From the NCBI RefSeq assembly GCF_022045235.1, contig NW_027266319.1, positions 12,090,001-12,154,000 of the forward strand: a stretch of 64,000 nt of DNA, written 5' to 3'. How positions within the stretch are numbered: the first letter of the stretch is position 1; every line of letters begins with the position of its first letter. A program made the position numbers and the translations under genes. The notes under the pieces are model-generated. The model was not told where the DNA came from. It saw only the letters and a list, made by a program, of their open reading frames with translations, and made no database searches. Positions 1-64,000 of this stretch are shown here, in pieces. This DNA comes from Haliotis cracherodii (Eukaryota).

Positions 1-816
1 TTTTTAATAATATTACTTCTCTTTTAATTATTGGGTTTTTAAAAGAAATAGAATTGTATAATAATTTTTGATAATGTCTTGTATAAAATAAATGATCTTT
101 TAAAATTGGTAGAATGAATTTATATCTGAGTTTGTTACTGACTGTATCCTCAAAAGGGGGTTGACGTAGTGAAAAATAATTGTCCCCCTGAGAGGATATC
201 GTAAGTCCATGTCATTCAAAGAATATTTCTGCTTATTACTCCTTTAAACGTAGAATATTTGTAATTTTATTTGTTGCTAACTTTGCGTACAATCGCCAGG
301 TGCTGAACGAATGATGTAAATCCTGCTGGGTTCCATGCAGGTTGCAAAGGTACTGTAAGTCCCCATGGTCCCCCCGACCCGTGAAGATCCGGGGTAGAAT
401 AGGTCTTCAGCAACCCATGCTTGCCGTAAAAGGCGACTAACGGGATCGGGTGGTCAGGCTCGCTGACTTGGTTGATGCATGTTATCGATCCCAATTGCGT
501 GGATCGATGTTCATGATGTAAATCACTGGATTGTCTGGTCCAGACTCGATTATTTACAGACCGCCGTCATATAGCTGGAATATTGCTGAGTGCGGCGTTA
601 AATAACAACCAAACCAAACCAAAACCCCATGGTCCTCAGAATGGTGGTCTACCTTCAGTTGCTGGCGATCTAGAGCCCGTTTTTATCTTGTATTGTAACG
701 TATAGTGCCATCCTTTTTTTATGATTCCATACTAGTTTGATATCTTTTTCTGTGAGAAGTCTAGTTATTTTACTGTCATTTGTTGGCAGGTTTTTCAAAT
801 GTTCACTCACTCACTC
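1..816 (+). mobile_element. 3' end/3' UTR of RNase H-containing LINE, with a SINE inserted
   Basis: Nearly identical to 18,613-19,428, which directly follows the RNase H/CCHC coding remnant; ends in a (CACT)n tail. Confidence 0.7.
376..624 (+). mobile_element. SINE-like retroposon family 1, full length (co-duplicated at 18,988, 23,803 and 56,871)
   Basis: ~250 bp, gacccgtgaagatcc... to an (AAACC)n tail; 11-bp TSD ccccatggtcc (361-371 / 625-635). Confidence 0.85.
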
Positions 817-1099
817 CTAACATATACGATTAAACATGGTTATTAGAAGTAGTTTTGTAAAAGCTAAATTCATTATTGCTTTAGCAAATAACAATGATGG
901 TTCAACATACACTCACATGAATATTCAAAGCGTTAACAAATGTGTTCCATGCAATAAGATGACATAATTATAACATAACGTGATTGTATTCATGTCTTAC
1001 AATCGTACAAACCACTCTGCTTTAAGCAGAGAAGTTTTGTTGCTTTTATTTACATATACAATGTCCGAACATCGATAGTGTAATGACATTCAAGTGTTA

Positions 1100-1200
1100 T
1101 GTTGGGGCGCATCATCATATTGACAAAGCTATTCAGATGGTGATTGTGAAATTCAGATAATGACTAAACGGTTTCTCTTGGATACGAACAATACCTTTGT
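1100..1200 (+). promoter_or_regulatory. Putative proximal promoter motifs conserved between A and B genes
   Basis: attgacaaagctatt, taatgactaa and ggatacgaacaatacc occur in the same order upstream of all eight genes, with single-base variants (B1 counterpart 8,367-8,490, with ctatataa). Confidence 0.45.
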
Positions 1201-1304
1201 AATACTATACATCATTTCTAATATTGAGTCTCAGCGTGTGGCCGTTTCCATTGCAGTTGTGCTGTTTCTTATTCGACGTTAACCACCCTGACATAGTCTT
1301 GGAA

Positions 1305-2510
1305 ATGTTTGACTTGCACAGATGTGTCCTTATCCTTCTTCTCTGTCACCTGACAATTGGCTCTGTTTCTTACAAAGAGAAAGATTTTCTGGACAATCTC
1401 ACCTTGAACTATGACCCCAAGATCCGTCCCGTGTTAGATGGTTCCAATACGATGGTGGGTATCACAATGGGATTGTCCACAATTTTATCTCTGGATGAAA
1501 AACAGGAAGTGCTCAGCTTTAAAGCATGGGTTTTAATGACATGGAAGGACCAACTTTTGGTGTGGAACATGACAGATGGCATTCCCGATACAGTGGCTAT
1601 ACCCTTGGTTGATGTATGGTCACCAACCATTATGAATCTTAACTCTGTGACAAACTTGAGGTATTTGAAAGATAATACGGATACTGTGCTTGTCTTTCGG
1701 GATGGAACAGTTATGTATTCCTACACAGGTAGGTTTGACATTGGATGCAAGGTGAATATCCAACAGTTTCCTTTTGATCCTCAGTCATGTACTTTTCACT
1801 TGCAAACATTCTATGCCCCTGTAACTAAGGAATATCTTCAAGTACAAGACAAGCATTTAAATCTAGAAACATATAAGGAAAGCGGAGAATTTCACCTTCT
1901 CAGTGCATCAATGGCACTACGGGAATACAAGACTCTCGGTGTGAGCAGTGACTGGATTGAAGTGACCTTAGTCCTGCAGAGACGAACTATGTTCTACATC
2001 CTAAACAACATCCTGCCTGTTGTGTTCCTGTCCTTTCTCAACACCTTCGCCTTCCTGTTGCCCGAGGAGAGCGGAGAGAAGATATCCTTGTGTGTCTCCA
2101 TCCTGTTGTCATATGCCATGTTCCTCACCCTCATCAACTCCTACCTACCAGCAAACTCCGACCACCTGTGTTTCTTTAGTGTCTATGTCACCCTGCTCGT
2201 GTTAATCAGTACGCTCACGTGCCTTGTCACAATCTTCATGTTCGTACTTAACACTCGTCTTCAAAGGGGCAAAGTTTGTCCAAGATGGCTGCCACTAGCT
2301 TGGGGATCAGACAGCAAAGTTGGGACCACTGAACCACGGGTTGAGATTGAAGACGTGGCTCCAAACCAATCAGATGATAAGGAGAAAGCAAACAAGACGA
2401 CAGACATGAAGGATTTGATAATGACCAGGTGTAACAAGGTAGCATTTGGGACTTTCTTCACACTCACAATTCTCATTAACCTGATATATTTCATCAGCGT
2501 ATCTCTATGA
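1305..2510 (+). CDS. Atypical nAChR-like Cys-loop ligand-gated ion channel subunit, subtype A (copy A1), single exon
   Basis: Uninterrupted ORF; the track starts at TTG 1224 and the first ATG is 1305. It has a signal peptide MFDLHRCVLILLLCHLTIGS, NYDPKIRPV, WKDQLLVW, Cys-loop CKVNIQQFPFDPQSC (C-x13-C), pre-M1 RR, LPEESGEK+M2, M3 and a C-terminal M4. No loop-C Cys-Cys. Confidence 0.93.
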   Translation: MFDLHRCVLILLLCHLTIGSVSYKEKDFLDNLTLNYDPKIRPVLDGSNTMVGITMGLSTILSLDEKQEVLSFKAWVLMTWKDQLLVWNMTDGIPDTVAIPLVDVWSPTIMNLNSVTNLRYLKDNTDTVLVFRDGTVMYSYTGRFDIGCKVNIQQFPFDPQSCTFHLQTFYAPVTKEYLQVQDKHLNLETYKESGEFHLLSASMALREYKTLGVSSDWIEVTLVLQRRTMFYILNNILPVVFLSFLNTFAFLLPEESGEKISLCVSILLSYAMFLTLINSYLPANSDHLCFFSVYVTLLVLISTLTCLVTIFMFVLNTRLQRGKVCPRWLPLAWGSDSKVGTTEPRVEIEDVAPNQSDDKEKANKTTDMKDLIMTRCNKVAFGTFFTLTILINLIYFISVSL

Positions 2511-2972
2511 AGAACATCATTCACTGATATGGCTTAATATGAACTGTGAGGGCTAAGAAAACTAACTTTTACTACTTTTACTTTTAGCTTGTAGGCTCCT
2601 GGAGACAACCGGGAAAAAGAATATATTCGATTGGTTGGTAGATGTATATTTTGACATATCTTGTGTGTGTTTTGGGGCATCAGTCACAATATAATAGGAG
2701 ATGCCATATTGTGACCTTTTGGTGTGAACAATTGACTTGCGTTTGATATCTTTAGAATGGAAAGAGTTTTTGCCACGTTTATTTGCATTCGTTCATCCTA
2801 ACTTCACAGTAGGGAAGGCTGGCATGATATTCGGGTGATGATTATTATAATCCTACATTCAGCCGGGGAATAACACACAGTATAACATACGAGGTAAGTA
2901 TTACTGATCAGGTGGGGATAGAGACCAATGACGAACTTCCATTTGAATTGTATTCAGTCAGTTTATAAATTA

Positions 2973-4199
2973 TACTCTCCAAAAAAAGAAACGCAAAATT
3001 GATAGTTTGGGTCATAAAAGCAAAATAAGCGGACCAAGAGGGGCAAAATGAAGATGTTTAATGTGTTTAGTGTCAGTGACAAATTTCCTAGATCAAAATG
3101 ATCATAACAAGGACATGCAAACCATTAGTCGTGAAACACGTACGATTCGGAAAAACGCACCCAGTGCATTAATAAAAGGGCCATGGAGCTGCACGTCCTG
3201 CAAGTGCAGCAGCACTATTAAAATGCAGGATTATTTTTTGCCTAGCATCTGCGTCAGTCGTACAGTGACACTTTTACAACATGCCAAGATTAACAGAAGT
3301 GCAAAGAAACAACGTCTTTGGTGCAGGCAGGGGAATCCAGATCAGTTGCAGCCAGGGTTTTCAATGAACAAGGCTATGAGATCGGTTTTAACAACATGGG
3401 TCAACACGTGATCGGCCAAGGTCGGGACGACCAAGAGTAACCACCCCCGCTCAAGATCGTTACATCTGACTGCGCTAAAGGACGACCACAGCGACCTCAA
3501 CTGCATCCCAAATACCCGGACTGCGCAGAATCTCCGACCAGACCGTACGGTACCGTTTAAGAGCAGCAGGTCTACGAGCAAGACGTCCTGTTCGACGTGT
3601 CATATTCAGTCGACACCACTGTCAACAACGACTGCATTGGTGTCGTCAACACACGATATGGCCTCAACTGCAATGGAGAGATGTCTGGTTCAGTGACGAA
3701 TCAAGATTTCTCCACCGTCGAGGGGATGGAAGAGCACGGGTCTATAGACGTCGGGGAGAACGTTACGCCGGAAGCTGCGTACAGGAAGTGGACAGGTTTG
3801 GTGGGGGTAGCGTCATAATGTGGGCAGAATTCTCTCATCATGGCAGGACATGTTTGGTCCATAGCCAGGGCTACACAACAACAACGTTTATGTTCTCCCC
3901 TGGCCCTCCTGATCCCCGGATTTGAACCCGATAGAGCACCTGTGGGATGAATTGGATAGACGGCTATGCCGACTTCAACAACAACCCTAGACGTTGCAGC
4001 AGTTAGCTTTAGCGTTGCAGGCCGAGTTGGCTACCATCGCCCAGGATGTGATTCGCATACTCGTCTCTTCCATGGGCAGGAGATGTCAGGCCGCTATCGA
4101 TTCCAACCGGGGACATACACGTTATTGAAGGTAGTTGACCTTCACCCTGGACATTTCCTGTACCGATAACTGAGATGACTACAATCACGAAGTGTTCTC
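2973..4199 (+). mobile_element. Degenerate Tc1/mariner transposon, family A (transposase pseudogene)
   Basis: TA followed by a TIR-like tactctccaaaaaaagaaacgcaa. Frameshifted MPRLTEVQRN (3281), WFSDESRF, PDLNPIEHLWDELDRR and GHTRY*. No right TIR seen. Confidence 0.85.
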
Positions 4200-4465
4200 G
4201 ACCCGTGAAGATCCGGGCTAGAATAGGTCTTCAGCAACCCTTGCTTGACGTAAAAGGTGACTGTGCTTGTCGTAAAAGGCGACTAACGGGATCGGGTGGT
4301 CGGGCTCGATGACTCGGTTGATGCATGTCATCGATCCCAAAGGCGTGGATGGATGCTCGTGATATTAATCACTGGATTGTCTGTTCCAGACTCGATTATT
4401 TACAGACCGCCGTCATATAGTTGGAATATTGCTGAGTGCGGCGTTAAACAACAAACCAACCAACC
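4200..4465 (+). mobile_element. SINE-like family 1, full length with a duplicated head hairpin (co-duplicated at 22,809, 33,594, 42,998 and 60,695)
   Basis: 10-bp TSD aagtgttctc (4,190-4,199 / 4,466-4,475); (AACC)n tail. Confidence 0.88.
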
Positions 4466-5242
4466 AAGTGTTCTCTCTACAATTTTCCCTCAATACCTTG
4501 TACAGTTCCTCGTATAAATGTATTTTCCCGACACACACAAATCTGGCTTTGCATTTATCATTTTCAAGAGTATACTTCAATCGTTCAGTCACCTAATTAC
4601 ATTTTTTATTTGTGTCTTTGTTACCCAGTTCTAATGTAACTAATGTATTTAACCTTGTAAGTTACTCAGTGATGATGTTGTTATTCTGTTGTTGTTGTTT
4701 TTGACAGTTTATGATAGCTGATGGATAGTCAATTGACGATTGCTTCGATGGTGGAGTCATTTAGAGTATTTTACTTGTGTGTTTGTTACCAAGTTTTAAA
4801 TTTTACTGATTCACTTCAATTGTGATTAAGAATAAATATGCTTTTCATTATGTTCTTGTTGTTGTTATTCTATTGACAAATTGTGTTTGATAGTTTATGA
4901 TAGCTGCTGAATCGGGAAACCCATATTACTGTCAGGAAAGTCCACATATATACAGATGAACATTACTCGGCACCTATCATCTGTTAGTTCGAACGATTCA
5001 TTCGGAACGTTACCGTCTGATTTAACGGGTTTTCACTTGATATCACAGGCGTATGTGTGATATCCTGCGGGAATATTTCTACTGGAAGCATTAATTATTC
5101 CTTGTTTTATTCCCTCAATGTAGAGCACAAGGCACAGTAACAACAAGTGCCATCTTTTAACGTCGTTTGGTATGACGTGGCCAATGGATTGAAACACCAA
5201 CCTTCTGCTTCTCTGGTCAGACGCTTTATCAACAAGGTCACG

Positions 5243-5451
5243 TTTTTGTTTGTTTGTTTGTTTGTCTGTTGTTTAACGCCACACTCAGCAATATTCCAGC
5301 TAAATGACGGCGGTCTGTAAATAATCGAGTCTGGACCAGACAATCCAGTTTATTGACATCATGAGCATCGATCCACGCAATTAGGATACGATGACATGCA
5401 TCAAACAAGACAGTGAGCCTGACCACCCAATCCCGTTAGTCTCCTCTTACA
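5243..5451 (-). mobile_element. SINE-like family 1, 5'-truncated (also ~27,446, ~34,668, ~44,055 and 61,738)
   Basis: Reverse complement of the family 1 body with an (AAAC)n tail. Confidence 0.8.
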
Positions 5452-5534
5452 GATGGTTTCAGAGTTGGGTCTATTATAAGCTCTATAGTTGGTAGTGAAA
5501 TGATGTAAGTGGGTGATAATTTATGTTCTCTTTC

Positions 5535-5767
5535 GGGGGCACGGGTGGCCCAGTCGTCTAAGGCGCCGCGATTCTCTGTGCAGAGTTGCGTCCCTTGGGC
5601 ACGCCAGAAACCTATGATTGTGGGTTCGAATACCGGGTTTGTCAGCACCATACCCGTGCTCGTGGGTTTCAACGAAATGGTAAACGTCTCCCACATTAAG
5701 CTGACACACTGCGATATAACTGGAATAATGTTAAAAGCGGCGTTAAACCCAACTCACTCACTCACTT
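5535..5767 (+). mobile_element. tRNA-derived SINE family 2 (also 27,729, 34,942, 44,313 and 62,030; diverged minus-strand copies at ~16,767-17,022 and ~54,655-54,904)
   Basis: A box tggcccagtcg (5,546), B box ggttcgaatacc (5,623), (CACT)n tail and TSD tgttctctt. Confidence 0.8.
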
Positions 5768-7290
5768 TGTTCTCTTCATGTTTCAAATTTCTCTGCAATG
5801 TTTATTTATGTTATTGCTGTTACCAAAATACCAATTTCTGTTTTTCATGCACCCAGTTTCTTTTCCTTTTTTTGGTTTGCACACTTACCATTGTCAAATG
5901 TATGGTAATCCTACACATAATTGTATGACATTTAAATAAGGATACTTTACAACTGTGTATTACAGTACTTAAACGCGGAAAGTAACAAGTGAAGGCACAT
6001 CGCTATTTGGTGTTAAAATGCCCACTGAAGAAAGGCTCAAACGGTAAGTGGCACATTAACAAGAGAAAGCAAAGAAATGTCGTCATCTCGACTTTTTCAA
6101 GAGGTATGTCGTCCGCAACCCTGTACATTTACATGTTTGAAATCGTTTTAGGGGTGGACCATTTGATTTCTAGGGGGAGGGGGGACACGCAGTCCATAAT
6201 TCTGGGTAAATAAACAACTCAGCCTTCATCTGCTTGAGAAACAAATCTCATCCTTAATAAAAAAAGACCGCATTAAGGCCATCCTCATCTATACAGAGTT
6301 TTCATGAGCGAAGCCACAATCGTAGACTGTATGCCCGTAGCGCTTATTTCTTGTTACTAAAAAATAGTATCAATGTTAAGCAAGATGACCCGGTATAGAA
6401 GTGATCAAGTCGTTTTAAGATGTTATATAGTAGTAATTGGATGGTAATTTGCCTGAACTTCGGTATTACCCTCATACTTCGGTCCTGATGACTTGGGATG
6501 AGCGAGAGGTACAATGTCAGTACCCGAGGGACCTTGGATCTTAATTTACCGTAGTTCCTTCAGCAATCACAAAGGATGTTCTTCGTTTAACAGCTTTTAT
6601 TCTCTTTGTGTTGCCGGTCAACCCACTCTATTTGTCACTCAATCAAGAGACTCCGGCCGCAAGGCTTCAGTCCCAGTCAAAATGCTGGTGGCTTAAGATT
6701 GTTTCCGAGTACGACTTTAGTGACTGTCAGACAAGAGTGGGCGCACACCAGAACCCCGACTTGGGGCCTGACATTCCCCTAAAACCCGGTTCCTACATCA
6801 CAAGAGTTCTCATTGGTCTGCAACCAGAACCCCTTCAACAGACCATTCCAACCTACCCGCAGTTCTTTACCAGAATCCTTATTAGGTCTTTCGTAAGACG
6901 AACACCAATTTCCAGGAATCTGAACTCTCTTCCCTAATACCATATATTTTTTTATCTGTTGGTTGGTCTCTTATTATTATTCCTCTATTTCTGGTAGCGC
7001 GGATGTTATTTCTAACCTTATTACCTTGCCATGATACCTGATAGAACCCCTTGCTCTCGTGGCGTAGTGCTGCTCTCACCTTGAAGGGCTGTATATCTAC
7101 TCAAGGATGGTACCTACTCAAGAATGTTGCCAATGCTTGTCATGATATCTGGTATACATTCCCTCTTATTTCTATGACATACTGTTATAATTTCCTCTTA
7201 ATTATCCAAATACATATTACAATTAATGACTTAATGATTTAACTTCCCTTTAATTATCTAACTGCCTATTTTAATTTCAGGTCTATATTA

Positions 7291-7494
7291 CTTGTCATAT
7301 GAGGCGACTAACGGGATCGGGTGGTCAGGCTCGCTGACATGGTTGATGCATGTTATCCTTTCCCCATTGAGTGGATTGATGCTCATGATGTCAATCACTG
7401 GATTGTCTGGTCCAGACACGATATTTTACAAACTGTCGTCAAATAGCTGGAATATTGCCGAGTGCGGTGTTAAACAACAAATAACCAACCAACC
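7291..7494 (+). mobile_element. SINE-like family 1, 5'-truncated (also 29,478, 36,663 and 45,762)
   Basis: ggcgactaacgggatcgggtggtcagg ... gctggaatattgccgagtgcggtgttaaacaac. Confidence 0.8.
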
Positions 7495-8592
7495 TTCATC
7501 GCCAATCAGAGTTAGCAGCGCTGTTTGCGGTCCATTGTCAGGTTGCCAGATGCTCTTGCTTGAATTTCTTCCATGCAATCATACCATCCACACTGAAATC
7601 CATCGCTTTCGGAGCCAGTATATTCTGCATTTTAATCATTTAGCAACCCTTTAACTTCTAACATCATGAATTATTTCCTGTGAATACTGACAAGTCAACT
7701 TGAGCCGTTTCATTTTATTCTACCGGAGGTTCATTACACTAGACTTGGAGTAAATGTTCTCTGCTATTTTATCGGTCATAAATGAATGTTATTTTTTGAC
7801 TATGCAAACGTTACTGTGGCACTTGTGTTGTTCAGTAGTTGTAGCATCTAAATGGCATGTGAAAATGGAGTGCTCTTTTCGCTACTCGGGGTCTCCCTTT
7901 TTCAAAGGAAGTACCCTGCCATTGTGATAACCTGCAGAAAACACAAATGCAAGAAATCAATTTCAGGTGTCCAATGTTGTGTCTTGGCTGGTATATGGCT
8001 AAAAACGGCGTAAATCCAATACCCTCAATTACACTGTACGATTCCTGTAATGAACGGGACAAACTGAAAACATTGGACATTCTCCATGTGTTATAACGTA
8101 ATCAGTACATCTCAAAGATGTGATGCTGATGACGTTGTATCCTACAAATAACATTATGGTAAGCCATAATATTTCAGAACATTCTTTATATGAGTAGTTT
8201 TGAAAGATTTAACTTTATTACTGGATAACATCAAAATCAGACGTTAGTATACGTGTACGTCATCCACTCAAGGACAACATTCAATGCTCTACTGAATGTG
8301 CGTCATTTAATGTTATGGTTATAATACTATGTCAAAACACTGACTTGATAATTACAATTACAGTAATGTGGGGACGCAACATAACATTGACAAAGCTATT
8401 TCAGTTGTGATGGAGAACACCAAGTCAGTTAATGACTAATTGATCCTCGCTTTGGCACGTTTCTCCTGGATACGAACAATACCTATATAACGTCATGAAT
8501 CATTGCTAATCTTCAGTATCTGCGTGTGGCCGTTTTCATTGCGGTTGTGCTGTTTCTTGCAAAACATTAACCACGGTGATATAGTTTACGAA

Positions 8593-9813
8593 ATGATGTT
8601 TGATTTCTGCAGATGTTTCTTTATCCTTCTTCTCTGTCACCTGACAATTGGCTCTGTTTCATATAAAGAGAAAGAATTCCTGGCCAATCTCACCTTGAAC
8701 TATGACCCCAAGATCCGCCCCGTATTAGATGGTTCCAAGACGATTGTGTATGTCAGTTTGGGATTGTCCACAATATTATCTCTGGATGAAAAACAGGAAG
8801 TGCTCAGTTTTAAAGCATGGGTTATAATGGTCTGGCAGGACCAGCTTTTGGTGTGGGACATGACAGACGGCATTCCCGATACAGTGGCTATGCCCTTGGT
8901 GGATGTATGGTCACCAACCATAATGAATCTTGACTCTGTGACAGACCTGAGGTATCTTTATGATGAAACGGATTCTGTGCTTGTCAATAAGGATGGTACA
9001 GTTATATATTCCTACACAGGTAGGTTTGACATAGGATGCAAGGTGAATATACAACAGTTTCCTTTCGATCGTCAGTCATGCACTTTTCACTTGCAAACAT
9101 TCTATGCCCCTGTAACTAAGGAATATCTTCAGGTAGCAAACACGTATTTAAATCTGGAAAAATACAACCAAAACGGAGAATTTCACCTTCTCAGTGCATC
9201 AATAGCGTTGCAGAAATTCAAGATTTACAATGCCAGTAATGAATGGATAGAAGTGACCCTGGTCCTACAGAGACGACCTATGTTCTACATCCTCAACAAT
9301 ATCCTGCCCGTTGTGTTCCTGTCCTTTCTCAACACCTTTGCCTTCCTGCTGCCCGAGGAAAGTGGTGAGAAGATGTCCCTGTGTGTCTCCATCCTGTTGT
9401 CATATGCCATGTTCCTCACACTCATCAACTCCTACCTACCAGCAAACTCCGACCACCTGTGTTTCTTCAGTGTCTATGTCACCCTGCTCGTGTTAATCAG
9501 CACGCTCACGTGCCTTGTCACAATCTTCATGCTGATATTACACACTCATCTTCAAAGGGGCATGGCTAGTCCAAGATGGCTGCCAATTGCTTGGGGATCA
9601 GACAGCAAAGTTGGGACGACTGAACCACGGGTTAAGAATGACGATGTAGCTCCATACCAATCAGATGTGAAAGACAAAGACAAAGACAAAGCAAACAAGA
9701 AGTTAGACATGAAGGATGCGATAATCACCAAATGTAACAAGGTGGCATTTGGAACGTTCTTCACACTCACAATTCTTGTTAATCTGATATTTTTCATCTG
9801 CGTCTCTCTTTGA
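8593..9813 (+). CDS. Atypical nAChR-like Cys-loop subunit, subtype B (copy B1), single exon
   Basis: Same architecture; Cys-loop CKVNIQQFPFDRQSC; loop C IALQKFKIYNASNEW. The track starts at TTG 8503 and the first in-frame ATG is 8593. Confidence 0.93.
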   Translation: MMFDFCRCFFILLLCHLTIGSVSYKEKEFLANLTLNYDPKIRPVLDGSKTIVYVSLGLSTILSLDEKQEVLSFKAWVIMVWQDQLLVWDMTDGIPDTVAMPLVDVWSPTIMNLDSVTDLRYLYDETDSVLVNKDGTVIYSYTGRFDIGCKVNIQQFPFDRQSCTFHLQTFYAPVTKEYLQVANTYLNLEKYNQNGEFHLLSASIALQKFKIYNASNEWIEVTLVLQRRPMFYILNNILPVVFLSFLNTFAFLLPEESGEKMSLCVSILLSYAMFLTLINSYLPANSDHLCFFSVYVTLLVLISTLTCLVTIFMLILHTHLQRGMASPRWLPIAWGSDSKVGTTEPRVKNDDVAPYQSDVKDKDKDKANKKLDMKDAIITKCNKVAFGTFFTLTILVNLIFFICVSL

Positions 9814-9949
9814 TGGACACCATCACTGATATGCCAGAATATAAACTGTTTGACTACCAAACAAGGGAATCATTGCTGTCATTGCTTCCGCAGTTCGTAA
9901 GAAAACTCAGTGTTAGACAGTAATAGTCAGACCAGAAGGATGAGACGTA

Positions 9950-10385
9950 TTTTATGTGTGTATCTTCATCTGAAGGTTACTGATAAAACATTTCCATGTG
10001 CAATGTGGTGATAAGACGTTTAGGCAAGAGGTAAGCATCCCTTTAGGCACCAATTGTGCTCCCCTTCTTGATTATCTGTTTCTTTGTTCATATTAATCTT
10101 AATTTCTGCTCGGATTGGCAAAATCAACTCAAGGGAATGTGGCCAAGAAGTTTACCGTAAACGTTTGATACATCGAATTTTGTGCGTTTCAATAATTGTC
10201 AAATAGCGAATTTACTGAGATAAATCTACTCGCCTGAATTAGAAATAGATGAGACCAGTGAAACAGCGTTACCTTAAGAAGAGGGATGACTTCAACTTCC
10301 CATTAGTCAACATTCTCTTCATTATAAGCAATATACCAGCAGTTCCACCCTTTGGGGTCTACCATTCACAACGTTTGAGGTACAT
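9950..10385 (+). mobile_element. Degenerate Penelope-like element reverse transcriptase remnant
   Basis: Translates to TFRQEVSIPLGTNCAPLLDYLFLCSY* and KRDDFNFPLVNILFIISNIPAVPPFGVYHSQ, motifs typical of PLE-type RTs. Confidence 0.75.
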
Positions 10386-10849
10386 TTAATCGACTTTCAT
10401 TTACACAAGAAACGGTTAATTTCAATGTTTTGTATATTTTGGGATACTTTAGATTAGGGAGCAGGATGTCCAAGTGATCCAGCGCCACATTTCGATATGC
10501 AATGTTCCATCCCCAGTACATTCAAGGATCAACTTACTGATCTTTGATTGCCAGATTTGCCCTGATTCTGATCATTAGTTTGTCAACACCATACAAATGC
10601 TCGTTGATTCCTCCAAATTGGCACATGTGTTGTTTTTAGAGACACTTCGTTTCTGTATGCTAGTAGATAAACCACAATCATCTTGACAGATGAGATGAGA
10701 TGAGATTAACCTGTCGATAAATCTCAGGCTAGGTTCAAGAGTTAACATTATCGTGCGCAGCATTGTCCTGTTTTCGTTCATCGTTTATCTTCAGTAATAA
10801 GTTCATTTGTGTATAACATTTGTGTTTACGTCAGTAATAACATAACAGA

Positions 10850-11515
10850 TGTAGAAACTATGTTTAGTTTGCCGTAAATTACCTTCAGTTTGTATTCCGA
10901 TAACTGACTGCACAGAGCGACATGCCAGGTTACTAGGCCGCGCCATTTTGAATCATGATATCATCGATATTTGTGTTCCCTCGGTTACATTACAATTATT
11001 GCAAAAAGTGATGTATTTTAAGTTCCTTAACTTCTGTCAGTTTGTTAAGTTGTTATATTAGTCGTATGCTTTGTGGTATAAAATGATAACACAGTACATA
11101 TTCGTTCGATGACCAGCTGTGACGTCACAGTTTGTTTACTGTTAGAGACGATCAGCTGGTTGTGGCGTTGTGGTTGTTTTTTACGTTTAAGATCCCGTTA
11201 GATTGAGATCAGCTGTGAATGAATGTAGTCGCTTGATATTGTGAGTATGTCAGTAGCTTACCACACTGCCACACACTTATCTTTGTCACTGATTTAGCTC
11301 CTATATTGTATATTTATTGAATAATTTAATATATATATCCTTATTAATAGATATACTTGCTAGTTTGAGTTGTTGATTCGTGTAAATAAATTGATAGTGT
11401 TATTGTTGACAATGATATCCTGTTCTGTGTTTATTTGAACATGCAAACTGTGATACCATGTCCAGTTAATTGAAACCCCAAGATCCATCACAGTTTTTGG
11501 TGTCAGAAGTGGGAT
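10850..11515 (+). mobile_element. LTR retrotransposon remnant: putative 5' LTR and tRNA-Leu primer-binding site
   Basis: ...catcaCA (11,492) is followed by TGGTGTCAGAAGTGGGAT (11,498-11,515), complementary to a tRNA-Leu 3' end; AATAAA at ~11,385. The LTR start is tentative and no gag/pol follows. Confidence 0.7.
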
Positions 11516-11938
11516 ATCTTAGGAATGTTTTATGATAATTGTGTAAAAAAAAAAAATAATTATTTTTTGTTGTTGTTGAAATGTTGCCTTTTTAAATCTT
11601 ATCATATTTAATAGCTAATCATCACCAAGAATGTCCACCTTACTATCTCACGTCACATGCACCCATTGCACCCGCCGTGGAGAATGTAAGACCTATAAAG
11701 AGTAGTAATGAAACGATGGATAGTGTTGGCCACCAAGGGAATCCTATACAATCGTTCAGCGAAGGATGTGTGGGTGATCCTAATAGGCAGCCAAGTACAC
11801 TTACTGCACCTCAGCTTCGCTGGTCTAACCATCACGTACCCAATGACAACTCTCCTGATCCATCTACAAAGAGGAGTGAAATATATTGGCATATGATAAA
11901 CATGGGCACAAATCTCTTGCTAAACCTGAACAAATATT

Positions 11939-12168
11939 GTCTTCAGCAACCCATACTTGCTGTAAAAGGCGACTATGCTTGTCGTAAAAGGCGACTGACG
12001 GGATCGGGTAGTCAGGCTCGATGACTTGGTTGATACATGTCATCGATCCCAATTGCGTGGATCGATGCTCATGATATTAATCACTGAATTATCTGGTCCA
12101 GACTCGATTATTTACAGACCGCCGTCATATAGCTGCAATATTGCTGACCAAACCAACCAACCAACCAA
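11939..12168 (+). mobile_element. SINE-like family 1 (also ~41,483 and ~49,912)
   Basis: Family 1 body with a duplicated head hairpin and an (AACC)n tail. Confidence 0.8.
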
Positions 12169-12825
12169 GCATGATGAAAATCCTTTTGACATGGTTTGAA
12201 TTCCGAAAAATAAAATAACATTATTTGTCAAACAGTGACAAGACTGGCACGCTTATTTACTATTTCATTACCATCCGTGTCGGCTGGGATACATACAAAA
12301 TCACATGATATTCTAGTATATTTAGAATTGAGATAATTGCCTATACTCTAGATGTCATGCAAACTTTCACTTTTCGATCCAGTTGCCCCAAACTCAATTT
12401 TGCCGCTGCCATCGAGTCAGTAAAAAGGATCGATCAAGACGAGGCCTATTTGTGCATAGAGCATTCTTCTGATCACAATTCCAATTTTCACCTTTGATCC
12501 AAATTTGTTTGATATCATGTGCTGGCTACATAGGCGCTAAAACACTTATACAGGGACGAGGGTTGGGCTTATTGGCAGTTCTGGCAAATTTCAATTCCTT
12601 CAAACACTGCTTTGATTATCGGCCTCAAAGTTTTCTTTTGTAGTCTAGCAGCCCCACTTTAACACAGACAATTTCTTTTGTTTCATTCATGCCACTAATT
12701 ACAAAGGCTGAAGCTTGACTGATATGAGTTCTAGGCCATAGATCGCAGTCTCCCTTTAAAATTGATAAGGTTTCGGAGGGTCAACTTGAAAAAAAGGTTT
12801 CCAAGGGAATTTTGGGAATAATATA

Positions 12826-14370
12826 TACTCACACGCAAAAGAAACGCAAGTCAAGTATGCAGTATACATGTTATTTATTTTCAACAGTAAAGACAAGAAA
12901 TACTATGAGGGCAAGATTGACAAAAATTTGACTGAAGACAGTTTAATGGATTAAAAGACAGATGACATAATTGGGTTTTTTCAAATGTTAAGGGCTTACA
13001 CAGTTTCGGGTCAATACCCAAAACGTCAGTAAAAACATGGTGTGACCACCATTAGCATTGATCACTGCCACACATCTCCTGTACATTGAGTGGATCAGAC
13101 GATTTGTGAAGGCCCTAGGGATCCTCCTGCACACATCCAGAGCAGCTGTGCGTAGTTCATCGGCAGTTGTAGGGACTGGGCGCATATTGTGCAGATGCCT
13201 TTGAACCTCATCCCAAAAGTGTTCCATGGGGTTCAGATGAGGGCTGAGGGCTGGTCACAGTAGGACACGGATGTTGTGTTTTTGCAGAAAGGTCATGGTA
13301 GCTCTGGCAAAATGGGGACGAGCGTTGTCCTGCTGGAAAATGTGTTGTTGATGTTGTGCAAAAAGTGGAACAACGTGGGGTCTGATCACTTGGTCGATAT
13401 ACCGCTGAGCAGTGACGCCGTGTCCCCGACCTTGACCAACATTCAGAAGTCACATGGGTCCAAGTCTCGCATTAAGTCTAATTCCTGCCCATATCATGAC
13501 GCTAGGTCCACCCCATTTATCCCTTTCCACAACGTTTCTCTCAGGGAAACGATCACCTCAACGCCGCCAAATTCTGACTCTTCCGTCTGCATGGGAGACA
13601 CAAAAGCGATTTTCATCAGAGAAAATGACACGCCTCCACTCACGATGACGCCAATTGTGATGACCCTGTGCCCACTGAAGTCGTGCTTGTCGATGCCGTG
13701 GTTGGAGAACAGGACGACGTGCTGGTCGGCGACATCTGAGGTTGTTGGAACGGATACGTCGGATCACAGTGTCCCGGCTAATGTGTCGATTATGTGTTCC
13801 TATGGTCTGTCGAGCACTTTCACTTGCAGCTAGGAACGGATGACGCTGGTGTTGACGGGTAATCTGCCGATCATGTCGAGGTGTGGTGACCCTAGGACGA
13901 CCGCTCCGAGGAAGGTCATCTGTGGTCTGTGTAGCATTGTATCGATGCAGGAGACGGTAAATTGTGGGTATGTTAACGTTGAAATGACGGGCAACATCTT
14001 CGACAGACTCTCCAGCTTCCAAACGTCCGATAGCCTGGTTTTTCTGAATTTGAGTAAGGCGTGGCATTGTTGACCAAGGAGTGGTTGGTCCAAGAATCGG
14101 CAACAGTTCTATACCCAATACAGTTCGTGACAGTTCGTGCATTTCCGATTTCGCGAGAAATGGGTGCATGATACCCACATATTCATTGAAATGGTGCGTT
14201 TTGGAGATTCGTTTTTTATGTTGCGTTTTTACTCGGGGCTTCCAAAATGCAACCAAAAATATTGATAACACCATCAGGCTTCACTACATGCTAAAACTCG
14301 TATCAATTTATGGTTCCGTGTTTGTTACCTATTAGCTTAAAGCAACTTGCGTTTCTTTTGCGTGTGAGTA
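12826..14370 (-). mobile_element. Tc1/mariner transposon, family B, with both TIRs; transposase disrupted
   Basis: Perfect 26-bp TIRs (tactcacacgcaaaagaaacgcaagt / acttgcgtttcttttgcgtgtgagta) flanked by TA. MPRLTQIQKNQAIG HTH, RSGRPR, VIFSDENRF, QQDNARPH and EHFWD motifs; stop after IWRR. Confidence 0.93.
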
Positions 14371-14462
14371 TACAATAATATGTTTTTATCCGTACAATTA
14401 TATTTCTTGTTTTCTTTTTCTGTCGATCTGCTGAATTCAATGCCTGTTTATGGCTGGAAATA

Positions 14463-14841
14463 TGAGTGAGTGAGTGAGTAAAAACTGTACATCGCATCGG
14501 CAATATTTTAGCCATATCGTGATCAGAACAAGGTAGTTACACAAATTAAAGTGAGTCAGTGAGTTACAATTTTAAGTCATATCGGCAATATTTTAGCCAT
14601 ATTGTGACTATCACGGGTTAAACAAAATAAAAACATTGAGACTATTATAAAATCCTGCTAACGAAGGACAGTTAAATAACTAGACATATCACAGAAAACG
14701 ATTTAAAATAAAATGGACAGCACTGTACATAGAAATACGTGATAAAACGGACTATAGATCGCCAGCAATTGAAGGTAGATCACCATACTGGGAACCATGG
14801 GGACTTACAGTACTGTTGCTACCTGCATGGACCCCACCAGC
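14463..14841 (-). mobile_element. Independent, diverged 3' UTR fragment of the same LINE family (duplicated at ~52,337-52,708)
   Basis: The reverse complement matches ccatgcagg..gtactgtaagtccccatgg..ctaccttca.ttgctggcgatcta of the + strand LINE 3' UTR and ends in (CACT)n. Confidence 0.7.
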
Positions 14842-15710
14842 AACACCACATCGTCTTTAAACATGTATCATTAATGGCAGTTCTCCAATTCTTAATAAAT
14901 TCGTCTATATATTCACGAACCGTGAATGTATATAGATAATACTCAAATGCTAGAAGTGATTTATATTCTGGATACAGACATACTAGTAGTTTATTTGATT
15001 TACCCAAAAATGGAATACAGCTCTTAATCTCTGTACAAAGTGTAATTAAAATAATATTATCACCAATTTCTCGTGTGATTCATTCAAGGTCATAACTCTT
15101 TTTTACATTTGAAACCCACGTTGCGCGATTACATTGATGTAAAGATCCACATAGCAGATAACATTATATATCTGTTATTAGACACTGACAACAATTTCAA
15201 CCAACAATCTCTTGTGATAGTCAGCAAAACAACCGTATCTACCACATTCACCAAGTACAGCCACATGTTTACCTACACCTTTAGCATACTTGAACACTTT
15301 TATAAGAAAACACTCGATATATTTTAGAATATCACCACTTGAAATTTATTTAATATGTGTATCAACATTTTGTAACAGATGGTGAAACATTCTGTAACTT
15401 GAAGTGTAACTGTTTAACATTACCTCCAACTTAATTAGCTTTAAGAATAAGACCACATTTATAAAACCTATTTGAGGACAGTAACTCAAGATAATTATAG
15501 TACGTAGATCTTTTTACATGTTCATTTCCACACATCCATTTTGCAGTGCTTCCAAGTGTACCACCATTCCGAAAAGTAAGATTTCTGTCTTATCTACATT
15601 AATTTGTAAGCCCTATCTAATCCTAATTTCTTTGAGAACATTGCATTTCTATATTATACCAATAACTGTCATCAAAGGGTCTTCTGCATATAACAATAAC
15701 AATAAATCTA

Positions 15711-15956
15711 GTTTGTTTTGGTTTGTTTGTTGTTTAACGCCGCACTCAGCAATATTCCAGCTATATGACGGCGGTCTGTAAATAATCGAGTCTGTACCAG
15801 ACAATCCAGTGATTGACATCAAGAGCATCGATCTACGCAATTGGGATACGATGACATTCATCAACCAATTCAGCGAGCCTGACCACCCGATCCTGTTAGT
15901 CGCCTTTCACGGCAAGCATAGGTTACTGAAGACCTATTCTACCCAGGATCTTCACG
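15711..15956 (-). mobile_element. SINE-like family 1, near full length (also ~53,599)
   Basis: Reverse complement of the family 1 head, body and tail. Confidence 0.82.
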
Positions 15957-15959
15957 ACT

Positions 15960-16285
15960 TTTGAAGATACTTTTGAGATACAATCGAGCATGCTCTTTCT
16001 AATAAGATTTCAAAGATCGTCATACAACTCTTGCTCAGAAGTTGTTTTATCAAGGTTACACCATTCAAGGCCTCAGAAAGCTTTTAAAAAAATTGGTATG
16101 GTGCACGCAAATTTAACGCATCGATGAAAACATATGTCCGATGCAATTCCTTATTTTCATTTGTAGCAAATCTTCGCGTTTTGTTTTTCCGGTGAACAAT
16201 TGACTTGCCTTTTCAGGTGTTTGTGACGGTTGCCAGCGACAACAGTATGCTTACCTTTTCGCGAACAACTGGTATCCTCACAAAT
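15960..16285 (+). mobile_element. 3' fragment of a Penelope-like element (duplicated at ~53,847-54,175)
   Basis: LRYNRACSF*..FKDRHTTLAQKLFYQGY resembles the PLE RT C-terminal region. Confidence 0.55.
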
Positions 16286-17177
16286 TCATAGTGATTCATG
16301 AACACATGTACACCACATACTATTAGTCGGATTCTCTCACAGTCGACTATGTTTTTGACAGAATTTTTTCTTATGAATATGGAAAGGATTTAGTCGCTTT
16401 TATAAAATACAATTTAATCTCCAAAATGAAAACTAACCTTTCCTCCTGTGACATGCAGTTCAAAGAGGCTACATGGTCACTTAATGAGTTTCACCAAGCT
16501 AAAAAGAAAACAGTCATATGATAAACACCTTTAACACCTAATCCAGAACGAGCCAATATTTAGTTTTACTAAACCAGAATAAGTTTAAGAAGGCGATAAA
16601 AAATACGAGTTGAAATACCTCACGAATGTACTAGACCTGAATGTCAACATAGCTGACATTACAACCAAACTGCAAAACAACTGAAAAACACTACCACCAA
16701 CACAACAACATTTTTATATTGCTTCAGACCTTTATACTTTATATTTCAGTTTCAAGAAACAATTAAGTGAGTTGTGACGCTACTTTAACAGAATTTGTGT
16801 TATATAACTGTGTGTCAGCATAATATGGGGAAAATGCCTGCTGTGGTAATGGTCAAAGACGTTTACCACTTTGGTGAAGTCCACGAACATGGGGATGATG
16901 CTGACAGACCTAGAAACCTAATCCATGATTCAAACCCACGGTCATATATTTCTGGCGTGTCCATGGAAAGCAACTCGACACAGCGAATACCGGCGCCTTA
17001 GACGACTGTGTCCCTCAGGCCACCACGAAACAAACAACCCCATTACCCAATGACACCAATAAGTAAGGATGTTTCTGATAATACAACGAAACCTTTAATA
17101 CTTGATGCAAAATCGCTCTGCTATACAATCACTGATGATTAAAACGCTGTGATCTGATACTGACGACGATATATAAT

Positions 17178-19428
17178 TGTATACAATTTTGCAGAAAATA
17201 CAAACCTCATAAAGACCCTGATTTGGTTTTAGAAAGCACTCCTATTAAAGGTGTAAAAGAGGTTCTTGGGTATTATTGTTTATCTCCATTTAACCTTTTT
17301 ACCACACATAAAACATTTGAAAAATAAATGCCTGAAGGCACTTGACCTTCTGAAAGTCGTTTCAAGTTCAAAGTGTACAGGGCACTCACTTATACGCTCT
17401 AAACTGGATTATGGCTTCATCATCTATGGGGGACTCTGTAAAAGTAATTTAAAAGTATTAGATAGTATTCATCAGGCTTTGCCTCGGAGCCTTCAGAACA
17501 TTCCCTCTTAATAGCCTGTATGTGGAAGCTGATGACCCATCGCTAAAAACAACGTTGCATTAAATCATCTTTACAGTATATTTCTAAGCTGCATTCTGAT
17601 CATTCTAATCCAGCCTACGAATGTGTTTTTAATCCTCCATATAAAGAACAAAAATACATCTCTTACTTCACCCCTAGGAATCAGAATACAATCTCATATT
17701 TCTGCTTCTCAAATTAATCTTGAAAATATAGCCCCAGCCAAACTCCTGTCTTCACCACCATGGCAGTTGGTAAAGCCAGTGGTGGATACAACATTAATTA
17801 AACTAAAGAAATCTGATACAAATCAACTAATTTATCAACAACAATACAATGAATTACGAAGCACATATGATGCTTACAAATCTATATTTACAGATGGATC
17901 CAAGGATGGTGACGCAGTTGCCAGTGCCACCTTCATTGGATCCAGGACTATTTCGTCAAGACTACCGGATAATTGTTCCATTTTTACAGCTGAATCACAT
18001 ACTATATCAACAACACTAGAGTACATTTGTAAACAATCGAAACATAAACAATTTATTATAGTTTCAGATTCTTTATCCTGTCTTCAGACAATACAAAATC
18101 AGTCTTGCAAACATCCACTTTTAATCAAAATCCTTGAATTATAAAATGATCTTGCTACTGGCCAATACGACATCGTCTTTCGTTGGTTACCCAGCCATGT
18201 TGGAGTCATTGGTAACACAATGATCGATGCGTCTGCAAAAGCACCTCTTTACACATCCGTGACACCACTTTTAATTCCATACAGTGATTATAAACCTGTG
18301 ATCAGATGCTACATCCGAGATCTTATGCAACAGAAATGGGACACCCAAGTAGGTATCAACAAATTACATGAAATTAAACCAAATATCGGTTACACCTACT
18401 TGGGTTGTCAGTCCAGACTTGAAGAGGTAATTTTACGACTATGTCGTATTGGCTATAGTAGATATACTCACGAATATTTATTGAAAGGTGCAGATCGTCC
18501 ATTTTGTATCCCTTGTGATGAGAGAAAATCACGGTCAAGCATGTCCTGCTTGACTGTATTGATTTTGCCATCACAAGGGATAACTATTTCACATCATCAT
18601 CTCTCAAAGATCTTTTTAATAATATTACTTCTCTTTTAATTATTGGGTTTTTAAAAGAAATAGAATTGTATAATAATTTTTGATAATGTCTTGTATAAAA
18701 TAAATGATCTTTTAAAATTGGTAGAATGAATTTATATCTGAGTTTGTTACTGACTGTATCCTCAAAAGGGGGTTGACGTAGTGAAAAATAATTGTCCCCC
18801 TGAGAGGATATCGTAAGTCCATGTCATTCAAAGAATATTTCTGCTTATTACTCCTTTAAACGTAGAATATTTGTAATTTTATTTGTTGCTAACTTTGCGT
18901 ACAATCGCCAGGTGCTGAACGAATGATGTAAATCCTGCTGGGTTCCATGCAGGTTGCAAAGGTACTGTAAGTCCCCATGGTCCCCCCGACCCGTGAAGAT
19001 CCGGGGTAGAATAGGTCTTCAGCAACCCATGCTTGCCGTAAAAGGCGACTAACGGGATCGGGTGGTCAGGCTCGCTGACTTGGTTGATGCATGTTATCGA
19101 TCCCAATTGCGTGGATCGATGTTCATGATGTAAATCACTGGATTGTCTGGTCCAGACTCGATTATTTACAGATCGCCGTCATATAGCTGGAATATTGCTG
19201 AGTGCGGCGTAAAACAACAACCAAACCAAACCAAAACCCCATGGTCCTCAGAATGGTGGTCTACCTTCAGTTGCTGGCGATCTAGAGCCCGTTTTTATCT
19301 TGTATTGTAACGTATAGTGCCATCCTTTTTTTATGATTCCATACTAGTTTGATATCTTTTTCTGTGAGAAGTCTAGTTATTTTACTGTCATTTGTTGGCA
19401 GGTTTTTCAAATGTTCACTCACTCACTC
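17178..19428 (+). mobile_element. 5'-truncated, degenerate non-LTR retrotransposon (I-group/Nimb-like; RT thumb, RNase H, CCHC)
   Basis: LTFLPHIKHLKNKCLKALDLLKVV and SLIRSKLDYG (RT C-terminus); IFTDGSK, SIFTAE, SDSLS, WLPSHVG (RNase H); CIPCDE zinc knuckle. Frameshifts and a stop at 18,142-18,144. Confidence 0.85.
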
Positions 19429-19916
19429 CTAACATATACGATTAAACATGGTTATTAGAAGTAGTTTTGTAAAAGCTAAATTCATTATTGCTTTAGCAAA
19501 TAACAATGATGGTTCAACATACACTCACATGAATATTCAAAGCGTTAACAAATGTGTTCCATGCAATAAGATGACATAATTATAACATAACGTGATTGTA
19601 TTCATGTCTTACAATCGTACAAACCACTCTGCTTTAAGCACAGAAGTTTTGTTGCTTTTATTTACATATACAATGTCCGAACATCGATAGTGTAATGACA
19701 TTCAAGTGTTATGTTGGGGCGCAGCATCATATTGACAAAGCTATTCAGATGGTGATTGTGAAATTCAGATAATGACTAAACGGTTTCTCTTGGATACGAA
19801 CAATACCTTTGTAATACTATACATCATTTCTAATATTGAGTCTCAGCGTGTGGCCGTTTCCATTGCAGTTGTGCTGTTTCTTATTCGACGTTAACCACAC
19901 TGACATAGTCTTGGAA

Positions 19917-21122
19917 ATGTTTGACTTGCACAGATGTGTCCTTATCCTTCTTCTCTGTCACCTGACAATTGGCTCTGTTTCTTACAAAGAGAAAGATTTT
20001 CTGGACAATCTCACCTTGAACTATGACCCCAAGATCCGTCCCGTGTTAGATGGTTCCAATACGATGGTGGGTATCACAATGGGATTGTCCACAATTTTAT
20101 CTCTGGATGAAAAACAGGAAGTGCTCAGCTTTAAAGCATGGGTTTTAATGACATGGAAGGACCAACTTTTGGTGTGGAACATGACAGATGGCATTCCCGA
20201 TACAGTGGCTATACCCTTGGTTGATGTATGGTCACCAACCATTATGAATCTTAACTCTGTGACAAACTTGAGGTATTTGAAAGATAATACGGATACTGTG
20301 CTTGTCTTTCGGGATGGAACAGTTATGTATTCCTACACAGGTAGGTTTGACATTGGATGCAAGGTGAATATCCAACAGTTTCCTTTTGATCCTCAGTCAT
20401 GTACTTTTCACTTGCAAACATTCTATGCCCCTGTAACTAAGGAATATCTTCAAGTACAAGACAGGCATTTAAATCTAGAAACATATAAGGAAAGCGGAGA
20501 ATTTCACCTTCTCAGTGCATCAATGGCACTACGGGAATACAAGACTCTCGGTGTGAGCAGTGACTGGATTGAAGTGACCTTAGTCCTGCAGAGACGAACT
20601 ATGTTCTACATCCTAAACAACATCCTGCCTGTTGTGTTCCTGTCTTTTCTCAACACCTTTGCCTTCCTGTTGCCCGAGGAGAGCGGAGAGAAGATATCCT
20701 TGTGTGTCTCCATCCTGTTGTCATATGCCATGTTCCTCACCCTCATCAACTCCTACCTACCAGCAAACTCCGACCACCTGTGTTTCTTTAGTGTCTATGT
20801 CACCCTGCTCGTGTTAATCAGTACGCTCACGTGCCTTGTCACAATCTTCATGTTCGTACTTAACACTCGTCTTCAAAGGGGCAAAGTTTGTCCAAGATGG
20901 CTGCCACTAGCTTGGGGATCAGACAGCAAAGTTGGGACCACTGAACCACGGGTTGAGATTGAAGGCGTGGCTCCAAACCAATCAGATGATAAGGAGAAAG
21001 CAAACAAGACGACAGACATGAAGGATTTGATAATGACCAGGTGTAACAAGGTAGCATTTGGGACTTTCTTCACACTCACAATTCTCATTAACCTGATATA
21101 TTTCATCAGCGTATCTCTATGA
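19917..21122 (+). CDS. Atypical nAChR-like Cys-loop subunit, subtype A (copy A2)
   Basis: Near-identical to A1 (offset 18,612 bp); intact ORF; FPFDPQ variant. Track start is TTG 19836. Confidence 0.93.
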   Translation: MFDLHRCVLILLLCHLTIGSVSYKEKDFLDNLTLNYDPKIRPVLDGSNTMVGITMGLSTILSLDEKQEVLSFKAWVLMTWKDQLLVWNMTDGIPDTVAIPLVDVWSPTIMNLNSVTNLRYLKDNTDTVLVFRDGTVMYSYTGRFDIGCKVNIQQFPFDPQSCTFHLQTFYAPVTKEYLQVQDRHLNLETYKESGEFHLLSASMALREYKTLGVSSDWIEVTLVLQRRTMFYILNNILPVVFLSFLNTFAFLLPEESGEKISLCVSILLSYAMFLTLINSYLPANSDHLCFFSVYVTLLVLISTLTCLVTIFMFVLNTRLQRGKVCPRWLPLAWGSDSKVGTTEPRVEIEGVAPNQSDDKEKANKTTDMKDLIMTRCNKVAFGTFFTLTILINLIYFISVSL

Positions 21123-21584
21123 AGAACATCATTCACTGATATGGCTTAATATGAACTGTGAGGGCTAAGAAAACTAACTTTTACTACTTTTACTTTTAGC
21201 TTGTAGGCTCCTGGAGACAACCGGGAAAAAGAATATATTCGATTGGTTGGTAGATGTATATTTTGACATATCTTGTGTGTGTTTTGGGGCATCAGTCACA
21301 ATATAATAGGAGATGCCATATTGTGACCTTTTGGTGTGAACAATTGACTTGTGTTTGATATCTTTAGAATGGAAAGAGTTTTTGCCACGTTTATTTGCAT
21401 TCGTTCATCCTAACTTCACAGTAGGGAAGGCTGGCATGATATTCGGGTGATGATTATTATAATCCTACATTCAGCCGGGGAATAACACACAGTATAACAT
21501 ACGAGGTAAGTATTACTGATCAGGTGGGGATAGAGACCAATGACGAACTTCCATTTGAACTGTATTCAGTCAGTTTATAAATTA

Positions 21585-22808
21585 TACTCTCCAAAAAAAG
21601 AAACGCAAAATTGATAGTTTGGGTCATAAAAGCAAAATAAGCGGACCAAGAGGGGCAAAATGAAGATGTTTAATGTGTTTAGTGTCAGTGACAAATTTCC
21701 TAGATCAAAATGATCATAACAAGGACATGCAAACCATTAGTCGTGAAACACGTACGATTCGGAAAAACGCACCCAGTGCATTAATAAAAGGGCCATGGAG
21801 CTGCACGTCCTGCAAGTGCAGCAGCACTATTAAAATGCAGGATTATTTATTGCCTAGCATCTGCGTCAGTCGTACAGTGACACTTTTACAACATGCCAAG
21901 ATTAACAGAAGTGCAAAGAAACAACGTCTTTGGTGCAGGCAGGGGAATCCAGATCAGTTGCAGCCAGGGTTTTCAATGAACAAGGCTATGAGATCGGTTT
22001 TAACAACATGGGTCAACACGTGATCGGCCAAGGTCGGGACGACCAAGAGTAACCACCCCCGCTCAAGATCGTTACATCTGACTGCGCTAAAGGACGACCA
22101 CAGCGACCTCAACCGCATCCCAAATACCCGAACTGCGCAGAATCTCCGACCAGACCTTACGGTACCGTTTAAGAGCAGCAGGTCTACGAGCAAGACGTCC
22201 TGTTCGACGTGTCATATTCAGTCGACACCACTGTCAACAACGACTGCATTGGTGTCGTCAACACACGATATGGCCTCAACTGCAATGGAGAGATGTCTGG
22301 TTCAGTGACGAATCAAGATTTCTCCACCGTCGAGGGGATGGAAGAGCACGGGTCTATAGACGTCGGGGAGAACGTTACGCCGGAAGCTGCGTACAGGAAG
22401 TGGACAGGTTTGGTGGGGGTAGCGTCATAACGTGGGCGGCATTCTCTCATCATGGCAGGACAGGTTTGATCCATAGCCAGGGCTACACAACAACAACGTT
22501 TATGTTCTCCCCTGGCCCTCCTGATCCCTGGATTTGAACCCGATAGAGCACCTGTGGGATTAATTGGATAGACGGCTATGCCGACTTCAACAACAACCCT
22601 AGACGTTGCAGCAGTTAGCTTTAGCGTTGCAGGCCGAGTGGGCTACTATTCCCAAGGATGTGATTCGCATACTTGTCTCTTCCATGGGCAGATGCCAGGC
22701 CACTATAGATTCCAACGGGGGACATACACGTTATTGATGGTAGCTGACCTTCACCCTGGACATTTCCTGTACCGATAACTGAGATGACTACAATCACGAA
22801 GTGTTCTC
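21585..22808 (+). mobile_element. Tc1 family A copy
   Basis: Co-duplicated copy of 2,973-4,199. Confidence 0.85.
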
Positions 22809-23119
22809 GACCCGTGAAGATCCGGGCTAGAATAGGTCTTCAGCAACCCTTGCTTGACGTAAAAGGTGACTGTGCTTGACGTAAAAGGCGACTAACGGGA
22901 TCGGGTTGCCAGGCTCGCTGACTTGGTCGATGCATGTCATCGATCCCAAATGCGTGGATGGATGCTTGTGATATTAATCACTGGATTGTCTGTTCCAGAC
23001 TCGATTATTTACAGACCGCCGTCATATAGTTGGAATATTGCTGAGTGCGGCGTTAAACAACAAACCAACCAAACAAGTGTTCTCTCTACAACATTTTGGC
23101 TCAATACCAAAAATGTATT

Positions 23120-24243
23120 GATGCTACATCCGAGATCTTATGCAACAGAAATGGGACACCCAAGTAGGTATCAACAAATTACATGAAATTAAACCAAATA
23201 TCGGTTACACCTACTTGGGTTGTCAGTCCAGACTTGAAGAGGTAATTTTACGACTATGTCGTATTGGCTATAGTAGATATACTCACGAATATTTATTGAA
23301 AGGTGCAGATCGTCCATTTTGTATCCCTTGTGATGAGAGAAAATCACGGTCAAGCATGTCCTGCTTGACTGTATTGATTTTGCCATCACAAGGGATAACT
23401 ATTTCACATCATCATCTCTCAAAGATCTTTTTAATAATATTACTTCTCTTTTAATTATTGGGTTTTTAAAAGAAATAGAATTGTATAATAATTTTTGATA
23501 ATGTCTTGTATAAAATAAATGATCTTTTAAAATTGGTAGAATGAATTTATATCTGAGTTTGTTACTGACTGTATCCTCAAAAGGGGGTTGACGTAGTGAA
23601 AAATAATTGTCCCCCTGAGAGGATATCGTAAGTCCATGTCATTCAAAGAATATTTCTGCTTATTACTCCTTTAAACGTAGAATATTTGTAATTTTATTTG
23701 TTGCTAACTTTGCGTACAATCGCCAGGTGCTGAACGAATGATGTAAATCCTGCTGGGTTCCATGCAGGTTGCAAAGGTACTGTAAGTCCCCATGGTCCCC
23801 CCGACCCGTGAAGATCCGGGGTAGAATAGGTCTTCAGCAACCCATGCTTGCCGTAAAAGGCGACTAACGGGATCGGGTGGTCAGGCTCGCTGACTTGGTT
23901 GATGCATGTTATCGATCCCAATTGCGTGGATCGATGTTCATGATGTAAATCACTGGATTGTCTGGTCCAGACTCGATTATTTACAGACCGCCGTCATATA
24001 GCTGGAATATTGCTGAGTGCGGCGTAAAACAACAAACAAACCAAACCAAAACCCCATGGTCCTCAGAATGGTGGTCTACCTTCAGTTGCTGGCGATCTAG
24101 AGCCCGTTTTTATCTTGTATTGTAACGTATAGTGCCATCCTTTTTTTATGATTCCATACTAGTTTGATATCTTTTTCTGTGAGAAGTCTAGTTATTTTAC
24201 TGTCATTTGTTGGCAGGTTTTTCAAATGTTCACTCACTCACTC
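23120..24243 (+). mobile_element. 3' fragment of the same LINE, truncated by an array rearrangement
   Basis: Begins abruptly at gatgctacatccgagatc and matches 18,305 onward. Confidence 0.8.
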
Positions 24244-24731
24244 CTAACATATACGATTAAACATGGTTATTAGAAGTAGTTTTGTAAAAGCTAAATTCAT
24301 TATTGCTTTAGCAAATAACAATGATGGTTCAACATACACTCACATGAATATTCAAAGCGTTAACAAATGTGTTCCATGCAATAAGATGACATAATTATAA
24401 CATAACGTGATTGTATTCATGTCTTACAATCGTACAAACCACTCTGCTTTAAGCACAGAAGTTTTGTTGCTTTTATTTACATATACAATGTCCGAACATC
24501 GATAGTGTAATGACATTCAAGTGTTATGTTGGGGCGCAGCATCATATTGACAAAGCTATTCAGATGGTGATTGTGAAATTCAGATAATGACTAAACGGTT
24601 TCTCTTGGATACGAACAATACCTTTGTAATACTATACATCATTTCTAATATTGAGTCTCAGCGTGTGGCCGTTTCCATTGCAGTTGTGCTGTTTCTTATT
24701 CGACGTTAACCACACTGACATAGTCTTGGAA

Positions 24732-25937
24732 ATGTTTGACTTGCACAGATGTGTCCTTATCCTTCTTCTCTGTCACCTGACAATTGGCTCTGTTTCTTAC
24801 AAAGAGAAAGATTTTCTGGACAATCTCACCTTGAACTATGACCCCAAGATCCGTCCCGTGTTAGATGGTTCCAATACGACGGTGGGTATCACAATGGGAT
24901 TGTCCACAATTTTATCTCTGGATGAAAAACAGGAAGTGCTCAGCTTTAAAGCATGGGTTTTAATGACATGGAAGGACCAACTTTTGGTGTGGAACATGAC
25001 AGATGGCATTCCCGATACAGTGGCTATACCCTTGGTTGATGTATGGTCACCAACCATTATGAATCTTAACTCTGTGACAAACTTGAGGTATTTGAAAGAT
25101 AATACGGATACTGTGCTTGTCTTTCGGGATGGAACAGTTATGTATTCCTACACAGGTAGGTTTGACATTGGATGCAAGGTGAATATCCAACAGTTTCCTT
25201 TTGATCGTCAGTCATGTACTTTTCACTTGCAAACATTCTATGCCCCTGTAACTAAGGAATATCTTCAAGTACAAGACAAGCATTTAAATCTAGAAACATA
25301 TAAGGAAAGCGGAGAATTTCACCTTCTCAGTGCATCAATGGCACTACGGGAATACAAGACTCTCGGTGTGAGCAGTGACTGGATTGAAGTGACCTTAGTC
25401 CTGAAGAGACGAACTATGTTCTACATCCTCAACAACATCCTGCCTCTTGTGTTCCTTTCCTTTCTCAACACATTCGCCTCCCTGTTGCCCGAGGAGAGCG
25501 GAGAGAAGATATCCATGTGTGTCTCCATCCTGTTGTCATATGCCATGTTCCTCACCCTCATCAACTCCTACCTACCAGCGAACTCCGACCACCTGTGTTT
25601 CTTTAGTGTCTATGTCACCCTGCTCGTGTTAATCAGTACGCTCACGTGCCTTGTCACAATCTTCATGTTCGTACTTCACACTCGTCTTCAAAGGGGCAAA
25701 GTTTGTCCAAGATGGCTGCCACTAGCTTGGGGATCAGACAGCAAAGTTGGGACCACTGAACCACGGGTTGAGATTGAAGGCGTGGCTCCAAACCAATCAG
25801 ATGTTAAGGAGAAAGCAAACAAGACGACAGACATGAAGGATTTGATAATGACCAGGTGTAACAAGGCAGCATTTGGGACGTTCTTCACACTCACAATTCT
25901 CATTAACCTGATATATTTCATCAGCGTATCTCTATGA
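24732..25937 (+). CDS. Atypical nAChR-like Cys-loop subunit, subtype A (copy A3)
   Basis: Intact A-type ORF with several private substitutions (NTTVG, LPLV, FAS, ISM) and FPFDRQ. Track start is TTG 24651. Confidence 0.93.
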   Translation: MFDLHRCVLILLLCHLTIGSVSYKEKDFLDNLTLNYDPKIRPVLDGSNTTVGITMGLSTILSLDEKQEVLSFKAWVLMTWKDQLLVWNMTDGIPDTVAIPLVDVWSPTIMNLNSVTNLRYLKDNTDTVLVFRDGTVMYSYTGRFDIGCKVNIQQFPFDRQSCTFHLQTFYAPVTKEYLQVQDKHLNLETYKESGEFHLLSASMALREYKTLGVSSDWIEVTLVLKRRTMFYILNNILPLVFLSFLNTFASLLPEESGEKISMCVSILLSYAMFLTLINSYLPANSDHLCFFSVYVTLLVLISTLTCLVTIFMFVLHTRLQRGKVCPRWLPLAWGSDSKVGTTEPRVEIEGVAPNQSDVKEKANKTTDMKDLIMTRCNKAAFGTFFTLTILINLIYFISVSL

Positions 25938-26401
25938 AGAACATCATTCACTGATATGGCTTAATATGAACTGTGAGGGCTAAGAAAACTAACTTTTACT
26001 ACTTTTACTTTTAGCTTGTAGGCTCCTAGAGACAACCGGGAAAACGAATATATTCGATTGGTTGATAGATGTATATTTTGACATATCTTGTGTGTGTTTT
26101 GAGGCATCAGTCACAAATATAATAGGAGATGCCATATCGTGACCTTTTGGTGTGAACAATTGACTTGCGTTTGATATCTTTAAAATGGAAAGAGTTTTTG
26201 CCACGTTTATTTGCATTCGTTCATCCTAACTTCACAGTAGGGAAGGCTGGCATGATATTCGGATGATGATTATTATAATCCTATAATTCAGCCGGGGAAT
26301 AACACACAGTATAACATACGAGGTAAGTATTACTGATCAGGTGGGGATAGAGACCAATGACGAACTTCCATTTGAATTGTATTCAGTCAGTTTATAAATT
26401 A

Positions 26402-27149
26402 TACTCTCCAAAAAAAGAAACGCAAAATTGATAGTTTGGGTCATAAAAGCAAAATTAGCGGACCAAGAGGGGCAAAATGAAGATGTTTAATGTGTTTAGT
26501 GTCAGTGACAAATTTCCTAGATCAAAATGATCATAACAAGGACATGCAAACCATTAGTCGTGAAACACGTACGATTCGGAAAAAACGCACCCAGTGCATT
26601 AATAAAAGGGCCATGGAGCTGCACGTCCTGCAAGTGCAGCAGCACTATTAAAATGCAGGATTTTTTATTGCCTAGCATCTGCGTCAGTCGTACAGTGACA
26701 CTTTTACAACATGCCAAGATTAACAGAAGTGCAAAGAAACAACGTCTTTGGTGCAGGCAGGGGAATCCAGATCAGTTGCAGCCAGGGTTTTCAATGAACA
26801 AGGCTATGAGATCGGTTTTAACAGCATGGGTCAACACGTGATCGGCCAAGGTCGGGACGACCAAGAGTAACCACCCCCGCTCAAGATCGCTACATCTGAC
26901 TGCGCCAAAGGACGACCACAGCGACCTCAACCGCATCCCAAATACCCGAACTGCGCAGAATCTCCGACCAGACCGTACGGTACCGTTTAAGAGCAGCAGG
27001 TCTACGAGGAAGACGTTCTGTTCTCCACCGTCGAGGGGATGGAAGAGCGTACAGGAAGTGGACAGGTTTGGTGGGGGTAGCGTCGTAATGTGGTCGGCAT
27101 TCTCTCATCATGGCAGGACAGGTTTTGGTCCATAGCCAGGGCTACACAA
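26402..27149 (+). mobile_element. Tc1 family A copy, internally deleted and 3'-truncated
   Basis: Same 5' end; internal deletions near 27,020; a ~1.07 kb deletion after gctacacaa removes the 3' part and the SINE. Confidence 0.8.
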
Positions 27150-30100
27150 TATATACAGATGAACATTACTCGGCACCTATCATCTGTTAGTTTGAACGAT
27201 TCATTCGGAACGTTACCGTCTGATTTAACGGGTTTTCACTTAATATCACAGGCGTATGTGTGATATCTTGCGGGAATATTTCTACTGGTAGCATTAATTA
27301 TTCCTTGTTTTATTCCCTTAATGTAGAGCACAAGGCACAGTAACAACAAGTGCCATCTTTTAACGTCGTTTGGTATGACGTGGCCACTGGATTGAAACAC
27401 CAAACTTCTGCTTCTCTGGTCAGAGGCTTTATCAACAAGGTCACGTTTTGTTTGTTTGTTTGTTGTTTAACGCCACACTCAGCAATATTCCAGCTAAATG
27501 ACGGCGGTCTGTAAATAATCGAGTCTGGACCAGACAATCCAGTTTATTGACATCATGAGCATCGATCCACGCAATTAGGATACGATGGCATGCATCAAAC
27601 AAGACAGTGAGCCTGACCACCCAATCCCGTTAGTCTCCTCTTACAGATGGTTTCAGAGTTGGGTCTATTATAAGCTCTATAGTTGGTAGTGAAATGAGGT
27701 AAGTGGGTGATAACTTATGTTCTCTTTCGGGGGCACGGGTGGCCCAGTCGTCTAAGGCGCCCCGATTCTCTGTGCAGAGTTGCGTCCCTTGGGCACGCCA
27801 GAAACCTATGATTGTGGGTTCGAATACCGGGTTTGTCAGCACCATACCCGTGGTCGTTGGTTTCACCGAAGTGGTAAACGTCTCCCACATTAAGCTGACA
27901 CGCTGTGATATAACTGGAATAATGTTAAAAGCGGCGTTAAACCGAACTCACTCACTCAGTCACTATGTTCTCTTCATGTTCCAAATTTCTCTGCCATGAA
28001 TATTTATGTTATTGCTGTTACCAAAATACCAATTTCTGTTTTCCATGCACCCAGTTTCTTTTCCGTTCTTGGTTTGCACACTTACCATTGTCAAATGCAT
28101 GGTAATTTAACACATAATTGTATGACATTTAACAAAGGATACTTTACAACTGTGTATTGATACAGTACTTAAACGCGGAAAGTAACAAGTGAAGGCATAT
28201 CGCTATTTTGTGTTAAAATGCCCACTGCAGAAAGGCTCAAATGGTAAGTGGTACAGTACAAGAGAAAGAAAAGAAATGTTGTCATCTACTCGACTTTTTC
28301 AAGAGGTATGTATTCCGCAACTCTGTATATTTACATGTTTGAAATCATTTTAAGTGTGGACCATTTAATTTCTACGGGGAGGGGGAGGACACATCCCATA
28401 ATTTCGGGTAAATAAACAATTCAGCCTACATCTGCTTGATAACAAATCTCTTCCTTCATAAAAAGTCTCGGCCGCAATAAGGCCATCCTGAGTTTTCATG
28501 AGCGAAGCCACAATCGTAGACTGTATGCCCATAGCACTTATTTCTTGTTACTAAAAAATAGTATCAATGTTAAGCAAGATGACCCGGTATAGAATTGATC
28601 AAGTCGTTTTATGATGCTATATAGCCGTAATTGGAAGGTACTTTGCGTACCTTTTCCTGAACGACGGTATTACCCTCGTACTTCGGTCCTGATGACTTGG
28701 GATGAGCGAGAGGTACAATGGTACCCAAGGGACCTTGGATCTTAATTTACCGTAATTCCCTCAGCAATCACAAAGGATGTTCTTCGTTCAACAGCTTTTA
28801 TTCACTTTGTGTTGCCGGTCAACCCACTATTTGTCACTCAATCAAGAGACTCCGGCCGCAAGGCTTCAGTCCCAGTCAAAATGCTGGTGGCTTAAGATTG
28901 TTTAGTGACTGTCAGCCAAGAGTGGGCGCACACCAGAACCCCGACCTGGGGCCTGACATTCCCCTAAAACCCGGTTCCTACATCACAAGAGTTCTCATTT
29001 TTTCGTTTATCATTGGTCTGCAACCAGAACCCCTTCAACAGACCATTCCAACCTACCCGTAGTTCCTTACCAGAATCCTTATTAGGTCTTTCGTTAGACG
29101 ATTTCCAGGAATATGAACTCTCTTCCCTAATACCATATATGTTTTATCTGTTGGTTGGTCTCTTATTATTATTCCTCTATTTCTGGTATCTCGGATGTTA
29201 TTTTTAACCTTATTACCTTGATACCTGATAGACCCCCCTGCTCTCGTGGCGTAGTGCTGCTCTCACCTCGAAGGGCTGTATATCTACTCAAGGATGGTAC
29301 CTACTCAAGAATGTTGCCAATGCTTGTCATGATATCTGGTATACATTCCCACTTATTTCTATGACTTACTGATTTAACTTCCTCTTAATTATCCAAATAC
29401 ATATTACAATTCATGACTTAATGATTTAACTTCCCTTTAATTATCTAACTGCCTATTTTAATTTCAGGTTTATATTACTTGTCATATGAGGCGACTAACG
29501 GGATCGGATGGTCAGGCTCGCTGACATGGTTGATGCATGTCATCCTTTCCCCATTGAGTGGATTGATGCTCATGATGTCATTCACTGGATTGTCATGTCC
29601 AGACGCGATATTTTACAGACTGTCGTCAAATAGCTGGAATATTGCCGAGTGCGGTGTTAAACAACAAATAACCAACCAACCTTCATCGCCAATCAGAGTG
29701 AGCAGCGCTGTTTGCGGTCCATTGTCAGGTTGCCAGATCCTCTTGCTTGAATTTCTTCCATGCAATCATACCATCCACACTGAAATCCATCGCTTTCGGA
29801 GCCAGTATATTCTGTATTTTAATCATTTAGCAACCCTTTCACTTCTAACATCATGAATTATTTCGTGTGAATACTGACAAGTCAACTTGAGCCCTTTCAT
29901 TTTATTCTACCGGAGGTTCATTACACTAGACTTGGAGTAAATGTTCTCTGCTATTTTATCGGTCATAAAAGGATGTTATTTTTTTTACTATGCAAACGTT
30001 ACTGTGGCACTTGTGTTGTTCAGTAGTTGTAGCATCTAAATGGCATGTGAAAATGGAGTGCTCTTTTCGCTACTCGGGGTCTCCCTTTTTCAAAGGAAGT

Positions 30101-30713
30101 ACCCTGCCATTGTGATAACCTGAAGAAAACACAAATGCAAGAAGTCAATTTCAGGTGTCCAATGTTGTGTCTTGGCTGGAATATGGCTAAAAACGGCGTA
30201 AATCCAATACCCTCAATTACACTGTATGATTCCTGTAATGAACGGGACAAACTGAAAACATTGGACATTCTCCATGTGTTATAACGTAATCAGTACATCT
30301 CAAAGATGTGATGCTGATGACGTTGTATCCTACAAATAACATTATGGTAAGCCATAATATTTCAGAACATTCTTTATATGAGTAGTTTTGAAAGATTTAA
30401 CTTAATTACTGGATAACATCAAAATCAGACATTAATATGCTATAATACTATGTCAAAACATTGACTTGGTAATTACAATTACAGTAATGTGGGGACGCAA
30501 CATAACATTGACAAAGCTATTTCAGTTGTGATGGAGAACACCAAGTCAGTTAATGACTAATTGATCCTCGCTTTGGCACGTTTCTCTTGGATACGAACAA
30601 TACCTATATAACGCCATGAATCATTGCTAATCTTCAATATCTGCGTGTGGCCGTTTTCATTGCGGTTGTGCTGTTTCTTGCAAAACATTAACCACGGTGA
30701 TATAGTTTACGAA

Positions 30714-31919
30714 ATGTTTGATTTCTGCAGATGTTTCTTTATCCTTCTTCTCTGTCACCTGACAATTGGCTCTGTTTCTTACAAAGAGAAGGAATTCCTG
30801 GCCAATCTCACCTTGAACTATGACCCCAAGATCCGCCCCGTATTAGATGGTTCCAACACGATTGTGTATGTCAGTTTGGGATTGTCCACAATATTATCTC
30901 TGGATGAAAAACAGGAAGTGCTCAGTTTTAAAGCATGGGTTATAATGGTCTGGCAGGACCAACTTTTGGTGTGGAACATGACAGACGGCATTCCTGATAC
31001 AGTGGCTATGCCCTTGGTGGATGTATGGTCACCTACCATAATGAATCTTGACTCTGTGACAGACCTGAGGTATCTTTATGATGAAACGGATTCTGTGCTT
31101 GTCAATAACGATGGTACAGTTATATATTCCTACACAGGTAGGTTTGACATAGGATGCAAGGTGAATATACAACAGTTTCCTTTCGATCGTCAGTCATGTA
31201 CTTTTCACTTGCAAACATTCTATGCCCCTGTAACTAAGGAATATCTTCAGGTAGCAAACACGTATTTAAATCTGGAAAAATACAACCAAAACGGAGAATT
31301 TCACCTTCTCAGTTCATCAATAGCATTGCAGAAATTCAAGATTTACAATGCCAGTAATGAATGGATAGAAGTGACCTTAGTCCTGAAGAGACGAACTATG
31401 TTCTACATCCTCAACAACATCCTGCCCGTTGTGTTCCTGTCCTTTCTCAACACCTTCGTCTTCCTGTTGCCCGAGGAAAGTGGTGAGAAGATGTCCCTGT
31501 GTGTCTCCATTCTGTTGTCATATACCATGTTCCTCACCCTAATCAACTCCTACTTACCAGCGAACTCCGACCACCTGTGTTTCTTCAGTGTCTATGTCAC
31601 ACTGCTTGTGTTGATCAGCACGCTCACGTGCCTCGTAACAATCTTCATGTTCGTACTTCACACTCGTCTTCAAAGGGGCAAAGTTTGTCCAAGATGGCTG
31701 CCACGAGCTTGGGGATCAGACAGCAAAGTTTGGACAACTGAACCACGGGTTGAGATTGAAGGCGTGGCTCCAAACCAATCAGATGATAAGGAGAAAGCAA
31801 ACAAGACGACAGACATGAAGGATTTGATAATGACCAGGTGTAACAAGGTAGCATTTGGGACTTTCTTCACACTCACAATTCTCATTAACCTGATATATTT
31901 CATCAGCGTATCTCTATGA
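30714..31919 (+). CDS. Chimeric nAChR-like subunit: B-type extracellular domain with A-type intracellular loop and M4
   Basis: B residues through GEKMSL, then A residues from FMFVLHTRLQRGKVCPRW to YFISVSL. B-type upstream flank and A-type downstream flank. Track start is TTG 30624. Confidence 0.92.
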   Translation: MFDFCRCFFILLLCHLTIGSVSYKEKEFLANLTLNYDPKIRPVLDGSNTIVYVSLGLSTILSLDEKQEVLSFKAWVIMVWQDQLLVWNMTDGIPDTVAMPLVDVWSPTIMNLDSVTDLRYLYDETDSVLVNNDGTVIYSYTGRFDIGCKVNIQQFPFDRQSCTFHLQTFYAPVTKEYLQVANTYLNLEKYNQNGEFHLLSSSIALQKFKIYNASNEWIEVTLVLKRRTMFYILNNILPVVFLSFLNTFVFLLPEESGEKMSLCVSILLSYTMFLTLINSYLPANSDHLCFFSVYVTLLVLISTLTCLVTIFMFVLHTRLQRGKVCPRWLPRAWGSDSKVWTTEPRVEIEGVAPNQSDDKEKANKTTDMKDLIMTRCNKVAFGTFFTLTILINLIYFISVSL

Positions 31920-32381
31920 TGAACATCATTCACTGATATGGCTTAATATGAACTGTGAGGGCTAAGAAAACTAACTTTTACTACTTTTACTTTTAGCTTG
32001 TAGGCTCCTGGAGACAACCGGGAAAAAGAATATATTCGATTGGTTGGTAGATGTATATTTTGACGTATCTTGTGTGTGTTTTGAGGCATCAGTCACAATA
32101 TAATAGGAGATGCCATATTGTGACCTTTTGGTGTGAACAATTGACTTGCGTTTGATATCTTTAGAATGGAAAGAGTTTTTGCCACGTTTATTTGCATTCG
32201 TTCATCCTAACTTCACAGTAGGGAAGGCTGGCATGATATTCGGATGATGATTATTATAATCCTACATTCAGCCGGGGAATAACACACAGTATAACATACG
32301 AGGTGAGTATTACTGATCAGGTGGGGATAGAGACCAATGACGAACTTCCATTTGAATTGTATTCAGTCAGTTTATAAATTA

Positions 32382-33593
32382 TACTCTCCAAAAAAAGAAA
32401 CGCAAAATTGATAGTTTGGTTCATAAAAGCAAAATAAGCGGACCAAGAGGGGCAAAATGAAGATGTTTAATGTGTTTAGTGTCAGTGACAAATTTCCTAG
32501 ATCAAAATGATCATAACAAGGACATGCAAACCATTAGTCGTGAAACACGTACGATTCGGAAAAACGCACCCAGTGCATTAATAAAAGGGCCATGGAGCTG
32601 CACGTCCTGCAAGTGCAGCAGCACTATTAAAATGCAGGATTTTTTATTGCCTAGCATCTGCGTCAGTCGTACAGTGACACTTTTACAACATGCCAAGATT
32701 AACAGAAGTGCAAAGAAACAACGTCTTTGGTGCAGGCAGGGGAATCCAGATCAGTTGCAGCCAGGGTTTTCAATGAACAAGGCTATGAGATCGGTTTTAA
32801 CAACATGGGTCAACACGTGATCGGCCAAGGTCGGGACGACCAAGAGTAACCACCTCCGCTCAAGATCGCTACATCTGACTGCGCCAAAGGACGACCACAG
32901 CGACCTCAACCGCATCCCAAATACCCGAACTGCGCAGAATCTCCGACCAGACCGTACGGTACCGTTTAAGAGCAGCAGGTCTACGAGCAAGACGTCCTGT
33001 TCGACGTGTCATATTCAGTCGACACCACTGTCATTGGTGTCGTCAACACACGATATGGCCTCAACTGCAATGAAGAGATGTCTGGTTCAGTGACGAATCA
33101 AGATTTCTCCACCGTCGAGGGGATGGAAGAGCACGGGTCTATAGACGTCGGGGAGAACGTTACGCCGGAAGCTGCGTACAGGAAGTGGACAGGTTTGGTG
33201 GGGGTAGCGTCATAACGTGGGCGGCATTCTCTCATCATGGCAGGACAGGTTTGATCCATAGCCAGGGCTACACAACAACAACGTTTATGTTCTCCCCTGG
33301 CCCTCCTGATCCCTGGATTTGAACCCGATAGAGCACCTGTGGGATTAATTGGATAGACGGCTATGCCGACTTCAACAACAACCCTAGACGTTGCAGCAGT
33401 TAGCTTTAGCGTTGCAGGCCGAGTGGGCTACCATTCCCCAGGATGTGATTCGCATACTCGTCTCTTCCAAGGGCAGATACCAGGCCACTATCGATTCCAA
33501 CCGGGGACATACACGTTATTGATGGTAGTTGACCTTCACCCTGGACATTTCCTGTACTGATAACTGAGATGACTACAATCACGAAGTGTTCTC
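32382..33593 (+). mobile_element. Tc1 family A copy, downstream of the chimeric gene
   Basis: Co-duplicated copy of 2,973-4,199. Confidence 0.85.
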
Positions 33594-36500
33594 GACCCGT
33601 GAAGATCCGGGGTAGAATAGGTCTTCAGCAACCCATGCTTGACGTAAAAGGTGACTGTGCTTGTCGTAAAAGGTGACTAACGGGATCGGGTGGTCAGGCT
33701 CGATGACTCGGTTGATGCATGTCATCGATCCCAAAGGCGTGGATGGATGCTCGTGATATTAATCACTGGATTGTCTGTTCCAGACTCGATTATTTACAGA
33801 CCGCCGTCATATAGTTGGAATATTGCTGAGTGCGGCGTTAAACAACAAACCAACCAACCAAGTGTATTCTCTACAATTTTGGCTCAATACCTTGTACAGT
33901 TCCTCGTATAAATGTATTTTCCCGACACACACAAATCTGGCTTTGCACTTGCATTTATCATTTTCAAGAGTATACTTCAATCGTTCAGTCACCTTATTAC
34001 ATTTTTTATTTGTGTCTTTGTTACCCAGTTCTAATGTAACTAATGTATTTAACCTTGTAAGTTACTCAGTGATGATGTTGTTATTCTGTTGTATTTTTTG
34101 ACAGTTTATGATAGCTGATGGATAGTCAATTGACGATTGCTTCGATGGTGGAGTCATTTAGAGTATTTTACTTGTGTGTTTGTTACCCAATTTTAAATTT
34201 TACTGATTCACTTAATTTTTGTCAGTTACTCACTTAGTGATTAAGAATAAATATGCTTTTCATTATGTTCTTCTTCTTGTTATTCTATTGACAAATTGTG
34301 TTTGATAGTTTATGATAGCTGCTGAATCGGGAAACCCATATTACTGTCAGGAAAGTCCACATATATACAGATGAACATTACTCGGCACCTATCATCCGTT
34401 AGTTCGAACGATTCATTCGGAACGTTACCGTCTGATTTAACGGGTTTTCACTTAATATCACAGGCGTATGTGTGATATCTTGCGGGAATATTTCTACTGA
34501 TAGCATTAATTATTCCTTGTTTTATTCCCTTAATGTAGAGCACAAGGCACAGTAACAACAAGTGCCATCTTTTAACGTCGTTTGGTATGACGTGGCCACT
34601 GGATTGAAACACCAAACTTCTGCTTCTCTGGTCAGACGCTTTATCAACAAGGTCACGTTTTTGGGGGTTTTTTTTGTTGTTTAACGCCGCACTCAGCAAT
34701 ATTCCAGCTACATGACGGCGGTCTGTAAATAATCGAGTCTGGACCAGACAAGCCAGTGATTGACATCATGAGCATCGATCCACGCAATTAGGATACGATG
34801 ACATTCATCAAACAAGACAGTGAGCCTGACCATCCAATCCCGTTAGTCTCCTCTTACAGATGGTTTCAGAGTTGGGTCTATTATAAGCTCTATAGTTGGT
34901 AGTGAAATGAGGTAAGTGGGTGATAATTTATGTTCTGTTTCGGGGGCACGGGTGGCCCAGTCGTCTAAGGCGCCGCGATTCTCTGTGCAGAGTTGCGTCC
35001 CTTGGGCACGCCAGAAACCTATGATTGTGGGTTCGAATACCGGGTTTGTCAGCACCATACATTTCCCACATTAAGCTGACACACTGCGATATAACTGGAA
35101 TAATGTTAAAAGCGGCGTTAAACCCAACTCACTCACTCACTTTGCTCTCTTCATGTTCCAAATATCTCTGCAATGTTTATTTATGTTATTGCTGTTACCA
35201 AAATACCAATTTCTGTTTTTCATGCACCCAGTTTCTTTTCTTTTTTTGGTTTGCACACTTACCATTGTCAAATATATGGTAATCCTACACATAATTGTAT
35301 GACATTTAAATAAGGATACTTTACAACTGTGTATTGATACAGTACTTAAACGCGGAAAGTAACAAGTGAAGGCACATCGCTATTTGGTGTTAAAATGCCC
35401 ACTGAAGAAAGGCTCAAACGGTAAGTGGCACATTAACAAGAGAAAGCAAAGAAATGTCGTCATCTCGACTTTTTCCAAGAGGTATGTCGTCCGCAACCCT
35501 GTACATTTACATGTTTGAAATCGTTTTAGGGGTGGACCATTTGATTTCTAGGGGGAGGGGGGAAACGCAGTCCATAATTGTGGATAAATAAACAACTCAG
35601 CCTTCATCTGCTTGAGAAACAAATCTCATCCTTAATAAAAAAGACCGCATTAAGGCCATCCTCATCTATACAGAGTTTTCATGAGCGAAGCCACAATCGT
35701 AGACTGTATGCCCGTAGCGCTTATTTCTTCTTACTAAGAAATAGCATCAATGTTAAGCAAGATGACCCGGTATAGAAGTGATCAAGTCGTTTTAAGATGT
35801 TATATAGTAGTAATTGGATGGTAATTTGCGTAACTTTGCCTGAAATTCGGTATTACCCTCATACTTCGGTTCTGATGACTTGGGATGAGCGAGAGGTACG
35901 ATGTCAGTAACCGTGGGACCTTGGATCTTAATTTACCGTAGTTCCTTCAGCAATCACAAGGGATGTTCTTCGTTTAACAGCTTTTATTCTCTTTGTGTTG
36001 CTGGTCAACCCACTCTATTTGTCTCTCAATTAAGGCTTCAGTCCCGGTCAAAATGCTGGTGTCTTAAGATTGTTTCCGAATACTAGTAACTGTCAGACAA
36101 GAGTAGGCGCACACAAGATGCCTGACTTGGGGCATGACTTTCCCCTAAAACACGGTTCCTACGTCACAGCAGTTCTCATTTTTTCGTTTATCATTGGTCG
36201 GCAACCTTTCCCCATTCAACAGACCATTCGAACCTACCCGTAGTTCCTTACCAGAATCCTTATTAGGTCTTTGGTTAGACGATTTCCAGGAATCTGAACT
36301 CTCTTCCCTAATACCATATATGTTTTATCTGTTGGTTGGTCTCTTATTATTCTTCTTCTATTTCTGGTATCTCGGATGTTATTTTTAACCTTATTACCTT
36401 GATACCTGATAGACCCCCTTGCTCTCGTGGCGTAGTGCTGCTCTCACCTCGAAGGGCTGTATATCTATCTACTCAAGGATGGTACCTACTCAAGAATGTT

Positions 36501-49488: not shown

Positions 49489-50805
49489 ATCTTTGGAATG
49501 TTTTATGATAATTGTGTAAAAAAGAAAATAATTTATTTTTTATTGTTGTTGAAATGTTGCCGTTTTAAATCTTATCATATTTAATAGCTAATCATCACCA
49601 AGAAAGTCCACCTTACTATCTCAGGTCACGTGCACCCATTGCACCCGACGTGGAGAATGTCAGACCTATAAAGAGTAGTAATGAAATGATGGATAGTGTT
49701 GGACACCAAGGGAATCCTATACAATCGTTCAGCGAAGGACGTGTGGGTGATCCTAATAGGCAGCCAAGTACACTTACTGCACCTCAGCCTCGCTGGTCTA
49801 ACCATCACGTACCCAATGACAACTCTCCTGATCCATCTACAAAGAGGAGTGAAATATATTGGCATATGATAAACATGGGCACAAATCTCTTGCTAAACCT
49901 GAACAAATATTGTCTTCAGCAACCCATACTTGCTGTAAAGGCGACTATGCTTGTCGTAAAAGGCGACTAACGGGATCGGGTAGTCAGGCTCGCTGACTTG
50001 GTTGATACATGTCATCGATCCCAATTGCGTGGATCGATGCTCATGATATTAATCACTGAATTATCTGGTCCAGACTCGATTATTTACAGACCGCCGTCAT
50101 ATAGCTGCAATATTGCTGACCAAACCAACCAACCAACCAAGCATGATGAAAATCCTTTTGACATGGTTTGAATTCCGAAAAATAAAATAACATTATTTGT
50201 CAAACAGTGACAAGACTGGCACGCTTATCTACTATTTCATTACCATCCGTGTCTGCCGGGATACATACAAAATCACATGATATACTAGTATATTTAGAAT
50301 CGAGATAATTGCCTATACTCTAGATGTCATGCAAACTTTCACTTTTCGATGCAGTTGCCCCAAACTCAATAGCACGTGCAGCTTCCATCAAGTCAGTAAA
50401 AAGGATTGATCAAGACGAGGCCTATTTGTGCACAGAGCATTCTTCTGATCACAATTCCAATTTTCACCTTTGATCCAAATTTGTTTGATATCATATGCTG
50501 GCTACATAGGCGCTAAAACACTTATACAGGGACGAGGGTTGGGCTTATTGGAAGTTCTGGCAAATTTGATTCAATTCCTTCAAACACTGCTTTGATTATC
50601 GGCCTCAAAGTTTTCTTTTGTAGTCCAGCAGCCCCACTTTAACACAGACAATTTCTTTTGTTTCATTCATGCCACTAATTACAATGGCTGAAGCTTGACT
50701 GATATGAGTTCTAGGCCATAGATCGCAGTTTCCCTTTAAAATTGATAGGGTTTCGGAGGGTCAACTTGAAAAAAAGGTTTCCAAGGGAATTTTGGGGATA
50801 ATATA

Positions 50806-52245
50806 TACTCACACGCAAAAGAAACGCAAGTCAAGTATGCAGTATACATGTTATTTATTTTCAACAGTAAAGACAAGAAATACTAATAGGGCAAGATTGA
50901 AAAAATTTGACTGAAGACAGTTTAATGGATTAAAAGACATAATCGGGTTTTTCTTAAAATGTTAAGGGCTTACACAGTTTCGGGTCAATACCCAAAACGT
51001 CAGTCAATACCTGGTGTGACCACCATTAGCATTGATCACTGCCACACATAACCTGTACATTGAGTGGATCAGACGATTTGTGAAGGCCCTAGGGATCCTC
51101 CTGCATATATCCAGAGCAGCTGTGCGTAGTTCATCGGCAGTTGTAGGGACTGGGCGCATATTGTGCAGACGACTTTGAACCTCATCCCAACAGTGTTCCA
51201 TGGGGTTCAGATCAGGGCTGAGGGTTGGCCACGGTAGAACACGGATGTTGTGTTTTTGCAGAAAGGTCATGGTAGCTCTGGCAACATGGGGACGAGCGTT
51301 GTCCTGCTGGAAAATGTGTTGTTGATGTTGTGCAAAAAGTGGAACAACCTGGGGTCTGATCACTTGGTCGATATACCACTGAGCAGTGACGCCGTGGCCC
51401 CGACCTTGACCAACATTCAGAAGTCACATGGGTCCAAGTCTCGCATTAAGTCCAATCCCTGCCCATATCATGACGCTAGGTCCACCCCATGGATCCCTTT
51501 CCACAACGTTTCTCTCAGCGAAACGATCACCTCGACGCCGCCAAATTCTGACTCTTCCGTCTGCATGGGAGACACAAAAGCGACTTTCATCAGAGAAGAT
51601 GACACGCCTGGAGAACAGGACGACGTGCTGGTCGGCGACATCTGAGGTTGTTGGAACGGAGACGTCGGATCACAGTGTCCCGGCTAATGTGTCGATTATG
51701 TGTTCCTATGGTCTGTCGAGCACTTTCACTTGCAGCTAGGAACGGATGTCGCTAGTGTTGACGGGTAATCTGCCGATCATGTCGAGGTGTAGTGACCCTA
51801 GGACCACTGCTCCGAGGAAGGTCATCTGTGGCCTGTGTAGCATTGTATCGATGCAGGAGACGGTAAATTGTGGGTATGTTAACGTTGAAACGTTCCAAAC
51901 GTCCGATAGCCTGGTTTCTCTGAATTTGAGTTAGGCGTGGCACTGTTGACCAAGGAGTGGTTGGTCCAAGAATCGGCAACAGTTCTATACCCAATACAGT
52001 TCGTGACAGTTCGTGCATTTTCGATTTCGCGAGAAATGGGTGCATGATAGCCACATATTCATTGAAATGGTGCGTTTTGGAGATTCGTTTTTTATGTTGC
52101 GTTTTTACTCGGGGCTTCCAAAATGCAACCAAAATATTGATAACACCATCAGGCTTCACTACATGCTAAAACTCGTATCAATTTATGGTTCCGTGTTTGT
52201 TACCTATTAGCTTAAAGCAACTTGCGTTTCTTTTGCGTGTGAGTA
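50806..52245 (-). mobile_element. Tc1 family B copy with both TIRs; internal deletions
   Basis: Same TIRs and TA flanks; FQQDNARPH...SPDLNPMEHCWD...GGHTRY in ORF 51,004-51,363. Confidence 0.93.
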
Positions 52246-55060
52246 TACAATAATATGTTTTCATCTGTACAATTATATTTCTTGTTTTCTTTTTCTGTCG
52301 ATCTGCTGAATTCAATGCCTGTTTATGGCTGGAAATGTGAGTGAGTAAAAATTGTACATCGCATCGGCAATATTGCCGCCATATCGTGATGAGAACAAGG
52401 TAGTTACACAAATTAAAATGAGTCAGTGAGTTACAATTTTAAGTCATATCGGCAATATTTTAGCCAAATCGTGACTATCACGGGTTAAACAAAATCAAAA
52501 CATTGAGACTTTTATAAAATCCTGCTAACGAAGGACAGTTAAATAACTAGACATATCACAGAAAACGATTTGAAATAAAATGGACAGCGCTGTACATAGA
52601 AATACGTGATAAAACGGACTATAGATCGCCAGCAATTGAAGGTAGATCACCATACTGGGAACCATGGGGACTTACAGTACTTTTGCTACCTGCATGGACC
52701 CCACCAGCAACACCACATCGTCTTCAAACAGGTATCATTAATGGCAGTTCTCCAATTCTTAATAAAGTCGTCTATATATTCACGAACCGTGAATGTATAT
52801 AAATAATACTCAAATGCTAGAAGTGATTTATATTCTTGATACAGACATACTAGTAGTTTATTTGATTTACCAAAAAATGGAATGCAGCTCTTAATCTATG
52901 TACAAAGTGTATTTAAAATAATATTATCACCAATTTCTCGTGTGATTCATTCAAGGTCATAACTTAAATAATCTTTTTACATTTGAAACCCACGTTGCGC
53001 GATTACATTGATCTAAAGATCCACATAGCAGATAACATTATATGTCTGTTATTAGACACTGACAACAATTTCAACCAACAATCTCTTGTGATAGTCAGCA
53101 AAACAACCGTATCTACCACATTCACCAAGTACAGCCCAATGTTTACCTACACCTTTAGCATACTTGAAAACTTTTATAAGAAAACACTCGATATATTCTA
53201 GAATATCACCGCTTCACAAGTATGCAATACAATTTATTTAATATGTGTATCAACATTTTGTAACAGATGGTGAAACATTCTGTAACTTGAAGTGTAACTG
53301 TTTAACATGACCTCCAACTTAATTAGCTTTAAGAATAAGACCATATTTATAAAACCTATTTGAGGACAGCAACTCAAGATAATTATAGTACGTAGATCTT
53401 TTTACATGTTCATTTCCACACATCCATTTTGCACTGCTTCCAAGTGTACCACCATTCCGAAAAGTAAGATTTCTGTCTTATCTACATTAATTTGTAAGCC
53501 CCATCTAATCCTAATTTCTTTGAGAACATTGCATTTCTATATTATACCAATAACTGTCATCAAAGGGTCTTCTGCATATAACAATAACAATATATCTAGT
53601 TTGTTTCGGTTTGTTTGTTGTTTAACGCCGCACTCAGCAATATTACAGCTATATGACGGCGGTCTGTAAATAATCGAGTCTGTACCAGACAATCCAGTGA
53701 TTGAAATCAAGAGCATCGATCCACGCAATTGGGATACGATGACATTCATCAACCAATTCAGCGAGCCTGACCACCCGTTCCTGTTAGTCGCCTTTCACGG
53801 CAAGCATAGGTTGCTGAAGACCTATTCTACCCAGGATCTTCACAACTTTTGAAGATACTTTTGAGATACAATCGAGCATGCTCTTTCTACTAAGATTTCA
53901 AAGATCGTCATACAACTCTTGCTCAGAAGTTGTTTTACCAAGGTTACACCATTCAAGGCCTGAAAAAGCTTTAAAAAAAATTGGTATGGTGGACGCAAAT
54001 TTAACGCATAGATGAAAAAATATGTCCGATGCAATTCCTTATTTTCATTTGTAGCAAATCCTCGCGTTTTGTTTTTCCGGTGAACAATTGACTTGCCTTT
54101 TCAGGTGTTTTTGACGGTTGCCAGCGACAACAGTATGCTTACCCTTTCGCGAACAACTGGTATCCTCACAAATTCATAGTGATTCATGAACACATGTACA
54201 CCACACACTAGCAGTCGGATTCTCTCACAGTCGACTATGTTTTTGACAGAATTTTTTCTTATGAATATGGAAAGGATTTTGTCGCTTTCATAAAATACAA
54301 TTTAATCTCCAAAATGAAAAATAACCTTTCCTCCTGTGACATGCAGTTCAAAGAGGCTACATGGTCACTTAATGAGTTTCACCAAGCTAAAAAGAAAACA
54401 GTCACATGATAAACACCTTTAACACCTAATCCAGAACAAGCCAATATTTAGTTTTACTAAACCAGAATAAGTTTCAGCAGGCGATAAAAACTACAAGTTG
54501 AAATACCTCACGAATGTACTAGACCTGAATGTCAACATAGTTGACATGACAACCAAACTGCAAAATAACTGCAAAACACTACCACCAACACAACATCATT
54601 TTTATATTGCTTCAGACCTTTATACTTTATATTTCAGTTTCACGAAACAATTTAGTGAGTTGTGACGCTACTTAAACAGCATTTGTGTTATATAACTGTG
54701 TCAGCTTAATATGGGGAAAATGCCTGCTGTGGTAATGGTCGAAGACGTTTACCACTTTGGTGAAATCCACGAACATGCTGATGCTGACAGACCTAGAAAC
54801 CTAATGCGTGATTCAAACCCACAATCATATATTTCTGGTGTGTCCATGGAAAGCAACTCGACACAGCAAATACCGGCGCCTTAGACGACTGTGTCCCTCA
54901 GGCCACCACGAAACAAACAACCCCATTACCCAATGACACCAATAAGTAAGGATGTTTCTGATAATACAACGAAACCTTTAATACTTGATGCAAAATCGCT
55001 CTGCTATACAATCACTGATGATTAAAACGCTGTGATCTGATACTGACGACGATATATAAT

Positions 55061-57311
55061 TGTATACAATTTTGCAGAAAATACAAACCTCATAAAGACC
55101 CTGATTTGGTTTTAGAAAGCACTCCTATTAAAGGTGTAAAAGAGGTTCTTGGGTATTATTGTTTATCTCCATTTAACCTTTTTACCACACATAAAACATT
55201 TGAAAAATAAATGCCTGAAGGCACTTGACCTTCTGAAAGTCGTTTCAAGTTCAAAGTGTACAGGGCACTCACTTATACGCTCTAAACTGGATTATGGCTT
55301 CATCATCTATGGGGGACTCTGTAAAAGTAATTTAAAAGTATTAGATAGTATTCATCAGGCTTTGCCTCGGAGCCTTCAGAACATTCCCTCTTAATAGCCT
55401 GTATGTGGAAGCTGATGACCCATCGCTAAAAACAACGTTGCATTAAATCATCTTTACAGTATATTTCTAAACTGCATTCTGATCATTCTAATCCAGCCTA
55501 CGAATGTGTTTTTAATCCTCCATATAAAGAACAAAAATACATCTCTTACTTCACCCCTAGGAATCAGAATACAATCTCATATTTCTGCTTCTCAAATTAA
55601 TCTTGAAAATATAGCCCCAGCCAAACTCCTGTCTTCACCACCATGGCAGTTGGTAAAGCCAGTAGTGGATACAACATTAATTAAACTAAAGAAATCTGAT
55701 ACAAATCAACTAATTTATCAACAACAATACAATGAATTACGAAGCACATATGATGCTTACAAATCTATATTTACAGATGGATCCAAGGATGGTGACGCAG
55801 TTGCCAGTGCCACCTTCATTGGATCCAGGACTATTTCGTCAAGACTACCGGATAATTGTTCCATTTTTACAGCTGAATCACATACTTTATCAACAACACT
55901 AGAGTACATTTGTAAACAATCGAAACATAAACAATTTATTATAGTTTCAGATTCTTTATCCTGTCTTCAGACAATACAAAATCAGTCTTGCAAACATCCA
56001 CTTTTAATCGAAATCCTTGAATTATATAATGATCTTGCTACTGGCCAATACGACATCGTCTTTCGTTGGTTACCCAGCCATGTTGGAGTCATTGGTAACA
56101 CAATGATCGATGCGTCTGCAAAAGCACCTCTTTACACATCCGTGACACCACTTTTAATTCCATACAGTGATTATAAACCTGTGATCAGATGCTACATCCG
56201 AGATCTTATGCAACAGAAATGGGACACCCAAGTAGGTATCAACAAATTACATGAAATTAAACCAAATATCGGTTACACCTACTTGGGTTGTCAGTCCAGA
56301 CTTGAAGAGGTAATTTTACGACTATGTCGTATTGGCTATAGTAGATATACTCACGAATATTTATTGAAAGGTGCAGATCGTCCATTTTGTATCCCTTGTG
56401 ATGAGAGAAAATCACGGTCAAGCATGTCCTGCTTGACTGTATTGATTTTGCCATCACAAGGGATAACTATTTCACATCATCATCTCTCAAAGATCTTTTT
56501 AATAATATTACTTCTCTTTTAATTATTGGGTTTTTAAAAGAAATAGAATTGTATAATAATTTTTGATAATGTCTTGTATAAAATAAATGATCTTTTAAAA
56601 TTGGTAGAATGAATTTATATCTGAGTTTGTTACTGACTGTATCCTCAAAAGGGGGTTGACGTAGTGAAAAATAATTGTCCCCCTGAGAGGATATCGTAAG
56701 TCCATGTCATTCAAAGAATATTTCTGCTTATTACTCCTTTAAACGTAGAATATTTGTAATTTTATTTGTTGCTAACTTTGCGTACAATCGCCAGGTGCTG
56801 AACGAATGATGTAAATCCTGCTGGGTTCCATGCAGGTTGCAAAGGTACTGTAAGTCCCCATGGTCCCCCCGACCCGTGAAGATCCGGGGTAGAATAGGTC
56901 TTCAGCAACCCATGCTTGCCGTAAAAGGCGACTAACGGGATCGGGTGGTCAGGCTCGCTGACTTGGTTGATGCATGTTATCGATCCCAATTGCGTGGATC
57001 GATGTTCATGATGTAAATCACTGGATTGTCTGGTCCAGACTCGATTATTTACAGACCGCCGTCATATAGCTGGAATATTGCTGAGTGCGGCGTAAAACAA
57101 CAACCAAACCAAACCAAAACCCCATGGTCCTCAGAATGGTGGTCTACCTTCAGTTGCTGGCGATCTAGAGCCCGTTTTTATCTTGTATTGTAACGTATAG
57201 TGCCATCCTTTTTTTATGATTCCATACTAGTTTGATATCTTTTTCTGTGAGAAGTCTAGTTATTTTACTGTCATTTGTTGGCAGGTTTTTCAAATGTTCA
57301 CTCACTCACTC
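55061..57311 (+). mobile_element. Second copy of the 5'-truncated RNase H LINE
   Basis: Nearly identical to 17,178-19,428. The RNase H frame 55,506-56,522 is open (TAT instead of TAA). Confidence 0.85.
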
Positions 57312-57799
57312 CTAACATATACGATTAAACATGGTTATTAGAAGTAGTTTTGTAAAAGCTAAATTCATTATTGCTTTAGCAAATAACAATGATGGTTCAA
57401 CATACACTCACATGAATATTCAAAGCGTTAACAAATGTGTTCCATGCAATAAGATGACATAATTATAACATAACGTGATTGTATTCATGTCTTACAATCG
57501 TACAAACCACTCTGCTTTAAGCACAGAAGTTTTGTTGCTTTTATTTACATATACAATGTCCGAACATCGATAGTGTAATGACATTCAAGTGTTATGTTGG
57601 GGCGCAGCATCAGATTGACAAAGCTATTCAGATGGTGATTGTGAAATTCAGATAATGACTAAACGGTTTCTCTTGGATACGAACAATACCTTTGTAATAC
57701 TATACATCATTTCTAATATTGAGTCTCAGCGTGTGGCCGTTTCCATTGCAGTTGTGCTGTTTCTTATTCGACGTTAACCACACTGACATAGTCTTGGAA

Positions 57800-59005
57800 A
57801 TGTTTGACTTGCACAGATGTGTCCTTATCCTTCTTCTCTGTCACCTGACAATTGGCTCTGTTTCTTACAAAGAGAAAGATTTTCTGGACAATCTCACCTT
57901 GAACTATGACCCCAAGATCCGTCCCGTGTTAGATGGTTCCAATACGATGGTGGGTATCACAATGGGATTGTCCACAATTTTATCTCTGGATGAAAAACAG
58001 GAAGTGCTCAGCTTTAAAGCATGGGTTTTAATGACATGGAAGGACCAACTTTTGGTGTGGAACATGACAGATGGCATTCCCGATACAGTGGCTATACCCT
58101 TGGTTGATGTATGGTCACCAACCATTATGAATCTTAACTCTGTGACAAACTTGAGGTATTTGAAAGATAATACGGATACTGTGCTTGTCTTTCGGGATGG
58201 AACAGTTATGTATTCCTACACAGGTAGATTTGACATTGGATGCAAGGTGAATATCCAACAGTTTCCTTTTGATCGTCAGTCATGTACTTTTCACTTGCAA
58301 ACATTCTATGCCCCTGTAACTAAGGAATATCTTCAAGTACAAGACAAGCATTTAAATCTAGAAACATATAAGGAAAGCGGAGAATTTCACCTTCTCAGTG
58401 CATCAATGGCACTACGGGAATACAAGACTCTCGGTGTGAGCAGTGACTGGATTGAAGTGACCTTAGTCCTGAAGAGACGAACTATGTTCTACATCCTAAA
58501 CAACATCCTGCCTGTTGTGTTCCTGTCCTTTCTCAACACCTTCGCCTTCCTGTTGCCCGAGGAGAGCGGAGAGAAGATATCCTTGTGTGTCTCCATCCTG
58601 TTGTCATATGCCATGTTCCTCACCCTCATCAACTCCTACCTACCAGCAAACTCCGACCACCTGTGTTTCTTTAGTGTCTATGTCAGCCTGCTCGTGTTAA
58701 TCAGTACGCTCACGTGCCTTGTCACAATCTTCATGTTCGTACTTAACACTCGTCTTCAAAGGGGCAAAGTTTGTCCAAGATGGCTGCCACTAGCTTGGGG
58801 ATCAGACAGCAAAGTTGGGACCACTGAACCACGGGTTGAGATTGAAGGCGTGGCTCCAAACCAATCAGATGATAAGGAGAAAGCAAACAAGACGACAGAC
58901 ATGAAGGATTTGATAATGACCAGGTGTAACAAGGTAGCATTTGGGACTTTCTTCACACTCACAATTCTCATTAACCTGATATATTTCATCAGCGTATCTC
59001 TATGA
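57800..59005 (+). CDS. Atypical nAChR-like Cys-loop subunit, subtype A (copy A4)
   Basis: Intact A-type ORF at offset 56,495 from A1; FPFDRQ. Track start is TTG 57719. Confidence 0.93.
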   Translation: MFDLHRCVLILLLCHLTIGSVSYKEKDFLDNLTLNYDPKIRPVLDGSNTMVGITMGLSTILSLDEKQEVLSFKAWVLMTWKDQLLVWNMTDGIPDTVAIPLVDVWSPTIMNLNSVTNLRYLKDNTDTVLVFRDGTVMYSYTGRFDIGCKVNIQQFPFDRQSCTFHLQTFYAPVTKEYLQVQDKHLNLETYKESGEFHLLSASMALREYKTLGVSSDWIEVTLVLKRRTMFYILNNILPVVFLSFLNTFAFLLPEESGEKISLCVSILLSYAMFLTLINSYLPANSDHLCFFSVYVSLLVLISTLTCLVTIFMFVLNTRLQRGKVCPRWLPLAWGSDSKVGTTEPRVEIEGVAPNQSDDKEKANKTTDMKDLIMTRCNKVAFGTFFTLTILINLIYFISVSL

Positions 59006-59467
59006 TGAACATCATTCACTGATATGGCTTAATATGAACTGTGAGGGCTAAGAAAACTAACTTTTACTACTTTTACTTTTAGCTTGTAGGCTCCTGGAGA
59101 CAACCGGGAAAAAGAATATATTCGATTGGTTGGTAGATGTATATTTTGACATATCTTGTGTGTGTTTTGAGGCATCAGTCACAATATAATAGGAGATGCC
59201 ATATTGTGACCTTTTGGTGTGAACAATTGACTTGCGTTTGATATCTTTAGAATGGAAAGAGTTTTTGCCACGTTTATTTGCATTCGTTCATCCTAACTTC
59301 ACAGTAGGGAAGGCTGGCATGATATTCGGATGATGATTATTATAATCCTACATTCAGCCGGGGAATAACACACAGTATAACATACGAGGTGAGTATTACT
59401 GATCAGGTGGGGATAGAGACCAATGACGAACTTCCATTTGAATTGTATTCAGTCAGTTTATAAATTA

Positions 59468-60694
59468 TACTCTCCAAAAAAAGAAACGCAAAATTGATAG
59501 TTTGGGTCATAAAAGCAAAATAAGCGGACCAAGAGGGGCAAAATGAAGATGTTTAATGTGTTTAGTGTCAGTGACAAATTTCCTAGATCAAAATGATCAT
59601 AACAAGGACATGCAAACCATTAGTCGTGAAACACGTACGATTCGGAAAAACGCACCAAGTGCATTAATAAAAGGGCCATGGAGCTGCACGTCCTGCAAGT
59701 GCAGCAGCACTATTAAAATGCAGGATTTTTTATTGCCTAGCATCTGCGTCAGTCGTACAGTGACACTTTTACAACATGCCAAGATTAACAGAAGTGCAAA
59801 GAAACAACGTCTTTGGTGCAGGCAGGGGAATCCAGATCAGTTGCAGCCAGGGTTTTCAATGAACAAGGCTATGAGATCGGTTTTAACAACATGGGTCAAC
59901 ACGTGATCGGCCAAGGTCGGGACGACCAAGAGTAACCACCCCCGCTCAAGATCGCTACATCTGACTGCGCTAAAGGACGACCACAGCGACCTCAACTGCA
60001 TCCCAAATACCCGGACTGCGCAGAATCTCCGACCAGACCGTACGGTACCGTTTAAGAGCAGCAGGTCTACGAGCAAGACGTCCTGTTCGACGTGTCATAT
60101 TCAGTCGACACCACTGTCAACAACAACTGCATTGGTGTCGTCAACACAGGATATGGCCTCAACTGCAATGGAGAGATGTCTGGTTCAGTGACGAATCAAG
60201 ATTTCTCCACCGTCGAGGGGATGGAAGAGCACGGGTCTATAGACGTCGGGGAGAACGTTACGCCGGAAGCTGCGTACAGGAAGTGGACAGGTTTGGTGGG
60301 GGTAGCGTCATAATGTGGGCAGAATTCTCTCATCATGGCAGGACATGTTTGGTCCATAGCCAGGGCTACACAACAACAACGTTTATGTTCTCCCCTGGCC
60401 CTCCTGATCCCCGGATTTGAACCCGATAGAGCACCTGTGGGATGAATTGGATAGACGGCTATGCCTACTTCAACAACAACCCTAGACGTTGCAGCAGTTA
60501 GCTTTAGCGTTGCAGGCCGAGTTGGCTACCATCGCCCAGGATGTGATTCGCATACTCGTCTCTTCCATGGGCAGGAGATGTCAGGCCGCTATCGATTCCA
60601 ACCGGGGACATACACGTTATTGATGGTAGTTGACCTTCACCCTGGACATTTCCTGTACCGATAACTGAGATGACTACAATCACGAAGTGTTCTC
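59468..60694 (+). mobile_element. Tc1 family A copy
   Basis: Co-duplicated copy of 2,973-4,199. Confidence 0.85.
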
Positions 60695-63532
60695 GACCCG
60701 TGAAGATCCGGGGTAGAATAGGTCTTCAGCAACCCTTGCTTGACGTAAAAGGTGACTGTGCTTGTCGTAAAAGGCGACTAACGGGATCGGGTGGTCGGGC
60801 TCGATGACTCGGTTGATGCATGTCATCGATCCCAAAGGCGTGGATGGATGCTCGTGATATTAATCACTGGATTGTCTGTTCCAGACTCGATTATTTACAG
60901 ACCGCCGTCATATAGTTGGAATATTGCTGAATGCGGCGTTAAACAACAAACCAACCAACCAAGTGTTCTCTCTACAATTTTCCCTCAATACCTTGTACAG
61001 TTCCTCGTATAAATGTATTTTCCCGACACACACAAATCTGGCTTTGCATTTATCATTTTCAAGAGTATACTTCAATCGTTCAGTCACCTTATTACATTTT
61101 TTATTTGTGTCTTTGTTACCCAGTTCTAATGTAACTAATGTATTTAACCTTGTAAGTTACTCAGTGATGATGTTGTTATTCTGTTGTTGTTTTTTTTGAC
61201 AGTTTATGATAGCTGATGGATAGTCAATTGACGATTGCTTCGATGGTGGAGTCATTTAGAGTATTTTACTTGTGTGTTTGTTACCAAGTTTTAAATTTTA
61301 CTGATTCACTTCAATTGTGATTAAGAATAAATATGCTTTTCATTATGTTCTTGTTGTTGTTATTCTATTGACAAATTGTGTTTGATAGTTTATGATAGCT
61401 GCTGAATCGGGAAACCCATATTACTGTCAGGAAAGTCCACATATATACAGATGAACATTACTCGGCACCTATCATCTGTTAGTTCGAACGATTCATTCGG
61501 AACGTTACCGTCTGATTTAACGGGTTTTCACTTGATATCACAGGCGTATGTGTGATATCCTGCGGGAATATTTCTACTGGAAGCATTAATTATTCATTGT
61601 TTTAATCCCTCAATGTAGAGCACAAGGCACAGTAACAACAAGTGCCATCTTTTAACGTCGTTTGGTATGACGTGGCCAATGGATTGAAGCACCAACCTTC
61701 TGCTTCTCTGGTCAGACGCTTTATCAACAAGGTCACGTTTTTGTTTGTTTGTTTGTTTGTCTGTTGTTTAACGCCACACTCAGCAATATTCCAGCTAAAT
61801 GACGGCGGTCTGTAAATAATCGAGTCTGGACCAGACAATCCAGTTTATTGACATCATGAGCATCGATCCACGCAATTAGGATACGATGACATGCATCAAA
61901 CAAGACAGTGAGCCTGACCACCCAATCCCGTTAGTCTCCTCTTACAGATGGTTTCAGAGTTGGGTCTATTATAAGCTCTATAGTTGGTAGTGAAATGATG
62001 TAAGTGGGTGATAATTTATGTTCTCTTTCGGGGGCACGGGTGGCCCAGTCGTCTAAGGCGCCGCGATTCTCTGTGCAGAGTTGCGTCCCTTGGGCACACC
62101 AGAAACCTATGATTGTGGGTTCGAATACCGGGTTTGTCAGCACCATACCCGTGCTCGTGGGTTTCAACGAAATGGTAAACGTCTCCCACATTAAGCTGAC
62201 ACACTGCGATATAACTGGAATAATGTTAAAAGCGGCGTTAAACCCAACTCACTCACTCACTTTGTTCTCTTCATGTTCCAAATTTCTCTGCAATGTTTAT
62301 TTATGTTATTGCTGTTACCAAAATACCAATTTCTGTTTTTCATGCACCCAGTTTCTTTTCTTTTTTTGGCTTGCACACTTACCATTGTCAAATGTATGGT
62401 AATCGTACACATAATTGTATGACATTTAAATAAGGATACTTTACAACTGTGTATTGATGCAGTACTTAAACCCGGAAAGTAACAAGTGAAGGCACATCGC
62501 TATTTGGTGTTAAAATGCCCACTGAAGAAAGGCTCAAACGGTAAGTGGCACATTAACAAGAGAAAGCAAAGAAATGTCGTCATCTCGACTTTTTCAAGAG
62601 GTATGTCGTCCGCAACCCTGTACATTTACATGTTTGAAATCGTTTTAGGGGTGGACCATTTGATTTCTAGGGGGAGGGGGGAAACGCAGTCCAGAATTTT
62701 GGGTAAATAAACAACTCAGCCTTCATCTGCTTGAGAAACAAATCTCATCCTTAATAAAAAAAAGACCGCATTAAGGCCATCCTCATCTATACAGAGTTTT
62801 CATGAGCGAAGCCACAATCGTAGACTGTATGCCCGTAGCGCTTATTTCTTCTTACTAAAAATAGTATCAATGTTAAGCATGATACCTTTGTCGTCGATCT
62901 GTGAAGACCCGGTATAGAATTGATCAAGTTGTTTTAAGATGTTATATAGTAGTAATTGGATGGTAATTTGCGTAACTTTGCCTGAAATTCGGTATTACCC
63001 CCATACTTCGGTCCTGATGACTTTGGATGAGCGTGAGGTGCAATGTCAGTACCCGAGGGACCTTGGATCTTAATTTACCGTAGTTTCTTCAGCAATCACA
63101 AAGGATATTCTTCGTTTAACAGCTTTTATTCTCTTTGTGTTGCCGGTCAACCCACTCTATTTGTCACTCAATGAAGAGACTCCGGCCGCAAGGCGTCAGT
63201 CCCTGTCAAAATGTTAAGATTGTTTCCGGGTACGAGTACAAACCATAGGCTACACAATCGTGTTCTTCTGTGGTCACCTTACCTCGTATTTATTTTAAAA
63301 CAACCAACTTCTATATTGATGACAATTATTTTTTTAATGACAAAGAAAGTATTTCTTATCATCTCAGATCGGACGATTGGCTGTAATGGCTGTATTTGTA
63401 ATGGTGTAAATTTATAAACCTCGCATTTAACCGAGTGAACCATTTAAGTATATCAACCGATGTTTCTTCTTGCGTATGTTCATTTGTCTGTATGTAGTTA
63501 GAAGATTACCGTGTTCATGAACTTTAACAATG

Positions 63533-64000
63533 TCAATACCGGGTGTGACCACATTTTGCGTTGATACAGTCGAGAGCAGCGGTGCATTTGAAGACCCAAG
63601 ATGATTGAAAACAGCCTGGGAATGTTGTTCCAAATGTCTGGCTGGTTCAGGTTCAGGTTCAGGTAGGCGTCGAAGCATCTCATACCAAACATGTTCTATG
63701 GGGGAGACGTCTGGACAAACAGCCGGCCGTGGCTGTACATCAACGTTATGCTGCCTCACAAAATGTGTTACAACACGGCGGCATTGTTCTGCTGTTACGT
63801 GACGTTAAGTCCCTGCATTTGCACAAAGGGTAGAACAAAATCTCGACTGATGTCGTCCGGGTAGTGTTCGCCATTCAAATTGCCACGAACAATGATGAGT
63901 CGTGTTCTCCCATGAGTTGTGATGCCACCCCTAACAATTACTTCCACACCCAAACTGAAGACGTTGAGAAACGCATGCGTCCTTAAAGCATTCTCCTGGA
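63533..64000 (-). mobile_element. Third, more diverged Tc1-like transposase remnant (runs off the window)
   Basis: HNVDVQPRPAVCPDVSPIEHVWYEM and GHTRY* on the minus strand. Confidence 0.75.

Follow-up and report, generated by a model that had tools for sequence, protein, structure and literature searches.

Introduction

An array of nicotinic acetylcholine receptor (nAChR)-like genes in the abalone Haliotis cracherodii raises the question of what a Cys-loop channel responds to when the aromatic cage for acetylcholine is gone from its subunits. The window analysed here, a whole stretch of 64 kb, carries as assembled eight plus-strand Cys-loop genes, each of them a single open reading frame (ORF) of 400-406 codons and all of them near-copies of one protein. 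The initial annotation of this DNA held that the cage is dismantled in every copy and suggested that the pocket has been remodelled for another ligand.

Molluscan nAChR expansions are large, intronless and tandem (Jiao et al. 2019, PMC6896357), and according to the accessible part of that paper only 13 of 132 oyster nAChRs retain all principal acetylcholine sites, while expression of expanded molluscan members has been recorded in gill and in early embryos, and infection elicits a response in some of them. In the accessible text of the MolluscaGenes study (PMC13174522), several clades have substitutions of ligand-binding residues and divergent clades are put forward as candidate gastropod chemoreceptors. 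Since this proposal is in print, the idea of another ligand is already a published hypothesis for the class, at least as far as the available text goes. The sequence lists of both papers could already include or classify the genes described here. Our literature searches, from whose coverage subscription papers and supplements were largely absent, found no title on abalone nAChR-like arrays and no paper combining 'chemotactile receptor' with 'abalone'.

Eight intact genes with two types of ligand domain

None of the eight copies contains an internal stop, and tblastn within the window returned no copy beyond these eight (Table 1). Leaving the UTRs aside, the genes are intronless and lie in tandem on one strand, with eight single ORFs per 64 kb. 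Copy A1 comprises a hydrophobic N-terminus, which we read from its sequence as a putative signal peptide, a ligand-binding domain, M1-M4 and a short M3-M4 loop; its AlphaFold2 model has four long helices. In the two copies that were scanned, the Pfam families Neur_chan_LBD (PF02931, E 2e-35) and Neur_chan_memb (PF02932, E 8e-13) scored above their cut-offs. All eight copies have the Cys-x13-Cys loop (C148-C162) and the -1' Glu of the GEK motif, the PAR motif being absent, and they are predicted from sequence to belong to the cation-selective branch of the Cys-loop superfamily. Positions 13' and 16' of M2 are Met and Thr in every copy and Val and Leu in alpha7; these changes may alter gating or calcium permeability.

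Two types of ligand domain can be distinguished, type A in copies A1-A4 and type B in copies B6, M5, B7 and B8. The mosaic copy M5 has an A-type intracellular loop and M4, and also short A-type tracts at codons 222-225. The copies sit in segmental duplications (for example, 14017-23108 matches 51893-60992 at 97.9%), and the recent duplications in the window are 98-99% identical.

Table 1. Genes of the array and features of copy A1, in positions of the window
Feature	Position	Strand	Description	Basis
Copy A1	1305..2510	+	Intact single-ORF Cys-loop subunit gene, 401 aa	ORF, Pfam, model
Loop D (A1)	1521..1535	+	KAWVL, with KAWV at 1521-1532; W75 equals alpha7 W55, kept; K73 clade-specific	alpha7 alignment
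Loop A (A1)	1617..1646	+	WSPTIMNLNS; D89 replaced by T108, Y93 by L112	alpha7 and multiple alignment
Cys loop (A1)	1746..1790	+	C148-C162, intact, with FPFD	alpha7 alignment
Loop B (A1)	1800..1817	+	LQTFYA; W149 replaced by F169, Y170 adjoining	alpha7 and multiple alignment
Loop C (A1)	1914..1955	+	ALREYKTLGVSSDW; vicinal Cys absent, Y208 and W217 on the hairpin	alpha7 alignment, A1 model
M2 (A1)	2073..2150	+	Cation-type GEK motif, 9' Leu, 13' Met	alpha7 alignment
Copy B6	8593..9813	+	Intact, B-type ligand domain, N212-A-S sequon at the tip of loop C	ORF
Copy A2	19917..21122	+	Intact	ORF, copy alignment
Copy A3	24732..25937	+	Intact	ORF, copy alignment
Copy M5	30714..31919	+	Intact mosaic, ligand domain B-type and C-terminal part A-type	copy alignment
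Copy B7	37956..39167	+	Intact	ORF, copy alignment
Copy B8	46582..47784	+	Intact, identical to database protein P0002	ORF, protein search
Copy A4	57800..59005	+	Intact	ORF, copy alignment

That the copies are pseudogenes was ruled out by the eight intact frames and by a dN/dS of 0.03-0.05 in M1-M3. A pure assembly artefact is an unlikely origin for the distinction between A and B, given a dS of about 0.3, and also for the array as such, given that four species have several paralogues per contig. Four of the 11 listed sequencing runs were examined: from each of two that were presumed to be RNA came a single contig (190-206 bases) covering the intracellular loop, and another run yielded no contig; we count this neither for nor against expression.

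The acetylcholine cage is lost from every copy

Human alpha7 is the best solved relative by sequence in the PDB (phmmer, E 7e-41). The labels W55, Y93, W149, Y188 and Y195 and the loop names, placed on the phmmer alignment, are those that we take to be conventional for alpha7. The loop motifs on which the initial annotation was built recur in all eight copies and had been placed correctly in the first, and its by-eye loop assignments agree with the alignments to human alpha7 and to canonical alpha subunits. A multiple alignment with canonical alpha subunits of fish, frog and fly gives the same replacements as the alpha7 alignment. As had been claimed, loop C is without YxCC (vicinal cysteines in 0/8 copies, Y195 replaced by S/N215), the cation-pi Trp of loop B is replaced by Phe (W149 by F169, 8/8), and loop A has neither the Tyr nor the Asp of WxPD (Y93 replaced by L112 and D89 by T108, again in all eight). 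Loop C of type B reads IYNASNEW in three copies and IFNASNEW in one, the other four having the A form. The cage was regained neither by alignment nor in a model, and misalignment as the reason for its absence was ruled out for W149, Y93, Y195 and the cysteines by the pairwise and multiple alignments and by the hairpin of both models. The statement that only the loop D Trp remains was too strong: F169, Y170, W217 and Y208 (type A) or F208 (type B) are present as well.

None of the eight copies has the loop B Trp149, loop A Tyr93 and loop C Tyr195 of alpha-type nAChRs. They resemble non-alpha subunits in that vicinal cysteines are absent and the loop D Trp is retained; the WxPD motif and loop B Trp of canonical non-alpha subunits are missing. 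Vertebrate beta subunits usually retain both of these features. The contention that the genes go beyond a beta-type subunit holds as far as the comparison with P0146 and P0208 reaches, these being cysteine-less members of the canonical clade that retain WxPD and the loop B Trp.

A principal face whose loops A, B and C are stripped of cage residues, next to a complementary face that keeps W75 (W55) and L129 (L109), is what a non-alpha partner subunit would look like, and it counts against the rebuilt pocket that we favour. The proteins could join a canonical alpha subunit in heteropentamers and supply no more than the pore and the complementary face, and as a result of this role their own principal loops would drift. 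We consider such a role rather unlikely, since the Pro-Pro of loop E is lost (YSYTGR), W75 is replaced by Cys in P0006 and by Ser in P0012, and canonical nAChRs form a clade of which these genes are not part.

Loop C is shortened and keeps other aromatic residues

Loop C is two residues shorter than that of alpha7, with 31 steps from F196 to R227 versus 33 from W174 to R207. The AlphaFold2 models of A (residues 21-401, pLDDT 92) and of the B ligand domain (pLDDT 94) both have beta9 at 196-210, beta10 at 213-226 and a two-residue turn at 211-212. The Tyr188 equivalent is Y208 of type A according to HMMER, which opens a two-residue gap at the base of beta9, and T/I210 according to the hairpin register of the models. 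From the two-residue turn in both models, we infer that the deletion is at the tip of loop C, with T/I210 at the Y188 position; by ungapped counting anchored on F196=W174 and R227=R207, Y/F208 would then be at R186, facing the vacated Y195 position, and W217 would replace D197. By alignment, the putative pocket contains aromatics, plus K73 and H165.

It is conceivable that such a pocket is still cholinergic and takes low-affinity acetylcholine, choline or betaine through W75, F169, Y170, Y/F208 and W217. Several aromatics are left, HMMER pairs Y208 with Y188, and nematode choline-gated channels without some of the canonical aromatics are described in the accessible part of 10.1101/2021.10.06.463318. 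We nevertheless hold a cholinergic ligand to be very unlikely, as none of W149, Y93, Y195, D89 and the vicinal cysteines is left, and two types with strongly unlike loops would be unexpected for a single ligand.

Loss of the cage is ordinary among the relatives

How common the loss is was assessed in an alignment of 103 sequences (two window copies, seven close relatives and 94 single-domain distant relatives), from which fused and partial records were excluded. Among the 94 distant relatives, W149 is found in 64, D89 in 48, W55 in 37, Y93 in 7 and the loop C cysteine pair in 5; D89, Y93, W149 and the cysteines are jointly absent from 22, which include pulmonate snail proteins. The surprise that the initial annotation attached to the loss is therefore not borne out: the same loss is frequent in the nearest relatives and has been published for molluscs, and it is ordinary for its class.

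In protein searches, the top matches are records of Haliotis cracherodii itself (99% across part of the query), followed by H. rubra, H. asinina and H. rufescens at 52-79%, a single record at 49%, and sequences of other molluscs and of further animals at 24-35%. All named matches above 50% identity are from Haliotis, and since several paralogues lie on one contig in each of four species, the array is genus-wide. Among the sequences found, the genes form an abalone-restricted clade whose nearest outside relatives have less than 40% identity. In a quick tree of 55 rows (LG+G4, unrooted and drawn at the midpoint, with long-branch warnings on other rows), three window copies and eight close relatives form one clade of 11 rows with an SH-aLRT of 100. 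The 10 labelled canonical rows group apart from that clade, in a tree drawn without vertebrate beta subunits and without cephalopod receptors. We have here a lineage-specific expansion with divergent ligand-binding sites, which adds an abalone representative to the molluscan nAChR-like orphans, a known class of expanded and intronless genes.

A and B types differ in the binding loops

Estimated by the Nei-Gojobori method, dN/dS between A1 and B8 is lowest in M1-M3 (0.03), rises to 0.11 in the ligand domain outside the loops and reaches 0.90 within the binding loops, the loop value ranging over 0.79-0.91 across four pairs. The two low values indicate that the channel is under strong purifying selection, and there is good evidence that it is functional. 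An excess of dN over dS in the loops, as expected under positive selection, was not significant for A1-B8 (p 0.84). A and B have 61% identity in the binding loops, compared with 94% in the rest of the ligand domain and 98% in M1-M3.

Fixed differences between the A and B ligand domains (n=37) occupy 30 of 77 loop positions versus 7 of 130 others, with a Fisher p-value of 2e-9 that is generous because the loop ranges, which follow conventional definitions, were fixed after the list of A/B differences had been viewed. The enrichment holds in each stratum of variability (4/18 vs 0/50, 9/22 vs 3/46 and 17/37 vs 4/31), and a stratified permutation gave p 5e-5, with 16.8 of the 37 expected in loops. 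Loop C has 10 differences at 15 positions, loop F 8 at 14, loop E 5 at 17, loop G 4 at 7 and loop D 2 at 7. They lie on both faces of the site. A loop dN/dS near 1 would suit the partner-subunit role discussed above; that 19 of the 30 loop differences fall in the complementary loops D, E, F and G speaks against it.

Because the loop dN/dS of 0.9 is not above 1, relaxed constraint on a disused pocket fits these data equally well. Gating might be by protons, metal ions or another non-orthosteric route, or the proteins might serve a non-sensory epithelial or immune role, with loops that vary under relaxed selection and a copy number inflated by unequal crossing-over. The recent segmental duplications at 98-99% identity agree with such a history, as do the gill and embryo expression and the infection response of molluscan nAChRs reported in the accessible part of PMC6896357. 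We nevertheless regard a largely disused pocket as decidedly unlikely, in view of pocket residues that are invariant and specific to the clade and of a loop C whose hairpin length, W217 and sequon have been maintained across four species.

The invariant residues are K73, N111, Y170 and W217, present in all six core clade members and in only 3, 2, 7 and 1, respectively, of the 94 distant relatives; they are suggestive only, because the six core members share recent ancestry. The length of the loop C hairpin is fixed across four species. In 17 Haliotis loop C segments from outside the window, W217 occurs in 12 and F/Y208 in 12, and N212 occurs in seven, six of them with an N-glycosylation sequon whose middle residue varies, in four species. 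Of the segment set, P0015 failed the anchor and P0001 is the window's own, and some segments come from mis-joined gene models. The conservation of W217 and of the loop C sequon also argues against the partner-subunit role.

In the window, the sequon is N-A-S in all four B-type copies (9229-9237 in B6, and equivalents) and in none of the A-type copies, and its presence suggests that loop C of B is probably glycosylated. In toxin-resistant muscle receptors a glycan shields the binding site, and by analogy a glycan at the loop C tip might shield the site here. The remodelling of the pocket put forward in the initial annotation thus gains from the clade-specific invariant residues and the loop-centred A/B differences, and falls short in that relaxed constraint fits too. 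Taken together, the data are suggestive of a pocket that was diversified rather than abandoned.

The membrane region is homogenised across unlike ligand domains

When A1 is compared with P0010 (H. rufescens) and P0013 (H. rubra), M1-M3 is 94-95% identical and the ligand domain 39-40%; in the comparison with P0007, the values are 84% and 68%. Across such Haliotis paralogues, 92-95% in M1-M3 goes with about 40% in the ligand domain. The control consisted of 122 distant pairs whose ligand domains are 35-55% identical, not one of which has 85% or more in M1-M3; it is biased because most rows are representatives of 50%-identity clusters.

Within the array, A and B are cleanly separated at 74 of the 95 variable sites in codons 1-216 versus 9 of the 44 in codons 217-312, and pairs of sites that are incompatible by the four-gamete criterion number 12/2701 in the ligand domain versus 84/300 in codons 217-312. 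These counts indicate recombination between copies that is centred on the membrane region and leaves the A and B ligand domains unmixed. The recombining stretch in copy A1 is 1953-2240 of the window, with equivalents in the other seven copies. That the ligand domains stay unmixed despite recombination next to them is a further argument against a largely disused pocket. Higher identity alone could cause the recombination in the membrane region. Selection for co-assembly is a possible reading of the pattern. The high conservation of the membrane region would also be in keeping with partner subunits.

Comparison with known receptors

With the expanded lophotrochozoan nAChR-like genes, as far as they are described in the accessible parts of PMC6896357 and PMC13174522, the array shares intronless coding sequences, tandem arrangement, lineage-specific expansion and the GEK motif; substitutions at the principal acetylcholine sites are likewise shared with those in the available text of PMC6896357. 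What sets the abalone clade apart from the published expansions is a set of pocket residues conserved within it, together with a membrane region that has been homogenised although the ligand domains attached to it differ greatly. Human alpha7 has the same fold, Cys loop, W55 and M2 pore signature, but at 26-28% identity the abalone genes are without its D89, Y93, W149, C190-C191 and Y195, and their intracellular loop is much shorter and loop C two residues shorter.

In fold comparison, the A model ranks closest to the muscle nAChR (Z 31.5) and alpha7 (Z 31.4, 26% identity), followed by 5-HT3 (26.9), GluCl (26.2), Alpo4 (8bx5; 25.9, 22% identity), CRT1 (9e6b; 22.5, 23% identity, 285 residues aligned) and CRB1 (8eiz; 21.9, 20% identity). 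Foldseek also ranks nAChRs first. The chemotactile receptors CRT1 and CRB1 are, like the abalone genes, nAChR-like, without acetylcholine motifs, intronless and expanded, according to the accessible parts of PMC13174522 and PMC10338036. Octopus receptors of this kind, cited in the available text of PMC10338036, are without the signature motifs and are activated by terpenes, not by acetylcholine, and the part of 10.1101/2025.03.03.641191 at hand describes positive selection on the ligand-contacting aromatics of CRT1. CRT1 and CRB1 are absent from the best 60 PDB sequence matches and from the 50 matches listed for the B-type ligand-domain model, a profile search for relatives returned no cephalopod record, and the ESM Atlas gave generic Cys-loop clusters only. 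We found no sign, by sequence or by fold, of a special kinship with chemotactile receptors, and any likeness to them would probably be convergent.

Alpo4, an orphan lophotrochozoan nAChR-like channel of Alvinella, is also without vicinal cysteines; according to the accessible part of PMC10338036, it gave no response to more than 30 compounds. Unlike the abalone genes, it still has the Trp of loop B and further key aromatics (PMC10338036, same part). Some of these aromatics are also absent from nematode choline-gated channels, which still use cholinergic ligands (10.1101/2021.10.06.463318, available text). The orphan status of Alpo4, the nematode cholinergic precedents and a fold match to CRT1 and CRB1 that is below the match to alpha7 all count against the reading that we favour.

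A candidate family of chemoreceptors

With the cage lost, the pore near-constant and the loops specific to each type, a response to chemicals other than acetylcholine seems likely. We favour, with modest confidence, the reading that these genes encode cation channels opened by something other than acetylcholine, probably an environmental chemical, which would bind in a remodelled pocket at the interface; specificity would differ between A and B. In a pentamer of these subunits, the ligand would occupy the customary site between neighbouring subunits. The principal side would contribute F169/Y170, Y/F208 and W217 to the lining of the pocket, the complementary side W75, K73 and variable residues of loops D, E, F and G; over the pocket would lie the shortened loop C, which in B probably carries a glycan. 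On ligand binding, the conserved pore would open and the cell would be depolarised. Since the membrane region is near-identical, different ligand domains could co-assemble, giving one pore with many sensors, and the A and B types would likely be tuned to different chemicals. By analogy with octopus chemotactile receptors, detection of environmental chemicals is our best guess at the likeliest role.

A more far-reaching version, which we consider improbable, is that a taste-by-touch array evolved independently in abalones from a retroposed nicotinic gene, with interchangeable ligand domains, a pore module kept uniform by gene conversion, combinatorial co-assembly and the sensing of algal or biofilm chemicals, possibly including the settlement cue of crustose red algae. 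To our knowledge, the receptor for this cue has never been cloned. Haliotis is farmed, and titles in the reference list of PMC6381176 show that work on the chemistry of its settlement goes back to 1979. A link of the array to abalone larval settlement is possible, as suggested by titles in the same list.

By itself, the loss of the cage adds little, as it is the rule in the large molluscan nAChR-like expansion. The array is of interest as a test case for the question, raised in the accessible part of PMC13174522, whether non-cephalopod molluscan genes serve as ionotropic chemoreceptors, and A and B, being naturally matched, lend themselves to ligand screening and loop swaps.

Gene models and neighbouring repeats

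The public H. cracherodii gene models of the array (P0001, P0005, P0038, P0214 and P0215) are mis-joined or truncated; in P0001, the membrane region of A1 is fused to parts of B6 and the B6 ligand domain is skipped. No full-length A-type record was among the matches in the protein and profile searches. With the models mis-joined or fragmentary, the full A-type protein is apparently missing from the annotation.

ORFs that by eye resemble remnants of Tc1/mariner transposase are found at 3479-3925, 13558-14280, 51004-51423 and 59974-60420 and are repeated with the duplicated units. Others, with a resemblance by eye to fragments of RNase H-containing retrotransposons, lie just upstream of three A-type copies (17536-18639, 23122-23454 and 55419-56522). 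A short interspersed repeat occurs in both orientations between genes, at 380-620, 4200-4460 and 5270-5450.

What the first reader, a model, noticed from the sequence alone, without database searches (positions are those of the whole stretch)
1305..59005. Tandem array of eight intronless, atypical nAChR-like genes: a candidate chemotactile-receptor-like chemosensory family
Seen: eight intact single-exon Cys-loop subunit ORFs on one strand within 58 kb, in two subtypes plus a chimera, lacking acetylcholine-binding determinants and with a short intracellular loop. Known: canonical nAChR genes are multi-exon and mostly dispersed. Cephalopod chemotactile receptors are tandemly arrayed, intron-poor, ACh-insensitive nAChR derivatives, and bivalves also have intronless nAChR expansions. 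Inference: this is a young, still-expanding sensory receptor cluster in a probably non-cephalopod mollusc, perhaps an independent origin of contact chemoreceptors for substrate, food or larval settlement cues.
Basis: partly seen in the sequence, partly recalled or inferred. Interest (0 to 1): 0.92.

Follow-up and report, generated by a model that had tools for sequence, protein, structure and literature searches.

The report
Abalone orphan nicotinic-like channel gene array
Eight intact, intron-free genes for nicotinic-receptor-like ion channels that have lost most acetylcholine-binding residues sit head to tail in the black abalone genome, but this is one of about twenty such arrays there, belongs to a mollusc-wide expansion already published, and a taste or touch role remains untested.

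Summary
The window (Haliotis cracherodii, C56:12.09-12.154 Mb) carries eight intact single-exon Cys-loop subunit genes on the + strand: four A, three B and one B/A chimera. They have a degenerate acetylcholine site and a loop of about 36 residues between M3 and the MA-M4 helix.

- **Extent:** the array is larger than reported, with 13 intact genes and one pseudogene over 107 kb.
- **Selection:** the genes are under purifying selection (omega 0.1-0.38). The pore and LBD scaffold are tightly constrained (omega about 0.1). The binding-site loops run at omega 0.75-1.0 and hold 27 of 33 fixed A/B differences in the ligand-binding domain.
- **Recombination:** a 279-nt TM1-3 block is at least 90% identical in all 14 members, even where the ligand-binding domains share only 41% residues. 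This points to gene conversion, and the chimera is a snapshot of that process.

The chemosensory reading is untested. No RNA run holds the genes. The proteins are no closer to octopus CRT1 or squid CRB1 (21-23% identity) than to vertebrate nAChRs or 5-HT3.

The genome holds more than 100 such intronless genes in about 20 arrays. This matches the published mollusc expansion (Jiao 2019; MolluscaGenes 2026). The scan already followed up other arrays of this genome on other DNA, with the same verdict. I call it a new member of a known kind, of modest interest.

The parts
1305..2510 (+). A1, intact single-exon Cys-loop subunit gene, 401 aa, subtype A
   Evidence: ORF. Pfam LBD E 2.4e-35 and TM E 8e-13. 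Best PDB sequence hit is alpha7 nAChR, E 7e-41. AlphaFold pLDDT 87.7.
8593..9813 (+). B1, subtype B, 406 aa. It has two adjacent Met codons, and the conserved Met is at 8596. It carries the longest KD repeat in the intracellular loop.
19917..21122 (+). A2, subtype A, 99.5% identical to A1
24732..25937 (+). A3, subtype A, 97.5% identical to A1
30714..31919 (+). X, an in-frame B/A chimera. The ligand-binding domain to mid-M3 is B-like; the end of M3, the loop and M4 are A-like.
   Evidence: The upstream flank is B-like and the downstream flank A-like.
31619..31650 (+). Crossover interval of the chimera. It lies between the last B-diagnostic and the first of an unbroken run of A-diagnostic bases, in M3. 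A mixed zone lies just upstream.
37956..39167 (+). B2, subtype B. An extra in-frame ATG lies 30 codons upstream, at 37866.
46582..47784 (+). B3, subtype B. An extra in-frame ATG lies at 46492. It is identical to database protein P0002.
57800..59005 (+). A4, subtype A, 99% identical to A1
1983..2261 (+). TM1-3 pore block of A1 (residues 227-319). It is at least 90% identical in DNA in all 14 cluster members and nowhere else in the genome.
1171..1304 (+). Upstream stretch shared by the A, B and C genes, probably 5' UTR or core promoter. A/B homology ends here and about 37 nt after the stop codon.
13558..14274 (-). Tc1/mariner-type transposase remnant (HTH_Tnp_Tc3_2) between genes. It recurs upstream of the window.
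55506..56522 (+). Retroelement ORF with an RNase H domain inside the duplicated spacer

Best explanation
The window holds the core of a Haliotis-specific cluster of intronless, nAChR-derived pentameric ligand-gated cation-channel subunits. The cluster has 13 intact genes and 1 pseudogene.

**How it grows.** It expands by tandem segmental duplication of 5-15 kb units rich in transposon remnants. Unequal crossover and gene conversion keep reshuffling it. The B/A chimera and the mosaic C copies are products of this. One TM1-3 pore block has been spread over all members.

**How selection acts.** The pore, the gating elements and the beta-sandwich scaffold are kept nearly unchanged. These include the Cys-loop FPFD motif, the -1' Glu of GEK and the 9' Leu. 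The loops lining the intersubunit ligand pocket (G, D, E, F, C) change freely.

**Likely function (inferred).** The encoded subunits most likely form cation channels gated at the usual interface pocket by something other than acetylcholine. This is inferred because the cation-pi Trp of loop B, the Tyr of loop A and the Cys pair of loop C are gone.

**Shown versus inferred.** Shown: gene structure, family, selection pattern, recombination, and lineage restriction. Inferred: channel function, cation selectivity, and a ligand other than ACh. Unknown: the ligand, the tissue, and whether the role is sensory.
For: - **Genes and domains:**
- **Fold:** AlphaFold pLDDT 87.7; Z 30.9 to alpha7; TM-score about 0.8 to nAChRs.
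- **Pore motifs:** kept in the alignment to alpha7.
- **Degenerate aromatic box:**
- **Selection, whole gene:** omega 0.25-0.38 between subtypes and 0.10 among B copies.
- **Selection, by region:** TM1-3 omega 0.08-0.18; LBD scaffold 0.08-0.21 against binding loops 0.74-1.01 (Fisher p about 1e-5 for A vs B); 27/91 loop positions against 6/115 other positions are fixed A/B differences (p 2e-6).
- **Recombination:** segmental duplicates are 94-99% identical. The chimera is shown. C1 is identical to B3 over alignment columns 101-170 and has no amino-acid difference from A1 over columns 41-80. Segment trees disagree.
- **Shared pore block:** U1m and U2 against A/B have saturated dS in the LBD but dS 0.35-0.5 in TM1-3. 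The TM1-3 DNA is 90-91% identical to A1, the same as B and C. It is more like A1 (88-89% aa) than the pore of the closer H. asinina orthologue is (80%).
- **Lineage:** the clade has 100% support on a long stem. The H. cracherodii A/B/C/X copies form their own group (99%). Nearest outgroups are Patella, Lottia and other Haliotis paralogues, also with degenerate sites.
Against: - No transcript evidence was found. No RNA run holds the sequence, and the one possible RNA run has zero depth over the gene.
- The low dS of the pore block could partly reflect constraint on synonymous sites rather than conversion.
- An omega near 1 in the loops does not separate relaxed from diversifying selection, and loops vary in all Cys-loop receptors.
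- TrpD and perhaps one or two loop C aromatics remain, so some cholinergic or heteromeric use is not excluded.
- The copy number rests on a single assembly.
Confidence: 0.7

Rival explanations
1. The cluster encodes contact chemoreceptors that work like cephalopod chemotactile receptors. They would be expressed in peripheral sensory cells (tentacles, epipodium, lips, foot, larval apical organ) and gated by environmental molecules such as algal or settlement cues. They would have arisen independently of the cephalopod CRs.
For: - The genes share the published CR hallmarks: intronless, tandemly arrayed, ACh site lost, and a cationic pore kept (review PMC11526382).
- Variation is concentrated in the pocket loops over an invariant pore.
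- The expansion is recent and lineage-specific.
- A 2026 preprint raises the same possibility for divergent molluscan nAChR clades (PMC13174522).
Against: - There are no expression data and no known ligand.
- Identity to CRT1 and CRB1 is only 21-23%, no higher than to vertebrate nAChRs or 5-HT3.
- The same features hold for more than 100 genes in this genome.
- In bivalves such genes are expressed in gill, gonad and embryos and respond to stress or infection (PMC6896357), so the features do not by themselves predict a sensory role.
- Loop omega does not exceed 1.
Confidence: 0.15
2. The proteins are non-alpha (complementary or structural) subunits. They would co-assemble with an alpha-type subunit encoded elsewhere into ACh-gated heteromers, so they would be ordinary cholinergic components present in many copies.
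For: - TrpD of the complementary face is conserved in every copy, and there is no loop C Cys pair, as in beta subunits.
- The gating and pore elements are conserved.
- NCBI names the orthologues alpha- or beta-like nAChR subunits.
Against: - The loop B Trp and loop A Tyr are replaced. Both are still present in the one canonical non-alpha subunit compared here, octopus P0245.
- The clade sits on a long branch, far from the alpha7, insect alpha2 and octopus P0245 group.
- The complementary-face loops D, E, F and G are the most variable parts. That is unexpected if they had to keep binding ACh.
Confidence: 0.12
3. The array is functionally silent DNA. It would be either retrogene copies drifting toward pseudogenes or an over-duplicated assembly of fewer real copies.
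For: - No RNA evidence was found.
- In bivalves more intron-poor than intron-rich nAChR genes show no or low expression (PMC6896357).
- Blocks are 98-99% identical.
- One true pseudogene lies at the distal end of the cluster.
Against: - All 13 frames are intact.
- Omega is 0.1 in the pore and scaffold and 0.10 among B copies that have dS 0.06-0.10.
- Copies differ in flanks and order, and the window has no gaps.
- Related models from H. rubra, H. asinina and H. rufescens exist, several of them recorded with the same longest-contig length and so probably on one scaffold.
Confidence: 0.03

Closest known systems
Lineage-specific intronless, tandemly arrayed nAChR expansions of molluscs (Jiao et al. 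2019, PMC6896357; MolluscaGenes preprint 2026, PMC13174522)
   Same: The coding regions are intronless. The arrays are tandem, and published arrays reach 12 genes. Clades are lineage-specific, the ACh-binding residues are often lost, and gastropods are included. Here there are more than 100 single-ORF genes in about 20 arrays in one genome.
   Different: Abalone was not in the 2019 gene set. This clade is confined to Haliotis, plus one unnamed 49-51% relative. It shows very recent copies (dS below 0.03) and a pore block shared by conversion across deeply diverged ligand-binding domains. The passages I read did not describe that last point.
Cephalopod chemotactile receptors (octopus CRT1, squid CRB1; van Giesen 2020, Allard 2023 and Kang 2023, as summarised in PMC11526382)
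   Same: They derive from nAChRs, are intronless, have expanded in number, have lost the ACh site, and are cation channels. Variation is concentrated in the ligand pocket.
   Different: Structural alignment gives only 23% and 21% identity (Z 22.3 and 22.1), below alpha7 (26%, Z 30.9). No CR chain is among the 60 best PDB sequence hits. The nearest relatives are gastropod genes. No sensory expression, hydrophobic ligand or excess of replacement changes has been shown.
Alpo4, the orphan nAChR-like receptor of the annelid Alvinella pompejana (PMC10338036)
   Same: It is a lophotrochozoan orphan Cys-loop subunit without the loop C Cys pair and is not gated by ACh or serotonin. The fold is similar (Z 25.7, rmsd 2.5, 22% identity).
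   Different: Alpo4 keeps the aromatic ligand-binding residues, including the loop B Trp. It is an isolated gene rather than a young array.
Vertebrate alpha7 nAChR
   Same: It is the best sequence and structure match (E 7e-41, Z 30.9). The Cys-loop, the GEK -1' Glu, the 9' Leu and TrpD are shared.
   Different: Identity is 26%. TyrA, TrpB and the Cys pair are lost. The intracellular loop is about 36 residues rather than over 100. The gene is intronless and multicopy.

Membership tests
[quoted passage not shown] | An N-terminal beta-sandwich ligand-binding domain with a 13-residue Cys-loop, followed by four TM helices | tested here: met
   Pfam PF02931 plus PF02932. The Cys-loop is C148-C162 with the FPFD motif. 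AlphaFold shows M1-M4. Z is 20-31 to solved pLGICs.
Cationic nAChR/5-HT3 branch | Closest to nAChR and 5-HT3 subunits, with the -1' Glu (GEK) at the inner mouth of M2 and the 9' Leu gate | tested here: met
   The 60 best PDB hits shown are all nAChR or 5-HT3A. GEK and the 9' Leu align with alpha7. Ion selectivity itself was not measured.
Acetylcholine-gated nAChR (functional sense) | An aromatic box (TyrA, TrpB, TyrC1, TyrC2, TrpD) and, for alpha subunits, the vicinal Cys pair of loop C | tested here: not met
   TyrA is Leu112, TrpB is Phe169, and the Cys pair is absent. TrpD (W75) is kept. The loop C Tyr positions depend on the alignment.
Molluscan intronless nAChR expansion (Jiao 2019) | Intronless coding region, tandem array, lineage-specific clade in a mollusc | tested here: met
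   Single ORFs. An array of 13+1 genes. A Haliotis-specific clade with 100% support. Host named.
Cephalopod chemotactile receptors (CR) | Membership of the CR clade | tested here: inconclusive
   No CR sequence could be obtained by reference for a tree. Indirect evidence argues against membership: 21-23% identity to CRT1 and CRB1, lower than to alpha7; CRs are absent from the top 60 PDB hits; the nearest relatives are gastropod genes.
Cephalopod chemotactile receptors (CR) | Intronless, multicopy, ACh-binding residues lost | tested here: met
   These traits are shared by more than 100 other genes of this genome, so they do not discriminate.
Cephalopod chemotactile receptors (CR) | Expression in peripheral chemosensory cells | not testable with these tools
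   No RNA run holds the stretch. The one possible RNA run has zero depth at 1201-2800.
Cephalopod chemotactile receptors (CR) | Insensitive to ACh and gated by poorly soluble environmental molecules | not testable with these tools
   This needs electrophysiology.

The most novel reading that the evidence does not exclude
The abalone cluster would be an independent, gastropod origin of nAChR-derived environmental chemoreceptors. One pore module is kept uniform by gene conversion. Recombination and relaxed or diversifying selection generate new ligand pockets (A, B, C, U types and chimeras). The receptors would be tuned to cues such as algal, biofilm or larval settlement signals.
Probability: 0.12. 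Interest if true: 0.75.

Novelty: new member of a known kind. Interest (0 to 1): 0.33.

Why it matters
If these channels prove to be sensory, abalone would give a second, independent case of a neurotransmitter receptor turned into a chemoreceptor.

As it stands, the cluster is a clean, well-resolved example of a known process. It shows how molluscan nAChR-like families grow: segmental duplication, in-frame crossover inside the invariant pore, and conversion of the pore block, while the pocket loops diverge.

There is also a practical point. In the protein collection searched, the public models that cover this locus include fusions of halves of neighbouring genes (P0001, P0005). No full-length A-type protein was found there. 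Counts of this family taken from annotation may therefore be unreliable.

Tried and rejected
1. **RNA evidence.** The look-up of sequencing runs found no RNA holder. Read laying showed that runs X1, X3 and X4 cover the gene and its flanks alike, so they behave as DNA, with contigs about 95-97% identical. The possible RNA run X6 covers only the repeats. Expression stays open.
2. **Tree with cephalopod CRs.** The profile search was swamped by insect alpha2 subunits, because I had put an insect sequence in the query alignment. The only octopus protein reached (P0245) keeps the full aromatic box, so it is an ordinary non-alpha subunit and not a CR. The CR papers PMC10228259 and PMC7605239 are not held.
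4. **Positive selection.** Window-wise and loop-wise pN/pS reach 0.7-1.6 but never clearly exceed 1. No site-model program was run.
5. **Retroposition hallmarks between A and B.** Homology ends about 134-235 nt upstream of the start and about 37 nt after the stop. No poly(A) tail or target-site duplication was seen. One C copy has a (TA)n run at that point.
6. **Complex prediction for A+B.** Not run.
7. **Assembly artefact.** Considered and rated unlikely, because the copies have distinct flanks and there are no gaps. It was not tested with raw reads.


Full report
**What is there**

The window has no gaps. It holds nine ORFs of at least 250 aa. Eight lie on the + strand and encode 401-406-aa proteins from a conserved Met that is followed by a signal peptide. 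The three copies scanned, one of each type, match Pfam Neur_chan_LBD (E 1e-33 to 2e-35) and Neur_chan_memb; the other five are 96-100% identical to one of them. The ninth ORF (55506-56522) is a retroelement RNase H ORF. The whole coding region of each gene, from signal peptide to the end of M4, is one open frame. The genes are therefore intronless in the coding part. Introns in the UTRs cannot be excluded.

Names given by public sources identify the host as the black abalone, Haliotis cracherodii. The window is C56:12090001-12154000 of a 1.18-Gb assembly.

**Subtypes and chimera**

There are four A copies, 97.5-99.5% identical in protein. There are three B copies, 97.8-98.5% identical. One gene, X, is a hybrid. 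A and B share about 83% of residues and 86% of bases.

Of 118 bases that distinguish A from B, X is B-like up to window 31619 and A-like from 31650 onward. A short mixed zone lies before the switch. Its upstream flank is B-like and its downstream flank A-like. X is therefore an in-frame crossover or conversion product, with the junction in M3.

**The array is larger than the window**

A six-frame search of the genome and the fetched flanks show five more intact genes upstream. These are U1 on the minus strand, then U2, C1, C2 and C3. One pseudogene with stops and a frame change lies 3.7 kb beyond the window end. In total there are 13 intact genes and 1 pseudogene at C56:12051515-12158946.

The spacers carry Tc1/mariner and reverse-transcriptase remnants and very high-copy repeats. 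The units are segmental duplicates, 94-99% identical over 1.5-9 kb. The proximal neighbour is a GH31 glucosidase-like ORF.

**What the proteins are**

- The best solved relatives by sequence are alpha7 nAChRs (E 7e-41). Other nAChR subunits and 5-HT3A follow.
- The AlphaFold model is confident (pLDDT 87.7). It superposes on alpha7 (Z 30.9), muscle and alpha4beta2 subunits, 5-HT3, the orphan annelid receptor Alpo4 (Z 25.7), octopus CRT1 (Z 22.3, 23% identity) and squid CRB1 (Z 22.1, 21% identity).
- Kept: the 13-residue Cys-loop with FPFD, the GEK motif with the -1' Glu typical of cationic channels, the 9' Leu, and TrpD.
- Lost: loop A Tyr is now Leu, loop B Trp is now Phe (Ser in U1), and the loop C Cys pair is absent. 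The two loop C tyrosines align differently in two alignments, so I do not call them.
- The M3-M4 loop is about 36 residues and is predicted to be disordered.

**Are they working genes?**

Pairwise Nei-Gojobori estimates give omega 0.25-0.38 between subtypes. Among B copies, which differ by dS 0.06-0.10, omega is 0.10. By region, TM1-3 has omega 0.08-0.18 and the intracellular loop 0.66-0.77 in comparisons with A.

Inside the ligand-binding domain I took the canonical binding loops from alpha7 numbering, defined from my own knowledge and approximate. Those loops run at omega 0.74-1.01, while the rest of the domain runs at 0.08-0.21 (Fisher p about 1e-5 for A vs B). Of the 33 fixed A/B differences in the domain, 27 fall in 91 loop positions and 6 in 115 others (p 2e-6). 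Loops C, F, E, G and D carry them; loop B carries none.

This is the pattern of a constrained channel with a free pocket. It does not separate relaxed from diversifying selection, and loops are the variable parts of all such receptors.

**Recombination and a shared pore block**

The C copies are mosaics. C1 has no amino-acid difference from A1 over alignment columns 41-80. It is identical to B3 at the DNA level over columns 101-170. It has its own loop C. Trees of four gene segments disagree with each other.

U1 and U2 share only 41% of ligand-binding-domain residues with A and B, and dS there is saturated. Yet their TM1-3 block has dS of only 0.35-0.5. That block is 90-91% identical in DNA to A1, no less than B and C are. 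The pore block of U1 and U2 (88-89% aa identity to A1) is also closer to A1 than that of the H. asinina orthologue (80%), whose ligand-binding domain is much closer (69%).

The block occurs at 90% identity or more only in the 14 cluster members. The next best match in the genome is 78% over 96 nt.

The simplest reading is that gene conversion spread one pore block through the cluster. This probably happened before the split of H. cracherodii from H. rufescens, because the H. rufescens U1 orthologue carries the block as well. Constraint on synonymous sites is a weaker alternative that I could not exclude.

**Kinship**

A full HMMER scan of 1.84 billion representative proteins found 9481 relatives. 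Only abalone proteins and one unnamed 392-aa protein exceed 50% identity. The next hits are at 39% or less.

In an ML tree of 88 proteins the cluster clade has 100% support on a long stem. The H. cracherodii A, B, C and X copies group together (99%), apart from the H. rubra and H. asinina orthologues. The nearest outgroups are Patella, Lottia and other Haliotis paralogues. These also lack the aromatic box. Vertebrate alpha7, insect alpha2 and an ordinary octopus non-alpha subunit sit in a distant group.

The cluster is therefore not an ordinary conserved neuronal subunit. It also shows no special link to cephalopod CRs. A proper tree including CRs could not be built, because no CR sequence was obtainable by reference.

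**How common this is**

The A1 protein finds 103 scored matches among 320 candidates in this genome. The Pfam ligand-binding-domain model finds 150 scored matches among 456 candidates. Most are full-length domains inside uninterrupted frames of 370-450 aa. By my count of those tables they fall into about twenty arrays on at least a dozen contigs. The window's array is one of them.

The literature already describes this. Jiao et al. 2019 (PMC6896357) report 64-217 nAChR genes in molluscs, gastropods included. Many are intronless, arrays reach 12 genes, binding residues are often lost, and expression is seen in gill, gonad and embryos and changes under stress or infection. The MolluscaGenes preprint (PMC13174522) sorts 3,586 molluscan sequences into 15 clades. 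It places CRs as a mostly cephalopod clade, with a broader 'CR-like' clade alongside. It explicitly suggests that divergent clades might serve chemosensation.

Earlier follow-ups of this scan reached the same verdict for other arrays of this genome (s1-829567 and s1-820425). Notes on this window had already listed the pocket/pore contrast, the dismantled aromatic cage and the chimera. I tested all three and they hold.

**Expression**

No public RNA run holds the stretch. The holders found behave as DNA: their contigs cover gene and spacers alike, about 95-97% identical. The one possible RNA run has zero depth over 1201-2800. The sensory hypothesis therefore has no support or refutation from these data.

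In the protein collection searched, two proteins named for this species at this locus (P0001, P0005) fuse the C-terminal half of one gene to parts of the next. No full-length A-type protein was found in that collection.

**Verdict**

The best explanation is a Haliotis-specific, recently expanding clade of orphan cation-channel subunits derived from nAChRs. It evolves by duplication, crossover and conversion, with a conserved pore and a variable pocket. The ligand is probably not acetylcholine. It is a new member of a known kind.

- The CR papers were not held.

Noticed in passing
window 1305-9813, and C56 upstream of the window (proteins P0001, P0005): Two proteins named 'uncharacterized protein' of H. 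cracherodii are fusions. P0001 joins the C-terminal half of A1 to parts of B1. P0005 does the same with genes upstream of the window. No full-length A-type protein was found in the protein collection.
   Followed up: partly
window 9600-9700, 38950-39050 and 47570-47650 (intracellular loop of B1, B2, B3): The three B copies differ in the length of a Lys-Asp repeat in the intracellular loop. B1 has two more KD units than B3, and B2 has one more. This is a small coding microsatellite.
   Followed up: no
window 201-800, 3001-4600, 5001-5800: These are very high-copy interspersed repeats. The summed contig depth reaches millions in the DNA runs, and many joints link them to each other. They probably supply the homology for the rearrangements.
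   Followed up: no
window 13558-14274 (-) and L003:4954-5670 (-): An identical 238-aa ORF with Tc1/mariner transposase HTH domains sits in two copies of the duplicated spacer.
   Followed up: partly
window 55506-56522 (+); homologous stretch about 17630-18650: A 338-aa RNase H ORF is open in one copy of the 9-kb duplicated block. No ORF of that length is listed in the other copy.
   Followed up: no
L004:3746-4946 (C56:12157746-12158946): A pseudogene of the same family lies 3.7 kb past the window end. It has two stop codons and a frame change near residue 190. Its TM1-3 block is still 94% identical to A1.
   Followed up: partly
L001 and L008 (C56:12039721-12042531, -): A 936-aa uninterrupted ORF with trefoil and GH31 glucosidase domains borders the cluster on the proximal side. 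An ORF of that length without interruption is unusual for an animal gene of this family.
   Followed up: no
window 37866 and 46492: B2 and B3 have an extra in-frame ATG 30 codons upstream of the conserved start. In B1, X and the A copies that codon is not ATG. The annotated start of B2 and B3 is therefore ambiguous.
   Followed up: no
L002:8995-9120: A long (TA)n microsatellite starts right where the A/B/C homology ends, after the stop codon of C1.
   Followed up: no

What the first reader, a model, noticed from the sequence alone, without database searches (positions are those of the whole stretch)
8593..9813. Subtypes A and B diverge in the ligand-binding loops but share an almost identical pore domain
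A manual count gives about 37 substitutions in the ~208-aa mature extracellular domain. They cluster in beta1 (MVGITM/IVYVSL), loop D (LMTWK/IMVWQ), the loop A-E region (KDNTDTVLVFR/YDETDSVLVNK), loop F (8 changes) and loop C (10 changes). The Cys-loop region is invariant between subtypes, and M1-M3 (~87 aa) has about one fixed difference (GEKI/GEKM). This fits diversified ligand specificity on a common channel and would allow combinatorial A/B heteropentamers.
Basis: partly seen in the sequence, partly recalled or inferred. Interest (0 to 1): 0.78.

Follow-up and report, generated by a model that had tools for sequence, protein, structure and literature searches.

The report
Abalone receptor subtypes: variable loops, constant pore
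Two versions of an intronless acetylcholine-receptor-like channel gene, repeated side by side in an abalone genome, differ almost only in the loops that would hold a ligand and in the cytoplasmic tail while keeping the same pore, a real but fairly ordinary pattern for this expanded mollusc gene family.

Summary
The window (an abalone, named Haliotis cracherodii by one source) carries 8 intact intronless Cys-loop receptor genes, 4 of type A and 4 of type B. A and B show exactly 37 fixed amino-acid differences in the 205-column mature extracellular domain and 1 in M1-M3. 34 of the 37 lie in binding-loop segments.

Synonymous divergence is the same in all domains (dS 0.30, 0.31, 0.33). So the shared A/B pore reflects purifying selection (dN/dS 0.06), not recent A-to-B copying.

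Four corrections:
- The ICD-M4 tail is as diverged as the loops (18 fixed differences).
- Positive selection is not shown. Loop pN/pS is 0.72, and the M2a versus M1a test gives p=0.21.
- The cluster holds more types (C1-3, a pseudogene, O1/O2).
- Cluster-wide, the M1-M3 block has a mixed, conversion-type history. This scan had already noted that on adjacent DNA (s1-843341) and in another cluster (s1-831980).

The acetylcholine pocket is dismantled in both types. No RNA evidence was found. Ligand specificity and A/B heteromers remain untested. Verdict: a new member of a known kind.

The parts
8593..9813 (+). B1: intronless Cys-loop receptor gene, subtype B (406 aa), the finding's gene
   Evidence: Single ORF. 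Pfam LBD + TM domains. Best solved relatives are human alpha7 nAChR chains, E=5e-43. AlphaFold model pLDDT 80.7 with nAChR fold, TM-score about 0.8.
8593..8661 (+). B1 residues 1-23: hydrophobic N-terminus, presumed signal peptide
   Evidence: Inferred from the sequence and the model helix 4-19. No signal-peptide predictor was run. 4 fixed A/B differences.
8662..9276 (+). B1 residues 24-228: extracellular domain; 37 fixed A/B differences
   Evidence: A vs B dS 0.303, dN 0.108, dN/dS 0.36.
8731..8766 (+). beta1 strand segment (res 47-58): IVYVSL in B, MVGITM in A; 5 fixed differences
   Evidence: Strand E50-65 in the model. NG86 dN/dS 1.97 on very few sites.
8812..8847 (+). Loop D / beta2 (res 74-85): W76 kept (alpha7 W55). 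Fixed differences at 78, 80 and 82, which match alpha7 Q57, S59 and T61.
   Evidence: Alignment to 9viq_A..
8899..9018 (+). Loop A to loop E region (res 103-142): L113 at the alpha7 Y93 position. 8 fixed differences, including 132, 133 and 138 (alpha7 N111, S112, Q117).
   Evidence: Loop E dN/dS 1.67, loop A region 0.25.
9037..9123 (+). Cys-loop (C149-C163, C-x13-C) and loop B region (res 164-177): no fixed A/B difference. F170 sits at the alpha7 W149 position.
   Evidence: dN/dS 0.06 for residues 148-177.
9124..9180 (+). Loop F (res 178-196): 8 fixed differences
   Evidence: dN/dS 0.64.
9193..9252 (+). Loop C hairpin (res 201-220): 10 fixed differences and no vicinal Cys. Y212 (B) or L (A) sits at the alpha7 Y188 position, and W218 at Y195. 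An N-A-S sequon is present in B only.
   Evidence: Strands E197-211 and E214-227. dN/dS 0.37 with local dS 0.78.
9277..9531 (+). M1-M3 pore block (res 229-313): 1 fixed A/B difference (M/I at 261, the residue after GEK)
   Evidence: dS 0.313, dN 0.018. Helices 229-252, 258-281 and 291-321. Reticulate history.
9532..9810 (+). Short intracellular loop plus M4 (res 314-406): 18 fixed A/B differences when B2 is left out; (KD)n length variation
   Evidence: Low-confidence loop 334-362 and helix 359-405. A 12-base omission at 9670 is also seen in laid contigs.
1305..2510 (+). A1: subtype A gene (401 aa)
19917..21122 (+). A2: subtype A gene
24732..25937 (+). A3: subtype A gene; carries several non-A variants in M1-M3
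57800..59005 (+). A4: subtype A gene
30714..31919 (+). B2: in-frame chimera. It is B-like up to codon 303 and A-like from codon 314 on (31 of 31 diagnostic sites), followed by A-type 3' flank.
37956..39167 (+). B3: subtype B gene
46582..47784 (+). B4: subtype B gene
   Evidence: P0001.

Best explanation
A and B are two paralogous subtypes of a lineage-specific, intronless, tandemly amplified family of nAChR-like cation-channel subunits in an abalone.

Shown:
- Since the A/B split (dS about 0.3 in every domain), purifying selection has held three parts nearly constant (dN/dS 0.06-0.10): the pore block M1-M3, the Cys-loop/loop B coupling elements and the beta-sandwich scaffold.
- The binding-site loops (beta1, D, A, E, F, C) changed at a near-neutral rate (pN/pS about 0.7). 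The ICD-M4 tail changed too (dN/dS 0.42).
- The units were then re-duplicated recently (94-99% identical blocks), and one unequal crossover at the end of M3 produced the chimera B2.
- M1-M3 is also exchanged among cluster members by gene conversion. This keeps the same pore module in paralogues whose extracellular domains are saturated with change.

Inferred:
- The subunits form cation-selective pentamers with a common pore (GEK ring, 9' Leu).
- Their inter-subunit pockets are hydrophobic, are not acetylcholine sites, and differ between A and B. The two subtypes therefore probably differ in what binds or modulates them.
- The conserved scaffold would allow mixed pentamers.
For: Family and fold.

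Counts and clustering.

Uniform dS but non-uniform dN:
- dS 0.303, 0.313, 0.329 for ECD, M1-M3, ICD-M4.
- dN 0.108, 0.018, 0.139.
- Chi2 for pS p=0.97; for pN p=2e-4.
- Same-amino-acid codon test p=0.71.

Loops versus scaffold:
- Fixed N:S is 43:16 in loops, 3:8 in scaffold and 2:6 in M1-M3.
- The scaffold and M1-M3 are far below neutral (p=4e-4 and 3e-3).

Later constraint:
- Within type B the ECD has dN/dS 0.10.
- For the whole ECD, fixed N:S is 46:24 against 7:18 within types, Fisher p=0.0019.

M1a fit: 66% of ECD codons at omega 0.07 and 34% at omega 1.

Lineage-specific: A+B+C are monophyletic (100/99) against H. rubra and H. asinina proteins. Both lineages changed: A keeps the outgroup-majority state at 18 sites, B at 11, and 8 are undecided.

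Unit duplications and B2.

M1-M3 exchange:
- O1/O2 versus A/B/C four-fold sites at identical residues differ 0.61-0.70 in the ECD and 0.17-0.26 in M1-M3 (p from 2e-4 to 3e-8).
- Four-gamete failures are 36% (M1-M3), 13% (ECD) and 3.6% (ICD-M4). Whole-CDS PHI: 0 of 2000 permutations.
- Synonymous sites that are not fixed: 21 of 27 in M1-M3 versus 18 of 42 in the ECD, p=0.006.

Pocket: by alignment to alpha7, with residue roles taken from passages of PMC6384821:
- Y93 is L, W149 is F, Y188 is Y/F in B and L in A, Y195 is W.
- W55 is kept, Q57 is I (B) or L (A), Q117 is I (B) or M (A).
- The CC pair is absent.

SGEK and LPxxSD are aligned and conserved.
Against: - No test shows adaptive divergence. 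Loop pN/pS of 0.72 does not differ from 1 (p=0.26). Inside the loops alone, fixed versus within-type N:S is 43:16 versus 4:5, p=0.12.
- The M2a versus M1a LRT is 3.16, p=0.21. Only two sites have posterior above 0.8 (B1 residues 132 and 212).
- The whole-ECD MK-like p=0.0019 is partly a pooling effect of loops with scaffold, and it uses paralogous copies, not alleles.
- My loop limits are partly post hoc.
- No transcript evidence. No RNA run holds the gene, and the four runs laid also cover intergenic DNA, so they look like DNA of relatives.
- Because M1-M3 has a reticulate history, the equality of A-B dS in M1-M3 and the ECD may be partly coincidental.
- Assembly into pentamers, ion selectivity, ligand binding and heteromer formation are all inferred from homology.
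Confidence: 0.7

Rival explanations
1. The shared pore is only a by-product of gene conversion of the TM region between A and B. The loops look divergent only because they escaped homogenisation.
For: - M1-M3 does show conversion-type signals in the cluster: low dS against O1/O2, 36% four-gamete failures, fewer fixed and more shared synonymous sites, and patchy shared variants.
- A second cluster on contig C16 shows the same pattern.
- Earlier scan notes s1-843341 and s1-831980 say the same.
Against: - A-B synonymous divergence in M1-M3 (0.313) equals that of the ECD (0.303) and ICD-M4 (0.329) (p=0.97; p=0.71). Conversion would erase synonymous differences too.
- About 15.5 synonymous against 3.4 nonsynonymous differences in M1-M3 requires purifying selection.
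- M1-M3 is also nearly invariant in proteins of other Haliotis species, where conversion with these copies cannot act.
Confidence: 0.1
2. The loops differ because constraint on them is relaxed. The classical pocket is dead in these subunits (accessory or structural subunits, or gating by something other than an orthosteric ligand), so the A/B differences carry no functional specificity.
For: - Loop pN/pS of 0.72 is not different from neutral.
- M1a places 34% of ECD codons at omega = 1 and M2a is not significantly better.
- The aromatic cage and CC pair are lost in both types.
- ICD-M4, which binds no ligand, diverged as much.
Against: - Within type B the ECD is constrained (dN/dS 0.10). Loop N:S within types is 4:5 against 43:16 fixed.
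- The same positions change again and again in C types and in other species (table: sites 132, 212, 216).
- All 8 window copies and 3 upstream copies keep open frames, whereas a true pseudogene next door has stops.
Confidence: 0.2
3. The array is a recently amplified, unexpressed or decaying block, and the pattern has no present function.
For: - No RNA holder was found.
- Units are 94-99% identical over kilobases and lie among transposon fragments.
- Public gene models at the locus are chimeric or skip the ECD.
Against: - Strong purifying selection acts on the scaffold and pore since the A/B split. It also acts among B copies (dN/dS 0.10 over the whole CDS).
- 11 of 12 A/B/C/D-type copies are intact.
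- An absent RNA holder is not evidence of silence, as itself states.
Confidence: 0.07

Closest known systems
Lineage-specific intronless, tandem nAChR-gene expansions of molluscs (Jiao et al. 2019, PMC6896357; abstract and passages read)
   Same: - Intronless single-ORF genes in a head-to-tail array.
- Paralogues cluster by lineage.
- LBD + TM domain architecture.
- At least 102 family matches in this genome, stated by the tool as a lower bound.
   Different: - That paper treats bivalves above all. 'Haliotis', 'gene conversion' and 'positive selection' each occur 0 times in its main text.
- The domain-resolved dN/dS picture, the A/B subtype contrast and the reticulate M1-M3 block are not described there.
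- Its supplements were not seen.
Cephalopod chemotactile receptors (CRs). I know these only through passages of PMC11526382, PMC10338036 and PMC13174522. The primary papers were not held.
   Same: - nAChR-derived and intronless, in tandem clusters.
- Acetylcholine signature residues lost.
- Homo- and heteropentameric cation channels.
- Ligand-pocket residues are the variable part.
   Different: - The CR and CR-like clades are described as predominantly cephalopod.
- No chain named as a chemotactile receptor is among the 60 listed of 157 sequence matches or among the listed Foldseek matches.
- Diversifying selection is reported for CRs but is not significant here.
- No sensory expression or ligand is known for the abalone genes.
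Alpo4, orphan nAChR-like receptor of the annelid Alvinella (PMC10338036; passages)
   Same: Lophotrochozoan nAChR-like subunit without the loop C CC pair; no response to acetylcholine; hydrophobic orthosteric pocket; unknown agonist.
   Different: Alpo4 keeps the key aromatic residues, according to that paper. The abalone A/B proteins replace Y93 and W149, and in A also Y188. Alpo4 is an isolated gene, not an array of subtypes.
Human alpha7 nAChR (closest solved structures, e.g. 9viq_A)
   Same: - Fold (TM-score 0.72-0.81 to nAChR chains).
- Cys-loop C-x13-C, the FPFD motif and the pre-M1 Arg.
- SGEK cation-type intermediate ring, 9' Leu and the post-M3 PxW motif.
   Different: - About 26% identity.
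- 5 of the 7 named pocket residues are replaced in B and 6 of 7 in A.
- No CC pair, a short intracellular loop, and no introns.

Membership tests
Pentameric ligand-gated ion channel (Cys-loop receptor) superfamily | Neur_chan_LBD followed by the Neur_chan_memb domain | tested here: met
   B1: 118.7 and 49.9 bits. A1: 122.4 and 49.6 bits. All are above the gathering cut-offs of 26 and 28.1.
Pentameric ligand-gated ion channel (Cys-loop receptor) superfamily | Cys-loop: two Cys separated by 13 residues, with the FPFD motif | tested here: met
   C149 and C163 with F156, P157 and D159 are invariant in a 24-sequence alignment. They align to alpha7 C128 and C142.
Pentameric ligand-gated ion channel (Cys-loop receptor) superfamily | Beta-sandwich ECD plus four transmembrane helices | tested here: met
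   AlphaFold model with helices 229-252, 258-281, 291-321 and 359-405. Foldseek E=2e-30 and TM-score about 0.8 to nAChR chains.
Cation-selective nAChR/5-HT3 branch | Glu at -1' (the GEK motif) before M2, and 9' Leu | tested here: met
   Query 'pEEsGEKmsLcvsiLLs' aligns to alpha7 'pADSGEKISLGITVLLS'. The prime numbering and the link to cation selectivity are recalled knowledge.
Acetylcholine-binding alpha-type nAChR subunit | Vicinal Cys pair at the tip of loop C | tested here: not met
   A-S (B) or V-S (A) sits at the alpha7 C190-C191 positions.
Acetylcholine-binding alpha-type nAChR subunit | Aromatic cage Y93, W149, Y188, Y195 (principal side) and W55 (complementary side). Residue roles come from PMC6384821 passages. 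| tested here: not met
   L113, F170, Y212 (B; F in B3) or L (A), and W218. Only W76 (the W55 position) is kept.
Mollusc intronless tandem nAChR expansion (Jiao 2019) | Intronless genes in tandem arrays, with paralogues grouping by lineage | tested here: met
   Single ORFs. 8 copies on one strand in 64 kb plus 6 more nearby. A+B+C clade at 100/99 support.
Cephalopod chemotactile receptor (CR) clade | Phylogenetic placement inside the CR or CR-like clade | not tested
   No CR sequence was at hand. MolluscaGenes passages call those clades predominantly cephalopod. No CR-named chain appears among the listed PDB matches.
Cephalopod chemotactile receptor (CR) clade | Expressed in sensory epithelium and gated by poorly soluble molecules, not by acetylcholine | not testable with these tools
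   No RNA holder.

The most novel reading that the evidence does not exclude
Abalones have evolved, independently of cephalopods, a CR-like family of ionotropic chemoreceptors built on a 'constant pore, variable sensor' plan.
- Gene conversion and purifying selection keep one interchangeable M1-M3 pore cassette across the cluster.
- The hydrophobic inter-subunit pockets (beta1 and loops D, E, F and C) and the cytoplasmic tail diversify into subtypes such as A and B.
- Because the pore is shared, any mixture of subtypes can co-assemble. This would give combinatorial pockets at A/B and B/A interfaces.
Probability: 0.25. Interest if true: 0.65.

Novelty: new member of a known kind. Interest (0 to 1): 0.42.

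Why it matters
If A and B really differ in what opens them, this array would be a compact natural experiment. It offers two binding-site designs on one identical pore, plus a natural B/A tail chimera (B2). That makes it suited to mapping which loops set specificity in the orphan nAChR-like receptors that dominate mollusc genomes.

It would also extend the octopus 'neurotransmitter receptor turned chemoreceptor' story to gastropods.

As it stands, the analysis mainly gives a clean domain-by-domain selection profile. It also shows that the shared pore needs purifying selection as well as gene conversion, not conversion alone.

Tried and rejected
- Cross-species DNA.
- A-type orthologues. A second protein search with A1 found no full-length A-type orthologue in H. 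rufescens. Public models of this locus are partly chimeric, so that absence means little.
- Expression. No RNA holder was found. The one read-laying run showed contigs that also cover intergenic DNA. It therefore gives neither expression nor a test of the ECD-skipping splice seen in public models. Of 322 joints only 15 were listed, none at that place.
- Positive selection. My own codon-model code gave a non-significant M2a versus M1a test. Pairwise loop dN/dS above 1 (beta1 1.97, loop E 1.67) rests on fewer than 10 changes each, and I do not count it as evidence.
- PHI within single domains was not significant (ECD p=0.054, M1-M3 p=0.12, ICD-M4 p=0.10). Only the whole CDS was (0 of 2000 permutations).
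- Synonymous constraint as the cause of low M1-M3 dS against O1/O2. I rejected it because A-B synonymous change in M1-M3 is as high as in the ECD.
- Assembly or haplotype artefact as the source of A versus B. I rejected it because both types alternate on one contig with different flanks.
- Literature. One search found 0 papers. One search listed 7 and one search listed 12 of 13; judged from titles and abstract starts only, none is about this family. The primary octopus papers were not held. No supplementary file was asked for. Supplements of PMC6896357 and PMC13174522 might list abalone sequences or clades that bear on novelty.
Full report
WHAT IS THERE. The window is G000:C56:12090001-12154000 of a 1.18-Gb assembly. 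One source names a 100%-identical protein fragment as Haliotis cracherodii (P0002).

It holds eight head-to-tail, single-ORF genes of 400-406 codons on the + strand. Each matches Pfam Neur_chan_LBD plus Neur_chan_memb (for A1 and B1). The best solved relatives are human alpha7 nAChR chains (E=5e-43). An AlphaFold model of B1 (pLDDT 80.7) superposes on nAChR subunits with a TM-score of about 0.8.

Four copies are type A and four are type B (coordinates under parts).

The array goes on outside the window:
- three intact upstream copies (C1-C3, 89-91% identical to B1);
- a downstream copy broken by stops;
- two much older paralogues (O1 and O2, 52-55%).

The genome has at least 102 matches to this protein (a lower bound).

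THE OBSERVATION. An alignment of the eight proteins and a count of positions where no A residue equals any B residue give these results:
- 37 fixed differences in 205 ECD columns;
- 1 in 85 M1-M3 columns;
- 4 in the signal peptide;
- 18 in 93 ICD-M4 columns if the chimeric copy B2 is left out, and 0 if it is kept.

The 37 are clustered. 0 of 10,000 random placements reach the observed adjacency or bin variance. 34 of 37 fall in six loop segments that cover 103 of 205 columns. I set those limits after seeing the data.

By alignment to alpha7 and the model's strands, the segments are beta1, beta2/loop D, loop A, loop E, loop F and the loop C hairpin. Cys-loop and loop B carry no fixed difference, although A1 and A2 have P for R just after FPFD.

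CONVERSION OR SELECTION? Nei-Gojobori estimates for A versus B (B2 excluded) are:

| Region | dS | dN | dN/dS |
|---|---|---|---|
| ECD | 0.303 | 0.108 | 0.36 |
| M1-M3 | 0.313 | 0.018 | 0.06 |
| ICD-M4 | 0.329 | 0.139 | 0.42 |

- pS is homogeneous over the three regions (p=0.97) and pN is not (p=2e-4).
- At codons coding the same residue, A1 and B1 differ in 27/156 (ECD) and 12/82 (M1-M3), p=0.71.
- A 20-codon sliding window shows no synonymous trough over the TM block.

The A/B pore identity is therefore not a product of recent A-to-B homogenisation. It needs purifying selection.

Splitting the ECD gives fixed N:S of 43:16 in the loops (pN/pS 0.72), 3:8 in the scaffold (0.10) and 2:6 in M1-M3 (0.10). 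So the scaffold is as constrained as the pore, and the loops run near the neutral rate.

IS IT ADAPTIVE? Not shown.
- The loop ratio does not differ from neutral (p=0.26).
- For the whole ECD, fixed N:S (46:24) exceeds within-type N:S (7:18), p=0.0019. Inside the loops alone the contrast is 43:16 versus 4:5, p=0.12. The test also uses paralogous copies, not alleles.
- I wrote an M0/M1a/M2a codon likelihood and ran it on the ECD of the 11 A/B/C copies. M0 omega is 0.41. M1a puts 66% of codons at 0.07 and 34% at 1. M2a adds 7% at omega 2.5, but the LRT is 3.16 (p=0.21).
- The two sites with posterior above 0.8 are B1 residues 132 and 212. These are the alpha7 N111 (loop E) and Y188 (loop C) positions.
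- For maintained difference rather than drift: type B copies are constrained among themselves (ECD dN/dS 0.10). The same sites vary again in C types and other species.
- Both lineages changed. A keeps the outgroup-majority state at 18 sites, B at 11, and 8 are undecided.

THE WIDER PORE STORY. Against O1 and O2, the A/B/C genes are saturated at synonymous sites in the ECD. They are very diverged in ICD-M4 (dS above 1.1), but dS is only 0.24-0.64 in M1-M3.

At four-fold sites of identical residues, the difference is 0.61-0.70 in the ECD against 0.17-0.26 in M1-M3 (Fisher p from 2e-4 to 3e-8). Synonymous constraint cannot explain this, because A-B M1-M3 changes as fast as the ECD.

M1-M3 also has these features:
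- the most four-gamete failures (36%, against 13% and 3.6%);
- mostly non-fixed synonymous variation (21 of 27, against 18 of 42 in the ECD, p=0.006);
- distances that disagree with the ECD tree, for example C1/C2 nearer to A in M1-M3 but nearer to B in the ECD.

PHI on the whole CDS rejects no-recombination (0 of 2000 permutations). The per-domain PHI tests are not significant.

A second cluster on contig C16 shows the same contrast, and a third on C23 does not reach that depth of divergence.

I found this before reading the scan's notes. Note s1-843341 (same cluster, adjacent DNA) and s1-831980 (another cluster) had already reported it.

For the present finding, the lesson is that the 'common channel' is a cluster-wide module. 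It is kept by conversion plus selection, and A versus B is one instance where selection alone is demonstrable.

STRUCTURE OF THE ARRAY.
- A-B homology is limited to the CDS plus about 250 bp upstream and 37 bp downstream.
- Larger A units and B units were duplicated recently, giving blocks of 1.4-9 kb at 94-99% identity.
- B2 is B-like up to codon 303 and A-like at all 31 diagnostic sites from codon 314. It continues into A-type flank. That pattern fits an unequal crossover at the end of M3, as note s1-838747 also says.

WHAT THE PROTEINS PROBABLY DO.
- By alignment the coupling and pore elements are canonical: FPFD, pre-M1 Arg, SGEK, 9' Leu, LPxxSD and a post-M3 PRW motif.
- The single fixed M1-M3 difference is the residue right after GEK. 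By recalled knowledge of M2 geometry, it does not line the pore.
- Passages of PMC6384821 name seven alpha7 pocket residues: Y93, W149, Y188 and Y195; W55, Q57 and Q117. B has L, F, Y (F in B3) and W; W, I and I. A has L, F, L and W; W, L and M. There is no CC pair.
- So neither type has an acetylcholine cage (agreeing with note s1-838718). Both pockets are hydrophobic, and they differ at 3 of 7 pocket positions.
- B also has an N-A-S sequon at the loop C tip that A lacks.
- This resembles what review passages report for octopus chemotactile receptors and for Alpo4. Clade membership was not tested and is unlikely given.
- Function, ligand and heteromer formation are inference.

NOVELTY.
- Intronless tandem nAChR expansions in molluscs are published (PMC6896357, abstract and passages).
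- Clades with altered binding residues are noted in PMC13174522 (passages).
- I found nothing in print on abalone clusters or on TM-block conversion in this family. One search found 0 papers. Searches gave listings only, with none relevant. 'Gene conversion' and 'positive selection' each occur 0 times in PMC6896357.
- Supplements were not seen.

The finding is a well-documented new member of a known kind.

Noticed in passing
window 30714-31919: B2 is an intact in-frame B/A hybrid gene. Its ECD and M1-M3 are B-type. From codon 314 on, the ICD-M4 and the 3' flank are A-type. It is a natural domain-swap control for any functional test.
   Followed up: yes
window about 8746-9195 (B1); proteins P0002, P0003, P0008, P0011, P0013, P0015: Public gene models in four Haliotis species skip most of the ECD. 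They join just after the 'DGSxT' start of beta1 to a point before loop F or loop C. Two models also fuse neighbouring genes. In B1 the skipped stretch starts with GTATGT and ends with CTTCTCAG, and the frame is kept; the acceptor is the same in all 8 copies. This could be a real exitron or an annotation artefact; it is undecided.
   Followed up: partly
window 7134-7634: An extremely high-copy repeat lies upstream of B1. The summed contig depth is in the hundreds of thousands to millions in all four runs laid, with many internal joints. It is probably a SINE-like element.
   Followed up: no
window 13561-14274 (-) and 55506-56522 (+): Transposon remnants lie between the receptor genes. One ORF has Tc3-type transposase HTH domains (1.4e-13). 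Another has an RNase H domain (9.7e-7).
   Followed up: partly
window 1779-1781 and 20391-20393: A1 and A2 carry Pro instead of Arg directly after the FPFD motif of the Cys-loop. This position is variable in the family (Val in alpha7).
   Followed up: no
window 9640-9690 (B1) and the same place in B3 and B4: The Lys-Asp repeat in the intracellular loop varies in length between B copies (KDKDKDK, KDKDK, KDK). A 12-base omission at 9670 and a 3-base omission at 8593 (the extra start-side Met codon of B1) also appear in contigs of other runs.
   Followed up: partly
G000:C56:12157746-12158946 (L012/L015), just past the window's end: A further family member of its own ECD type is broken by stop codons (one search lists 2 TGA, 1 TAA and 1 TAG across its two matches). 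H. rufescens protein P0008 looks like its orthologue.
   Followed up: partly
G000:C16:4.59-4.66 Mb (L017, L019, L020, L029, L030): Another receptor cluster shows the same contrast: ECD synonymous sites are saturated while M1-M3 dS is 0.27-0.41. The shared-pore-block pattern is therefore not special to this array.
   Followed up: partly
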